DNA of 62,113 nt, filler included, from Malassezia furfur (GCA_052055015.1; 7 parts of 7 records of this genome joined end to end with filler, not necessarily neighbours in it); one strand, 5' to 3'. Positions 1-62,113 are shown, numbered from the whole stretch's first letter. Translations and numbers: made by a program. The notes: generated by a model not told the origin, from the letters alone.

Positions 1-693
1 GCGCCCCCGATCGATGTAGACGAGGCCGGCGCTGCGGATGCCCCGCCGCCCGCGCCGCCCGGCAAGGGCAAGGCACGGCACGTGTCGGACGGCCTGCATC
101 TGCCCCCCGCGCGCCGCGCGCCGCAGTTTGCGCATTTCGATGCGCCGACATACGAGGCGCCAGCGCCTGCGCCACGCTCGGCGGCCAAGGAGGCCGAAGC
201 CGAGGCGGAGCGCGCACATCTCGCGGCACTGCTGCCCTCGGCGCCGGCCGAGTGGGCATGGACCGACGACGCGCTTCCGACGTACGGCAACGCGCCTTCT
301 GCCCCGCCGGCCCATGTCGACGACAACGCGGTACAAACAGGGCTTAATCCGGAGCATGACGCGCGCTGGGGGACCGGAGTGCCCAGCACGCCGGAGCCAG
401 CGGGGTGGCTGGAGGGGTCGGAGCCGGAGCCGTTTGCGCCCGCGCCTGAGCCATCGGCACCCCCATTTTCCGAGCCCCGGCCGGGGACGCCTGGCTCCGA
501 CCTGGGTTCCCAGGCGCCGGAGCAACCGGTGCCTGCGCCTTCGGTCCCCCAGCTTCCCGAGCCCTGCCCATCGGCGCCGGAGCTTGCGCCGTCGGCCCCC
601 TGGCTCTCTGAACCATTGGCATCGATATCGGCGTCGGCACCGGCGTCGACATCGACCTCTGCAACCCCTTCGACCTACGCCCCGTCGTCCTGA
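1..693 (+). CDS. 3' fragment of a Pro/Ala/Ser-rich hypothetical protein (5' truncated)
   Basis: Frame 1 is open from base 1 (APPIDVDEAG...) to TGA at 691-693. Low complexity, no recognisable domain. Confidence 0.55.
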   Translation, partial: APPIDVDEAGAADAPPPAPPGKGKARHVSDGLHLPPARRAPQFAHFDAPTYEAPAPAPRSAAKEAEAEAERAHLAALLPSAPAEWAWTDDALPTYGNAPSAPPAHVDDNAVQTGLNPEHDARWGTGVPSTPEPAGWLEGSEPEPFAPAPEPSAPPFSEPRPGTPGSDLGSQAPEQPVPAPSVPQLPEPCPSAPELAPSAPWLSEPLASISASAPASTSTSATPSTYAPSS

Positions 694-776
694 CACTTCG
701 CCAGCGTGTGGCGGCCTTATTGCCGCTACACACCACGGGCGCCTACCGCCTCTTTGTACATTACTAGGATACCCCC

Positions 777-1304
777 TCAACACGTAATAGCCAGTCTGTA
801 TACTACAAGACGTCCAAACCCGTCCGTACTTCCTTCGAACCGCAGCGCCAGGTGCGTACATGCCACGTCCACGGCGTAGGCGGCCGCTTGCAGCTGCTGT
901 GCCACGTCCTCACGCTTGAGCGGAAACGTCTGCGCCAGGTTTCCGTCGGCCGGGTACACCGTCGCGAGCTCGACCCACGCGACGTCTTTGGGGTTCGCAT
1001 CGCTGGCCATTCCGGCAAGAAGCACGACACGGATCGGTGCAAATCCACCTGCAAATGTGCAGTGCACCGCCTGTAACGACGAAACGGCGCACGGCGCGTC
1101 CAAGGTCGCGGTCAAGGTGACCTGCGCCGAGGTGCTGGGCGATCCCTGCGTCAGCATGCCACGTACGAGCTCCACGGTCCAGCACGTCTCGCTGTCCTCA
1201 TTCAGGGCATAACGGGCTTCCTTGGACGAGCCTATCGATGCGCTGGGTCAGGTACGCACGTACCGCACACGCGTAGCGCGCTCCAGCACCGAACTGGAAG
1301 ACAT
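777..1304 (-). CDS. NR2C2AP-like galactose-binding-domain protein; one 21-nt intron (1243-1263)
   Basis: Splicing GTACGTGCGTACCTGACCCAG (contains an in-frame TGA) gives MSSSSVLERATRVRASIGSSKEARYALNEDSETCWT...FAGGF...VYPADGN...FEGSTDGFGRLVVY, matching the NR2C2AP motif pattern. Confidence 0.7.
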
Positions 1305-1369
1305 GCACGGAGCGAAGTGGAGGACGAGGGGTTTTTTGGCCCACTTTCCAGACACGCCGCCGCGACGCG

Positions 1370-2529
1370 ATGCCGGACGACGCGCCGTGGACGCTGGCAC
1401 CCCACCAGCTCCTGAGCGCGTTCCCCGAGATCAATGTATGTGCACCGATGGTGCGCTACTCGAAACTGCCCTTTCGCGCACTCACGGCGCGCTACGATAC
1501 CCACATCACGACTACTCCCATGATCCTCGCCGCTGAATTCAGCCGCAGTCAACATGCGCGCGACGCGGATTTCAGCACCCACGGCGAGGAGCGCGGCACC
1601 TTTACCCTCACGCCTGACCATGGCACCGGCACGGTCGCCGCCAAGGAGCGGCCGGTCCACGTACGCGGTGCCCTCGTATGCCAGCTGGCCGCGAGCCGCA
1701 GTGGACCGCTGGCGGATGCGTCCGAGCTGATTAGTCCGTTTGTGGACGGCGTTGACATCAATTGCGGGTGTCCTCAGCCCTGGGCGTACCAGGAGCAGAT
1801 CGGGTCCTATTTGTTGCGTCAGCCCGAGACGGTCCGCGACATGGTCCGTGCCATCAAGAGCCGCCTGGGCGACGGCTACTGCGTCAGTGTCAAGATTCGC
1901 GTCGACAGCGACCTGCGAAATACCGATACCCTGGTGCGCAATGCGCTACATGCGGGCGTATCGCTTCTCTCCATCCACGGGCGCACACGGACGCAGCCTT
2001 CGGCATCGCACCCCGTCGACCTCGACAAGATCCGCTTCGCCGTGGACGCGGCACAGGCGTGCGGACTCCATACGGCGCGAGGCACGGCGCAGGGCGACGC
2101 GTGGGTCGTTGCCGATGGAGGTGCAGGCGGCTGTGTACCAACGGTCGTCAACGGCGACATTTGGACGCGTGACGATGCACGGTCGTGGCGTGCGCAGACG
2201 GGCGCGCGCGGCGCCATGAGCGCGCGGGGCCTGCTTGCTAATCCAGTACGTGCAAGGCTCACCCAGGCGCTTTTCTCGGGCTATACCAAGACGCCGCCCG
2301 AGGCCGTCGGCGCGTTTGTCGAGCGTGCGATTGCGTGGGGTCTGCCCTTTTCGCTAATGCAGTACGTCGTTTGCTCATTCGCAGCCGCCACTTGGCCTAC
2401 ATGCTCGAAGACTCGATCACAACACGTGCCGAGTCGATCTACTTCAACTCGCTCGCGAGCCCCGCGAGTGTCCTGGACTGGCTCGAGGAAGGGGGGTATG
2501 TGTCGCAGGACAAGGCGGAGGTGGTTTAG
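1370..2529 (+). CDS. DUS4: tRNA-dihydrouridine(20a/20b) synthase; introns 2246-2266 and 2362-2384
   Basis: [19 protein letters not shown] and IHGRT motifs. Splicing restores [11 protein letters not shown] and the C-terminal exon to TAG 2527-2529. Confidence 0.9.
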
Positions 2530-3175
2530 GACTCGAGCGGCACAAAGGTGCTGCCGACCTCGGGCACGGCGGTCGTGCTCACCGATGGCGTCGGCGTCGT
2601 CTCCACCGTCTCGCTTACCTCGGACGCCGGCGCCGGGGCGTCCGGCGCCTCCTCCGGCGGCTTGATGGCCGGCTGGCTGGGGTCGCTCCAGTTGATGTTG
2701 AAGCGCGTCACGCGCGGCTTGCTGGCCAGCACCTCGCGGCACACCTTGTCGAGCTGCACCTCCTCGGGTGGGTTTTCGCGCATCTCTTCCGACTCATACG
2801 CATTGTTCACATAGTACCCCACGCGAATGAACTCGGCGTCGCGGTACGACGCGGTGAGCAGGATCACCGTTACGCCCAGCAAGTCGCTGGCCGGAATTTT
2901 TTCCGGCGACGGAGCCTCGGCCTCGAATTCGAACGAGTTCACGCCCACGGGAACTGGTCCGACCATGCAACTGTCGAGTTCCTGGTCGTATTCTTCGGAC
3001 TCGGCGGAGCCCACGTAGATCAGCTTCCATTCGATGTCTGCGGGTCAGCCTAGCACCATGACCTACCATCGTCCAATGGCTGGATGCACTCGAATGTCAC
3101 CTTGAAGATGTACGGGTCCGAGAAACGCGCCTTGCTGTTGATGATTTCCACGTTCTGCAGGTGCACAATCGACAT
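2526..3175 (-). CDS. ASF1: Histone H3/H4 chaperone Asf1; intron 3038-3066
   Basis: MSIVHL...[13 protein letters not shown] / [22 protein letters not shown] / [13 protein letters not shown] / [10 protein letters not shown]. Confidence 0.95.
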
Positions 3176-3259
3176 AGTGGACCGCGTCGAAGCGCGGCGC
3201 ACCGCGCGGCGCGTCGCGTTGCGTGGAGGCCACGTGGGTGCCGCCTTCCCCTCGCGGCC

Positions 3260-3649
3260 ATGGTGTGTGCCAAGTGCGAAAAGACGCTGTCCAAGACAGC
3301 GATCGCGGACCCCTACGTACGTGTTGGATTCACACAGCGCAACCGAAATACAGCCGGTTTTCTCGTATCGTCTGGCTCGGGTGCGCGGCCCGGCGCGATG
3401 CGCGGCGGCGCGGCGCCACCGGGCGGCGCGCGCAAAGTGGGCGAGAACAAGCTGCTCTCCAAGTCCAACCGGTTCTCGCCGCTGGATGCCAAATGCAAGC
3501 TGTGCAAGCAGCGCGTGACGCAGGAGCGTGCTTCCTATTGCCAGGGTACGTGTCGCCCTCCTTACCCAGCGTGCGCCTACAAAAAAGGACTGTGTGCCAT
3601 CTGTGGCAAGCAGATTCTCGATACCTCGCGGTACAAGCAGTCCAACTAG
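3260..3649 (+). CDS. CRIPT: CRIPT-family cysteine-rich protein; in-frame introns 3317-3337 and 3546-3569
   Basis: MVCAKCEK...RKVGENKLLS...CKLCK...YCQACAYKKGLCAICGKQILDTSRYKQS. Confidence 0.88.
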   Translation: MVCAKCEKTLSKTAIADPYVRVGFTQRNRNTAGFLVSSGSGARPGAMRGGAAPPGGARKVGENKLLSKSNRFSPLDAKCKLCKQRVTQERASYCQGTCRPPYPACAYKKGLCAICGKQILDTSRYKQSN

Positions 3650-3849
3650 CACCTAGATACCCACTGTTTTGTCGTATGTGCCGCGACACGTCTTGTGCTG
3701 TCTGGCTGCGTGGTCGTGTGCCGTCTGCACGGCCGCTGCCTCCACGTCCCCCAACGCGCGCAGCGCAGCCGAATGCGGGGCCCACGTGGCCAAAGGCACA
3801 TCAGGTCATTCTGGCACGCGTAGTGCAGCCTCCTTCCAACCCCTTTCGT

Positions 3850-3992
3850 GTACGTACGTAGGAGTGGGGTGCGTGTTCTGTGATGAAAAGAGAAACTCTT
3901 GATTCATCCTGAGAGTCTTGCCATTGCGGCAACCCATTCAAGTCCCTGAGAACCGCACCCGCTCCCTAGCGCTTGGAACTTGCTAACCCCAG
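3850..3992 (+). other. Probable ~140-nt 5'UTR intron of ERG6 (snoRNA host)
   Basis: GTACGT donor at 3850 or 3854. GCTAAC branch plus CCCAG acceptor ends at 3992, one base before the ERG6 ATG. Confidence 0.65.
3875..3953 (+). ncRNA. Box C/D snoRNA (intronic)
   Basis: Box C GTGATGA 3880-3886, D' CTGA 3909-3912, D CTGA 3946-3949. Terminal stem GTTC/GAAC is extended by GGGTGCG/CGCACCC. Confidence 0.8.
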
Positions 3993-3993
3993 C

Positions 3994-5034
3994 ATGTCTG
4001 TTACCACCACTTCGGAGCTGCGCAACAAGAATGGCATTGCCGACTACACCAAGTTCTGGCAGTCGGACTCGCGCAAGGACTCCGAGACTGACCAGGCGAA
4101 CCGTCTGGACCAGTACACCTCGGTCGTGAACGGCTACTACGACGGTGCGACCGACCTGTACGAGTACGGCTGGGGCAAGAACTTCCACTTTGCGCGCTAC
4201 TACCCTGGCGAGCCGTTTTACCAGGCGCTTGCGCGTCACGAGCACTACCTTGCGCACAACATGCAGCTGCGCCCTGGCATGCGCGTGCTCGACGTTGGCT
4301 GCGGTGTCGGTGGCCCTGCGCGTGAGATTGCCAACTTCGCGGGCGTGAATGTGGTCGGTGTGAACAACAACGCGTACCAGGTGGAGCGCGCGCGTCGGTA
4401 TACCACCAAGGCCGGCCTTGACGGCCAGGTCGAGTTTGTCAAGGGCGACTTTATGCACCTTGTGGACCAGTTTGGTCCGAACAGCTTCGACGCTGTGTAC
4501 GCGATCGAGGCGACCTGCCACGCGCCGTCGTGGGAGGGTGTGTACAAGGAGATCTTCCAGGTGCTCAAGCCCGGCGGTGTGTTTGGCCTGTACGAGTGGT
4601 GCATGACCGACGAATACGACGGCAGCAACCCCGAGCACCGCCGTATTGCGCACGGCATTGAGCTGGGTGATGGTATTCCCGAGATGCGCACGATCAAGCA
4701 GGCGCGTGATGCGCTCAAGACGGTCGGTTTCAAGATCGAGGTCGACGAGGACCTGGCGGACAAGGGCGACAAGATTCCGTGGTACTACCCGCTGGAGGGT
4801 GACATTCGCAAGGTGCAGACGCCGTGGGACTTGGTGACGTGCTGGCGCATGACGTGGCTGGGCAAGCTCACGACGCAGTCGGCGGTCCGTGTGCTCGAGT
4901 TTGCGGGTCTGGTGCCCAAGGGCACGTACGATGTGGGCGAGTCGCTCAAGATTGCTGCCGATGCACTGGTGGCCGGTGGCCAGACGAAGCTATTCACGCC
5001 GATGATGTTCTTTGTGTCGCGCAAGCCGCAGTAA
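3994..5034 (+). CDS. ERG6: Sterol 24-C-methyltransferase
   Basis: YEYGWG.NFHFA, LDVGCGVGGP, YAIEATCHAP, IELGDG motifs. Confidence 0.96.
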   Translation: MSVTTTSELRNKNGIADYTKFWQSDSRKDSETDQANRLDQYTSVVNGYYDGATDLYEYGWGKNFHFARYYPGEPFYQALARHEHYLAHNMQLRPGMRVLDVGCGVGGPAREIANFAGVNVVGVNNNAYQVERARRYTTKAGLDGQVEFVKGDFMHLVDQFGPNSFDAVYAIEATCHAPSWEGVYKEIFQVLKPGGVFGLYEWCMTDEYDGSNPEHRRIAHGIELGDGIPEMRTIKQARDALKTVGFKIEVDEDLADKGDKIPWYYPLEGDIRKVQTPWDLVTCWRMTWLGKLTTQSAVRVLEFAGLVPKGTYDVGESLKIAADALVAGGQTKLFTPMMFFVSRKPQ

Positions 5035-5125
5035 GATAAAGCCGTAGTGGGGAGCCTAGAGCGAGATGCATGCAGTGCAGCATTGGGTATCGGAAAAGCG
5101 AGGGCGCCATGTCGTGCGCCGCGGT

Positions 5126-5466
5126 CTACAGGTGTTTGGTAAACGGGATGGGCTCTGCGTGAAGCGAGCTCCAGTCGATTTTGCGGTCGCGCTCCACGTC
5201 GATGTCGCCCACAAGCGAGCTGGGTAAGTGGTGAGGAGGACGTACATGCTGTCGCCGCGCAGCACGTACACGCCCAGCGGCACTTCCTCGACGCCGGCGT
5301 CGGCGCTAAAGATGCGCTCGATGCAGTGCGAGAGCACGAGCGAGCCAAGCGCATCGTACCCACGCAGAGTCCCCAGCAAAACGCGCCCGTCCTGCGTCAC
5401 GAGCAAGACGCGCTCTGCGTGAGCGTGTGTCCACGTACGCTCCATGTATCCCTGCAGCGAGGACAT
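5126..5466 (-). CDS. LSM8: U6 snRNA-associated Sm-like protein Lsm8; introns 5415-5438 and 5220-5245
   Basis: TQDGRVLLGTLRGYD...ERIFS...VEEVPLGVYVLRGDSISLVGDID...IDWSSLHAEPI after splicing. Confidence 0.9.
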
Positions 5467-5567
5467 CGCGGCCGTCCACACGCGTTGCGCGACGGTCGCC
5501 CGGTGTCGTCACGTGCGGGGCACATCGGGTCCGTGGGTGCGCGCGCGCCGGTTTCGTCCTGGCGAAC

Positions 5568-7586
5568 ATGCGTACCCTTATGGCGAGTTCGGTGCGGCGC
5601 GCGACGCTGGCGCGCCTGTCGGTCGGTGGCGTGCGGCATGCGATCTCGAGCGAGGGCCGGCTCGGTGTGCTTCCCGGGCAGGCGCGGTGGTCGTCGAGCC
5701 AGCGCAAGGCGAAGAATCCGTTCGCCCGGCTCGTGTATGCGCAGCTGGTGACCATCACGGCGCTCGTCGGTGGCGCGGCGTTTGGCGTGTACTGCATGGA
5801 CTCGCGTGCGGCGGTGCACCGCTATGTGTTTGCGCCGCTGATGCAACTCTTTACGGATCCCGAGACGGCGAGCAAGATCGGCATCAAGGTGCTCGAGCAC
5901 GGCTTCGGCCCCCGCGACTGCGGCGTGGACGACGAGGTGCTGCGCACCGAGCTGTTTGGAAAGTCGCTCACGAACCCGATCGGTATGGCCGCCGGCTTCG
6001 ACAAGCAGGCGCAGGCGATCGATGGCCTGTTTGACCTCGGCTTCGGCATGGTCGAGGTCGGGAGCGTGACGCCCGAGCCGCAGCCCGGCAACGCGCAGCC
6101 GCGTGCGTTCCGTCTGCCGCTGGATGGCGCACTGATCAACCGCTTTGGCTTCAACTCGGACGGGATGAAGGTGGTGCGCCATCGCCTCCAGGTGCGCCTC
6201 GAGAGCTGGGTCACGCGGGTGCTTGCGGCCGGGCGCGCGCTTGTGTGCGACATTGGCACGGAGAATGTGAACCAGGACCCGACGCAGCTGGCGCGTGCGC
6301 GCCTCTTCCCGACGTACCCCGATGCGGACGTGCGCCTGCTGGACGAGTTTGGCGTGCCGCGCAGTCTGAAGGAGGACCGTGTGCTTGCGATCAACCTGGG
6401 CAAGAACAAGACGAGCCGCGAGGAGTCGGTGACGGACTACGTGGAGGGCGTCAAGCAGCTTGGCCCCTACGCGGATGTGGTGGTGGTGAACGTCAGCTCG
6501 CCCAACACGCCCGGGCTGCGCCGTCTGCAGCGTCGCAGCGTGCTCGAGGGTCTGCTGCGCGACGTGGTGCGTGCGCGCGACGGGGTGGTGGGCGCGTACG
6601 ACGGGCACGCCAAGCTGCCGCTGCTGGTCAAGGTGTCGCCCGACCTCACCGACGCCGAGCTGCACGACATTTCGGACGCTGCGGAGAACACGGGCATCGA
6701 CGGGATCATCGTGAGCAACACCACCGTCACGCGCCCGTCCGGCCTCCTCTCGCACGAACACGTGCACGAGACGGGCGGGCTGAGCGGCCCGCCGGTGAAG
6801 CCGCTCGCGCTGCACGCGCTGTCGGTGATCTACGCGCGCAACCGCGGCAAGATCCCGCTGATCGGGTGTGGAGGCATCGCGAGCGGCGCCGACGCGCTCG
6901 AGTTTGCCAAGGCGGGTGCGAGCGCCGTGCAGCTGTACACCGCGCTGGGCTACCAGGGCTTTGGGCTGCCGCGGCGGATCAAGGACGAGCTTACGGCGCT
7001 GCTCAAGCAGGAGGGCACGACGTGGAAGCAGGCCGTTGGCTCCGGCGTGGGGGCGATCGAGCCGTATGCGCCCGATGCTGCGACGCAGGTCGGCCTGTTC
7101 CCCGGTGCACAGGACGCGTTTGACCGGAGTGTGGTGAGCCTGCGCAACGAGATCGACCACCTGCGCCACTCGTTTGACTCGCCGACGGCGCACGACACCG
7201 AGCAGCGCCGCGCGGTGCCGTTCCAGGTGGACCCGCGCGACCATACGTACATTGAGCTGCTCGACAAGGTGCACCGCGTGCTGGACCACACGCCGCACTT
7301 TGAGGACCACGGCGTGCACCGCCTCGGCCTGCCGCAGCCCGAGTCGAGCGTGCCGGAGCAGCCGCTGGCGACCGCCAGCGAGCAGAACCTCACGCAGGGC
7401 GACGTGCTGCACCAGGCGGCGCGCGACATGACGCGCGTCGAGGTGCCCACCAACGCGCCGGCGCCCACGGGCCCCACGACGACCACCGCGTCGGGGCTGC
7501 GTGCGGAGCACGACCCGGCGCAGGCCGAGGTGCGTGCGGCGCGCGTCCAGTCGTTCGGCGACGCCGACCGGCACCGCGTGATCTAA
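5568..7586 (+). CDS. URA9: Mitochondrial class 2 dihydroorotate dehydrogenase with long C-terminal extension
   Basis: Presequence plus TM segment; NPIGMAAGFDK, INRFGFNSDG, NLGKNK, NVSSPNTPGLR, GGLSG, VQLYTAL. Confidence 0.95.
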   Translation: MRTLMASSVRRATLARLSVGGVRHAISSEGRLGVLPGQARWSSSQRKAKNPFARLVYAQLVTITALVGGAAFGVYCMDSRAAVHRYVFAPLMQLFTDPETASKIGIKVLEHGFGPRDCGVDDEVLRTELFGKSLTNPIGMAAGFDKQAQAIDGLFDLGFGMVEVGSVTPEPQPGNAQPRAFRLPLDGALINRFGFNSDGMKVVRHRLQVRLESWVTRVLAAGRALVCDIGTENVNQDPTQLARARLFPTYPDADVRLLDEFGVPRSLKEDRVLAINLGKNKTSREESVTDYVEGVKQLGPYADVVVVNVSSPNTPGLRRLQRRSVLEGLLRDVVRARDGVVGAYDGHAKLPLLVKVSPDLTDAELHDISDAAENTGIDGIIVSNTTVTRPSGLLSHEHVHETGGLSGPPVKPLALHALSVIYARNRGKIPLIGCGGIASGADALEFAKAGASAVQLYTALGYQGFGLPRRIKDELTALLKQEGTTWKQAVGSGVGAIEPYAPDAATQVGLFPGAQDAFDRSVVSLRNEIDHLRHSFDSPTAHDTEQRRAVPFQVDPRDHTYIELLDKVHRVLDHTPHFEDHGVHRLGLPQPESSVPEQPLATASEQNLTQGDVLHQAARDMTRVEVPTNAPAPTGPTTTTASGLRAEHDPAQAEVRAARVQSFGDADRHRVI

Positions 7587-7855
7587 GGAGCCGTAGCGTG
7601 GCCGTAGCATGTCCGTATGCACCGTGGATCCCACGTCGGAAAGGTGCCGAACGGGCCGCCGCGGCCGCAGCCGCACGGCCCGCCGTGCGCGCGGCCGTGC
7701 GCCTCTGGCCCGTGCGGCGCGGCGGGACGTGCGCCCCCGCGCGCCGAGCGCCGTGCTCGAAACTACACCACATACATGCTAATACACACATTCTACAACA
7801 GGCCCGCTCCTCCGGGCGCAGGCAGCGCGGCGCGCGACGGCCCTGCGTGCGGCGC

Positions 7856-8911
7856 TCACTCCTCGCTGCTTTCGTCCGACGGCTCGTCCTCGTCGCTGTC
7901 GCCGTTCTCGTCGTCCTTGTACAGGTCCGCGCCGCCCTTCTTCATCGGCAGCTGGTGGCTGCGGACGTGCCGATTGAGCGTGGTGCGCCGCGTGAACATC
8001 TTGCCACACGACGGCACCGTGCACACGTACGGCCGGCGCCCCGTGTGCGTCCGGCGGTGCCGCGCGAGCGAGCTGCTGTCCGAGAAGCTCTTGCCGCACC
8101 CCTCGAACTCGCACTGGTGCGGCCGCTCGCCCGAGTGCACGCGCGAGTGCACCGTGAGCGCCGAGCGCTGGATGAAGCTCTTGCCGCACCCCGGGAACTC
8201 GCACGGGTACGGCCGCTCGCCGGTGTGGATGCGGCGGTGGCGCGCCAGGTCCGAGCGCCGGCTGAACGTCTTGCTGCACGCATCGCACACGTGCAGCTTC
8301 GGGCCGCCCGAGTCGCTCTCGGGCACAGGCGTGCCGCTCGGCTTCGCCGCGAAACGCGCCGCGGGCGGCAGCGCGCCCTTGCGGCCCTGGCCGCGCTTCT
8401 CGGCGTCGCTCGCGTCCTCGTCAGAGGACACGTCCATCTCGGCGCCCGGCGCGCTGCCGTGCGCGCCCGCGTACTTGTACGCCGCAGCGTCGCTGCCGCG
8501 CGGGTACGCGTAGGCGGCGCCCGGCGCGCCGTAGTAGGGTGCGGGCGGCGCATCGCCGTACGCGTCGGCGCACGCGTCGCCGCCCTCGTACTTGGTCTTG
8601 CGGTAGTCCTCGGCGGCGAGCGAGTCGGACGCGTACCCCTCGCCCTGCCACTCGGGCGGGCGGTACGCCATGCCGCGCGGGAAGGGGCGCGGCGAGTGGG
8701 GGTACGGCGACTGCGTGCCGGTCAGACTCGAGGAGCGGTACATGGGCGCCGCAGCGGCCGCGCCGGCGTATGCGTCGCCGTAGCGCTCGGCGCGCATCGC
8801 CGCGTACGCCGTGCCGGCCATGCCCGGGGGCGGTGGCGGCGGCGTCGGCGCCGCGCCCCATGGCGCGCAGCTCGGCCGTTTCGTCGGCGGGGAGGTGGTG
8901 GTGGCAGTAGG
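7856..8911 (-). CDS. Four-finger C2H2 zinc-finger transcription factor (5' end possibly cut by the gap)
   Basis: Four CxxC/CxxxxC...HxxxH fingers with TGERP-type linkers; frame is open up to the gap. Confidence 0.9.
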
Positions 8912-9011
8912 NNNNNNNNNNNNNNNNNNNNNNNNNNNNNNNNNNNNNNNNNNNNTTAATTAATTAANNNNNNNNNNNNNNNNNNNNNNNNNNNNNNNNN
9001 NNNNNNNNNNN
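8912..9011. other. Artificial contig linker
   Basis: N44-TTAATTAATTAA-N44 six-frame stop spacer. Confidence 0.98.
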
Positions 9012-9219
9012 CCTGAGCGGCGAAGCGGGCGTGGCGGGCCCCACGCACGCCCTGCGCGCCGCGGTGCCCTGGAGCTGGTCCACGCTGCAGCTCCGTGCGG
9101 ACGCCTGGCGGCACGTGGCGGCGTCGCTGCGTGCGGCGGCGGACGCACCGTCGGCCGAAACTAGGGCTTTGGTGGAGGCGCTCGGGCAGGGCGCGGCGGT
9201 CCGATCACATAGTGGCTAG
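9012..9219 (+). CDS. Possible 3' fragment of an unknown gene
   Basis: Frame open from the contig edge to TAG 9217-9219; no recognisable motif. Confidence 0.3.
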
Positions 9220-9292
9220 CCAATCGAACACGGGTGCGCGCGAAGACCCCAACGGGCCCGACGCACGGCCCGGGCAGTCCCCATCCGCCACC

Positions 9293-10264
9293 ATGTCGTC
9301 GAGCCTGGAACAGCTGAAGAAGTACACCAAGGTCGTGTCCGATTCGGGCGACTTTGAGTCCATCGACGCGTACAAGCCGCTTGATGCGACGACCAACCCG
9401 TCGCTGATCCTCGCGGCCGTCAAGGAGGAGAAGTACGCGCGCCTCATCGACACCGCCGTGCAGTACGCCAAGGAGAAGGGTGGCGACAAGGACACCCAGC
9501 TGGAGAACGCCACCGACCGCCTGCTGGTGCTCTTCGGCCAGGAGATCCTCAAGATCATCCCCGGCCGTGTGTCGACCGAGGTGGACGCCCACCTGTCGTT
9601 CGACACGCAGGCCACCATCGAGAAGGCCAAGAGCCTCATTGCGCTCTACGAGTCGCAGGGCATCAAGAAGGAGCGTGTGCTGATCAAGATCGCCTCGACC
9701 TACGAGGGCATCAAGGCCGCCGCCGAGCTCGAGTCCAAGTACGGCATCCACTGCAACCTGACGCTGCTCTTTGGATTCTGCCAGGCGGTGGCGTGCGCCG
9801 AGGCGAAGGTGACGCTCATCTCGCCCTTCGTCGGCCGCATCCTCGACTGGTACAAGAAGAACAAGCCGGACGGCAACTACGACGGCGCCAACGACCCCGG
9901 TGTCCAGTCGGTGAAGCACATCTACACCTACTACAAGCAGCAGGGCTACGACACCATCGTCATGGGCGCCTCGTTCCGCAACACGAGCGAGATTGAGGAG
10001 CTCGCTGGCTGCGACTTCCTCACGATCTCGCCCAGCCTCCTCGAGAAGCTCAAGGGCAGCGACAAGACGATCGAGCCCAAGCTCACCGTCGAGAACGCCA
10101 AGTCCGCCGAAAAGATCCCCAAGGCCGAGTACCTCGAGCACGAGCAGGCCTTCCGCCTCGCGCTGCTCAACGACGAGATGGCCTTTGACAAGCTCCACGA
10201 GGGCATCCGCAAGTTTGCCGCCGACGCGGTGACGCTCAAGGGCCTCATCGAGAAGAAGCTCTAA
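9293..10264 (+). CDS. TAL1: Transaldolase
   Basis: [44 protein letters not shown]. Confidence 0.97.
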
Positions 10265-10297
10265 GTGTCTCGTAGTGCGACGCGCCATAGATTCCTA

Positions 10298-11806
10298 CTA
10301 TACACGTGGGGATGCGCTCTTGGGCTCCTCCTCCTCCTCCTCGACCGTCGCAGCAGGCAGCGGCTCGCCGTGCGGCGACGGATTCGTGCTGAGCTCCGCG
10401 GGGTCCAGCGGCTGCTCGTGCGCCGAGGCGGCCATCGCCTGCTCCTGCGCGAGCTGCGCGGTGGTAAAGCCGTCCTGCGGGCCGAGGCGCCCGGTCTGCG
10501 CGCGCCGCTGTGAACGGAACTGCTTCTCGCGCCACCACCACGCGCGCGCGTGCGTCAGATCGTGCACCTCGGGCTTCCCGAGGCCGTCCAGGGGCATGCC
10601 GCTGCCAGACAGGCCGACCCGCCGCATCTTGGCGAGCTGGTGGATGCCGTTCAGCGACACGACCAGCGCCAGCAGCGTCGAGGCACCAACCGTCACATAG
10701 AAGGCGTACGGGTGCGTCTCGAGACCCGACACCAGGTTCATGCCAAACAGGCCCGCGATGAACGTCGCCATGGTGAAGCCGAGCGTGATGATGCCGATGC
10801 GCAGCTCCATCGACAGGATGCGATTCCGGTTGCTGTCGAGCATGAGCTCGGCAATCTCCTGCGTGTTGTTCACATTCGCGTACATGCTGTCGATCTCCGC
10901 AACCACCTCCTCGACCTGCTTCTCAAAGCTCTCGAGGAGCAGCTCGAGCTCCTCCATGTTGCTCTTGGCGTCCCGCGGATGGCCCTCCTTGGCCGCGGTC
11001 AGGTACATCAGCGCCATGTCTTCGTCGTTGTCCAGCACCTCGGTGACCGCCGTCTTGATGCTGCGCGAGCGGCTCAGAAAGCCGTGCAGCTTGCGTGAAA
11101 TTTGCAGTAGCATCCGTAGCTTCTCGCGGTCAATGTCGTCCTCCAACGTCTCGAGGACGTCTTCAACCACGAGCCGCAGCCAGCTCAGCTCCGAGCGCAG
11201 CGCATCTAGTACCGACGAAAAGATGGACTCCAGCGCACGGAACTCGTACGGGAGCTTGGACGAGCTGAGCCGCAGGTTGTACTCGAGGTTGTACACAAAC
11301 GCCGAGTTGAGCCGCGTGTCGTTGTTCCCGTAGCTGTCGAAGAGCAGCACGGCATCCGATTTGACCATCGCTCGGATGTGCAGAATGTTGATCAGGATCC
11401 CGCTCCGCCGCGCCAGGATCGTCGGCACCAAATTCGGCACACGCGAGTCAATCTTGCGAAGGTCGCGCGGCTCTAAGCCGTGGTGCGCACACAGATCCGA
11501 CTTGCGAAACAAACCGGAAATCGACTTGACCTGCCCTTTGGAATCAAGAATCGTACACCGCAGCAGGATGTGTGGGGAGAGCTGGGCGGACCCCATCGTC
11601 GACAGTGGGGGTTCCTGCGTCTGTGCAGAAGAAGAGGACGCATTGTCAGAAGGCTTGGCCGCGCCGCTCGCATATGCACGCGGCGCACATCCGCGAAGCG
11701 GCGGCACAGGGAGTCGTTCTATCGGCGTGTGCCGCGCACGGCACACCTGTGTCATGGGCTGCACCGTGCGCACCGTGCGCAGGCATCCCACAAGCCACCC
11801 CGACAT
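10298..11806 (-). CDS. MRS2: Mitochondrial CorA-family Mg2+ channel (Mrs2/Lpe10)
   Basis: GLEPRDLRKID, LPYEFRALE, LDSNRN and GLFGMNL (GMN motif) with two TM segments. Start codon is approximate. Confidence 0.88.
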   Translation of the reverse strand: MSGWLVGCLRTVRTVQPMTQVCRARHTPIERLPVPPLRGCAPRAYASGAAKPSDNASSSSAQTQEPPLSTMGSAQLSPHILLRCTILDSKGQVKSISGLFRKSDLCAHHGLEPRDLRKIDSRVPNLVPTILARRSGILINILHIRAMVKSDAVLLFDSYGNNDTRLNSAFVYNLEYNLRLSSSKLPYEFRALESIFSSVLDALRSELSWLRLVVEDVLETLEDDIDREKLRMLLQISRKLHGFLSRSRSIKTAVTEVLDNDEDMALMYLTAAKEGHPRDAKSNMEELELLLESFEKQVEEVVAEIDSMYANVNNTQEIAELMLDSNRNRILSMELRIGIITLGFTMATFIAGLFGMNLVSGLETHPYAFYVTVGASTLLALVVSLNGIHQLAKMRRVGLSGSGMPLDGLGKPEVHDLTHARAWWWREKQFRSQRRAQTGRLGPQDGFTTAQLAQEQAMAASAHEQPLDPAELSTNPSPHGEPLPAATVEEEEEEPKSASPRV

Positions 11807-11855
11807 GCTCGGTCGGATGGTGGAGGTAGGGCTTTTTCCACGTGCCCACGTCACG

Positions 11856-12723
11856 ATGACGCGCGGCGCGGCCGTCGACGGCGCCGAGGACGAGGGGCAC
11901 TTGCGCACGGTCGCGTGGGTCCCACTGGATCCGGACCTGCCTCGCGAGCTCGCTGTGCGCACCAGCGCCGACCTCACGCAGCGTACGTGGCCCCACTGAC
12001 GCCCAGGCATCACGCGCCAGGGTACCCCAGAAATCGAAGAGGCCCTCGCGCACGGCCGTGCAGTGCCGTGGCGCATTTCAAACGCATACTACGATGCAGA
12101 CGTGTTTATCCGGCTCGGGTCCTATGCGGACCTGAAGGGGGCACCGGCCGTGCTTCTTTTGGTCCGGCGCGACGCGGTAGGTCTGTGCACTGATACAGAC
12201 GGTACAGCAGCACCAGCAGTTCCTGGCGCATTTCGGCGTGTCTGGGTTCACGCTCGAAGTGTCGCTCGTGGTCGGCGTACCTACAGATAAGACATGCGCA
12301 GCGCTCCCTCGGAACGACGTCGACGAGGTGTATGCCCTCGACGGATGGGAATATTTGGACCTCGCCGTCGAGGGCGACGAACAGTACGAGGACCGCATTC
12401 GCGACGCACTCATGCTTCATACGTGGAAGGGGATGCAGATACATGGGCAACCCGGCTTTGATCCGCACGTCGAAGAAGAGGACACGGACGAGTTCTCCGA
12501 GTTTGTCGAGGCGCCGTCGGCGGACATGCCCACCCCCGACGAGATCGACGCCATGCGAGCACGCACAGGCCTGAACAATACACTGGGAATGAATACGGGC
12601 CCGGTCGTTTTTGACCGGCTGCGCGTCGAAATGGAGCGCATCCGCGCACTTCCCGCGGGGCCAGAAAAAGAACGCCAGGCGGCTGTGGTCGCGTTGGCGG
12701 TCGAACAGGCTTTGACGGAGTGA
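11856..12723 (+). CDS. Alpha/gamma-adaptin-binding protein p34 (Irc6/AAGAB-like); introns 11983-12006 and 12177-12198
   Basis: PWRISNAYYDADV, GWEYLDL, RIRDALMLHTW and a C-terminal helical domain; splicing joins three ORF pieces. Confidence 0.7.
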
Positions 12724-12955
12724 TGCTTTTCATGCCGATCCTTTGGTATAGATGTGTCGTAATGTCCCTGGATCAATGTAGAACCCCGGTGCAGATGGAA
12801 CGGTGGTGTTGCAGTGCATTGCGCACGACGGATCAGACGATCACGGAGCGCGAACGAGACGCATTCGACTCAAAAGCACTTGTAAGACCGCCAAGGGCAT
12901 GCCGAGGCATCAAGCGGGGCACAGGTTGCATGCATAGCCATACATATCTACAGCT

Positions 12956-13768
12956 CTAGGATTTTTCGGAAGGAATGCAGTACTGCTTGTTCCAATACAC
13001 AAGTGGTCTCTCAGGGCGTTCAGGATCGACGCCATGTCCCAATTCGACGGCGTGGATCTGTGCAATAAACAAGATGCTTCCAGGCTCGTGCGCGTGTTCA
13101 TGCATCTCAAAGTGCGTCGTGCCGTGAAGGTCAGGACTGGTCAGATCCAGTTGGTATACCAGGCTGCACGCCATCGTACCCAGCGCCTCCCGAAGCACAA
13201 TCTGGCCCTCGACGGTCTCGGATGGCTGGATCGGATGCTTTTCGAAGGGATGGTCCTCCTGGATCACGTCCGAGGCCAGTTCATATGGCTGAGCCCCGGG
13301 CTGGGCAAAGTAGTCGGAAATGGACGACTGGTGCGAGGACAAGAGATGTACCAAGAAATGCGGCCGCTTAGACTTGTGCCGTGTCCCGTTGGACAACGCC
13401 TTGGAATTTTGGTCGTGTTCGAGCACCGCTGCACCATCACGGAGCGAGTCGGCAATGCGACTTGGTTGACGGATGCTAAACGCAACGAGCGGGGGCGCAA
13501 GACACACGGTCGTAAAAGAAGAAAGGGTCGCGGCGTGCAAAAAGCGCGGCATGTCATGACCACTATCCTCGGGGAGAAAGGCGGACACAATGGCCACAGA
13601 CTGCGCACTTCCGCGCATAAGTTTCTTGATGGACTCGCTTAGCCGCGAAGCATCTTGGTCAGGTTGGGATGAATAGTAACGCAACCCAGCCAGTGCTCGC
13701 CAAGCTGGACCGCTTGTACCCAGAAGCCCTGCTTTGTGTCTTAGGGTACTTGGAAGGCGTGTGAGCAT
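12956..13768 (-). CDS. Flavin reductase-like domain protein, probably mitochondrial
   Basis: LMRGSAQSVAIV, ATLSSFTTVCLAPPLVAFSI, PLVYWNKQY; Arg-rich presequence. Confidence 0.8.
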   Translation of the reverse strand: MLTRLPSTLRHKAGLLGTSGPAWRALAGLRYYSSQPDQDASRLSESIKKLMRGSAQSVAIVSAFLPEDSGHDMPRFLHAATLSSFTTVCLAPPLVAFSIRQPSRIADSLRDGAAVLEHDQNSKALSNGTRHKSKRPHFLVHLLSSHQSSISDYFAQPGAQPYELASDVIQEDHPFEKHPIQPSETVEGQIVLREALGTMACSLVYQLDLTSPDLHGTTHFEMHEHAHEPGSILFIAQIHAVELGHGVDPERPERPLVYWNKQYCIPSEKS

Positions 13769-13865
13769 CAAACCTGTCTCGAGAAGTCTGGCACTCCGAA
13801 GCGTCGCTGCCAAGCGCGAACGAATGCGTAGGGATGAGGTTTATGGAATTAAATAGCTGTGGAGA

Positions 13866-14108
13866 AATGTGCCCCCCGTATCTGTGCACGCACTCTTGGA
13901 GTTTCGCAGGAACAGCAGAACTGCTCGCGAGGCGGCTCTACGAGAAGGGGCCGGGCTCGCTCTTGGTCGGTATACATCATAGGCACCAACGTGATGGATG
14001 AAGTATACGTGACCGGATCATTCCTGACGTATACCTCATGAAGGGAAAGTCAGACAGCTAGGACCGTTCCCAGCACGGTCCAGTGGGGGGGGCGGGAATG
14101 TCACATTC
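13866..14108. ncRNA. Candidate structured non-coding RNA, family unassigned
   Basis: Several hairpins plus complementary ends (GCCCCCC/GGGGGGC) in an unusually long intergenic space. Confidence 0.35.
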
Positions 14109-14155
14109 ATGTTTGTTCGTAAAGAGCGCAGGGTATGTAGATCGCGATTCTGGCA

Positions 14156-14732
14156 TTATGCAGTAGCAGACGTCCATCCCGCGATCATCTCAATTTGGTG
14201 GTCAAACTTTTTGCTGGTAATGGTCTTGGCGTCGGTTTCCGCACTAGGTGCAATACTGGGCGGGTCCCCGTTGCCAAAGACATTGCTTCCAGGAAGATCG
14301 CCGGGATGCACGCTGACGAACGGGTCGGAGACGTAATTCACATAGACCAGCCGAATTGCTCGGAAAAGAGTCTGGACGTCGCTGTCTTGGACCGGGTCGT
14401 CATTCAACTGCAGCATGAGTAGGAACTTGACATTCGTATGTGTCATATATCCGTAACTGGTATAAGCAATCAGAACATACATCATCGTATCTTCAATTGT
14501 GGTGAGGAGGCCAAGGTAGGGCTGAGCATGCTGGGTGGCTTCGGTCAGCCTAATCACCGTACCTCGCTCCTCGACAACATCCAATGCGCTGTGGGCCAGA
14601 AAATAATATTTTGTGCTAGCAGAATCTTCATCTGGAGAGACACGCAGATAGATGGGTAAATTCCGCGCGTTCAGTACGGCGATGCATTGCTGGGTAAGAA
14701 TCGTCGCTGCATACCACACGACTTAACGACAT
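14156..14732 (-). CDS. Sedlin-family TRAPP subunit (TRAPPC2L/Tca17-like); introns 14690-14714, 14539-14562, 14457-14480
   Basis: CIAVLNARNLPIYLR, LAHSALDVVEER, YLGLL, YGYMTHTNVKF, YVSDPF. Confidence 0.85.
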
Positions 14733-14841
14733 CGTAAGGGCGTGGGGAACTTCCGCTGTGGAGCCGTATCCCCATCACGTGGAGATTAGTCAACCTCGGC
14801 GGGCCGTCGTGCGTACCTACTTCATCCCATCCATATTCACA

Positions 14842-15198
14842 ATGACTTGGGCACGGCGACGCCTTGGGCTTTTGTCGCGCCTGCGGTTCAGGAAGTCATT
14901 AGAGTCGACGTTCTTTGTCACCACATTCGTGGCAGCCCTTCTGACTGTATCGGTATCCGCATCAACGATGCTGCCGTGTCCCGCGAACTCGCACGGCTCC
15001 CTCGCAAGCAACATGGGCAATGGTGTGCGCAATGCATTGTCCGAGGAACGGCCGAATCAAAACCAGTCCAACGGTGTTGACCGTGAAAGCCTTCCTGTCC
15101 GCGGTCTTGGACAGCGAGCCTATCTCACTAAGAAGAACGGTTGGATCGAAATCGACGAGCAACCATCACTTTTCTCGTGGCGGCGATGGACATCATGA
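14842..15198 (+). CDS. COA2: Cytochrome c oxidase assembly factor Coa2-like protein
   Basis: Basic N-terminus, hydrophobic STFFVTTFVAALLTV segment followed by LPCPA, as in fungal Coa2. Confidence 0.65.
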   Translation: MTWARRRLGLLSRLRFRKSLESTFFVTTFVAALLTVSVSASTMLPCPANSHGSLASNMGNGVRNALSEERPNQNQSNGVDRESLPVRGLGQRAYLTKKNGWIEIDEQPSLFSWRRWTS

Positions 15199-15359
15199 TT
15201 CTTATGCCAAGCGCTCGTCGCACTTGTTTGGCTTCACAAGGCACCACATTCAACTTGTGTGCCCAAGAGTCACCTATGTATAGCAGCACCGTCTGATGAC
15301 AAACCTATCATCTATACCGTCATCCGTAATGTAGACAGCCACAATGTATACCCAATCGG

Positions 15360-16000
15360 ATTTTGCCCAGTTCAAATTCAGACCGGCCAAACAAGGTGAA
15401 ACAGAAATACTAGAGAACTCTTCTGAACTCATAAACTAAATTTCCATTTATTTATATAAACAGAATAACTTGTTTTAAAACAAACAAATGATTTTTATAA
15501 GAATTAAAAGTATATAGTTACAATGTTAAATACACGTATGTTAAACGTCATAGTACTATAAATTATAATATATTATAAACAAATCCGTATATTAATATTT
15601 ATAAAAATGATTCACAATAATAAGTTATAATTATGTATGTTATTATAGATCAAATCGTTTTAAGTTTTAATTTTTTCAACTCATTTAGCTTTATTACAAG
15701 AATAATTAAATATATGTTCTTTTATATGTTGTGTTGATGGCTTTTAGTTTAAATTTGTAAAATTTAATATTATTATTTTTGTGTTAGTTTAATTTTTTAA
15801 GTAATCGTTTATTGGCTTTTATTCTTGTATCGAATTAAAAACGCTTCAGTTTTATTTGGCTTTTCGTTTTGGAAGTTCGTAACAATTGCCAAGTGTGTTT
15901 CCTGTTAAGTTTGCTTTAGTCATTTCCCGTTGAATCCCAGTTTTGCGAACTCACTACGTATGTAATACAAGACCTCGAAACAGTTGAATAATAATAGTAT
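15360..16000. other. AT-rich island: candidate centromere core
   Basis: No ORF in the supplied track. Only 9 of 60 bases are G/C in 15541-15600, against a GC-rich background; flanking genes also look less GC-rich. Fits the short AT-rich regional centromeres described for Malassezia. Confidence 0.8.
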
Positions 16001-16028
16001 GCGTTATGTATGATCGTGTTCTCTCTCG

Positions 16029-17462
16029 TTAGATTGCGACGTTGTCGCAGCTGAAAGCGGGACGTGTACCACCAGAGTAGTCATCGATGATAGCCTCCAC
16101 TGCAGCATACAGACCTGGTCCCAGAAGGAACAGGCCGCAGCCAAGGATGATGACATGAGCGATGGACATGGTCGTTCGGCTAAGCCCCTGGAAGTACTTT
16201 CCTCGGTAGATCTGCCAGTAGGCGGCAGAGTAAAAGATGAATCCGAAGAAAGAGTCGAACGCAGCACCGATCAGGGAGAGGAAATCGCCCATGCTGGGGA
16301 TGACTTCGGCAAAGATGAATGCCAAGACCCAGATGCCTGACATGATACCGACCCAGACACCCCAGCCGATGAAGGTGTTGCTGTGCGCATGCCTGGAGTC
16401 ACCCATGGCACGGGAGTAGACAAACTTGGCACTAACATTGGCATAGATGGCCCCGATGATGATCGTAGGAACAATCACAAAGGCAAACGATCCCTTCTTG
16501 TACGCGTCCGTGCCGAGACTGCCAAAGGCAGGGGCGGTGGAGTATTGGCCCAGGTAGTAGAAACCGATCGACGGAGGAACAATGAACAGGAAAACAGACA
16601 GCGCCGTAAGCACGGTGAGTGCTTTCGGGAAGTCTTGCGGGCGGCGCATCTCGCCGATAAACGTCGGGAAAAGAATTTGCGGCACCCACAGGAACGTGAT
16701 GTTGAGTACGGCGTTCATCGCATCGACCCACGATGTGCCTTCGAGAGGGAAAGCGTACGTCTTGACCAGGCCAAGGTCCGGATCCGGGTATACCTTCGAG
16801 TTGGCGCTCAGAGGATGGTCCTCAATGCCCGCGAAGATCATAAAAAGCAAGATGGCAATGGCCATGCAGAAGGCCGATGCCATCGACATGAATGAGACAT
16901 GGTGCAAAGTTCTGGGGAGGGAGAACACGATGCCCATGATCAGGCCAAACACATTGAACACCACCGTGCACAGCGAGTGATCCGAGAGAGTGTTGAGGAT
17001 GCGTGCGGCCGTCAGGATGTGGAAACCGATAAGGAGAATGTTGTTGGCCATTAGCATGAAGCCGGTGAAGACGTAGGCGGTCCGGCTGTGACCGAATGCG
17101 TAGTACCCGAAGTCGCAAATGTCACGGATATCCGGGTGTCTCATGATGAACTTGTGCATGGTCATCGACGTGATGTAGAATAAGATGCCTGCCACGACCA
17201 TCGTGATGATGCCCGGCACCCAGCCGAGTACGGACAGAGACCATGTCTGAGCCATGACGGCAAGGCACACCTGCTCGCCCGCAAGGAGCCAGGCGGCCTT
17301 TTGCCAAGACATGGTGCGTAGCTTGATTTCATGCCCCTCCTCTTGGGCGACGAGTGCCAAAATTCGCGCATCGTGGTTATCTTCGCTGCCCTCGCTGATT
17401 TTCTCGTCCACGAATGGCTCGTCTGGTAATGTTCGCTCGTCGACGTATCCTATTGTCGCCAT
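16029..17462 (-). CDS. Amino acid permease, AAAP/Aa_trans family (Mtr-like)
   Basis: Intronless, about 11 TM segments; LRTMSWQKAAWLL, DICDFG, SLPRTL, EMRRPQDFPKAL. Confidence 0.9.
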   Translation of the reverse strand: MATIGYVDERTLPDEPFVDEKISEGSEDNHDARILALVAQEEGHEIKLRTMSWQKAAWLLAGEQVCLAVMAQTWSLSVLGWVPGIITMVVAGILFYITSMTMHKFIMRHPDIRDICDFGYYAFGHSRTAYVFTGFMLMANNILLIGFHILTAARILNTLSDHSLCTVVFNVFGLIMGIVFSLPRTLHHVSFMSMASAFCMAIAILLFMIFAGIEDHPLSANSKVYPDPDLGLVKTYAFPLEGTSWVDAMNAVLNITFLWVPQILFPTFIGEMRRPQDFPKALTVLTALSVFLFIVPPSIGFYYLGQYSTAPAFGSLGTDAYKKGSFAFVIVPTIIIGAIYANVSAKFVYSRAMGDSRHAHSNTFIGWGVWVGIMSGIWVLAFIFAEVIPSMGDFLSLIGAAFDSFFGFIFYSAAYWQIYRGKYFQGLSRTTMSIAHVIILGCGLFLLGPGLYAAVEAIIDDYSGGTRPAFSCDNVAI

Positions 17463-17698
17463 GCTGGGAAGAAAATATGAAAGTGGTGTGCGTAAGAGGC
17501 AAAGACGACGACGGTACGGGGGGAATCAAGATCACCCGCAGACCGTATAAAGCTCAGTAAAAGCCGCGGAAAAGCACGCCATGTGTGGAGGCCCGCCCTA
17601 ATTCCCACCGAGGGGCCAAGATGTCGAGGCGCATCGCCGGCGTTTCCAAAGTGCTTGCACCAAAACAGGCCAATCAGCGCGGGGGATTCGGCAGCGCG

Positions 17699-17822
17699 CG
17701 ATATCCTCCCAAAACGCCTTGCAATATCGTGCGGAGATAGGTACGACACTATCTGGGTGTCTATCAGGCCAAGAAGTATCAGGGAATTGATAGTATGGGG
17801 TTACGATACTGTGTGCTGATAC
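17699..17822. promoter_or_regulatory. Cluster of GATA-factor sites upstream of the permease
   Basis: HGATAR at 17735, 17749 (reverse), 17761 (reverse) and 17788, plus about five more GATA cores within 125 bp. Confidence 0.55.
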
Positions 17823-17880
17823 CGTCACAGGTTTGGCGACACCTTGGCACTCGGGGCGGCTCCTCGCGCGCGTGGGGGGG

Positions 17881-17980
17881 NNNNNNNNNNNNNNNNNNNN
17901 NNNNNNNNNNNNNNNNNNNNNNNNTTAATTAATTAANNNNNNNNNNNNNNNNNNNNNNNNNNNNNNNNNNNNNNNNNNNN
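17881..17980. other. Artificial contig linker
   Basis: N44-TTAATTAATTAA-N44. Confidence 0.98.
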
Positions 17981-19108
17981 AAACGCCAACGACCGCCGCT
18001 GGAACGGCAGCAGATGCGCATGCAATGCGCGTGGCAGCAGCGCCTCGAGCGCCGGCCACGGCAGCCGGAAGCCGGCGTTGATCAGCGCCGCAAGCAGCGC
18101 GGGCGGCTCGCTGTGCGCCGCATCGGCGCGGTGCAGCGCGCCGAGCGCGTCGGCGAGCGCGGGCGGCAGCGCCCACACGATCGTGCCCGTGCTCGGCGAG
18201 AGCGGCAAAAAGGCCAGCGTGCCCGTCGGCAGGAAGCGCTGCCACGCGCTCGTGTCGACGAGCGGCTCGGCGCTCGCGGGCGACAGGCCCGTGCGCAGCG
18301 TCGCGACGAGGCCCTTGCGGTCGTACGGCCACCCGTAGCTCTCGATCCCGGCAAACGTGCGCACGGGCGAGTTGTGCCCGTCGGCGCCGACGAGCAGGCG
18401 CGTGCGGATCGCCCGCGCCCCGGCGTCGTTCTCGAGCGAGACGACCGGCCACGCCTGCGCGTCGGCCGCGTCGATGCGCGCGACGCGCGTCTTGTCGAGG
18501 ATCTCGACACGCACGCCGCACGCGGGGTCCGCCATGTGCTGCTGCACGAGGCGGTACAGCGCCTGCTGCGCGTTCGAGATCTCGACCATCTTGGACAGCG
18601 CGCCGCTCGGCGCGGGGCCGGGGCCGAACTCGGCCGCGGCGTCCGACACGCCGTCCCACACGCGGATGCGCTCGACGTTGCGCATGCGCGACGCGTCCAG
18701 GTACGCATCGGCGCCGATCGCTGCGTCAGTGTGCGCGCGACGTACCCCGCATCCAGTCGAGGTTGTCCATGTTCATGCTGATCACGCGGTTCTCCCACTG
18801 CACGCCGTCGTCGTGCGGCGTCGCGGGGCGCGTCGCCGCGTCCTTGGCACTCTTCCACGTCGCGAAGCGCGACAGATCCATCGCGTCCACGAGCGCGACC
18901 TTGAGCGGGGGCAGCGCCCGATTCGACACTACGGTCAGCCCACGCACAACGCACCCAGACCCGCGAGCATCGCGAGACCCACCACGCCGCCGCCCACAAT
19001 CACCACGTCTGCGTCGCTCGTGGTGTGCGCATAGCGCGCCGCACGCACCGCCGTACGCACCGTCGCGGCCGCCCACCCGGCGCGGCGCACGCCGCTCCGC
19101 ACCAGCAT
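17981..19108 (-). CDS. COQ6: Ubiquinone biosynthesis monooxygenase (3' truncated); introns 18929-18954 and 18721-18745
   Basis: [50 protein letters not shown]. Confidence 0.92.
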
Positions 19109-19160
19109 CGTCGCGAAAGCTGAGTCAGCCGCGCGCGCGTCCTCCACCCTCCTCGCCGAG

Positions 19161-21462
19161 ATGCTCGCCGTGCGCGTGCGGAGCAGCGGCGCGGCGCTCG
19201 CCGCGGACGCGCGCATCCTCGCACCGGGCGACGTGCTCAAGGCACGCAAGATCGCCACGGGCGCACACGTCGTCGTCACACAGCACGGGCAGCCGCTGTT
19301 TGCCGGCACGGCGTGGCCGTCGTTTGCGCTGCCCGCCGACGTCGTGTCGCTCCCCGCGCTGCTCGCCACGCCCGCGCAGCTCGCCGATGGGCAGCACGTC
19401 GAGATCGAGGCGCTCCAAGTCGCCAAGCACGACTGCCCGGTCGCCCAGACGCTGCACGCCGCCATCACGCCGCTCGGCGCCGACGACGCCCAGCTGCTCC
19501 ACGAGCTGCTCCAGACCGTGCTGCTGCACATGCTCGTCGACATCGGCATCGCACTGCTCGGCTCCACGCTGCAGCTCACGTTCCAGGGGAAGACGTACCG
19601 CGCGGAGCTCGTCGCGGCGGACGACGACGCTCCGCTCACGCAGCCCGGCACGCTCGTCCTCGTCACGCGGCACACGCGCCTCGCACTCGCGTCCGGCGCC
19701 GCGCCCGAGCCCGAGGCGCTCGTGGACGCGCGCGCCTACAGCGCGCTCGGCGGCCTCGACGCGCAGATCGCGGCCATCCGCACCCTGGTCGAGCTGCCGC
19801 TCACCCAGCCGGCGCTCTTTGCGCACTATGGACTGCCTGCGCCGCGCGGCGTGCTCCTGTACGGCCCGCCAGGCACGGGCAAGACGTCGCTCGCACGCAC
19901 CGTCGCCGCCTCGCTCAAGGCGCACGTCCTCACCATCAACGGCCCCGAGCTCGGCTCCACCTTCCACGGCGAGACCGAGTCCAAGCTGCGCGCTGTGTTT
20001 GAGCGCGCGGCGACGCACGAGCGCGCGATCATCGTCATCGACGAGATCGACGCACTCGCGCCGCGGCGCGACAGCAGTGCCGCCGTGCAGTCCGAGGGCG
20101 CGGGCGAGGTCGAGCGCCGCGTCGTCGCGACGCTGCTCACCCTGCTCGACGGGATGAACACGGCATCCTCGGGGCGCGTCGTCGTCATTGCGGCGACGAA
20201 CCGGCCCAACGCGCTCGACCCGGCGCTCCGCCGCCCGGGGCGCCTCGACCGCGAGATCGAGATCGGCGTGCCGGACCGCGACGCGCGCCTCGCCATCCTC
20301 CAGGTGCTGCTGCGCCCCGTGCCGCACACACTCACGCCCGACGACCTCGACGCGGTCGCCGCGCGCACGCACGGGTACGTCGGCGCGGACCTTGCGGCGC
20401 TCGTGCGCGAGGCGGGCATGGCGGCCATCGCACGCCGCGTGCACTCCCTCGACGCCAGCCTGGCGCGCCTCTCGCTCGCGCCGACCGACGCCGACCCGGA
20501 GCGCGTCGCGCCCGCCGACTTTGTGCACGCGCAGGCGATCGTGCGCCCGTCGGCGATGCGCGAGGTGTTTGTCGAGACGCCCAAGGTGTCGTGGTCGGAC
20601 ATTGCCGACAACGGCGAGCAGACCGGCGCGGACGGCGAGACGATCCCGAGCGTCCAGCGCCAGATCCGCGAGTGCGTCGAGTGGCCGCTCAAGTACGCGC
20701 ACACGTTCCAGCGGCTCGGCATCGACGCGCCCAAGGGCGCGCTGCTGTACGGCCCGCCCGGGTGCAGCAAGACGATGACCGCCAAGGCGCTCGCGAAGGA
20801 GAGCGGCCTCAACTTCCTCGCGATCCGCGGGCCGGAGCTCGTCAGCAAGTACGTCGGCGAGTCGGAGCGCGCGATCCGCGAAATGTTCCGCCGCGCACGC
20901 GCCGCGGCGCCCGCCATCCTCTTCTTTGTACGTGGCACGACTGACGCAGGACGAACTCGACGCCATCTCGGGCGTACGCAGCCACGACACGAGCAGCGCC
21001 GCCAACGACCGCATCGTCGCGAGCCTCCTCACCGAGATGGACGGCATCGACACAGACAACCATGTTATTGTGATTGCCGCAACGAACCGGCCGGACTGCA
21101 TCGACCCCGCGCTCCTGCGCCCGGGGCGCATGGACCGCCTCGTGTACGTGGGGCCGCCCAACGTCGAGGCACGCCGCAAGATCCTCGCGCTGCGCACCCG
21201 GAAAATGGCCGTGGCCGCCGACGTCGACCTGCACACGATTGCCGAGCTCGTACGTTACCCACGACTGACCCAGGCCGACGGCTGCTCGGGCGCCGAAATG
21301 GTGTCGATCTGCCAAGAAGCGGGTATGCTCGCGATGAACGAAAATATGGAGTGCTCCGAAGTCGCGGCGCGCCACTTTGAGACGGCCGCACGCACGATGC
21401 GCCGGCGCATCACGCCACAGATGCTCGAGAGCTACGCGCAGTGGCGCCGCATCCGCACCTAG
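19161..21462 (+). CDS. AFG2: Double-ring AAA+ ATPase Afg2/Drg1; introns 20928-20949 and 21250-21273
   Basis: Two Walker A motifs ([16 protein letters not shown]), [18 protein letters not shown]. Confidence 0.9.
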
Positions 21463-21554
21463 TTGCCCATAGACGCGCACGCGCACGCTCCCTCCAGGCC
21501 GGCGGGGCTCTCGCGCCCAACCTCCACACGCGCGTGTTGGCTTGCTCGCCAGCG

Positions 21555-22823
21555 ATGGCGACCGACATGCGACCCGCGGCGCCGTACGGCCGCGTGTCCA
21601 CGGCGGCGTCCAAGCTCATGTTCCCGCCGCTGCACCACGCCGACGACCCGCGCTTCCATAACCCCATCTTGCAGCACCCGCTCCTCGAGTCCGAGCAGCT
21701 GCCTATCCCTACGCTCGACGGCGAAGTGGTGCAGGTGCCCGAACACCTGCTGCCGCCCACCGAAGATCTGGACTCGGATACCTTGCCGATCGAACAGCAC
21801 CCGTCCTATCCGTTCGGCAACCCCTTCTTTATTCACCATGCGCCCAGCACGCTGCAGCCGGCCGGCTCGTCGCAGCCGAAACTGGACCCACGCATGCACT
21901 CGAAGCTCGCGATGCACGCCGCGCACGACTCTGCGCGCGAGGACGTGCTGATGCGCGTCGCCACGGGCTCGGCCAGTGCGCGTGCCGCCATCGAGGACAA
22001 GAAGAACGACACCGAGGCCGACGAAGAGGCACAAGGCGGTGTCCCTTCCTATACGCTGCACCCGGACGGCTCCGTCCACCTCGCGCCGCACCTGCAGATG
22101 CGCGCGCAGGTGGTATCGACGCCCAAGCCCCCCACCTGGCCTTTTACGCGCTTCGGTCCCGGGCCCAGCGCACGGCCGTACGCCTCGCTCTTCCGCAGCG
22201 CTTGGCCGCACGAGGCGAGCGCCGAAGTGAGCATCTGGGCCGACTTTGCGCTCGAACAGCTCGTGCCGCGCCCGCGCCCTGACTCATATACCCTGCCTTC
22301 CTCGCTGAAGCACCCGTATGCACACCCAGAGCGGCGCTCGCCGCGGCGCAGTGGGCGCCGCGCGCGGCCGTCCGACATCCCGCCGGCGCTCGGCGCTGAA
22401 ACCGCCGAGATAGACCACTTGTGGCTCGATGGCGCGGACAGCGAATACGCGGCGTCCCGGGACGACTTCGAGGACGGCGCAGCAAGCTGGACGTCGTCGG
22501 CGATGGCGACACTGTCGGCGGACATGGATGCGATCGCCGAGCTCGAGCGCAGCGCAGGCGATGCACGGCGTGCGCCGCGGTCACGGCATGTCTCGTCGGC
22601 GTGGATGCAGGACCGCCACGACTTCTGTCAAACACTACGGACGGTATGTGCGCGGAAAGAGCACAGTGCACTGCTTAAGCGGCGCCATGAGCATGCGGCC
22701 TCCCCGGCCGACTTTGTCGAGGCACGCAAGAAACACAGATTCGACGCTTTGGAGCGTCCCTCGGGCGAAGACCCCAACGGATGGGTCTGGGGCGTGAGTC
22801 GTGCCCTCGATCGCCCTGCGTAG
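21555..22823 (+). CDS. Hypothetical protein
   Basis: Long intronless ORF filling the space between AFG2 and ERG13, with host-like codon usage; no motif recognised. Confidence 0.65.
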   Translation: MATDMRPAAPYGRVSTAASKLMFPPLHHADDPRFHNPILQHPLLESEQLPIPTLDGEVVQVPEHLLPPTEDLDSDTLPIEQHPSYPFGNPFFIHHAPSTLQPAGSSQPKLDPRMHSKLAMHAAHDSAREDVLMRVATGSASARAAIEDKKNDTEADEEAQGGVPSYTLHPDGSVHLAPHLQMRAQVVSTPKPPTWPFTRFGPGPSARPYASLFRSAWPHEASAEVSIWADFALEQLVPRPRPDSYTLPSSLKHPYAHPERRSPRRSGRRARPSDIPPALGAETAEIDHLWLDGADSEYAASRDDFEDGAASWTSSAMATLSADMDAIAELERSAGDARRAPRSRHVSSAWMQDRHDFCQTLRTVCARKEHSALLKRRHEHAASPADFVEARKKHRFDALERPSGEDPNGWVWGVSRALDRPA

Positions 22824-22967
22824 CTGCGTGAATATGAGTTGGGGGGACTGCGGCGCGCGTGACTGGGCGAAACCACGCCATTTGTCGGCCTACGTAAGCA
22901 GATAATGTCAGGTTAAGTAACTTCCGGAGGGTACGCAGCAAGCTTCGCGTTCAGCTTCGAATCGGCT

Positions 22968-24458
22968 ATGACCTCGCGACCTGAGAACGTTGGCATCAAG
23001 GCCTTTGAGGTGTACTTCCCTAAGCGCGTATGTGCTATTGTCTGACCATATAGTGCATTTCCGAGGCGGACTTGGAGGAGTTCGACGGTGTGTCGAAGGG
23101 CAAGTACACCATCGGCTTTGGCCAGCAGTACATGGCCTTCACGGACGACCGCGAGGACATCAACTCGTTTGCGCTGTCGGGTACGTACGCCTCTGGTGCT
23201 GACATGCAGCCGTGTCGAAGCTGATGGAGAACTACAACATCGACCCCAAGTCGATCGGTCGCCTCGACGTCGGTACGGAGACGATCATCGACAAGTCCAA
23301 GGCGGTCAAGACGATGCTCATGGAGCTCTTTGCGCCGCACGGCAACACGGACATTGAGGGCATCGACTCGAAGAACGCGTGCTACGGTGGTACCGCTGCG
23401 CTCTTCAACGCGATCAACTGGGTCGAGTCGAGCTCGTGGGACGGCCGCGACGCGATCGTGTTCGCGGGCGACATTGCCATCTACGCCGAGGGCAGCGCGC
23501 GCCCGGTCGGTGGTGCGGGCGCTGTTGCGATGCTCATCGGCCCGGACGCGCCGCTGGTGGTGGAGCGTACGTATCCCACACTTACCCGCAGCGATCCACG
23601 GCACGCACATGGCCAATGCGTGGGACTTCTACAAGCCGGACCTCACGTCCGAGTACCCCACCGTGGACGGCCCCGAGACGCTGCAGACCTACCTGGGCTC
23701 GGTCGACATGGCGTACGACGCGTTCCGGAATAAGTACAGCAAGCTCGCCGAGTCCAAGGGCCTGCCGTTGAACAAGAGCAAGACATCGAGCGACGCGCGC
23801 GCCGACTTTAGCCTGGGCGACGTCGACTTTGTCGCGATGCACTCGCCATATGCCAAGCTGGTCCAGAAGGGCTTTTCGCGTCTGGTACGTCGCGTCTTCT
23901 GACACGCAGCTCTACAACGACTTCCTTGCGGACCCCACCAACGAAAAGTACGCCGAGGTGCCGAAGGAGTACAAGGACCTCGACCGCCGGTCAACCATCA
24001 CGAACAAGGACCTCGAGAAGCAGTTCGTGACTCTCACCAAGCCGCTGACCACCACGATGCTTGAGCCTGGTATGGACACGGTGCGCCGCTGCGGCAACAT
24101 GTACACCGGCTCGCTCTACGGTGGTCTCGCCTCCATTCTTTCGAACAAGAGCAGCGACGAGCTGCAGGGCAAGCGTATCCTGCTGTACTCGTTCGGCTCC
24201 GGCTGTGCCGCGTCGTTCTTTATTGTGCGCGTTGCGGGCTCTACCCAGAAGATCCACGACGCGCTGCGCCTGAAGGAGCGCCTCGCTGCGATGCAGGTCG
24301 TGCCGTGCAGCGCCTACGTCGACGCGCTCAAGACGCGCGAGGAGACGCACAACGCTGTCGCGCACGACCCCAAGGGCAGCCTCGAGGATCTGTGGCCTGG
24401 CTCGTACTACCTCGAGAAGGTCGACGACAAGTACCGCCGCTTCTACAAGCGCGCCTAA
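22968..24458 (+). CDS. ERG13: HMG-CoA synthase; introns 23028-23053, 23181-23209, 23567-23591, 23885-23909
   Basis: [53 protein letters not shown]. Confidence 0.96.
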
Positions 24459-24466
24459 TCGTAGAC

Positions 24467-24485
24467 CACGTGATCCGAAAAATTT
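24467..24485 (+). promoter_or_regulatory. CACGTG E-box plus RRPE-like GAAAAATTT upstream of NOP12
   Basis: CACGTGATCCGAAAAATTT lies in the 41-bp ERG13-NOP12 spacer. RRPE is a known fungal ribosome-biogenesis element. Confidence 0.45.
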
Positions 24486-24499
24486 GGCTTCCACACGCG

Positions 24500-26437
24500 A
24501 TGGTCAAAGCAGCGCAGGGCCACGCCCTGTTCGACGTGAGCGCGTCGAAGGCGGGCTTTGATGCGGAGCTTGATGCCATGTTCCGTACGCCGCAGGTGGC
24601 TGCCGCCCCTGCCCCGCGTACACAGCGCCGCGACGCGAATGAGAGTGTAGACGAGAGCGAGAGCGACGAGGAGGAGGACAACGAGGAGGAGGAGGAGGAG
24701 GAGGAGGAGGAAGCGGACGTCGACGAGGAAGACGCCGAGGAAGAGGACGTTGACGAGGACGACGAAGACGGAGAGCCTTCGAGCGAGGAGGCCGCGAGCG
24801 AGGAGGCCGCGAGCGAGGCCGAGGCTGAGGCCGCGACGGGCGACGCTGCCGCCGAGGCCGACGCTGTGCCGACCTCGTACGACGGGACGCTGGAAGAAAT
24901 CTCCGACGTCGAGGACATGGACGAGGCGCAGCTCAAGGCCTTCCTGGATACCCCTGAGCCCACAAAGAGCAGGCCGAAGCGTGCGCTCGAGGACGCGGAC
25001 GAGGACGAAGGTGCGCGGAACCTGCGCACCATCTTTGTGGGCAACATCCCCATCGCCGCGACGACGAGCCGTACGCTGCGCAAGCAGCTGATCCGGCACC
25101 TTGAGCAGCTCTCGCCGTACCCCGAGTGCACCAAGATCGTCTCGCTGCGCTTCCGCAGCGTGTCGTTCAAGACGCCGACGAACGACTTCACGCAGGACGA
25201 GGCGGCGGCGAATGCCACGACGCGGCGTCGCGAGCGCGCGCGCAAGTTCCGCGAGAAGCAGGGCATGGGCGAGAAGGATGCGGCGCCGAACGCGCCGCCG
25301 CCGCTCACCGCGCAGCAGAAGCGCAAGATTGCGTTCATCAACCACGAGCTGAACGAGCGCGCGGACGCTGTGAATGCGTACGTGCGCCTCGGCGACCCGC
25401 GCAAAGTGCACGCCGAGCTGGTGCAGCAGCACAAGACCGAGGCGCCGCTTGACCCGCGTGTCACCGGGCACATCCTCGCGGCGCTTGTGGCGCGGGCGAT
25501 CAGCAATACGCTGTTTGGCGAGCGGCACCTGCGGGCGGATCTGGTGGCGCCGCTGACGCCCCAGGAGGTGGTCGAGACGGGCCTCGACAAGCTGCGTCTC
25601 GCGGACGGCACGCAGCTCGGCGCGCCGACGCAGGCGGACCTGAAGCGCACCGTGTTTGTCGGCAACCTCGACTTTGAGGCCGGCGAGGAGGAGGTGCGTG
25701 CGCTCTTTGAAAAGCTCGTGCGCGAGGAGCGCGGCGCGCCGCCGATGCAGGCCGCACCGTCGCTGCGCCTCGATGGCGCGCCGAGCGGCGAGCCGGTGCC
25801 GCAGGAGTGGGTGCAGAGCGTCCGCATTGTGCGCGACAAGGCGACGCAGCTCGGCAAGGGCTTTGCGTACGTCAAGTTCCTCGACACCGCGTGTGTCGAC
25901 GAGCTGCTGGCGCTGCACGAGGCCGAGGAGGCGTTTGTCGCGTCCAAGCGCCCGCAAGTGCGCGGCAAGCCGCAGCGCGTCGCCCGGCCCATCCAGCTCG
26001 CGGACGGCGAGACGTTCCGGCGGCGCGTCAAGCTGCGCAAGCGCGCGTTGCGCCTGTCGCGCTGCAAGAATACCCAGGGTGTGTCGGAGGCGCGCAAGGG
26101 CAAGCGCAAGGCCGACGACGTGCCGCGCACGCCCGTCAAGCGGCGCCCCGACGCGGCGCGCGTGCGCTCGTCGGGCGCCCCGACGCCGAACGGATCGTCG
26201 CCGACGGTGCGCTCTGCGAAGGAGCAGGCGTCCAAGGCGTCCTTCCTCGCGACGCTCTCCAAGGAGCAGCGCGTTGCCGTCAAGAAGGGCGACGCGGACC
26301 GCCAGGCGCGCCGCCTGCAGAAGAGGCAGGCCAAGAAGCAGGGCGAAAAGGCGGCGCGCAAGCTCGGTGCGCGGCGCGAAAAGGTGCCGCTGCCGCAGCG
26401 CTCCGCGGCCAAGAAGATGACCAAACAGCGCAAGTAG
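24500..26437 (+). CDS. NOP12: Nucleolar RRM protein Nop12
   Basis: Acidic N-terminus; RTIFVGN, SLRFRS, TVFVGNLDF, VRIVRDKATQLGKGFAYVKF; basic tail. Confidence 0.9.
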   Translation: MVKAAQGHALFDVSASKAGFDAELDAMFRTPQVAAAPAPRTQRRDANESVDESESDEEEDNEEEEEEEEEEADVDEEDAEEEDVDEDDEDGEPSSEEAASEEAASEAEAEAATGDAAAEADAVPTSYDGTLEEISDVEDMDEAQLKAFLDTPEPTKSRPKRALEDADEDEGARNLRTIFVGNIPIAATTSRTLRKQLIRHLEQLSPYPECTKIVSLRFRSVSFKTPTNDFTQDEAAANATTRRRERARKFREKQGMGEKDAAPNAPPPLTAQQKRKIAFINHELNERADAVNAYVRLGDPRKVHAELVQQHKTEAPLDPRVTGHILAALVARAISNTLFGERHLRADLVAPLTPQEVVETGLDKLRLADGTQLGAPTQADLKRTVFVGNLDFEAGEEEVRALFEKLVREERGAPPMQAAPSLRLDGAPSGEPVPQEWVQSVRIVRDKATQLGKGFAYVKFLDTACVDELLALHEAEEAFVASKRPQVRGKPQRVARPIQLADGETFRRRVKLRKRALRLSRCKNTQGVSEARKGKRKADDVPRTPVKRRPDAARVRSSGAPTPNGSSPTVRSAKEQASKASFLATLSKEQRVAVKKGDADRQARRLQKRQAKKQGEKAARKLGARREKVPLPQRSAAKKMTKQRK

Positions 26438-26794
26438 CTACGTCATTTCTAGCAACCGGTCGATGGCCATCTCGACGTTCCCGCCGCACTCTTGCAGGAT
26501 GAGCAGCAGCACCGAGTCTTCGGCGTGCGGGAAGATGGACTTGAGCGTCTGCGTCCCGGCGTCCCAGTCGACCGACACGTCGCCGGCCGTCTCGTCGCCC
26601 GCGGCGTCGCCCGCGCGCTGCGCCGCGGCGACGTGGTGCGATGGCGAGTCGCGGGCGTCGCCAAACGAGTGCGGCACAAACGACGCAGGCCACGGCGCGC
26701 GGCGGTTCGGCGTCTCGAACGGCGACGAGTCGGGCTCGGAGCGCGACTCGTCCTCGTCGAGCAGCGCGAGCGCCGGCGCACGCAGCGGCGCATT
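26438..26794 (-). CDS. C-terminal fragment of a CUE-domain protein
   Basis: TLKSIFPHAEDSVLLLILQECGGNVEMAIDRLLEM (FP and LL CUE motifs). Confidence 0.75.
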   Translation of the reverse strand, partial: NAPLRAPALALLDEDESRSEPDSSPFETPNRRAPWPASFVPHSFGDARDSPSHHVAAAQRAGDAAGDETAGDVSVDWDAGTQTLKSIFPHAEDSVLLLILQECGGNVEMAIDRLLEMT

Positions 26795-26894
26795 NNNNNN
26801 NNNNNNNNNNNNNNNNNNNNNNNNNNNNNNNNNNNNNNTTAATTAATTAANNNNNNNNNNNNNNNNNNNNNNNNNNNNNNNNNNNNNNNNNNNN
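26795..26894. other. Artificial contig linker
   Basis: N44-TTAATTAATTAA-N44. Confidence 0.98.
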
Positions 26895-27317
26895 GAGAGC
26901 GTGCGCCGCATTCTGCGCTCGCGCTGGCGGCCGTCGACCGAGGCAGCCGCGCGGCAGAACCGGCGCGCGAAGCTGCTGCAGGCGTCGGCCGCATCGGCGC
27001 GCGAGCACGAGGAGCTCGCGGCGCTGCGCGGCGACGTCCCGCTCGAGAATGCGCCGCCCGTGCCGCCCGCGGAGCGCGTCGAGGAGCACCCCGTGCGGTT
27101 CGAGGGCCTGGTCTCCACCGCGGACCTTGCCGCGGGCCGTGCGCGACAAAAGAGCGTCGCGTCGCGCGGGAGCGGCGACTGGTGCCTCGTTGACGCGGGA
27201 TGGTGCGTCGTGCACGTCATGACCGCCTCCGCACGCGCGCGCTACCGCCTCGAAGATTTATGGCGACACAACGGAACGCAGTCGTTCCGTGCGCGCCAGG
27301 CGTCTGCCCGTAGCTAG
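26895..27317 (+). CDS. 3' fragment of an RsfS/Iojap-family (MALSU1/Atp25-N-like) protein
   Basis: FEGL...[29 protein letters not shown]. Confidence 0.8.
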
Positions 27318-27794
27318 CCGAGCCGCCCCACTGCATTAGCATGCGACGTACACTGCTCGAGACGTGCGAGTACGTCCGACTTGCTCGTCTCCTCGATCTC
27401 GCCCGCGAGGAACACCTCGTCGAGGACGGCGTGCACCTGGTAGAAGTGGAACACGAGGTCCAGCTCGCACACGTTCGCGAAGTACGCATCGAGGATCTCG
27501 ACAAAGAGGTGAATCGCCTCGAGGTACGCCAGTTCGTTGTCCTCCGCATCGATACACGCGCAAAAGTACAGGCCCGCGTACCGGCGGTACACGAGAGTAT
27601 GCTCGTGGTACTGCCACGGTCAGCCATTCGCTGCGTACCTCGACAAAGTTGCTCTGCGCACGCTGGTTGCGCGGCACCACGAGCCGGTGCACGTCGGCGA
27701 GTAGGCGCGCCTGCTCGGCGGGCGTGTACGCCGCGTAAAACTTGGCGAGGCGCACCTTTCCCTGCCGGTTCTGGATCGTCAGCGCCCGAAGCAT
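27314..27794 (-). CDS. APS2: AP-2 complex sigma subunit; introns 27611-27638 and 27331-27351
   Basis: [58 protein letters not shown]. Confidence 0.92.
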
Positions 27795-27820
27795 GGAGGT
27801 GGAGGTTGTTGGCCACGACG

Positions 27821-28630
27821 ATGAAACTCGCCGAGCTGCGGCTCTCGTCGACGCTGCACGGGTGGGACCCGCTGCGGATCGTCGCACAGATCTGCGCGAT
27901 CCAGTGCATCCACTATATTTTGCTCGCCGCGTTCGTTCCGCCCCTGCTCTCCATCTTTACCGCAAGCGCCGCGCTCCGCTTCGAGGGGGGGCCGGCGCAG
28001 GTCGGCATGCTGATCGACTGGCGCGAGCTCGCGAGTCAGCCGACATGGGACTGGGCCAAGGCACCCCTTAACACAACACACACCACATTCACACCGCAGG
28101 AGAGCGCAGCCGTGGCCAACTGGACCGCCGGCACGCTGTGGCTCAGCGACCGTGGCACGGTGCGGACGCTGCCGGCCGCCGCCTACGCGTGGAACGAGTC
28201 GGACGCGGGGCCGGTGCAAAACAGCGTCCTAACAGTGCCCGCGAAGAGCGCCGTTTCGCTGCAGGAGCTGCAGCTCGAGCAGTGGGAGTGGCAGCATACC
28301 CACGACAGCCGCCGCGGCTGGGCCATTACCGCTGCGTGGGCACTCACCGTGTTTTTCGACGTGCAGGTGCTGTACTACCTCGTGCGCAAGCCGACGCACG
28401 TCCTCGACTTTGTGTGCACGATGCACCTGCTGCACCTCATCGTGACCTCGTACGTCGCTGGCGCACTGCCCGTGTCGCTCTACTGGTGGGCGGTGATGTT
28501 TGTGCACGCCAGTCTATGCATCCTGTTTGCCGAGCGCATGGCGATCCAGCGCGAGATGCGCGTCGGGTTCCGCGAGCCCACGCTCGAAACGGGCGACGCC
28601 GAGACCATCGAGATGGCGCCGACGACCTAA
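27821..28630 (+). CDS. SYS1: Golgi membrane protein Sys1
   Basis: WDPLRIVAQI.AIQ..HY, LVRKPTHVLDF..T.H..HL, WW motif. Confidence 0.85.
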   Translation: MKLAELRLSSTLHGWDPLRIVAQICAIQCIHYILLAAFVPPLLSIFTASAALRFEGGPAQVGMLIDWRELASQPTWDWAKAPLNTTHTTFTPQESAAVANWTAGTLWLSDRGTVRTLPAAAYAWNESDAGPVQNSVLTVPAKSAVSLQELQLEQWEWQHTHDSRRGWAITAAWALTVFFDVQVLYYLVRKPTHVLDFVCTMHLLHLIVTSYVAGALPVSLYWWAVMFVHASLCILFAERMAIQREMRVGFREPTLETGDAETIEMAPTT

Positions 28631-28636
28631 TGTACA

Positions 28637-29875
28637 TTACGCGGGGGGATAAAACCCGGCATACAGCACGCCAGCAACCGCGCCGTAGAGGCACAGGTAG
28701 CGCAGCGCCGCGCGCGGCGGGCACACCGCCGCCGCCGTATACCATACAAATGGCATGCCGCCAGGCGTGCACAGCCGCAAGGCGATCTGGACGTGGCTCG
28801 CGAACAGAAGCAGCGCCAGCAGCGCGGCGGTGTGCAACGCGTGCGGAAGCAGGGGCAGACCCAGCGTAGTGGTGCGCTGCCATGGCACCAACACCGCACG
28901 CGCCAGCACGCCAGGCCCGACGCGCATCACGTACGCACCGACGCCCACCGCGCCCGCCACGAGCACCGGTGCCGCGAGCGCAAAGTTGGGCACCTGCGCC
29001 ACAGTCCAGTACCGAAACAGGCCCACGTCCCAGTACGTCGACTGCACGTAGCTGTACGCCAGCGGCACACGCGACGTGCACCATGGCGAGATGGTGCCGC
29101 TCATGCACAGCCGTGCATACGCCCATGCCTGGAAGAGCGCCCAGGGCAGCACGGTGAGCGCCACGAGCGGCAGCGCCCCCACGATGCGACACGCCCACAC
29201 ACGTACGTTCGGAGGCCGCGACGCCCACGCCGCGTCCCACACGAGGTAGCCCGCGAGCAGCACACCGTTCGCACGGAAGCATGTCGCGATGGCGAACAGC
29301 GCCGCGGCGAGCGTGCGGCGCGCATACGCGTACGGCGCCGGGCCGAGCGTCAGGAAGCCGAGCAGCGAGAACAGCGCAAAAAACGGCTCGGGCGTCGGGG
29401 CGGACAGCGCCGAGGTGCTCGCCGGCGCAAGGATCGACAGCATCGCCGCCAACTCGGCCACGCGCTCCGTCGTCCACCGCCGCACGACCCAAAAGAGGAG
29501 GAGCGGCGCAAGCGTCGACGCAGCGTTCGCCGCGAGTGTGCCTACTACGATGGCGCGCGTGGGACTCCAGGCGTCAAGAGCCCCGAGGAATCCCGCAGCA
29601 CGCAGGACCGCCACAATTCCCGGCTGGAACGCGAGCATCTGCTCGTACGTGTAGCCGTGCGCGGCGGCCGCGACAAAGTAGACCGTATCCCAGCGCACAA
29701 ACTGCACGGCCCACGTATCCCACGCAGTTGAATCCCCAGGCTGCGCAAAGGTGTACTGGACGAGCTCTCCAGACGTGTCAAATGCCTGCTGTGCGTGCGC
29801 CGCAACGAGCAGCAGCGACACACACACCACCCGCCAGGCCAGCGACGCGCCCAGGAGCCGGCGGGGGATGGTCAT
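28637..29875 (-). CDS. GPI18: GPI mannosyltransferase II (PIG-V)
   Basis: FDTS, RWDTVYF, YEQMLAFQPG, FRANG, YSYVQSTYWDVGLFRYWT..Q.PNF, C-terminal FYPPA. Confidence 0.93.
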   Translation of the reverse strand: MTIPRRLLGASLAWRVVCVSLLLVAAHAQQAFDTSGELVQYTFAQPGDSTAWDTWAVQFVRWDTVYFVAAAAHGYTYEQMLAFQPGIVAVLRAAGFLGALDAWSPTRAIVVGTLAANAASTLAPLLLFWVVRRWTTERVAELAAMLSILAPASTSALSAPTPEPFFALFSLLGFLTLGPAPYAYARRTLAAALFAIATCFRANGVLLAGYLVWDAAWASRPPNVRVWACRIVGALPLVALTVLPWALFQAWAYARLCMSGTISPWCTSRVPLAYSYVQSTYWDVGLFRYWTVAQVPNFALAAPVLVAGAVGVGAYVMRVGPGVLARAVLVPWQRTTTLGLPLLPHALHTAALLALLLFASHVQIALRLCTPGGMPFVWYTAAAVCPPRAALRYLCLYGAVAGVLYAGFYPPA

Positions 29876-29906
29876 GTGGAGGCTTTGTCAGTTGGCTTCG
29901 ACGACG

Positions 29907-31686
<1,780 letters not shown>

Positions 31687-31746
31687 GCCAATAGAACCCT
31701 TTCCAGCTCCACCTGACAAATGCGCCGGATTTTTGCCCCACCCGCC

Positions 31747-32511
31747 ATGGTGCGCACCTTCTCGCAGGAGACGCCGTTCCCGTACCCCTGGACGGCGTGC
31801 GTACAGGCGTTTTTCCTGCGATACCCGAACCCGCAGGCGTCGCATGTGCTCACCGTCGACGTGCTTGACCGCCACGTCGAGCAGCGCGCGCCGCGGACAC
31901 CGCACGGCCCGCCGTCGTTCGTGCTGTGCACGTCGCGCCTGCTGCTCAAGCGCGGCTCCCTCCCGAGCTGGGCGCCGAAGAACATAATCAAGAATACCGA
32001 GGCGTGGGTGCTGGAAGAGAGCGAAGTCGATCTCTCGCCGCCCAGCCCGGACAACAGTGCGCCGCGCACCATGTCGATTTGGACGCGCAACCTGGACCAT
32101 ACGGCCGTGCTCGCCGTGACCGAGGGAATTCGCTTCACCGAGAACCGCGTGGACGTACCGACTCAGGCGCCGACGCAGTGCCTCACCGCCGCCGACGTGC
32201 GCTCGCAGGTGTCGTTCGGGCTCCTGCGCCGGCGCATCGAAAAATTCGGGCTGACCAGCTACTTGTCGCACAAGGACACCTCGCGCGAGGGGCTGTTCTG
32301 GTCCATTCAGAACCTCGCATACCTCCTGGAGCCATCGACAGCGATGCCCGTGCTGCAGCGCGCGCCGGAACGCTCCCGGACACGGCGCCTGCTCCACGCT
32401 CTGCGCCCGCCGTTCCTCGATGGATACCCCGTCGGCCCTATCCAGTGGGTCAAGCGGCGCTGGAAGCGCTGGCGCGAGGGCGAGTCGGCGCCACGCAGCG
32501 TGGATACATAA
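31747..32511 (+). CDS. UPS1: PRELI/Ups1-like mitochondrial lipid transfer protein
   Basis: YPW...AFFLRYPNP.ASHVL.VDVLDR, K.GSLPSW, WVLEES.VD, TRNLDH. Confidence 0.85.
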   Translation: MVRTFSQETPFPYPWTACVQAFFLRYPNPQASHVLTVDVLDRHVEQRAPRTPHGPPSFVLCTSRLLLKRGSLPSWAPKNIIKNTEAWVLEESEVDLSPPSPDNSAPRTMSIWTRNLDHTAVLAVTEGIRFTENRVDVPTQAPTQCLTAADVRSQVSFGLLRRRIEKFGLTSYLSHKDTSREGLFWSIQNLAYLLEPSTAMPVLQRAPERSRTRRLLHALRPPFLDGYPVGPIQWVKRRWKRWREGESAPRSVDT

Positions 32512-32521
32512 CTAATGTACA

Positions 32522-34499
32522 TTAGGAGATATGACTAGAGCGACATACGCGCAGGAGCAGCGACCGCGGCGACTCGATGCTCGAGACGCTCGTCTCGCCC
32601 GAGGTGTCGGCGGCGCGCATGCCCACAAACTCGACGCTCGTGTCGGGCGTGCCGGGTGCAGCCACAAGGGACGTCGACAGCTGCACGGTTGGGACGGGCC
32701 GAGGGGAATGCGGCGGGGCGCGCACCAACCCAAAGACGTCCGTGGGGGTCTCTGGCGGCACCGACGGCACCAGCGCCGTTCGCGGCGCCGGCACCGAGGA
32801 CGGCAGCTCCTTGCCGGGTCGAGCATCCGCACACACAGGCTTTCCCGGTGGTCCGCTGACGCGCACCGCCTCGCTACGCACCGCCTCGCTGCGCGCCGCC
32901 TCGCTGCGCGCTGCCCCTTTTTCCACTCGGAAGAACGCGGTGAGCGCCGGCTGGTCGGCGGCGCGCTTTTTTGCTCGGCGACGTCAGCTTGCGGCGCTGC
33001 TGCGCTTCGTACGTGCGGTACACGGCGCGCTCCGGCGTGCCGGCCGCAAGCAGAAGGCGCTCAGGGATCCACGCCCGCTGCACATCGGCCGATGCCGCGC
33101 CAGGCAGCTGAGCGAGGTAGGCGCCAGGGTCGTACGACACACGCACCTCGGTGCCAGCCGACGTCGTGCGCGTCGCGTGCGCCTGGAGCACACATGAGTG
33201 ACGCCGCGGCCGGGGGGGTGAGTGCGCCTGTACGCGCGCAAAGTACGCCGTAATCTCGCGCATGGGCGACGTCGTGGGGCTCGGCGCGCTGCGCCGGCCT
33301 TTGGATGGTGTCGTGGTGGTACGCCGCGTCGTGCGCGCGATGCCGGCAGCGGAACACGTCTCCAGACATGTGTCGTCGGGTGTCTGTGCATGCTGCTGCA
33401 ACTCTTGCACCAGTACGCCCGGAAACACGAGCCGCACAAACCGCTGCGCAAGCGTCGCCGACGTCCAGTGGAAGTGGGCAGCGACCACCGCCGCGAGGTC
33501 CCCCAGGTGGACTCGACCGCCCGTGCACATTTGCCGCGCGACGGCGGCGCGTGCAGGGTCGCGCTCCGAGGTGTGCGGCCATACGTAGCTCGCGAGCACA
33601 CGCCGCGCCTCGGCGGAGCACAGGAAATCGGGCGCGACGTCCGAGGCGAGTTTCGGCATGCGCCGAGGTAGGCGTCCGCTGGCGTTGGTCGCGAGCTCAC
33701 GACACAGCTCGACGCGCCACGCCGCGGCGTGTGCCGTCCAAGCTGCAGAAGGCTGCGTCGCATCGCGTTCGGCGTCATACGCTTCGCGAAAGCCGCGCAA
33801 GAGCCGCGTGCCGAGCCCGGTCTCGGCAAGGCCCACGGCGGTTTTGACGCCGCAGTGCAGCATGCCGCGGGGGTCGTAGTCGGCCCCAGCGTGCAAGGCG
33901 ACCAGGACCATGCCATCTGCGTCGAGCGCCCAGGTGCCGCGGCGTGTATCGTATACGGCAGCCCGGACAACAGCGTCGTCGTCCTCGGCGTCGTCTGCGG
34001 AGTCGTCGTCGCGCCACGCGTGGTTGCGCACGACCACCTGCGCACCAAACAGGAGCGCATCCACATCGTCAGTGAGCACGGCATCGAGGAGACCCGCGCG
34101 GTTCATCCATGCGAGCTCCGCCTCGGCCTCGCCGGGCGCCTTCCAATGGGGGAAGCGAAAGGCGTCGAGCATCGCACTAAACTGTTCCTGAATCGCGTGT
34201 GTTCCCGTGTATACGGCCGCGTCGCGCTTGAATGCAGGGCGCTGTGCCCCGTCCAGGACAAACACGGGCACAATCGGCAGGCGCAGGAGCCGCGCGAGCC
34301 GAAAAAAGAGTGCACGCAATGCGGGGTTCCTGCCCCCCTGCGCCTTGCGCGCGTGAAACAGCCACAGCGACGCGTCGATGCCCAGCCGGAGTGGGGCGTG
34401 GACATCTCCTGGCCTGTCCCAGTGCGCCCACGCGAGCTCCGCGAGCGTGCGGTCGACGCCCGCGTTCGCGAGCGCCGGCCACAGGCCAGGGACGCCCAT
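32522..34499 (-). CDS. XPG/Rad2-family nuclease (Yen1/GEN1-like); apparent frameshift in the A-run at 32967-32972
   Basis: MGVPGLW, GIDASLW, PVFVLDG, APGEAEAELA, TDDVDALLFGA, GADY. Confidence 0.85.
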
Positions 34500-34661
34500 C
34501 GTGTGGAGGCGCGCCGTTGGGGTAGGGAGTAGGGAGCGTAGCACCGTGCAAGGCTCCCGAATGGCCAGGGCAGCAGGGTGTCCTGCGTGCATCCCGCGGC
34601 AACACGCGTCGCCCGGGCGCCTTGCACGCTACGGCATCTATGCAGAGGTATATCAGGTGCG

Positions 34662-35471
34662 CTACGCACTGTCCTGCCCGTCCTTTTCGAGGTCGCGGCG
34701 ACGTGCGTCGAGCGTCGCGGCCAGCTCGCCGCCCCCTGCCTGCGACAGGATCCCCGCGAGCTGCTGCGCAGGCATCGACAGGAGCCCCACGAGCTGCGCC
34801 TGGAGCACGGGCAGGCTCGGCAGCTTGGTGAGCGCCGGGAGGCCGGACGCATCGACCGTCTTGCGTCGCTCAATCACGGCGGCGACGGGGGCGAGGCGCG
34901 GCGCCTTTTTCCCGCTCTGGGGATCGATCGCGTCGCGTGCCTTCTTGACGGGCCGCTCCATCGCACGGAGCACCTTGCCGATGTACTCCGGCGAAAGCAC
35001 CCGCGTAGTGAGCATCGCGATCTGCCCACGCAAGTACGGCTGGAGCTGCTGCACACACTCTGCCGGGTCGTTGCGGCACACGGGGCGCAGAATGCCCGTG
35101 CGGGCGGTGGTGAGCGTGGTGGGCGGCAGCGTCCACGCGCCGTCGTTGAGGGCGTCGAGACGCGCCTGGTCCTCCCGCGGGAACGGGACCGAGTGCATCT
35201 GCTTGCGCACGTTTTGCATGAGCGGAACACTCAGGTTTTCGGCCTCAAAGAGGATCACGAGCTCGCTCTCGCGCAAGAGGCGCTCGTACTTGGAGTAGAG
35301 GTACACTTTGCGGTCGCCGAGCTGCTTGCGCGTCTGCTGGTACGGAAGCACCTTGGGCACCTTCATCTTGACGGGCTTTGGCGGCGGCGCCGTCGCATAG
35401 GTGCGCACCGCTGTGCGCGCAGGCGCGCACAGCGTACGCAGTGCGCTCCACGCACCGCGTCCCACGTCCAT
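34662..35471 (-). CDS. MRPL11: Mitochondrial ribosomal protein uL10m
   Basis: Presequence; RKVYLYSKY, ARTGIL, KLPSL..LQAQLVGLL..PA. Confidence 0.8.
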   Translation of the reverse strand: MDVGRGAWSALRTLCAPARTAVRTYATAPPPKPVKMKVPKVLPYQQTRKQLGDRKVYLYSKYERLLRESELVILFEAENLSVPLMQNVRKQMHSVPFPREDQARLDALNDGAWTLPPTTLTTARTGILRPVCRNDPAECVQQLQPYLRGQIAMLTTRVLSPEYIGKVLRAMERPVKKARDAIDPQSGKKAPRLAPVAAVIERRKTVDASGLPALTKLPSLPVLQAQLVGLLSMPAQQLAGILSQAGGGELAATLDARRRDLEKDGQDSA

Positions 35472-35518
35472 CGTCGGTGCAAGTGCAGAGAGGAGGCCAT
35501 CACGTGACCCCCAGCACC

Positions 35519-35657
35519 ATGCGCGAGTGGCCGTGCGAGCTGGTGCCGGGCGTGCTGGACGCGCTGGCGTGGCGCGTCGGCGACCTCGCGGCGTGCTGCC
35601 GCGTGTCGCGCGTGTGGGGCGCGTGGGCGACGCCGCGGCTGTACGAGCGGCTGTGGC
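35519..35657 (+). CDS. N-terminal fragment of an F-box-like protein
   Basis: WPCELV..VL...DLAACCRVSRVW..WATPRLY. Confidence 0.7.
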
Positions 35658-35757
35658 NNNNNNNNNNNNNNNNNNNNNNNNNNNNNNNNNNNNNNNNNNN
35701 NTTAATTAATTAANNNNNNNNNNNNNNNNNNNNNNNNNNNNNNNNNNNNNNNNNNNN
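35658..35757. other. Artificial contig linker
   Basis: N44-TTAATTAATTAA-N44. Confidence 0.98.
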
Positions 35758-36587
35758 CATTGAGCTTGCCGAGCCGCTCGTAGTCCTCCACGGCGCCGAT
35801 GCCACACACGTTCTTGAGCACCTCGACGAGGATCACGACCTCGGGGTGTGCCAGGTCGGCGCGGTGCGCCGCCGAGTCCGGGATGCACGAGGCCACCAGG
35901 GGGATGAGCACGTCGCGCGAGAGCGACGTATGCGACCGGATGCGCGGCTCAATACGGTACTGCGTCAGCACAGAGGTACGCACCGTGCGCGGCCGCTCTG
36001 CCGTAAAGTAGCGCGGCAGCACCTGCGTCGCGGTCGCGCGGATCGCATCGACCTCGGCACGGCACAGCGCGTCGACCGGCGCGAGACGCTGCACGAAGCG
36101 CGAGCGCGACTCGCCCGTCTTGATCACGTCTTCCAGGACGCGCGCAACGACGCGCGCGGCGTCCACGGGCGGCGTGCACTGCACAAAGCACATGCACTCG
36201 GTATCCGTGTCGAGTGCCGTGACGCGCGCGGATTGCTTGCGCGGCGCACGCAGCGCAGCGAGCTCGCCGCGGATCTGCGCCTCGATGTCGTCCGCGGCGG
36301 GGGACGCCGCTGGAGCACCGGCCTTACTGTCCGTCTCCTTCTGCGCCTTAGCATCCTCTTCGCCATACAGCGCGGCACAGTGCTGTGTGAGTCGTGTGCC
36401 GTACCTCGGACAGGACCTCGACGAGATCCATCGCGGCCTTGCGCTCCTTGCCGCGCGCACACGAAATAAACACGCCGCTCGCGTCCGGCACATTCAGCAC
36501 GGTCGCGAGGCGGGTGCGGTGCCGCTGGTGCTCGCCGCCCTCGACGCGCCGGCGCTTGCTCGCGCGTCCTGAGCGCTCTGGCGGCAT
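35758..36587 (-). CDS. TAN1: THUMP-domain tRNA acetylation adaptor (3' truncated); introns 36383-36404 and 35960-35983
   Basis: GVFISCARGKERKA, DIEAQIRGEL, SRFVQRLAPV, DLAHPEVVILVEVLKNVCG. Confidence 0.88.
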
Positions 36588-36680
36588 GGGACAATCTTCG
36601 CAGGGAGCGGGCCTCCACACGCGCGTTGGGGAAAAAAAGGCGCGGGGGCCCACCAGAAGACTATGGCAGGGCGACACGCC

Positions 36681-39506
36681 CTAGACTAGGTAGCCGTGGT
36701 CCGTGAGCCAGTTGGCGACGTCCTTAGCATCGCGCGCGACCCACTGCGCACGCGCACGCACCGACTCGAGTGTCTGTGCGAGGCTCATGCTAAACACCGC
36801 CGTGTCCTGCGTCGCAAAGAACCGCTCGATATCCTTTGCGTCTTCCTCGCTCGTGAACGAGCTGGCCGACGCGCGGATGAGCTTCGCAAGCGAGAAGCTG
36901 CCGCCCAGCCGCTGCGAGACGTTTGCAAACTCGGCTTGGAACCGCACCCAGAACGGCCGCCGCGACGCGGGGTTCTCAGAGAGCGCGCGGAAGAAGCTGC
37001 CGAGGTCCTGCGTCTTGACCCGCGGGCTAAACACGAGATCGAGCGTGCGCTGCACGAGGCGCTTCTCGCGCACGTTGCTGAGCGCGGCCATCGCGGCCTC
37101 CTTGTGGTCGGGCGTCGCGGGATGCTCGTAGATACGCAGCGCGACGTCGTACGCCGACGCACCGCCGCGGCGCACCGCCTCGCTCAGCACGATGCCAAAG
37201 AGGTCGGGGTGGATGTGCCGGTCGTCGTCGGCGTCGCGCAGCGCCGCAAAGCGCGTGTCGATCTCGCGCATCGCCCACGAATCGCCCGCCGCCGCCGCCA
37301 TGCGCAGCGACGTCACACGCATGTTGCGTGTGTCGATGCTGTCGCCGTCGTCGACGTCGAACGACAGCGCACGGGCCGCGGGGCCGAAGAGGCCCAGGGC
37401 GAATGCATCGATCGCGCCACGCACCGCGTCGGGCTGCTCCCACCAGACGCTCGCGAGCTTCGCGACGTTGGCGGCGAGCACCTGGTTGATGAGCGCGCTC
37501 TGCTGCCCGCGGAGCGCCATGGACAGCGACAGCGCACTCGATGTGCGATTGTAGGTAGCCTGCGCGAGCTCCCACGCATCGCCGAGCAGCCCCGCGCGGT
37601 CTTCGTGAGAGAGCGGCGTGTGTGGCTGAGCCGCTGCCTCGCTCAGCCGGCGCAGATGCTCCGCGGTGTACGACACGCGGTAGACGCCCAGGGCGTCGGC
37701 GTTCAGCTTCCACGTGGAGTGCGTGGCGCGCGACAGAGGCACAAACGTTTCGCGCTCGCCGCTCAGCATCAGATCGTAGTGCGTGGTGGTGTTGTGCGCC
37801 GTGAACGTGCGGAGCGCGAGCGGGACGTGCCAGAGCGCCTCGTCTTCGTCCGGACGCACGTCGCCGGTCGACAGGAAGCGGTTCTGGCGCACGTAGAGGC
37901 CCTCGTCCGTCTCGCGCACGGTGAGCACCGGGAAGCCCGGCTGCTGCACCCACGCGGACATGATGGCGTCGACGTCGCGGCTGGACGCCTCGCTGATGCC
38001 GTCCCAGAGGTCGCGCGTGACCGTATTGCCGTAGAGGTGCTTCTGGAGGTAGCGGCTGACGCCGTCCAGGAATGTCTCTTCGCCGAGCATCTGCGACAGC
38101 ATGCGGAGGACGCTGGCGCCTTTGGAGTACGAGATCTCGTCAAACACCTGGTAGATGGCGTTCTCGAGACTGTCGCCTTCCATCGGCATCTCGATGGGGT
38201 GCGACGAGCGCTTGGCATCCAGCTCCATGGCGCCGCGCAGGTGGCCAGCCACAAAGCCGCGCGCGCTGTTCCACTCGGGGAAGACGCGCCCCATGATGAT
38301 CACCTCGCCCATAAAGGTCGCGAACGCCTCGTTGAGCCACAGGCCGTCCCACCACGCCATGGTCGCAATGTCGCCGAACCACATGTGCGCTACCTCATGA
38401 CTCGCGAGACTCGCGGTCGACTTCTTCCCGGCCAGGCCGCTCTTGGCGTCGTACAGGAACCCGGCGGTGCGCCCGGTGATCAGGCCCCAGTTCTCCATCG
38501 CATTCGCGTCAAAGTCGGCCACGACGAGCGTGTCGAGCTTCGGCAGGGGGTACGCAATGGAAAACAGGCGCTCGTACACCGGCAGGATCTTTTCCTTGAC
38601 CTCGAGCGCGTACGCGGCCTGGTGGATGTACTCGGGCGTGGCATACACGCGCAGCGGAACGACGCGGCCCGTGAGCGGCGACGTATACGACCCGCTGAGA
38701 TGGCGGAACTCGCCGTCGGCCCAGACGACGAGGTACGTCGACATTTTCGGCGTCACCTCAAACTCGGTCTCGACCCACGCAGCGTGGCCGAGGCGCACCT
38801 CGGCGAAGCGCAGCGTGTCGACGCCCAGGGCTTCGCGGACGCCTTGCCTGTCCAGAGGGCGCTCGCGGAGCACGGGCATGTTGGCCAGCGCCGTGGTGGT
38901 GCGGCGGTGGATCACGCGCATCTGGTAGGTCGCTTTGAGGTCCGGCTCGTCCCACGAGGGAAAGGCACGGCGTGCAGAGATCGGCGCAAACTGCGTAAAG
39001 GCATAGTTGGCTTTGTGCCCATTGTGCTCCCACGTCGACCGATAGTACCCTTTCATGCTATCGTCGATGTCGCCGCGGAAACCGATGGCCATGTACACTT
39101 GCGCGCCTTTGGGCGGTTTTGTGTCGATGGAGATGCGCGCGCGCTCTTGACGCGTGTCGACCACGGGCGCCGCGCAGTGCTGGGCGCCCTCCCAATACAC
39201 ACAGGCTTGGCTCAGATCCAGGTTAGCGCCTGCGTTGAATTCGACATGCCGCGTGGAATGCACAACATCCAGCGACACATTCACCGTGCCCTGGAACTTG
39301 AGGCGCTCTAGGTCCGAAAAGATGGTGAGGTCGTAGTGCGTCGGATGCAGGGTAGCCGGCAGCCGAAACGACTGCGTCGTGCTAGCGACGTCTGTAGCAT
39401 AGGGACGCGGGCCGAGCGCACCGAAAAAGTACTGCCAGAATGTGGTGGTCGTAAGAAGCACCCAGGTAGCCACTCCAGAGAGCGACACGTCGCTCGGCAC
39501 TACCAT
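36681..39506 (-). CDS. M1 zinc aminopeptidase, divergent paralog with hydrophobic N-terminus
   Basis: RLP, AFPSWDEP, NAMENWGL, HEVAH-x18-E, YSKG; colinear with the 40703-43549 copy. Confidence 0.93.
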   Translation of the reverse strand: MVVPSDVSLSGVATWVLLTTTTFWQYFFGALGPRPYATDVASTTQSFRLPATLHPTHYDLTIFSDLERLKFQGTVNVSLDVVHSTRHVEFNAGANLDLSQACVYWEGAQHCAAPVVDTRQERARISIDTKPPKGAQVYMAIGFRGDIDDSMKGYYRSTWEHNGHKANYAFTQFAPISARRAFPSWDEPDLKATYQMRVIHRRTTTALANMPVLRERPLDRQGVREALGVDTLRFAEVRLGHAAWVETEFEVTPKMSTYLVVWADGEFRHLSGSYTSPLTGRVVPLRVYATPEYIHQAAYALEVKEKILPVYERLFSIAYPLPKLDTLVVADFDANAMENWGLITGRTAGFLYDAKSGLAGKKSTASLASHEVAHMWFGDIATMAWWDGLWLNEAFATFMGEVIIMGRVFPEWNSARGFVAGHLRGAMELDAKRSSHPIEMPMEGDSLENAIYQVFDEISYSKGASVLRMLSQMLGEETFLDGVSRYLQKHLYGNTVTRDLWDGISEASSRDVDAIMSAWVQQPGFPVLTVRETDEGLYVRQNRFLSTGDVRPDEDEALWHVPLALRTFTAHNTTTHYDLMLSGERETFVPLSRATHSTWKLNADALGVYRVSYTAEHLRRLSEAAAQPHTPLSHEDRAGLLGDAWELAQATYNRTSSALSLSMALRGQQSALINQVLAANVAKLASVWWEQPDAVRGAIDAFALGLFGPAARALSFDVDDGDSIDTRNMRVTSLRMAAAAGDSWAMREIDTRFAALRDADDDRHIHPDLFGIVLSEAVRRGGASAYDVALRIYEHPATPDHKEAAMAALSNVREKRLVQRTLDLVFSPRVKTQDLGSFFRALSENPASRRPFWVRFQAEFANVSQRLGGSFSLAKLIRASASSFTSEEDAKDIERFFATQDTAVFSMSLAQTLESVRARAQWVARDAKDVANWLTDHGYLV

Positions 39507-39602
39507 GCGTGCGACACACCGAGCCTGGATGCAGTATCAAGGAGAGGCCCAAGCTTCTCGTGTGGAGTCTCCACAAAAGCTCGACCCGGCTGGCTCCACG
39601 GC

Positions 39603-40290
39603 ATGGACGACCCAGGCGGCGTGCGCGCGCTGCTCGCCAAGCTGCGGGAGCAGGACGATGCCGCGGCGAGAGCGACGTCGGCACCGCCGCGACAGGAGCC
39701 GCAGCAAGCCCGCCGGCCCTGGGCCGCGGCGCCGAAACGGTCGGCTTTTCTGCGCGACACCAGCGAAGATGCCTACGATCCATGGCAGCCTACGCTGCGC
39801 AGCCAGCCGACGTCCGCGCCGGCGAAGCCCAAAGACGATCCACGGAAAATGACATTTGCGGACGCGCTGCCGAAGCTCAAAGCGAGGATGAAGGACGCGG
39901 GCGTCGTCGCACAGTTACGAGACGTATGTGTGTGTCTCACCCAGATGCGCCAGGCACAGCATGCGCTCGAACGCACCTTGGCCAAGGAGCGCACGGATAT
40001 TATTGGGAGAGATGGGGAGAATCTGCGCGGGCCTGAGTATGTGATCGCACTCACGCAGCGGCGGACGCAACCAAGCACGGCATGCGCGCTGGCTATGGGA
40101 GGTGCTACGGCGCTGGGACGACCTTCAGCGTGCCCAGCAAATCACGATGGAAGAGGTGGGTGTGGTGCTGACGCAGCTTGGGCTCCCGCTGTTCTACGAG
40201 ACGAACGACCCCGAGGCGCTGTCGAAGCAGCGGCGCATGATCCAAGTGATCGACGAGATGATCGACGGCAGCCCATTACAAAGGACGTAG
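39603..40290 (+). CDS. Conserved fungal hypothetical protein (DUF2458-like); introns 39924-39944, 40037-40058, 40156-40176
   Basis: MTFADALP, Q..LER.L..ER, WDDL...QQ..ME.LGLPLFYETND after splicing. Confidence 0.7.
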
Positions 40291-40702
40291 GGGCGATGGG
40301 CCGGGCATGTAGTTGTACGGCGTGCTACGAGTACGAGGTGGATGGCTGGCGCCCCCGCGTGTGTGCTGCGGTGCGTTGCCGGCGTGCTGCGCATGGGGCG
40401 TGGCTCTGGCGCCACGTTGACATGTCGTGGACCCCATGCGAAGGCCACGCGAATGCGGGGTTTTGCCCACCAATCATACGCATGACGTAAGGCGTAGCCC
40501 GGTCGGCACGATCCTCGCGATTGCCTATCTTCCGCCCTGTGGGTACGTATCGTCGGCCTGACTAATCTGTGTATGATCGGCTGGCGAGGAGCATCCACAC
40601 TCTCAGCCCGTATCTCGAACAGCGTTCTTCTACGCAGCAAGCCGTTGACGACTGTCTCCCCTTCGCGCCGAGAGCTTTTCCCCAAGGTGCGCAGACTTCG
40701 AC

Positions 40703-43549
40703 ATGCGACTGCCGACAGGTGCTGAAACCGAATCCACGTCTTTGCTTTCTGTGCTGCTTCTCTTTGCTTCGTTCCTTGTGCAGCGAATTCTTACCCCCCT
40801 CGGCTTCTCTACCCCCGCCCGTATCGCGCAAATGAGCACGACTGACGAATCCCAATGGTTCCGTCTCCCGACGGACGTGCATCCGACGCACTACGACCTC
40901 ACCATCCTCTCGGACCTGGAGCGCCTGCGCTTCCAGGGCGCCGTGGATGTCTCGCTCGAGGTGCAGCAGGCCACGAGCAAGATCATCTTCAACGCCGGCA
41001 AGGCGCTCGAGCTGAGCGACGTCGTCGTGTCGTACGACGGCCACCGCGAGCAGGCGTCGCCTGCGCACGACGCGCAGCACGAGCGTGCCACCGTGTCGCT
41101 CAAGAAGGAGCTGCCCAAGGGTGCGAAGGTCACGCTCACGGCCGCGTTCCGTGGCGAGATCGACGACAGCATGATGGGCTACTACCGCTCCTCGTGGGAG
41201 CACGAGGGCCGCAAGGGGAACTATGCGCTGACGCAGTTTGAGCCGACGTCGGCGCGCCGTGCGTTCCCGTCGTGGGACGAGCCGGAGCTGAAGGCGACGT
41301 ACTCGATGCGCATGATCCACCGCGACGACACGACGGCGCTCGCCAACATGCCCGCCGAGAAGGAGCGTGCGCTCGACACGCAGGGCGTCCACGACGCGCT
41401 GCTTGTCGACGCGCTGGGCTTTGCGGCGCCCGACCTCGGCAAGGGGTCGTGGAAGGTGACCGAGTTTGCGACGACGCCCAAGGTGTCGACCTACCTGGTC
41501 GCGTGGGGCAACGGTGAATTCAAGTACATCGAGGGCTCCTACACCTCGCCGCTGACGGGCCGCAAGGTGCCGATGCGTGTCTACACCACGCCCGAGTACA
41601 TCCACCAGGCGCAGTTTGCGCTCGAGGTCAAGGAGCGCATCCTGCCGGTGTACGAAAAGGTGTTCGACGTCGAGTACCCCCTGCCGAAGCTCGACACGCT
41701 CGTCGCGGCCGACTTTGACGCGGGCGCGATGGAGAACTGGGGCCTGATCACGGGCCGCACGAGCATCTTCTTGTACGACAAGAAGAGCGGCCTGGCCGGC
41801 AAGAAGCTCACCGCCGGCGTCCAGAGCCACGAGGTTGCGCACATGTGGTTCGGCGACATTGCGACGCTCGCGTGGTGGGACAACCTGTGGCTGAACGAGG
41901 CGTTCGCGACGCTCATGGGCGAGGTGATCATCCTCGACCGTGTCTTCCCCGAGTGGAAGAGCGCGAGCCAGTTCATCAACGACCACCTGAACCGTGCGCT
42001 GGAGCTGGACGCGAAGCGCTCGTCGCACCCCGTCGAGATCCCGCTGAAGGGCGACGATGTCGAGCACGCGATCAACCAGGTGTTTGACGCCATCTCGTAC
42101 TCGAAGGGCGCGAGTGTCCTGCGCATGCTGTCGCAGGTGATCGGCGAGGAGACCTTCTTGAAGGGCGTGAGCATCTACCTCAAGAAGCACCTCTACGGCA
42201 ACACGGTCACGCGCGACCTCTGGGACGGCATCAGCGAGGCATCCGGCCGCGACGTCGATGCGATCATGTCGAACTGGATCCTGAAGCAGGGCTTCCCCGT
42301 GCTGACGGTCACTGAGGACGCCGACGGGATCCAGGTGCGCCAGAACCGCTTCCTCTCAACGGGCGACCCCTCGGCCGAGGAGGACGCGACGCTGTGGTAT
42401 GTGCCGCTGGCCCTGAAGCACGCGGGCCAGGGCGGCGTCGAGGTCGACTACGACGTCGCGCTGAAGGGCGAGCGCGAGAAGCGCATCCCCCTGGCCAACG
42501 CGAAGGACGCTGTGTGGAAGCTGAACGCCGACACTATCGGCGTCTACCGCGTGGCGTACACGCCCGAGCGCCTCGCGCTCCTCGGCAAGGTCGCCGCCCA
42601 GAAGGACTCGCCGCTCACGATCGAGGACCGCGTCGGGCTCGTGAGCGACGCGTGGAAGCTCGCGCAGGCGAACTACACGCGCACGTCGAGCGCGCTCACG
42701 CTCACTAAGCTACTCGGCGGCCACGACCTGAGCTCGCTGGTGAACCAGGCGTTCTCGCAGAACCTCGCGTCGCTCGCGAGCGTCTGGTGGGAGCAGCCGA
42801 AGGAGGTGCGCGACGCGATCAACGCGTTCCGCGCGTCCATCTTTGGCCCGCTCGCGCGCGAGCTCTCGTTCGAGTTCGGCGAGAACGACTCGACGGACCT
42901 GCGCGAGCTGCGCACGACGGTGATCAGCGCCGCGGCCGCCGCCGGCGACGCGTGGACGCTCGAGCAGATCATGCTGCGCTTCGCGCCGCTGCGCGACAGC
43001 AGCGACGACAGCCAGATCCACCCCGACCTGCTCCGCACGGTGCTCTCGCAGGGCGTGCGCCACGGCGGGGAGGCCGAGTACGAGACGGCGTTCAAGGTGT
43101 ACGACCACCCCGACACGCCGGCGCACAAGACGTCGGCGATGTACGCGCTGGGCTGTGCGCGCGACCCCAAGCTGATCCAGCGCACGCTCGACTTTGTGTT
43201 CGGCGGCAAGGTCAAGACGCAGGACATTATGTACTTCTTCGTGGCGCTCGCCTCGAACGTCGATGCGCGCCGCGCGCTGCTGGAGCGCTTCCAGAAGGAC
43301 TTTGACCACCTCGTGAGCCGCTTCGAGGGCAACTTCTCGCTGGCCAACCTGATCCGCTACTCGGTGAGCGTGTTCTCGAGCACGCGCGATGCGGACGAGA
43401 TCGAGGCATTCTTTGCGAAGCACGACACGTCCAAGTTCAGCATGAGCCTCGCGCAGAGCCTCGACTCGATCCGTGCGCAGGCCAAATGGCTCGAGGCCGA
43501 CAAGGAGGACGTGACGAACTGGCTCAAGGAGAACAAGTTTCTTGCGTAA
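40703..43549 (+). CDS. APE2: M1 zinc aminopeptidase (Ape2/PSA-like); second in-frame ATG at 40832
   Basis: TQFEP, GAMENWGL, HEVAHMWFG, WLNEAFA, ISYSKG. Confidence 0.95.
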   Translation: MRLPTGAETESTSLLSVLLLFASFLVQRILTPLGFSTPARIAQMSTTDESQWFRLPTDVHPTHYDLTILSDLERLRFQGAVDVSLEVQQATSKIIFNAGKALELSDVVVSYDGHREQASPAHDAQHERATVSLKKELPKGAKVTLTAAFRGEIDDSMMGYYRSSWEHEGRKGNYALTQFEPTSARRAFPSWDEPELKATYSMRMIHRDDTTALANMPAEKERALDTQGVHDALLVDALGFAAPDLGKGSWKVTEFATTPKVSTYLVAWGNGEFKYIEGSYTSPLTGRKVPMRVYTTPEYIHQAQFALEVKERILPVYEKVFDVEYPLPKLDTLVAADFDAGAMENWGLITGRTSIFLYDKKSGLAGKKLTAGVQSHEVAHMWFGDIATLAWWDNLWLNEAFATLMGEVIILDRVFPEWKSASQFINDHLNRALELDAKRSSHPVEIPLKGDDVEHAINQVFDAISYSKGASVLRMLSQVIGEETFLKGVSIYLKKHLYGNTVTRDLWDGISEASGRDVDAIMSNWILKQGFPVLTVTEDADGIQVRQNRFLSTGDPSAEEDATLWYVPLALKHAGQGGVEVDYDVALKGEREKRIPLANAKDAVWKLNADTIGVYRVAYTPERLALLGKVAAQKDSPLTIEDRVGLVSDAWKLAQANYTRTSSALTLTKLLGGHDLSSLVNQAFSQNLASLASVWWEQPKEVRDAINAFRASIFGPLARELSFEFGENDSTDLRELRTTVISAAAAAGDAWTLEQIMLRFAPLRDSSDDSQIHPDLLRTVLSQGVRHGGEAEYETAFKVYDHPDTPAHKTSAMYALGCARDPKLIQRTLDFVFGGKVKTQDIMYFFVALASNVDARRALLERFQKDFDHLVSRFEGNFSLANLIRYSVSVFSSTRDADEIEAFFAKHDTSKFSMSLAQSLDSIRAQAKWLEADKEDVTNWLKENKFLA

Positions 43550-44045
43550 ATAGGTAGGGCAGTGGGAATCCCAACCCGTCGAAGGGACGCAGATCAGCGG
43601 GCCGGCCGTGCGGCGGCACCAGCGCGGTAGGCGAAATTGGGCGAATTTTGCAAATTGCAGGACGCCCATTGGGCCAGCCGAGGGGGGGCATTGTCGCGAA
43701 GAGGACGGTATGCCGTAGCACCACCTTACGAACCGGACGCTCTAGGACTACGTACATTGCATCACACGAAGGATCCAACGGGCCTATCCACGCCCACTCG
43801 GGCGCACGAGGTCCTGCCGGCTCGTCTGACCATGCCAGCCTACGTGACCCTGTGTTTCTGTCTCGACCGTGCGGGCGCCTGACAAGCCGCGCGCGGTGCT
43901 CTGTCGCTCGGTCGACGCTGCGCGGCCTACACCGCGTCCCGCGCCGTACCGCCTGCCGCAGGACATGCCTGCATCTGACGGCTTGGCTCACTCCGACCTT
44001 CCCACACAGGTTGCGTTGTGTCCATTGATAACGAAGAGAATTCCT

Positions 44046-44514
44046 CTACTCCTGCTCCGTCTGTGGTTGCTGGGTCAGACATGGGCTGCACGTACCTTGA
44101 AGAAGCGCGCGCGCCTCTCCTGGGTCGAGCCCAGCAGCGGGTTTTCCTTGTCGAGCCGCTCGACAGGCTTGGGCTTGAGGAGCCTCTCGTTGAGCATCGT
44201 GCTCCCTGCCGCCTGGAACGTCCCCAGAAGACCACCGAGACCCACACACGAGCCACCAATCATCGGGATGGAGCGCGCTGCGTAAGTCGAGCGAGCAACG
44301 TACCGGCCGACCCAATCACCAGACCGGCGGCGCAGCCGCCCGCTGCGCCGTTCCAGCCGTCGTCCTTGCCGCGCGCGTTCGCGGTGAATGCATCCGCATA
44401 TGCAAAGGCACCGCCGACAAGCGCTGAGATTAGCTGCGCAACGTACAAAACATCGCAATGGTGCGGCCCGTCCGGCTAAACACACCCATCGCGCCGCTGT
44501 GGTGCTTTTGGAGA
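44046..44514 (-). CDS. Complex I subunit NDUFA11 (21.3 kDa, Tim17 family), 5' truncated; introns 44424-44446, 44278-44303, 44070-44095
   Basis: GAMGVFSRTG, ANARGKDDGWNGAAGGCAAG, ERRARFFK. Confidence 0.85.
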
Positions 44515-44614
44515 NNNNNNNNNNNNNNNNNNNNNNNNNNNNNNNNNNNNNNNNNNNNTTAATTAATTAANNNNNNNNNNNNNNNNNNNNNNNNNNNNNN
44601 NNNNNNNNNNNNNN
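44515..44614. other. Artificial contig linker
   Basis: N44-TTAATTAATTAA-N44. Confidence 0.98.
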
Positions 44615-44655
44615 CCGTGTGGCTGTACGCGCACGTCCCACGTGCCACGACATCC

Positions 44656-45786
44656 ATGGAAGAAAGGTATCGCACTTGGTGCAGCAAGTACATGCGTTCG
44701 AGCCCGGCAGGGCTGTACTGCTTCTATAATGGTTCGGGTGACAACGGCGACGCAATAACCTGCTCGGAGGCACACGGCTATGCCATGCTCATCGCGACTT
44801 TGCATGGCAACCAAACGGATCTGGACGGTCTGCTCACTTTTTTCCTCGCATTCCGGAACGAGAACGGGCTAATGAAATGGCAGGTTCGGATGAACAAGCA
44901 CCATCACCTTTACGTTGAAGAAGACGCGAACGACTGTGCTACAGACGGCGACATTGACATTGCTACTGCGTTGTTCCTGGCCGCACGGCGTTGGCCACAC
45001 GGTTCGTCCATGTTCCCTGCAGGCGCATATGAGACGGAGGCAGCGCGTATTTCGGATGCGTTGCTGCAGCACTGCATCCATTCCACGTTGCATGTGCCGC
45101 TTCTGGGTGACTGGTGCAACACGGACGACAAGCAGAACCGCAAGCTGTACGACTCAACGCGCAGCTCTGACTTTATCCTGTCGAGTTTCCTGCTGTTCCA
45201 CATGAAGCACCCCAACCCGCATTCGCGTCAGCGCTGGCAGCAGGTCCTGGAATCGACGCTGAAATGTGCGTTAGACCAGTTGAACGTCCACCGCACGGGC
45301 CTCATTGCCGACTTCTTGGTGTACGACGGAAAGCATGGCTGGAAGCCGACAAGCGGAAAGCTGCTCGAATCGAAGCACGACGGAGACATGAGCTGGAACG
45401 CTTGCCGGACGCGTATGTCTTCATATGCTCACCTCAGCTTGGCGACTCGCTCATTACTACGCCGTGAGTGGCGACCAACGCATCCTCCCATTGCTCCAAG
45501 CAATGCACCACACGCTCGTCTCTGGTGTGTTCCCCTCGGTGCCGGCGGGTTTGCGCGTGCGTGACGGAAAGGCACTCGTGGATTATTCAGGTACGTCTCC
45601 CTACGTGCTCATGCAGGTCGCGCCTTCATTGCTCCAGCCGGGTATCTGTGTTACGTACTCGGGGACAGCAAGGGACAACAGGCCGCCGTCCGTGCCATGG
45701 ACGACGAGGAGTCCGAATACTTTGGCGACTCCATTGACCTGGTCATTGCCGAGGAAGCCATGGCCGCTCCCTACTGGCTTTCGTAG
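44656..45786 (+). CDS. Glycoside hydrolase family 8 (GH8b chitosanase/glucanase-like); introns 45413-45437 and 45591-45616
   Basis: SEAHGYAM, LMKWQ, ATDGDIDIA, TRSSDF, TGLIADF, LES...WNACRTPWR, YFGDSI. Confidence 0.9.
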
Positions 45787-45807
45787 GTGTAACACGTGAT
45801 TGCGCGC

Positions 45808-47145
45808 ATGGGCCATCTTGCCATGCTGCCTCGGCTCGCGGGCGCAGGTGGGCGCGCCAGAGCTTCTGCATACGTCTATGGCGCATCTGGTGGGACTTCG
45901 CGCGCGCTTTCTTCGCGCGTGCATCCCAAGTATACGGAAAAGCTGCAGCACGAATTTGATCGACTGGTGGGGTCCTTGGCCGAGGCTAGCCAGCAGCACA
46001 TCGAGGCGCAGGAACCCCGTTCATTCTACACCTACCGTCAGCCGCTCGGTACGTTCCAGCGTGCTATGGGCAAAATGTATCATCCTGATGCACGCGTGCG
46101 CCCCCCACAGATACCCAAGCTCCTATACCTCCAGCGTGCAGAGGAGGTCGATCAGCTGCTCCCTGTTGCCTTACAGCAGTGCAACACCATCGCTCGTGCC
46201 GTCGGCTTTGATTTGGAGTGGGACATCGAGCCTTATGTGGGGAAAACGTCCGTGATCCAGGTATGTGTCGCGGACACTATCTTCATCATTCATCTTGCCG
46301 CCATGCGGTCGTTGCCCCAGAGCATTGTGAAGATGATGGCCGATCCCACCGTGCTCAAAGTCGGCGTGGCTGTGCGCAACGATGCTCACAAGCTGCGCCG
46401 CGATTTTGGCATCGTATCAGCTGGGCTGGTCGAGCTCAGTGTTCTGGCGAAGTCCGTTGAGCCGGACCGTTGGCAACACCGCCGTACGCTCATCAGCCTG
46501 CAAGACCTGTGCAATGCCTACCTGAGCCGCCAACTCCGAAAAGATGATGTACGCATCAGCCGATGGTCACGCATCCCGCTGAGTGAGAAACAGCTCGAGT
46601 ATGCGGCAAGCGATGTGTTTGTCAGTCTCGAACTGTTCCATCGCCTCGTGCTTCTGATGTACGACCAGGCCATGAAGCGGGTGGCCACCGCTGCGACGGC
46701 CCAGGCATCCGAGCCGGCGCCGCTCGATGCCGTACTGGAGACGGTGCGTGCGACAGCGGATGAGGTGCACTCGGCTCCCAAGAAGAAGAGCAAGCCCAAA
46801 GTTGCCCTAGCCAAAACCCAAGAGACGGTGCGCAACCCCGAGCTTCGTGCGCACCAGCGTGCGCTGCTTGCTTGGCGCGTAAAAGAGCTCGACTTTGCGG
46901 CACTGGCTGCGCGCGCGGGCGTGAAGACCACCACCACGGCACACTACGTGCTCCGGGCGCTCACGGAAGAGTTTGATGCGCGGCGTCTCGCGGGTCACGC
47001 CCCTTTGGAGCTTGAGAGCAAAGAGCGTGCGAGGCTGCGCGCCGAGTTGGGTCTAACCGCGGTACGGCGCGTCATGCGCCAGCACGTAGGGTTCCTGCGG
47101 GCCCATGGCGTATTTAGCCATGCCGAGCTGCAACAAATGCAATAG
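45808..47145 (+). CDS. WRN/EXD2-like DEDDy 3'-5' exonuclease
   Basis: VGFDLEW, KVGVAVRND, S.W...PLSEKQLEYAASD; presequence-like N-terminus. Confidence 0.85.
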   Translation: MGHLAMLPRLAGAGGRARASAYVYGASGGTSRALSSRVHPKYTEKLQHEFDRLVGSLAEASQQHIEAQEPRSFYTYRQPLGTFQRAMGKMYHPDARVRPPQIPKLLYLQRAEEVDQLLPVALQQCNTIARAVGFDLEWDIEPYVGKTSVIQVCVADTIFIIHLAAMRSLPQSIVKMMADPTVLKVGVAVRNDAHKLRRDFGIVSAGLVELSVLAKSVEPDRWQHRRTLISLQDLCNAYLSRQLRKDDVRISRWSRIPLSEKQLEYAASDVFVSLELFHRLVLLMYDQAMKRVATAATAQASEPAPLDAVLETVRATADEVHSAPKKKSKPKVALAKTQETVRNPELRAHQRALLAWRVKELDFAALAARAGVKTTTTAHYVLRALTEEFDARRLAGHAPLELESKERARLRAELGLTAVRRVMRQHVGFLRAHGVFSHAELQQMQ

Positions 47146-47165
47146 CATCCGAAGGACTGTATACT

Positions 47166-48512
47166 CTACGCGAACGCATCACCCAGCGACTTGTCCTGGC
47201 ATGCCTTGTTCAGCGCCTCCTTGGCGGCCTCGGTGCCCTTCTCGCACGCCTCGCGCAGCGCCACGACCTCCTCGGGCTGCAGCGCTGCAGCAAGCGCGTC
47301 AAGCGCACCAAGCTGCTTCTCGAGCACCGCCGCCGACGGCGACGTACCGGCAGGCTGGAAATAGTTGGCGTTCTGCACGATCGTGCGGAGCGCCTTCTTC
47401 TCCTTCTTGAGGTTCTTCTTGGCGGCCTCGCGCTGCTTCTTGGCAGCCTCGCGCTCCGCCTTTTCGGCCTCCTCCTTGGCCTTGGCCTCGGCGGCGGCCT
47501 TCTCGGCCTCGGCCTTGCGCTTCTCAGCCTCGGCAATGGCCGCCGCACGCGGGTTTGCAGCCGCAGCCGGACGGCCCTTGTTCTTCTTGGCCTCACGAGC
47601 GGCACGCTCCTGCGCACGGAACTGCTTGATACGCGGGTCGACCGACAGGGCCTTGTCCACAATGCTGCGCAGACGCGCGTTGTCCTCCTTCTTGCGGCGC
47701 GCGCGCTCGTTGCGGTTCTTCTTCTCCGTGTAGCGCTTCTCGTCACGGCTGTCGCTGCCCTCGTTCACCTCCTTGTCGAGGTACTCAAAGCTGCGCCAGC
47801 TGTCAAAGTTGTAGAAGAAGTTGTAGAATTCGTCCACCTCCTGCTTCGTGCTGTTGGCATCGCCAAGCGACGGCACGGGGGTCTCCTTCGAGAAACGCGC
47901 CTCACGCTCAAACACGGGACCCCACAGCTCAAAGAAGCGCTCAGGAGCCTCCTTGCCGCTAGGCACCGCATCGTCGTCGATCGCCTCATCGACACTGTCA
48001 AACTGGCGACGCTTCTCGGGGTTCGACAGGATCTCGAACGACTTGGCGACACACTTGAAGAAGGAGTCGTCGTTGCTCAGGCCCGAAGAGCCCACCTTCT
48101 TGTCGGGGTGGTGCTTGAGCACTTTCTTGCGGTGCGCAATCTTGATCTCGTGCTCGGTGGCCTTGTAGCGGCGGCCAGAGAGACCGAGGACCGCGTAGTG
48201 GTCAAGTTGCTTCCACTCCTTCGGGTCGCTGGCAAGCAGCTCCTCACTCTCGGGCTCCTCGCCAATGTCGTTGTCGAGCTCGTCGACCTCGGCGTTGGCC
48301 GCTGCGTGGTCCGCCAGACGCTGCTGGACGAGCGCATCGTCGTCCGCAAACGAGCTCTGGCGCAGGCTGCGACGCATGTAGCCGAGGAACGCGGCACCCG
48401 CCGGCTCAAGCTTGGAGGTGGTGAGAGACACCGCCGACGTCGAGGCCGCAGCGGGCTGGTAGTTCGCCGGCGCAGCCGGGAGGGCAAACGGAATGTCGAC
48501 AATGGTCGTCAT
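47166..48512 (-). CDS. ZUO1: Zuotin, ribosome-associated J-protein
   Basis: WKQLDHYAVLGL, KHHPDK, FYNFDSWRSFEY, DPRIK. Confidence 0.96.
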   Translation of the reverse strand: MTTIVDIPFALPAAPANYQPAAASTSAVSLTTSKLEPAGAAFLGYMRRSLRQSSFADDDALVQQRLADHAAANAEVDELDNDIGEEPESEELLASDPKEWKQLDHYAVLGLSGRRYKATEHEIKIAHRKKVLKHHPDKKVGSSGLSNDDSFFKCVAKSFEILSNPEKRRQFDSVDEAIDDDAVPSGKEAPERFFELWGPVFEREARFSKETPVPSLGDANSTKQEVDEFYNFFYNFDSWRSFEYLDKEVNEGSDSRDEKRYTEKKNRNERARRKKEDNARLRSIVDKALSVDPRIKQFRAQERAAREAKKNKGRPAAAANPRAAAIAEAEKRKAEAEKAAAEAKAKEEAEKAEREAAKKQREAAKKNLKKEKKALRTIVQNANYFQPAGTSPSAAVLEKQLGALDALAAALQPEEVVALREACEKGTEAAKEALNKACQDKSLGDAFA

Positions 48513-48562
48513 GCTGGAAGGTAGGGAAAAAGGTTGCACCACGTGACCTGACGTGAACCACG

Positions 48563-49947
48563 ATGATTGACCTGCAGCAGCTCCAAGTCGAGAAGGGCGG
48601 CGACCCTGAGGTGGTGCGCGAGTCGCAGCGCAAGCGTGGCGCCTCGGTCGAGCTGGTCGACGAGGTGCTGGCTGACTACAAGAACTGGGTCTCGCTTGAA
48701 TTCCAACTAAACAACCTGCAGCAAGAGGTCAATGCGACGCAGAAGGCCATCACGGCCAAGAAGAAAAACAAGGAGAGCGCCGACGAAGAGCTCGCGAAAA
48801 AGAAGGAGCTCGATGCGAAGATCGCCGACTTCAAGCCGCAGGTGGCCGAGGCGGAGCGTGTGATGCGCTCCAAGGCGGGTACGATCGGCAACTTGGTCGG
48901 CGACAAGGTGCCGGTGTCGCAGACGGAGGACGACAACCTCGTCATCAAGACGTGGCATCCCGACGGCCCGAACGCACAGGTCGAGAAGAAGAACGACATC
49001 CTTTCGCACCACGAGGTGATGTACCGCCTCGAGCTTTTCGACACGGACCGCGGCGCGAAGATTGCGGGGCACCGTGGCTTCTACCTGACCGGGGACGGTG
49101 TGGACCTGAACCAGGCGTTGATCAACTACGGCCTCGACTTCCTCCGCAAGAAGTCGTACAAAAAGATCATGACGCCGTTCATGATGCGCAAGGAGCATAT
49201 GGCCAAGACGGCGCAGCTCGAGGACTTCGACGAGGAGTTGTACAAGGTCACGGGCGACGAGGACGACAAGTACCTCATCGCCACGTCCGAGCAGCCCATC
49301 TCGGCATTCCACTCGAACGAGTGGTTTGACAAGCCCGCGGAGCAGCTGCCAATCCGCTACGCAGGCTACTCGACGTGCTTCCGCAAGGAGGCCGGCTCGC
49401 ACGGCAAGGACACCTGGGGCATTTTCCGTGTGCACCAGTTTGAGAAGGTGGAGCAGTTCTGCATCACGGACCCCGCTAGCTCCTGGGAGATGCTCGACCA
49501 GATGGTCGCCAACTCGGAGGAGTTCTACCAGAGCTTGCAGATCCCCTACCGCGTCGTGGCGATCGTGTCCGGGGCGCTGAACAACGCGGCGGCGATGAAG
49601 TACGATCTGGAGGCGTGGTTCCCCTTCCAGGGCGAACACAAGGAACTCGTTTCGTGCTCGAACTGCACCGACTACCAGAGCCGCCGGCTCGAGGTGCGCT
49701 GCGGGATTAAGAAGCAGGGCGACTCGAAGAAGCAATACTGTCATATGCTCAACGGTACCCTGTGCGCCACGGAACGTGCGCTGTGCTGCATCGTGGAGAA
49801 CTGGCAGACGCCCGAAGGCCTGCGCATTCCGCCGCCGCTGCAGCCGTACATGCAGGGCCGCGACTTTTTGCCGTTTGTGCGCGTACGTCTCCGTTTGACT
49901 CACCCCAGGAACTGCCCAAGGGCACCACCAGCCAGAAGCGCAAGTAG
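48563..49947 (+). CDS. SES1: Cytosolic seryl-tRNA synthetase; intron 49883-49908
   Basis: ESQRKR, LIATSEQP, CFRKEAG, FRVHQFEKVEQF, ELVSCSNCTDYQ, ATER. Confidence 0.97.
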
Positions 49948-49966
49948 CTGTGGAATTGCAAACTAC

Positions 49967-52145
49967 TTAGTAACTCCGACCAAACATGGTCCAGCGCTTG
50001 GCGGGCTTGCCACACTGCGGGCAGTTGCGACCGTCGATCGCAGGGTAGGCCTCCTGGTCGAACGGAATGCAGAGCGACTTGGCACCCATCGACGGCGCAC
50101 GCTCGTCCTGCGACTCCTCCGACGAGACGGTGCGCGCGCTGCGGTCCTTGATCTGGTCCTCGCACGCCTCCTCCTCGCACCAGGGGATGATGACGTGGTT
50201 CTTGGCGTTGAGCGTCTTGGTAAACATGTCCCAGTCCGTGACAACTTTGCGGTGGTCGCGGAATTCGGCGTCCGCCTTGGCGTACATGTCGTTGTGGATC
50301 GTGTCGAGCAGCTTGGGGATGCTCGCCGTGATCGAGTCAAGCGCCAGCGACTCCTTGGCGCCCGTGTCGCGGCGCACGCTGATCGCCGCCTTGTTGGCCA
50401 GGTCCTTGGGGCCGATCTCCAGACGGACCGGCACACCGCGCAGCTCCCAGTCGTTGAACTTGAAGCCGGGGTTGTAGTTGTCGCGCAAATCGGCGTGCGC
50501 GCGGATGCCGTGGCGGTTGAGCTCGGCGGCGGTGTCCTTGCACGCGTCATTCACCGCGTCCTTGACATCCTGCGGCACCTTGACGCCGAGACCGCACGGC
50601 ACCAGCACCACCTGCGTGCTCGCGACGCGCGGCGGCATCACCAGACCCTTGTCGTCGCCATGCACCATCACCATCACACCAATCGTACGCGTCGACAGAC
50701 CCCACGAGTTCTGCCAGACGTACAGGCGGCCCTCGGGCTTGCCACGCGTCTCGTCCGTGGCCTTGGGGTCCTGCACCGCAATGTCAAACATGCGGCTAAA
50801 GTTTTGTCCCAGGCAGTGCGACGTTCCGCCCTGGATACCACGGCCGGTCGTGGGAACGTAGCCCTCGACGGTGGTGGTGTACAGACCGCCGGCAAACTTT
50901 TCCTTCTCCGACTTAATGCCGGGCACCACGGGGATGGCCAGCAGTTCGTTGTACACGCGGCGGTACAGGTCGAGGATGTCGAGCACCTCCTTGGCGGCCT
51001 CCTCCTGCGTAAGGTGCGCCGTGTGGCCCTCCTGCCAGAGGAACTCGCGCGTGCGCAGGAACGGCTGGGGGTGCTTAAATTCCCAGCGTACCACACTGTT
51101 CCACTGGTTCAGCTTGAGCGGCAGATCGCGGTGGCTCTGAATCCAGCGCGCATAATAGGGGTACATCACCGTCTCGGACGTCGGGCGGATCGCCACGGGC
51201 TTCTCAAGGTCCGACTTGCCCGCACGCGTAACCCAGGCCACCTCGGGCGCAAAGCCTTCGATGTGGTCCTTCTCCTTCTCGAGCACATCAGACGAGACAA
51301 ACATGGGGAAGTAGCAGTTCTGCACGCCGAGCTTCTTGATCTCGCCGTCGAAGAAGCGCTGGATCGACTCCCACACAAAGAAACTCCACGGCTTGAGGAT
51401 ATAGCAGCCGCTCACGTCGTAGTAATCGAGCATGTCGCCCTTGCGCAGCACCTGCTGGTACCACTCGGGGAAGTCGAGGTCCTTGCGCACGGTAATACCG
51501 ATCAGCTCCGCCTCGGGGATCTTGGCATCCACGGCCTTAGCCTTCGGCTCGGGCTTTGCAGCTGGCGCAGCAGGCGCCGGTGCCTTGAGCGAGCTGAACG
51601 GCACCACGTCAAGCTGCACCTGGGTGCTTTCGAGGTACTGCTGGATTCCTGCGCCCGTCACAAACACCGTCTCGGATGCGGAGAGCGCATGAACGGCATA
51701 GGTCACCTTCGACGACACAATGTCCTCATCCAAGAGTACGCGCACCTTGCTAGCGTTGCCCTTGGTGACATTGAACGGCGACACTGTGTGAGTCGTGTGA
51801 TCACCTACCATCGTCCTTAGTCGCACCCAGCGTCGCCTTCAGCAGATCGGGCACAGCGAGGCGCAAATCCTTGAGTTTGAGCTGCGCACCAATGGCGCTC
51901 GTGTTGGTCTGCGTCGCATCGTCGGTCAAGACCACGACAGGCAGTGGCGTCTCCGACTTGGCCGTCTTGGGCTTGAAGACGAGCGTCTTCAGCAAGTGGT
52001 AGTCCTGCGGCTTGTCGGCGGCGGGCACGGATGCAAGCGCATCCGACCACGCAGCCTGCGAGTCAGATGCCGTGTGTGACACGGCCTTGGATGCAGCCGG
52101 CTCAATCGATAGCGACGACAGCGCTGCCAGAAGAGAATCACTCAT
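49967..52145 (-). CDS. Cytosolic prolyl-tRNA synthetase with N-terminal YbaK-like domain; intron 51784-51808
   Basis: KTLVFKPK, YYDVSGCY, RPTSET, FLRTREFLWQEGH, QNSWG, C-terminal FGRSY. Confidence 0.96.
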
Positions 52146-52226
52146 CGTGCACAAGTCCGAAGAGGCGAGCACGCCGCGCGACGCTTAGTCATCCACTTCT
52201 TCGCTACTCTCGACCCTCACCGCGAG

Positions 52227-53182
52227 ATGACGGCGCGCAGCGCGACGGTGGAGGAGTTCAACGACGATACAGACGTACGTGCGGTGCACTCATGCAGTTT
52301 GCCCTTCCGGGCGTGAGCTCGTCACAAGATGTCGCAATGCCGAGCGTCGACATGATGCAGGAAATGATGGCACAGATGGGCGGAGGTGGTGCATCGGCGG
52401 GCGCGCCTAGCGGTGCGAGCGGCAACGTGCGCTCCGCGTCACGGCACACAACGCCCAATGTGGCGGATGATGGCGAGAAGGATGGACCGCACAAGCACTG
52501 GACGAGTGTGTACCCCATCTACCTGGACGCCAAGCAGCGATACCGTAAGGGGTGCCGCCGAATCGCATACGAGAAGGCGATTTTGTACCCCAACAGCCAG
52601 TACATCTCGAATGCTGCCAAGCACCTCAAGCTTGAGTACATGCACGAACCATACCGCACGCACCCCCGAGACTGGGCGAACCCTGGTCGCGTCAAGGTGC
52701 GGCTCTACAACGACGACGGCAATGCCGTGCGCGCCGACATTCCCACCAAGCAAAAACTGCTCGAAGCGATTGCTGCCAACCTGCAGGCTGTCACGGGTGG
52801 CAAGCCGCCGCCGTTGCCGACGCCGAGCAAGCCGGCCCGTGCGTCCAACGACACCCAACAGGGTGCGAAGACGGCGCGCTGCGCGGCAAGTGGCAAACAG
52901 GCGCTGCGTGCGCGCGAGCGGCGTATTCGGCGCATGCAGGTTCCCAGCACGTTCCCGCCGCACTCGCCTGCGATGCCGGCAGGAATGCTCGGTATGGACC
53001 TATCGAAAATGGCGGGCGCCGCCGGCGCAATGCCCGGCATGGGCCCCCTCGGCAGTATGATGAGCTCGATGGGCCTTGGCGACGATGATGACGAGCCTGC
53101 CGAGGAGGAGAAGCCCGCTGCGCGGCAGCAGCCTGCGCTCGGCCGGCGCCAGCGGAAGCGTGTCGTGCGCATTGCACGTTAA
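52227..53182 (+). CDS. SEC65: SRP19/Sec65 subunit; intron 52275-52297
   Basis: VEEFNDDTD/FALP, W..VYPIYLD, RRI, HPRDWANPGRVKV. Confidence 0.92.
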
Positions 53183-53352
53183 AGGTAGTCTACACACCTC
53201 CATACAAAACAGCCAATCGTCTCCACGCAGCACGCACGCGACAGCCCGGAAAACCCGCGGCGCGTTTCTCACCTACGTCGAGGATGTCGTTTTCGAGGAG
53301 CTGTTACAAGTGGGTGTCGCGAAGTGAGAAGAAGGGGGGCTGATGGGGCGTA

Positions 53353-53452
53353 NNNNNNNNNNNNNNNNNNNNNNNNNNNNNNNNNNNNNNNNNNNNTTAA
53401 TTAATTAANNNNNNNNNNNNNNNNNNNNNNNNNNNNNNNNNNNNNNNNNNNN
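53353..53452. other. Artificial contig linker
   Basis: N44-TTAATTAATTAA-N44. Confidence 0.98.
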
Positions 53453-53678
53453 ACCTGCGATCAGCTGCACCTCGTTCAACCCGTGCTGTGCTGGCATGCA
53501 CGAAGAAATGTGGATTTGCTCCAATGAATGAGTGCGTTGTACCGTGGGTAATTCTCTGGGCGTTTCTATAATATCACGTGAAGCCCTGTGTGGCCACGTG
53601 CCTCCACATGAACCCTGAGTGATCTCCACTTGGACCACGCTGCACGGACGTCGTGCGCACCCAACACGCTTCGCGTGC

Positions 53679-55285
53679 ATGTATGACCCGCATATCTGGT
53701 CGACTCCACAAGCGTATGCGTACCGGGGAGACGTGATGCACTCGAATCAGTTCCTGCCATTGGGGATACAGCCTATGGCGCCGGGCGCGTACGGCGCAGC
53801 GGCCGCCTATGCGCCGTCTGGTATGATGGCCCCTGCCCTGCCTCCCCCCCTCGCGGTGATGCGGCGACCTAATACCGCATTCCAGCCGGTGCGAATTCAA
53901 CAACCAACTCTGGTCAGCTCCTTTTCGTACGATGAGCAAAAACACCTTCATCTTGATGACCGCTCAAAACGCTACTTCCACGATCCACCAACTGCACGCA
54001 GTCATGACAACGACACCAGGCGTGCTGCCGACCTCAATTATGGCTTCGAACACTTCCGTGAACAGGTACGGCATAACCTGACTTACATGCGCAGCCGCAC
54101 GTGCCCGATCCGTTGGACTCGGTCTTGTACACACTGATGCGCCGGGCAGAACAGCCTACGGCGCCGCCGCCCGTCGCAGGCGCTGCGTGCGTACCGGCAG
54201 AAGCTTTGGCATCTGAGTTGCTGCGCACGCAAGTGATTACTTGGCGTGGGATTCTTACGAAACTTTGCACGGCGTGGAGCTGTCACCCGGAAGCACCGCC
54301 CATGTTCCGGGATGGATTTGAACTGAACGTCATGATGCTGGGTGATACCCTAATTATGGAAGAGGTGCCGCCGAGCGCACATGTGCTCGCAGCACAAGGA
54401 CGCGCCAACAAGTCGCAAAAACAGCAACGGGCTACTTACTACGGATACAGTTTTGAGTCTTACTGTACGACGCCGCAGCCTACCGAGACGGCATCGTCGG
54501 CATTGTCGGAGTTGCACGCAACGTCCAACGCGATGACACCTCCGGGATGGGGCGAAGACGTGAATACCAACCGGCAGTGGTGTCACATTGTCAAGACCCG
54601 GCTCGGAGATACCCGAATTATCATTGGCGGTGAGGTTGATTGCGTTGAAACGGCGGCGATGGAGACGAACGCCACAAAGGAGTCAGTGGTGGAGCTGAAA
54701 ACGAGCATACAGCCGCGCAACGAGCAGGACCAGATGCGGCTGCATGCCAAGATGCTGCGCATGTATATGCAATCGTTTCTGTTAGGTGTACAGTCGATTG
54801 TTTTGGGATTCCGCGACTCCAAAGGCGCGCTGCTCTCGCACGAGCACTACCGCACGATGGATTTGCCGCGGCTTGTCCGGGGCAAGCCGGGGCAGTGGAA
54901 TGCAAACGACAACCTTGCATTTGGTGCACACATCCTACACTGGCTGCACCAGACCGTGCGGGCCGAGATGGAGCGCTGGTCGTTCTTCGTTGCGGACCGG
55001 CTAAAGCAGGCCGAGCAGGTGCGTGGACCGTATCCCTGGCGCGTGCACCGCACGACGCAGTCCTTCTTGGGCCACCTGCCACTGCCGTGCGTGGAGGACG
55101 CAGAGCTGGACTACCCCGTTTACCGGGTGAGCTTCCAGCCGCCGTTTGGGCAAGTCACGCTGCGCTACGTCCCGCCGGAGGAGCTGCAGCTCGATGGGCG
55201 GCGTGCGAACCGGTGTGGCCTGGTGCCGACCGAGTTTTACCGGTGGGCGACGACGCCCATGCCCATGGCCACGGAGGCTAGCTAG
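53679..55285 (+). CDS. RAI1: Rai1/DXO decapping nuclease; intron 54066-54094
   Basis: FSYD, DLNYGF, TWRG, YYGYSFE, GGEVDC, ELKT, QSFLLG, GFRD. Confidence 0.92.
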
Positions 55286-55323
55286 GATAATTGTGCTGGC
55301 AAATGTACACTACGTGATGTAGA

Positions 55324-56944
55324 TTAGGCATGAGAGTGTCCCGCATGAGAGTGCCCCGCGTGAGAGTGCTCCGCGTGCTCCGAAGACTCGGCACTATCGA
55401 GCACCTGGGACCCACGGCTGTTGAGCTGGCAGCAGGTCGCGCCGCGGCACTCGTCCGCGTCGCAGGCGAGCAGGCACGTCTGGTCGCCCTTGGGCAGCTC
55501 GTCGTGCACCGGGTTGCCCTCGGCGGTGAGCACGCGGCCCTGTTGGTCCGTGTCGGGGTGCAGCTCCATGCCACTGAGGCGTGCCGCCTCTTTGACCCCC
55601 GACACGAACTCGGGTTGAATGGTGGTGGAGTGGATGCCCCAGAGGTGCAAGACGTGGCGCACCTGGTTCGCGATCTCCATGTACCGCGCGACCTGCTCGC
55701 CAGAGCAGTCGACCAGGATGTGCAGACTCGCCACGATCTTGTTCTCATTCAGCTGCCAAACGTGCAGATCGTGCAGGCTCAGGACGCCCTCGACGCACAG
55801 CACCGAATGGCGCACGCCGTCAATCGACACCGAGTGCGGCACGCCCTGTAGCAGGATAAATGACGCCGACTTGACCAGCGGCAGCGCCGAGTGGAAGATG
55901 ATGCATGCAATCAGGAACGACACCATCGGGTCCACATAGAAGCGCCATGCATAGTCGGTGTTCCAGATGAACAGGCCGGTGAGGATTACACCGACGTTGC
56001 CGATCGCGTCGCCCAGCACGTGCAAGAAGACTCCTGTCATGTTCATGTTCTCGTGTGAGTGGCCCGTCGAGCCCGTCTCGCGACGATGACGCGCGATCGC
56101 TGCCGCGGTGTGCGCTTCGTGGCTCATCGACGTACGACGGCTGGCGCTTGGGCCGGCCTCGTCCGCCGAGGCCGCGCCGTACTGAGCGCCGCGCTCGCCA
56201 CGCAGCAGCGCCTGCTGCTCGCCCTTCTTGGCCGCCTCATAGCCGAGCGAGTGTGCCTTATCCACGATAAAAGCACGCGCCCGCGCGGGGTAGCCGACGA
56301 TGCTTTTGGTGCCGTTCAGCAGAGGGTCGTCCGCAGTCTCCTCCTCGTCATTATCATCATCGATACCCTCCTCGGCATGCGCCGGCTGATTTTCGATATC
56401 GTATGTGTGCTCGTGCTCGTGCTCGTGCTCGGGATCATGCCCATCGTGGCTATGTCCGCCATGGCCATGCGCATGTGCATGGCCCTGGAAGAGCGCGAGG
56501 CCGATGATGTTGGACGAGAGGCCCATCGAGCCCACAATCACGATCAGTTTCGGGTTGGACACCTCGGGCACCTTGACGATACGCTCGAGAGCCTCCATGA
56601 AGATGCTGAAGCACAATGCCAGAAGGAACACGCCGTTGAATAGAGCGCCCAGGATCTCGGCACGCTGCCACCCGTACGAGTACAAGGGATGCTTGTCGGC
56701 TTTGTTTTTGAGCTGCGTAAGTAGGGTGAGGGCGTACGTACCCGTACCGCATACAGCGCAACGACCAGTGACATGACATCGTTCAGCATGTGAAACGAGT
56801 CAGCCACCAGGGCCAACGAGCCGACCGCATACCCTGGAATTAGCGTGCACTATGCTTACCGCTAATGAGCTCGATAAAGAAGAATACAATGTCGATGCCC
56901 AGGAGGATCAGAATCCTTCCCTCGTTCCCAAGCGAGCCGCCCAT
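55324..56944 (-). CDS. ZRC1: CDF zinc transporter (Zrc1/Cot1); introns 56834-56859 and 56713-56741
   Basis: SLALVADSFHMLND, YGWQRAEILG, His-rich loop, GVFLHVLGDA, ILLQ, HSTTIQPE; His-repeat tail. Confidence 0.92.
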
Positions 56945-57454
56945 GATCGATGACAACGATGTCCCCCTAGTGTGCGTGATGGTCCGGCAAAATTAATTCC
57001 CCGAACCAGTGTATGAAAAAAGCGCAGCTGTGGAGAGCACGACATGACATGACACGGGCGCGGCCGGCACCGGAGCGGCGTCTACGTCACGCACACGAAC
57101 TCGCACATACTCATGATAGCACGAAGTATGGCATTCGCACATGCGCACTATGCTTGCATCGCGTCTCTTAGGAGTATCCCACGTCGTACAAAGTGCTTGG
57201 CATCTACCGGAAAAAATATATGCCCACCAGGTGACAAGTTCTACCACCGTGGCGCTTTTCAGCGCAGGTAGACTTGCCAAAGAGTGGACTCGGCTCGTTC
57301 TCGGAGGCCAATGTTGAGCCAGACCGCCACGATGGCAGGCAGCTCATGAGGATGGCCTCCTTGCTCGTTAAACAATGAAAAGAAGCCTTTGCACCGCACG
57401 CTCGTCTCGTCTTTGCTGTCACGTGACGATCGCGAGACCGACGTGCAGTGTGGC

Positions 57455-58523
57455 ATGGCGCACGACCCGCCGAGGACGCGAAGCCGCGCGAGCACGTCGC
57501 GGGCCCTCGCTGTGTCCTTCGATGCGGGGCAAGCGCGTGCGCGGGCCTCAGACGTGCACGCGTCTTTCCAAGACGTCGTGCGCCAGACCGGGTGGCTCCT
57601 GCGCCAACGCGCCCAAATGATTCGCCAAGGCCGCGCAGGCTGCGAATGCATGCCCGTCTTATACCCGCTCGCACACGCGTGCAAGCAATATCTAACCCAT
57701 ACCGAGGCATTGCGCGAGCAGCTCGTAGGTCATTCGACTCACCCAGCTTTGTGCACAGGTGCTTCTCGAGCATGCGTTAGAAAAGACGCATGGCTCCGCA
57801 GCGCCGGCCACCGAGAACCTCGAAGCCGCCCCGATCACCACCGATTCTTCGCTCTCACAACTTGATCCAGAGCTCTATCGCGTCATTTCTTCGATGCCGC
57901 TCGACTGGAGTGGCGAGCAGGGCACTGCCACCGCTGCTACACTGCCAGCGTTGCCCGACATGGGCGCACTGGCAGCGGTGACGGCGGGTGCACCCGCACC
58001 TGCGGTGCCCGCAGTGCCTTCGCAGGTGCCTGGAGCGGACGCGAGCTCGGCAATAGCAATCGACAGCGACGACGACGAGCCGACTGCAACCTCGGCACCG
58101 GCGCGGAGAGAAGGCGAAGCGCTCAGCAATGCTCAGCCGACCAAGAAGCGCAAGGTGGACTCCGCGGTGCCAGCGCAAGGACAGGCCGCCGACTTTATGT
58201 CCATCTTCCTCTCGAACCAGCTGGGCGGTGCTGAGGACCCGAAAAAGGGACCCACGACCGCCGCCAGTGCTAACCAGGTCACCCAGGCCGCCTCGAGCAG
58301 CACCGCTGCGCCGGGCCTTGACTCGCTCATGAGTGAGCAGATGCCCGGTATGACCGACCTTAACTGGCTTGATTTTAGCACGCTCGGCGGCCAGGACGGC
58401 GGCGAGGGTGGCCAGTTCTCGAGCCTGTTTGGCGGCGCCTCGAGTACCGATCTCGACGGCCTTTCATCGCTCGACTTTTCCACACCGCTACCGTCGTTGG
58501 ATGCGGAGAAAAAGAATGGCTAG
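57455..58523 (+). CDS. Hypothetical protein with helical N-terminus and low-complexity acidic tail; intron 57725-57746
   Basis: GTAGGT...CTCACCCAG intron joins two ORFs; NLS-like PTKKRK. Confidence 0.65.
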
Positions 58524-60641
58524 CTAGCTACTACATAAGAGCGCCAGCAGATCGCGCTGCATATACCGCAACAGCGCCGAGCTGGGGCTCGGCGTGCCGG
58601 ACACGAGGGCGCCGCGGCGCCCTTCGCGCGGTGCGCCCTGCGTGCTGCGGAGGATTGCGGCGCAGGCGGGTGCGTCGGGGTTCAAGAGCGTAGCAAGATC
58701 AAGCTGTTGGATGATGCGCATGATCGTCTGCTCGCTGGGTGCGCGGTTCGTCGAGCCTCGCAGGAAGAAGTAGGACGCCGCGGTACTCTGTGTACGCCAA
58801 ACGGCGATTTGGCCCTCGATCGTGGCGAGCAGGTCGCGCAGCAGCGTCCAATGGACCTGGGCGAGCTGCGGGCCACCGCGTGCGGCTTTCTTGGTGGGTA
58901 GCAGCATCGCGACACGCTGCAGCGCATCCGCGTTGCGTGCCAGCTCGTAGACAAGCAGGTGCGTCTCGGCAGGCGTCTGCAAAAACTTGTCCGAGTACAC
59001 CAGAAGGATGGCGAGCGTCTCGAGTAGGCTTGGGGCGAGGAGGTGTACGTCGCTCGCTGGGAGCTCTTCGTGGCGCTGCGCGAGAAAGGTGGCCACGCCG
59101 AGCATTGCGCGCCAGAGTTCGAGCCAGTCGTACTCCAGCAGGACGCCCTGCTGGGCACACGCGACCGCCGTGCGATGCACGGCGGTGAACGCAGTGACAA
59201 ACGCGGGCGCATCGGGGTGTTTGCTGCGGTTGTACTTGAAAAAGATTGCGGCGCTGTCCAGCACGAGCACAATAATGCGCCGCCGCCGCTTGGTGCCGTC
59301 CTGCGGGGGGACCGGCAGCGGATTCGCCTTTTGGCGGCAAAAGTCGACGCGGTCGACGAGCACGCCAGGATCCGCCTTGCCACGCTCGATGGCATCCTCA
59401 TTGCGCTGCACTTCATCGCACAAGAGGCGCTCACGCACGGCACTGTTCTCGGTCCCGTCGGTGGACCCGAGGAATGCGACAATGATTTGCAGCACGGTCT
59501 GGGCGTATGTGGCGGCGCGCGCGCTGCTCGACGCATGCGTGAGGACGTAGGAAGCGAGCGAGAAGAAGGTCACAACAAGCGGTTCGCCACTCGTCGGCGC
59601 CAGCATGCTAAGTGCAAATGTGTCCGACGTGTGCACCAGCAGCCAGACGCAAAGGAGGAAGAGGGCGCGCGGCGGTGGCAACGACGCCAGTGCTGGTGCG
59701 TCGGGCGCCTTATCGCCAGACCACAGGCCGAGCGACCACGAAGAGGCGGATGCAAGCTCGGGCGCCGTGTGATACGCCTGAAGCGTGCGCGCAAACTGCA
59801 CCGAGAGCGCGTGAGCGATGCGCGCCATGTCGACCGAGTCGGCATAGTCGCGCAGCTTCCGCTGGTATGGCTGAAAGCCTGCGTTGCTCACAACTGCTGA
59901 GGAGATCGGGTCGAGCGCAAGACCCGCAGCATCCGCGACGCCGTGGGCCTGGCCGGCGGTGGACAGCATGCTCAGGAAGAGCGCTGCCTCGGAAATCACG
60001 TCCACCGACCTGTTCGTATGCACGACGTACATCGCGCTTTCAAACATATCGCGATGTAAGAAGTAGGTCGCGAGCGACGTGTTCCCCATGTAGGCAATGC
60101 AGACCAAAGCCAGCTGCACCGTCTCGCGCTGGATCTGTGGCGCGGAGCGCATCGCATCATGCAGCGCATTGACCAATGCGAAGAACATCTCGTCCGCGTC
60201 CGACATGCGCCCCGCAAGTACCGTGATCACATCCAGCGTGTAGTTTGCGTACGGCTTGGGCAGCAGTGCGCACGCTAAGGCGAGCAGGGTCTCCGCGGCG
60301 TGTTTTCGGCGCAGCGTGTCGTCAACGTCCTCCGCGAGCGTCCGCAGCGACTCGCGCCAGAGGCCCGTGATATTTTCGCGCGCCTGCGACATTCTCTCGC
60401 TCAGCAAATCGGCCGGTGTGAGCGGCGCAAACAGCTCGAGCACCACGCTACGCTCGACGGGCAAGCACAGCAGGTCCATGTAGAATTCCGACCGCGGCGC
60501 AGCATTGGCCTTGCCGAGCGCCTTGGCACTCCCCGCTCGCGCTCCATTCATTCCACCATTTTGGATGCCTATGGCGTCCCATGGGCGCTCCCCCGCGAGT
60601 AGACGCTCATAGCATGCGCGGAATTTCGTCTTGGGTCGCAT
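58524..60641 (-). CDS. ARMH3/C10orf76 (DUF1741)-like armadillo helical protein
   Basis: K...YE.L N-terminus, YFLHRDMF, SYVLTH, CRQK, LEYDWLELW, LVYEL.R. Confidence 0.75.
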   Translation of the reverse strand: MRPKTKFRACYERLLAGERPWDAIGIQNGGMNGARAGSAKALGKANAAPRSEFYMDLLCLPVERSVVLELFAPLTPADLLSERMSQARENITGLWRESLRTLAEDVDDTLRRKHAAETLLALACALLPKPYANYTLDVITVLAGRMSDADEMFFALVNALHDAMRSAPQIQRETVQLALVCIAYMGNTSLATYFLHRDMFESAMYVVHTNRSVDVISEAALFLSMLSTAGQAHGVADAAGLALDPISSAVVSNAGFQPYQRKLRDYADSVDMARIAHALSVQFARTLQAYHTAPELASASSWSLGLWSGDKAPDAPALASLPPPRALFLLCVWLLVHTSDTFALSMLAPTSGEPLVVTFFSLASYVLTHASSSARAATYAQTVLQIIVAFLGSTDGTENSAVRERLLCDEVQRNEDAIERGKADPGVLVDRVDFCRQKANPLPVPPQDGTKRRRRIIVLVLDSAAIFFKYNRSKHPDAPAFVTAFTAVHRTAVACAQQGVLLEYDWLELWRAMLGVATFLAQRHEELPASDVHLLAPSLLETLAILLVYSDKFLQTPAETHLLVYELARNADALQRVAMLLPTKKAARGGPQLAQVHWTLLRDLLATIEGQIAVWRTQSTAASYFFLRGSTNRAPSEQTIMRIIQQLDLATLLNPDAPACAAILRSTQGAPREGRRGALVSGTPSPSSALLRYMQRDLLALLCSS

Positions 60642-60766
60642 GCATACACCGACCACGCCAACAGCAAACTCGACGCGTTTCTGCCGAATTGGGCGAATTT
60701 GGGGTGGGAAGTAAGTGGAGGGCGACGCGGCGCGCTCTTTCCTCCGCGCCGCCGACGCCTTACACC

Positions 60767-62113
60767 ATGGGGGACGAGGAGACCAAGTCTGCGAAACCGC
60801 GGACGGGCCCCAAGTTCCGGAAGCCGCGCGTAAAGCTCAACTTCTCGCGCAACCTTGCGGGTGCACTGACAAGCAATGATGGCCCGAAGACGAAGCCGTA
60901 CATGCAGGGCTATGACCGCGAGCTCGACAGCGAAGACGAAGAGACGGGCGAGGGCATGGCGTTCGAGGAACAGCTGATCCTGCGCCTACCTGAGGGCCCC
61001 GGTGTAAACGGCGAGCTGGACCAGCTGCGCAAAACGATCAAGAAGCGTGGAACGCTGCCCGATACGTGGTTCAAGTTCAAAGACTCGCGGCGTGCCGTCT
61101 TCTACATCGCGGGGCAGCCGTATGCGGCCAAGATTGTCGACCTGCCCTGCATTGTTGAGTCGCACAAGACACTCGACAACAAGCAGATTTTCAAGATCGC
61201 GGACATCTCGCAGATGCTGCTTGTCGAGCGCCCGGTGGCGAACGAGAGCGAGGCGGTCGAAGCAGCGGCGTCCTCGACGCGTGAGGCGGGCCAGGCCAAG
61301 GTCGGCTTCAACGCGGACGACTATATATACCCCCACGGCATTACGCCGCCGATGCACTGGGCGCGCAAACGGCGATTCCGTAAGCGCATCCACAACCGCG
61401 GCATCGACACGGTCGAAAAGGAGGTCGAGAACCTGCTCAACGATGACCGCCGTGCCGAGAAGGTCGAGTACGAGTTTGTGGACCCAGCCGAGGCGGACGC
61501 GATCGAGGAGGAGATCGCCAATACCAAGTACGAGCAGGAAGACATGGACCACGATGGCGACGACTCGCAGATGCACGGCTCTGGCGACGAGGACGATGGC
61601 GACAGCCGCCGGGGTGGCGACGATGACGACGAAAACGTCGACCAGGTCCTCGCTGCCGAGTTGGACGCGGCGCTTGCGCGCGAGCAGGGTGGCGAGGGCG
61701 ACGAGAGCGCGTCGAACAGCGACAACGACAACGACAACAGCGACGAGGAGCGCAGTCGGGCGGACAGCGATCTCGAGGACCTCTGGGACGACGAGGAGAA
61801 TGAGGACGGCGACGACAACGAAGAGAACGAGCCCGAGAATGAGGCGGAGAATGATGCCGACAAAGACGACGACGATGGCGACGGCGAAGAAGAGGCGGAG
61901 CGCCGTGTGCGTGAGTCCCAACTTGAGGCCGAGTGCCGCGAGATTGAGACGATGATCCGCCGCAAGCAGCACGACATCGACGCGACGCTCAACGCGCTCA
62001 TCAAGAGCCGCCACCAGCAGGCGCTGCGCAAGCTGCAGGTCGAATTCGATTTGAAGAAGAAGCACCTGCAGGACATCAAGCAGCTGCGCCGGGCGATCCG
62101 CGAGGAGCGCGCG
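60767..62113 (+). CDS. TAF7: TFIID subunit 7 (3' truncated; missing from the ORF track because it has no stop in the window)
   Basis: FEEQLILR, FKDSRRA, VDLPCIVESHKT.D...FKIADISQML, HGITPPM...RKRRFRKR. Confidence 0.95.
   Translation, partial: MGDEETKSAKPRTGPKFRKPRVKLNFSRNLAGALTSNDGPKTKPYMQGYDRELDSEDEETGEGMAFEEQLILRLPEGPGVNGELDQLRKTIKKRGTLPDTWFKFKDSRRAVFYIAGQPYAAKIVDLPCIVESHKTLDNKQIFKIADISQMLLVERPVANESEAVEAAASSTREAGQAKVGFNADDYIYPHGITPPMHWARKRRFRKRIHNRGIDTVEKEVENLLNDDRRAEKVEYEFVDPAEADAIEEEIANTKYEQEDMDHDGDDSQMHGSGDEDDGDSRRGGDDDDENVDQVLAAELDAALAREQGGEGDESASNSDNDNDNSDEERSRADSDLEDLWDDEENEDGDDNEENEPENEAENDADKDDDDGDGEEEAERRVRESQLEAECREIETMIRRKQHDIDATLNALIKSRHQQALRKLQVEFDLKKKHLQDIKQLRRAIREERA

Follow-up and report, generated by a model that had tools for sequence, protein, structure and literature searches.

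Very short introns have been described in Malassezia genes, as stated in the part of a review considered here (PMC7426719), and for M. sympodialis the covered parts of the genome account (PMC5389616, Table 2) give 5350 introns with a mean length of 30 bp, about one per gene and 99% RNA-seq-supported; the statement of the initial annotation that Malassezia introns are short agrees with both sources. In Yarrowia lipolytica, Trichomonas vaginalis and Giardia lamblia a strong branch consensus stands at a fixed and very short distance from the terminal AG, without a pyrimidine tract (Irimia and Roy 2008, PMC2483917). Among ciliates, the covered part of the report on Stentor coeruleus gives introns of 15-16 nt that branch at an A in position 10-11, have an AU content of ~76% and lack a strong branch consensus (PMC9505925), and ultra-short introns of ~25 bp are given for Paramecium and Nyctotherus in the portion considered of another source (PMC5014332).

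Here we analysed a 62-kb window (the whole stretch of DNA, 62,113 nucleotides), which is assigned to the nuclear DNA of Malassezia furfur: the translation of window:40060-40287 has 100% identity to an M. furfur protein, the whole protein having two differences, and the closest named relatives are Malassezia throughout. The window is gene-dense, with about one intron per gene. Based on our own gene models, which were made independently of the list of the initial annotation and in which introns of up to 150 nt were allowed, 41 GT-AG candidate introns of 21-29 nt are present in 22 genes, between 1146 and 57746 (Table 1), with lengths of 21 nt (7 introns), 22 nt (5), 23 nt (3), 24 nt (7), 25 nt (6), 26 nt (8), 28 nt (1) and 29 nt (4). 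The initial annotation had likewise counted 41 introns of 21-29 nt and had taken them for spliceosomal-type Malassezia micro-introns, an attribution that is borne out, with protein identity giving M. furfur as the species; item by item, the two lists were matched for the three examples that it had quoted, 1243-1263 (-), 2246-2266 (+) and 40156-40176 (+), all with correct coordinates and strands.

Table 1. Candidate introns of the window. Scores are coding scores of the downstream frame, spliced / retained; stops are those met on retention.
Gene	Intron	Position	Strand	nt	Frame	Score	Evidence
Unnamed, 777-1304	2	1146..1166	-	21	phase 0, 3n, stop-less		GTACGT..CTGAC..CAG; 7 encoded residues missing from annotated M. 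vespertilionis and M. pachydermatis orthologues
Unnamed, 777-1304	1	1243..1263	-	21	phase 2; stop 5 codons in		joins 41-nt ATG exon, peptide kept in M. vespertilionis and M. pachydermatis orthologues
tRNA-dihydrouridine synthase (DUS)	1	2246..2266	+	21	phase 0, stop-less		7 would-be residues missing from 15/17 aligned homologues across Basidiomycota
DUS	2	2362..2384	+	23		+11.3 / -28.0	removal recovers conserved C-terminal block found in 12/17 homologues
ASF1		3038..3066	-	29			Pfam ASF1 1-36 in exon 1, 38-153 in exon 2; split codon is position 37
CRIPT (candidate)	1	3317..3337	+	21	3n, stop-less		motif alone, weaker branch TTCAC; region variable against human CRIPT in PDB
CRIPT	2	3546..3569	+	24			Pfam Cript 64 ends exon 2, 66 begins exon 3
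LSm8	2	5220..5245	-	26		+14.5 / -10.4	spliced C-terminal part aligns to LSm8 homologues
LSm8	1	5415..5438	-	24	3n, stop-less		8 residues missing from 10/12 aligned homologues, exon-1 peptide joined straight to exon 2; spliced N-terminal length matches S. pombe and human LSm8
Unnamed, 11817-12723	1	11983..12006	+	24	in-frame stop after 5 codons
Unnamed, 11817-12723	2	12177..12198	+	22		+11.1 / -24.0	alternative acceptor 12207
TRAPPC2L/sedlin family	2	14457..14480	-	24	3n, stop-less		read-through is 8-residue insertion at exact site against TRAPPC2L chain 7b6d_H
TRAPPC2L-like	1	14690..14714	-	25		/ -27.6	follows 18-nt ATG exon; exon 2 aligned from TRAPPC2L chain residue 4 onward
COQ6-like monooxygenase	2	18721..18745	-	25	stop after 6 codons	+18.7 / -26.0	exon 3 begins at COQ6 profile 71
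COQ6-like	1	18929..18954	-	26	stop	+14.9 / -24.9	connects FAD-binding exon in frame
Afg2-like AAA ATPase	1	20928..20949	+	22		+12.6 / -21.1	exon 2 begins at AAA profile 64
Afg2-like AAA ATPase	2	21250..21273	+	24	3n, stop-less		read-through is 8-residue insertion at exact site against yeast Afg2 chains 7wd3_A, 7nku_A
HMG-CoA synthase	1	23028..23053	+	26	stop		N-domain profile 16 at residue 19 of 20-residue exon 1; 18 begins exon 2
HMG-CoA synthase	2	23181..23209	+	29			profile 58 at residue 41 of 42-residue exon 2; 62 at residue 2 of exon 3
HMG-CoA synthase	3	23567..23591	+	25			N-domain complete (174/174) in exon 3; C-domain 8 at residue 2 of exon 4
HMG-CoA synthase	4	23885..23909	+	25			C-domain 90 ends exon 4, 91 starts exon 5
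AP-complex sigma (candidate)	2	27331..27351	-	21	3n, stop-less		spliced, 6 residues past last aligned residue, like 142-residue AP-2 sigma (136/142); retention adds 7
AP sigma	1	27611..27638	-	28			Clat_adaptor_s 51 ends exon 1; 53 at residue 2 of exon 2
SRP54		30243..30266	+	24	in-frame stop after 6 codons		downstream exon begins at SRP54 GTPase profile 6
THUMP-domain gene	2	35960..35983	-	24	3n, stop-less		downstream half from THUMP profile 26; read-through takes 88 residues for 81 positions
THUMP-domain gene	1	36383..36404	-	22		+9.1 / -27.6
Unnamed, 39603-40290	1	39924..39944	+	21	3n, stop-less		missing from M. brasiliensis orthologue P0131; translated in public M. furfur model P0129
Unnamed, 39603-40290	2	40037..40058	+	22		-3.2 / -20.6	spliced out in P0129 and P0131 alike
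Unnamed, 39603-40290	3	40156..40176	+	21	3n, stop-less		missing from P0131, retained in P0129; in related read-through ORF 4/7 codons differ vs 2/69 flanking exon residues
Tim17 family	3	44070..44095	-	26	stop	-10.6 / -17.5	alternative acceptor 44061
Tim17 family	2	44278..44303	-	26		+2.8 / -22.8
Tim17 family	1	44424..44446	-	23	stop	+14.6 / -19.2
Glycosyl hydrolase family 8 (GH8)	1	45413..45437	+	25		-1.9 / -19.9	frame logic only
GH8	2	45591..45616	+	26		0.0 / -11.3	frame logic only
Seryl-tRNA synthetase		49883..49908	+	26		+3.7 / -21.3	ahead of 13-codon last exon; exon 1 spans entire serS profile
Prolyl-tRNA synthetase		51784..51808	-	25	stop after 2 codons		tRNA_edit 75 at residue 110 of 112-residue exon 1; 79 at residue 1 of exon 2
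SRP19		52275..52297	+	23		+2.7 / -33.3	follows 48-nt first exon
RAI1/Dxo-type nuclease		54066..54094	+	29			RAI1 profile 47 at residue 128 of 129-residue exon 1, 55 at residue 7 of exon 2, so 48 and 49 join
Cation-diffusion-facilitator zinc transporter	2	56713..56741	-	29			numbered by human ZnT1 (chain 8zb0_A), 59 closes exon 2 and 71 pairs with residue 12 of exon 3, which thus opens at 60
Zinc transporter	1	56834..56859	-	26	stop	+9.0 / -18.4	donor GTAAGC
Unnamed, 57650-58523		57725..57746	+	22		+3.7 / -28.0	frame logic only

We propose, with a probability of about 0.9 as judged from the sequence, that the introns of the genes here are ordinary spliceosomal ones of U2 type (GT-AG), shrunken to little more than their signals. 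From 5' to 3' they consist of a donor of 6 nt, in most cases GTACGT, a spacer of 6-14 nt, the CTNAY motif and, 1-5 nt further on, the first YAG. All 41 segments start with GT and end with AG; 24 of them have GTACGT as donor and every one fits GTRNGN, the branch-like motif is CTNAY in 40/41 (TTCAC in the other), and 39 introns close with CAG and two with TAG. The distance from the predicted branch A to the 3' end is 5 nt in 26/41 and 5-7 nt in 38/41, with a full range of 5-9, which places the A at intron position 16-24 and, as the initial annotation had stated, at nucleotide 16 in all seven 21-mers. Its description of a branch motif just ahead of the acceptor with no polypyrimidine tract also stands, the longest T run being at most 3 and the gap between motif and YAG 1-5 nt. 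The G+C content of the introns is 57%.

With the strict consensus of the initial annotation (GTRYGY, CTNAY, 1-6 nt, YAG, length up to 32 nt), 35 distinct acceptors are found in the window, as compared with 3.1 +/- 1.9 and at most 9 over 100 dinucleotide shuffles; the census contains 32 of the 35. The other three, 11955-11981, 43155-43180 and 59696-59719 (all +), are coding or antisense to a gene and were rejected as introns, their number being about that which chance predicts; the 27-nt motif at 11955-11981 adjoins intron 11983..12006. It might be argued from these three, and from the long open frames that arise by chance in GC-rich DNA, that the motifs as a whole arise by chance from GC-rich coding sequence and that the genes have no interruptions. 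We give this practically no weight, because of the excess over the shuffles and of what splicing does to the genes: for the introns of non-3n length the downstream coding score is higher spliced than retained in 27/27, with the coding frame restored in all, and profile or solved-chain coordinates join exactly at 12 junctions, in profiles for ASF1, CRIPT intron 2, HMG-CoA synthase (four), AP sigma intron 1, prolyl-tRNA synthetase, RAI1, AAA intron 1 and THUMP intron 2, and in a solved chain for zinc transporter intron 2. The segments thus occur far above chance, and their removal restores the frames and the alignment to homologues. Twelve of the 27 non-3n calls were made by frame logic, five by frame and coding score alone and seven also by a stop within or overlapping the intron on retention. 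The weakest among the non-3n calls is 14690..14714, where inspection of the sequence by eye showed that, if the splice is not made, exon 2 is preceded by no in-frame ATG; the weak coding score of 44070..44095, in a Tim17-family gene that we take to be NDUFA11-like, arises because the last exon has just 8 codons. It is also noted that one or more 1-nt frameshifts appear to be present in the assembly, one of them in SRP54, and the frame arguments hence presuppose a mostly correct sequence.

A stop in the gene's own frame is present in 12/41 introns, the any-frame rate being 32/123, and among the 14/41 segments of 3n length a stop is present in 3/14, a rate equal to the any-frame one. Some of the remaining 11 in-frame, stop-less segments of 21-24 nt could be coding insertions, or be optionally retained to give isoforms longer by 7 or 8 residues, as the public M. 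furfur model P0129, which translates two in-frame 21-nt introns, would have it; 3317-3337 was called by its motif alone, and for 27331-27351 the C-terminal length is suggestive of an intron. We regard this as unlikely, since the other nine are backed by homologues or profiles, being missing from homologues or showing up as insertions at the exact site when set against a profile or solved chain, and since the donor, branch and acceptor signals are complete in all 11. Moreover, in related-lineage read-through ORFs the intron-coded residues differ at 10/28 positions as compared with 50/661 for exon residues (Fisher p = 4.5e-5), a divergence about 5 times as high. For gene 39603-40290, P0131 was the sole annotated orthologue found in another species.

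It is very improbable, by comparison, that more distant splice sites are used, making the true introns longer or leaving small exons skipped. For the orthologue of gene 777-1304 in M. brasiliensis, model P0122 does fuse exon 1 directly to exon 3, and the acceptors 12198 and 44070 have in-frame alternatives 9 nt downstream (12207, 44061). But the exon skipped by P0122 encodes residues conserved in M. vespertilionis and M. pachydermatis, the search with the 150-nt limit yielded introns longer than 29 nt only in antisense or otherwise spurious models, and for zinc transporter intron 2 the 29-nt form is the one fitting ZnT1, a 35-nt form with an alternative donor being ruled out by the 8zb0_A alignment. 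As the initial annotation had warned of gene finders, public models truncate, read through or skip: besides P0122 and P0129, 4/5 aligned named Malassezia orthologues of DUS are truncated at, or read into, the micro-introns. The ultrashort Malassezia introns thus still mislead automatic gene annotation.

Returning to the shrunken U2-type introns, their excision, the precise splice sites and the branching A are predictions from the sequence, and the pathway may be as follows. The donor would pair first with U1 and later with U6, and U2 would pair with CTNAY, leaving the A bulged, so that the lariat would have 16-24 nt; the first YAG a few nt beyond the branch would presumably serve as acceptor, no pyrimidine tract being involved. 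No snRNA genes are present in the window. It was proposed in the initial annotation that a 16-nt lariat is near the steric limit and that the spliceosome may be an adapted one. The first of these is inconsistent with the 15-16-nt introns of Stentor, whose branch A is nucleotide 10 or 11 according to the covered part of that report (PMC9505925).

As compared with the known systems, the modal spacing here (26/41) is that of Yarrowia, namely the branch motif, 2 nt and AG, whereas the Yarrowia introns are hundreds of nt long and in M. furfur the 5' half is compressed as well; the branch motif is ACTAAC in the anchored systems while it is the looser CTNAY here (Irimia and Roy 2008, PMC2483917). The anchored architecture belongs to highly intron-poor genomes; the count in this window is about one intron per gene. 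With Stentor, as far as the covered part of its report goes, the likeness is that GT-AG introns have shrunk genome-wide in Stentor to a narrow length class with a fixed position of the branch A, and the difference is that the M. furfur introns have 21-29 nt, 57% G+C, a strong consensus at donor and branch alike, and the A at 16-24 (PMC9505925). Assignment to the ciliate tiny-intron type was thus rejected, with a minimum of 21 nt, a G+C content of 57% and a strong CTNAY. Paramecium avoids stop-less 3n introns, whereas in M. furfur 14/41 introns are 3n and only 3 of those have a stop. The length class is shared with Paramecium and Nyctotherus, which are ciliates and not fungi, as given in the portion considered of PMC5014332. 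Among the closest systems is M. sympodialis, another species of the same genus with a similar intron size and about one intron per gene, for which the covered parts of the account give the sizes and describe neither where the branch site lies nor a lower limit of length (Zhu et al. 2017, PMC5389616). The 21-29-nt introns, as read from the sequence, are real and well supported and are not new for Malassezia; they are the genus's normal, previously published gene architecture and no peculiarity of the locus.

Based on sequence, reading frames and homology, 41 candidate introns of 21-29 nt are called in 22 intron-containing gene models of the window, over the span 1146-57746. The models were built with codon log-odds derived from a training set of 11 long ORFs, used instead of a plain GC3 filter that failed to tell sense from antisense frames, and with an exon-chaining search allowing introns of up to 150 nt, and were then corrected by hand; spurious "introns" of 87-147 nt, found by the first dynamic-programming search in models that were antisense or run-on, were discarded in this way. 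It is noted that the initial annotation had also counted 41 introns, the two lists being compared by total alone, and that the three introns it quoted as examples are found at 1243-1263, 2246-2266 and 40156-40176.

With the strict consensus of that annotation (GTRYGY, a spacer, CTNAY, 1-6 nt and YAG, at most 32 nt in total), 35 distinct acceptor ends are obtained on both strands, versus 3.1 ± 1.9 (maximum 9) in 100 dinucleotide-preserving shuffles. Among the 41 introns fall 32 of the 35 matches, and the remaining three, which lie within coding stretches or on the strand opposite a gene, equal the number expected by chance. A looser scan of the window gave 28 more motif-like stretches, with no convincing 21-29-nt intron among them. 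The intron lengths are 21 nt (seven introns), 22 (five), 23 (three), 24 (seven), 25 (six), 26 (eight), 28 (one) and 29 (four). GTACGT serves as donor in 24 of the 41 and a branch-like CTNAY is present in 40. Over the 41 introns, 6-14 nt of spacer separate the donor hexamer from the branch motif, and 1-5 nt separate the motif from YAG; the A of the motif is at intron position 16-24 and lies 5-9 nt from the intron 3' end, the distance being 5 nt in 26 introns. The 3' end is CAG in 39 introns and TAG in two. The polypyrimidine tract, previously described as absent, is indeed not seen, with the longest T run being at most 3 in all 41 introns. The G+C content is 57% in the introns and about 65% in the window.

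For all 27 segments with a length not divisible by three, the 25 downstream codons score higher in the spliced than in the retained frame. In Pfam profile searches conducted exon by exon, the profile coordinates join exactly across the junctions, with the examples listed by gene in the table; in NCBIfam, neither COQ6 exon 2 nor ProRS exon 1 had a match. In the zinc transporter, removal of the 29-nt form of the intron brings residues 59 and 60 of human ZnT1 together at the junction, which rules out the 35-nt alternative. On sequence, reading frames and homology, 39 or more of the 41 segments are strongly supported as real micro-introns.

The other 14 segments have lengths divisible by three (3n), three of them with an in-frame stop and 11 stop-less, and the latter are the hard cases because their retention would only add 7 or 8 residues. 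For nine of these 11, comparison with homologues and profiles supports the assignment as introns (see the table). For AP sigma intron 2, the comparison of the C-terminus is no more than suggestive. CRIPT intron 1 is a candidate, lying in a region that varies relative to the only solved-structure match of CRIPT, chain 7dvq_0, which is from a human minor-spliceosome structure; a PDB search with the THUMP exon gave no match. Four in-frame introns are read through in ORFs called without splicing in a related lineage; there, differences are seen at 10 of 28 residues encoded by the introns versus 50 of 661 encoded by the exons (Fisher p = 4.5e-5). Note also that, in this small sample, 3n lengths are not avoided (14/41) and in-frame stops are not enriched in the 3n introns (3/14 versus 32/123 over all introns in all frames).

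Evidence at individual introns, rejected or doubtful motif matches, and other features of the window
Feature	Position	Strand	Observation
ASF1 intron		-	Profile positions 36 and 38 flank junction
CRIPT intron 2	3260-3649 (gene)	+	Cript profile positions 64 and 66 flank junction; also 3n, stop-less
HMG-CoA synthase, all four introns			Profile coordinates join exactly
AP sigma intron 1			Profile positions 51 and 53 flank junction
ProRS intron			Profile positions 77 and 79 flank junction
RAI1 intron			Profile positions 48 and 49 flank junction
AAA ATPase intron 1			Exon 2 begins at profile position 64
DUS intron 1	1370-2529 (gene)	+	Encoded residues missing in 15/17 homologues
Intron 2 of gene 777-1304	777-1304 (gene)	-	Missing in M. 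vespertilionis and M. pachydermatis orthologues
AAA ATPase intron 2			Exact 8-residue insertion versus yeast Afg2
TRAPPC2L-like intron 2			Exact 8-residue insertion versus chain 7b6d_H
THUMP intron 2			Counted among the supported nine (profile evidence)
LSm8 intron 1	5126-5466 (gene)	-	Encoded residues missing in 10/12 homologues
Introns 1 and 3 of gene 39603-40290	39603-40290 (gene)	+	Missing in M. brasiliensis orthologue
Motif match	43155-43180	+	Within uninterrupted 900-codon ORF; no intron
Motif match	53910-53930	-	Antisense to gene; no intron
Motif match	59696-59719	+	Antisense to gene; no intron
Motif match	11955-11981	+	Rejected as intron
37-nt candidate	32512-32548	-	GTATGT..CTAAT..TAG; beyond coding part of minus-strand ORF
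Tandem repeat	32860-32945	-	Short, GC-rich; upstream of 37-nt candidate
ORFs with frame change between them	32877-34628, 32525-32983		Change without explanation
AT-rich core	15401-15850		About 450 bp; G+C 8-30% in 50-nt windows
Lower-GC zone	12700-17800		Holds the AT-rich core; genome 65% G+C
SRP54 frameshift	~30051-30057		Apparent, 1 nt; SRP54_N profile positions 1-44 in one frame (29907-30053), remaining protein in next frame from 30055
DUS/ASF1 overlap	2526-2529	+/-	Convergent genes; 4 nt, stop codons interlocked
SerRS and ProRS gene ends	49947, 49967		20 nt apart
N-run pairs	8912-9011, 17881-17980, 26795-26894, 35658-35757, 44515-44614, 53353-53452		Twelve 44-nt runs (masked stretches), recurring about every 8.86 kb
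GH8 model	44692-45786		N runs interrupt region directly upstream

In the TRAPPC2L-like gene, exon 2 contains a 32-nt GTACGG..CAG stretch that aligns as coding and is not an intron. The 37-nt candidate is the sole longer well-formed one; its splicing would lead into antisense sequence, and it may represent either an intron in the 3' UTR or a match by chance.

The inference that gene finders would mis-annotate such genes is borne out by public Malassezia gene models that are faulty at micro-introns. Among five aligned orthologues of DUS from named Malassezia species, four (M. obtusa, M. yamatoensis, M. equina and M. cuniculi) stop at or run into one of the two micro-introns, and a conserved block at their C-terminus is missing. 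For gene 777-1304, the M. brasiliensis model leaves out the 76-nt middle exon, and for gene 39603-40290, two 21-nt introns are translated in the public model of M. furfur. Six public models of orthologues of window genes 1370-2529, 777-1304 and 39603-40290 (P0002, P0004, P0009 and P0010 from the four species named for DUS, P0122 from M. brasiliensis, and P0129 from M. furfur) conflict with one another at micro-introns by truncation, read-through or exon skipping. In several Malassezia species, public models are cut at, read through or skip around micro-introns, and therefore the protein sets that serve comparative and clinical studies of this skin yeast contain avoidable errors. The practical value of the present results lies in annotation.

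The closest named relatives of the window are all Malassezia, and its positions 40060-40287 are 100% identical to an M. furfur protein, with two residue differences over the whole protein. The G+C content of M. furfur CBS 14141, 64.9%, matches that of the window (PMC7025860). In size and composition, the AT-rich core matches the core centromeres bound by CENP-A in M. furfur, which are reported to be of 168-721 bp and 15-27% G+C (PMC7025860), and it may be one of the seven centromeres. Gene packing in the window is extreme. An intron cannot account for a shift of 1 nt, so the one in SRP54, an essential gene, reflects either an indel of the assembly or a mutation of the strain. The N runs also interrupt the COQ6-like and THUMP genes. 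In addition, two genes of the window are related to splicing, those of LSm8 (a U6 snRNP protein) and CRIPT, with two micro-introns apiece.

The splice signals are present and the reading frames are restored by removal of the segments, and the most likely mechanism is ordinary U2-type splicing under intron definition. By this mechanism, the donor would pair with U1 and then with U6, CTNAY would pair with U2 with its A bulged out, and the acceptor would be the first YAG, 3-7 nt past the branch A. An Rfam search of the whole window gave no match, and no snRNA was found there. The length distribution ends sharply at 21 nt, with seven of the 41 introns there and none below, a cutoff that agrees with a minimum spacer of 6 nt and is no proof of one. 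Retention of the 11 stop-less introns would escape notice by nonsense surveillance. A much bolder joint reading, which we consider unlikely, would be that Malassezia has a hard mechanical floor of 21 nt, with the spacer from donor hexamer to branch motif being at least 6 nt and the A never before position 16, that its spliceosome is freed of the dependence on a pyrimidine tract, and that, unlike in ciliates, stop-less 3n micro-introns are tolerated (11/41), with their retention giving in-frame isoforms that have 7 or 8 added residues and evade surveillance. If this reading were true, M. furfur, which can be transformed, would thereby become a genetically tractable fungal model for a spliceosome handling introns shorter than its own footprint.

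Ordinary U2-type splicing being preferred, we now compare the layout with known systems. The earlier statement that Malassezia introns are short agrees with a review noting very short introns in Malassezia genes (PMC7426719), and the curated annotation of M. sympodialis has 5350 introns with a mean of 30 bp, 99% of them supported by RNA-seq (Table 2, PMC5389616), with a supplement that gives intron sizes as a cumulative plot only. In the open-access literature, no description of the splice-signal layout in Malassezia was found, and the consulted sections of a fungal intron survey including M. sympodialis are silent on it (PMC8476143). The window supplies a clean layout, in which the donor hexamer is followed by 6 nt or more of spacer, then CTNAY, 1-5 nt and YAG, with a floor of 21 nt; this is an extension of known patterns and not a new one. 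The pyrimidine tract is missing in most fungi (PMC2483917). In Yarrowia, Trichomonas and Giardia, the branch motif is reported to be anchored close to AG, at a constant distance and with no pyrimidine tract (PMC2483917); the commonest spacing in the window introns is that of Yarrowia (motif, 2 nt, AG). Introns in Paramecium and Nyctotherus are about 25 bp (PMC5014332). The proposal of the initial annotation that a 16-nt lariat comes close to the steric limit is contradicted by the introns of Stentor, which are of 15-16 nt and have their branch A at position 10 or 11; a steric-clash hypothesis has already been put forward for Stentor (PMC9505925). The micro-introns of the window follow the architecture known for the genus, together with a type of branch-acceptor anchoring that is also known.
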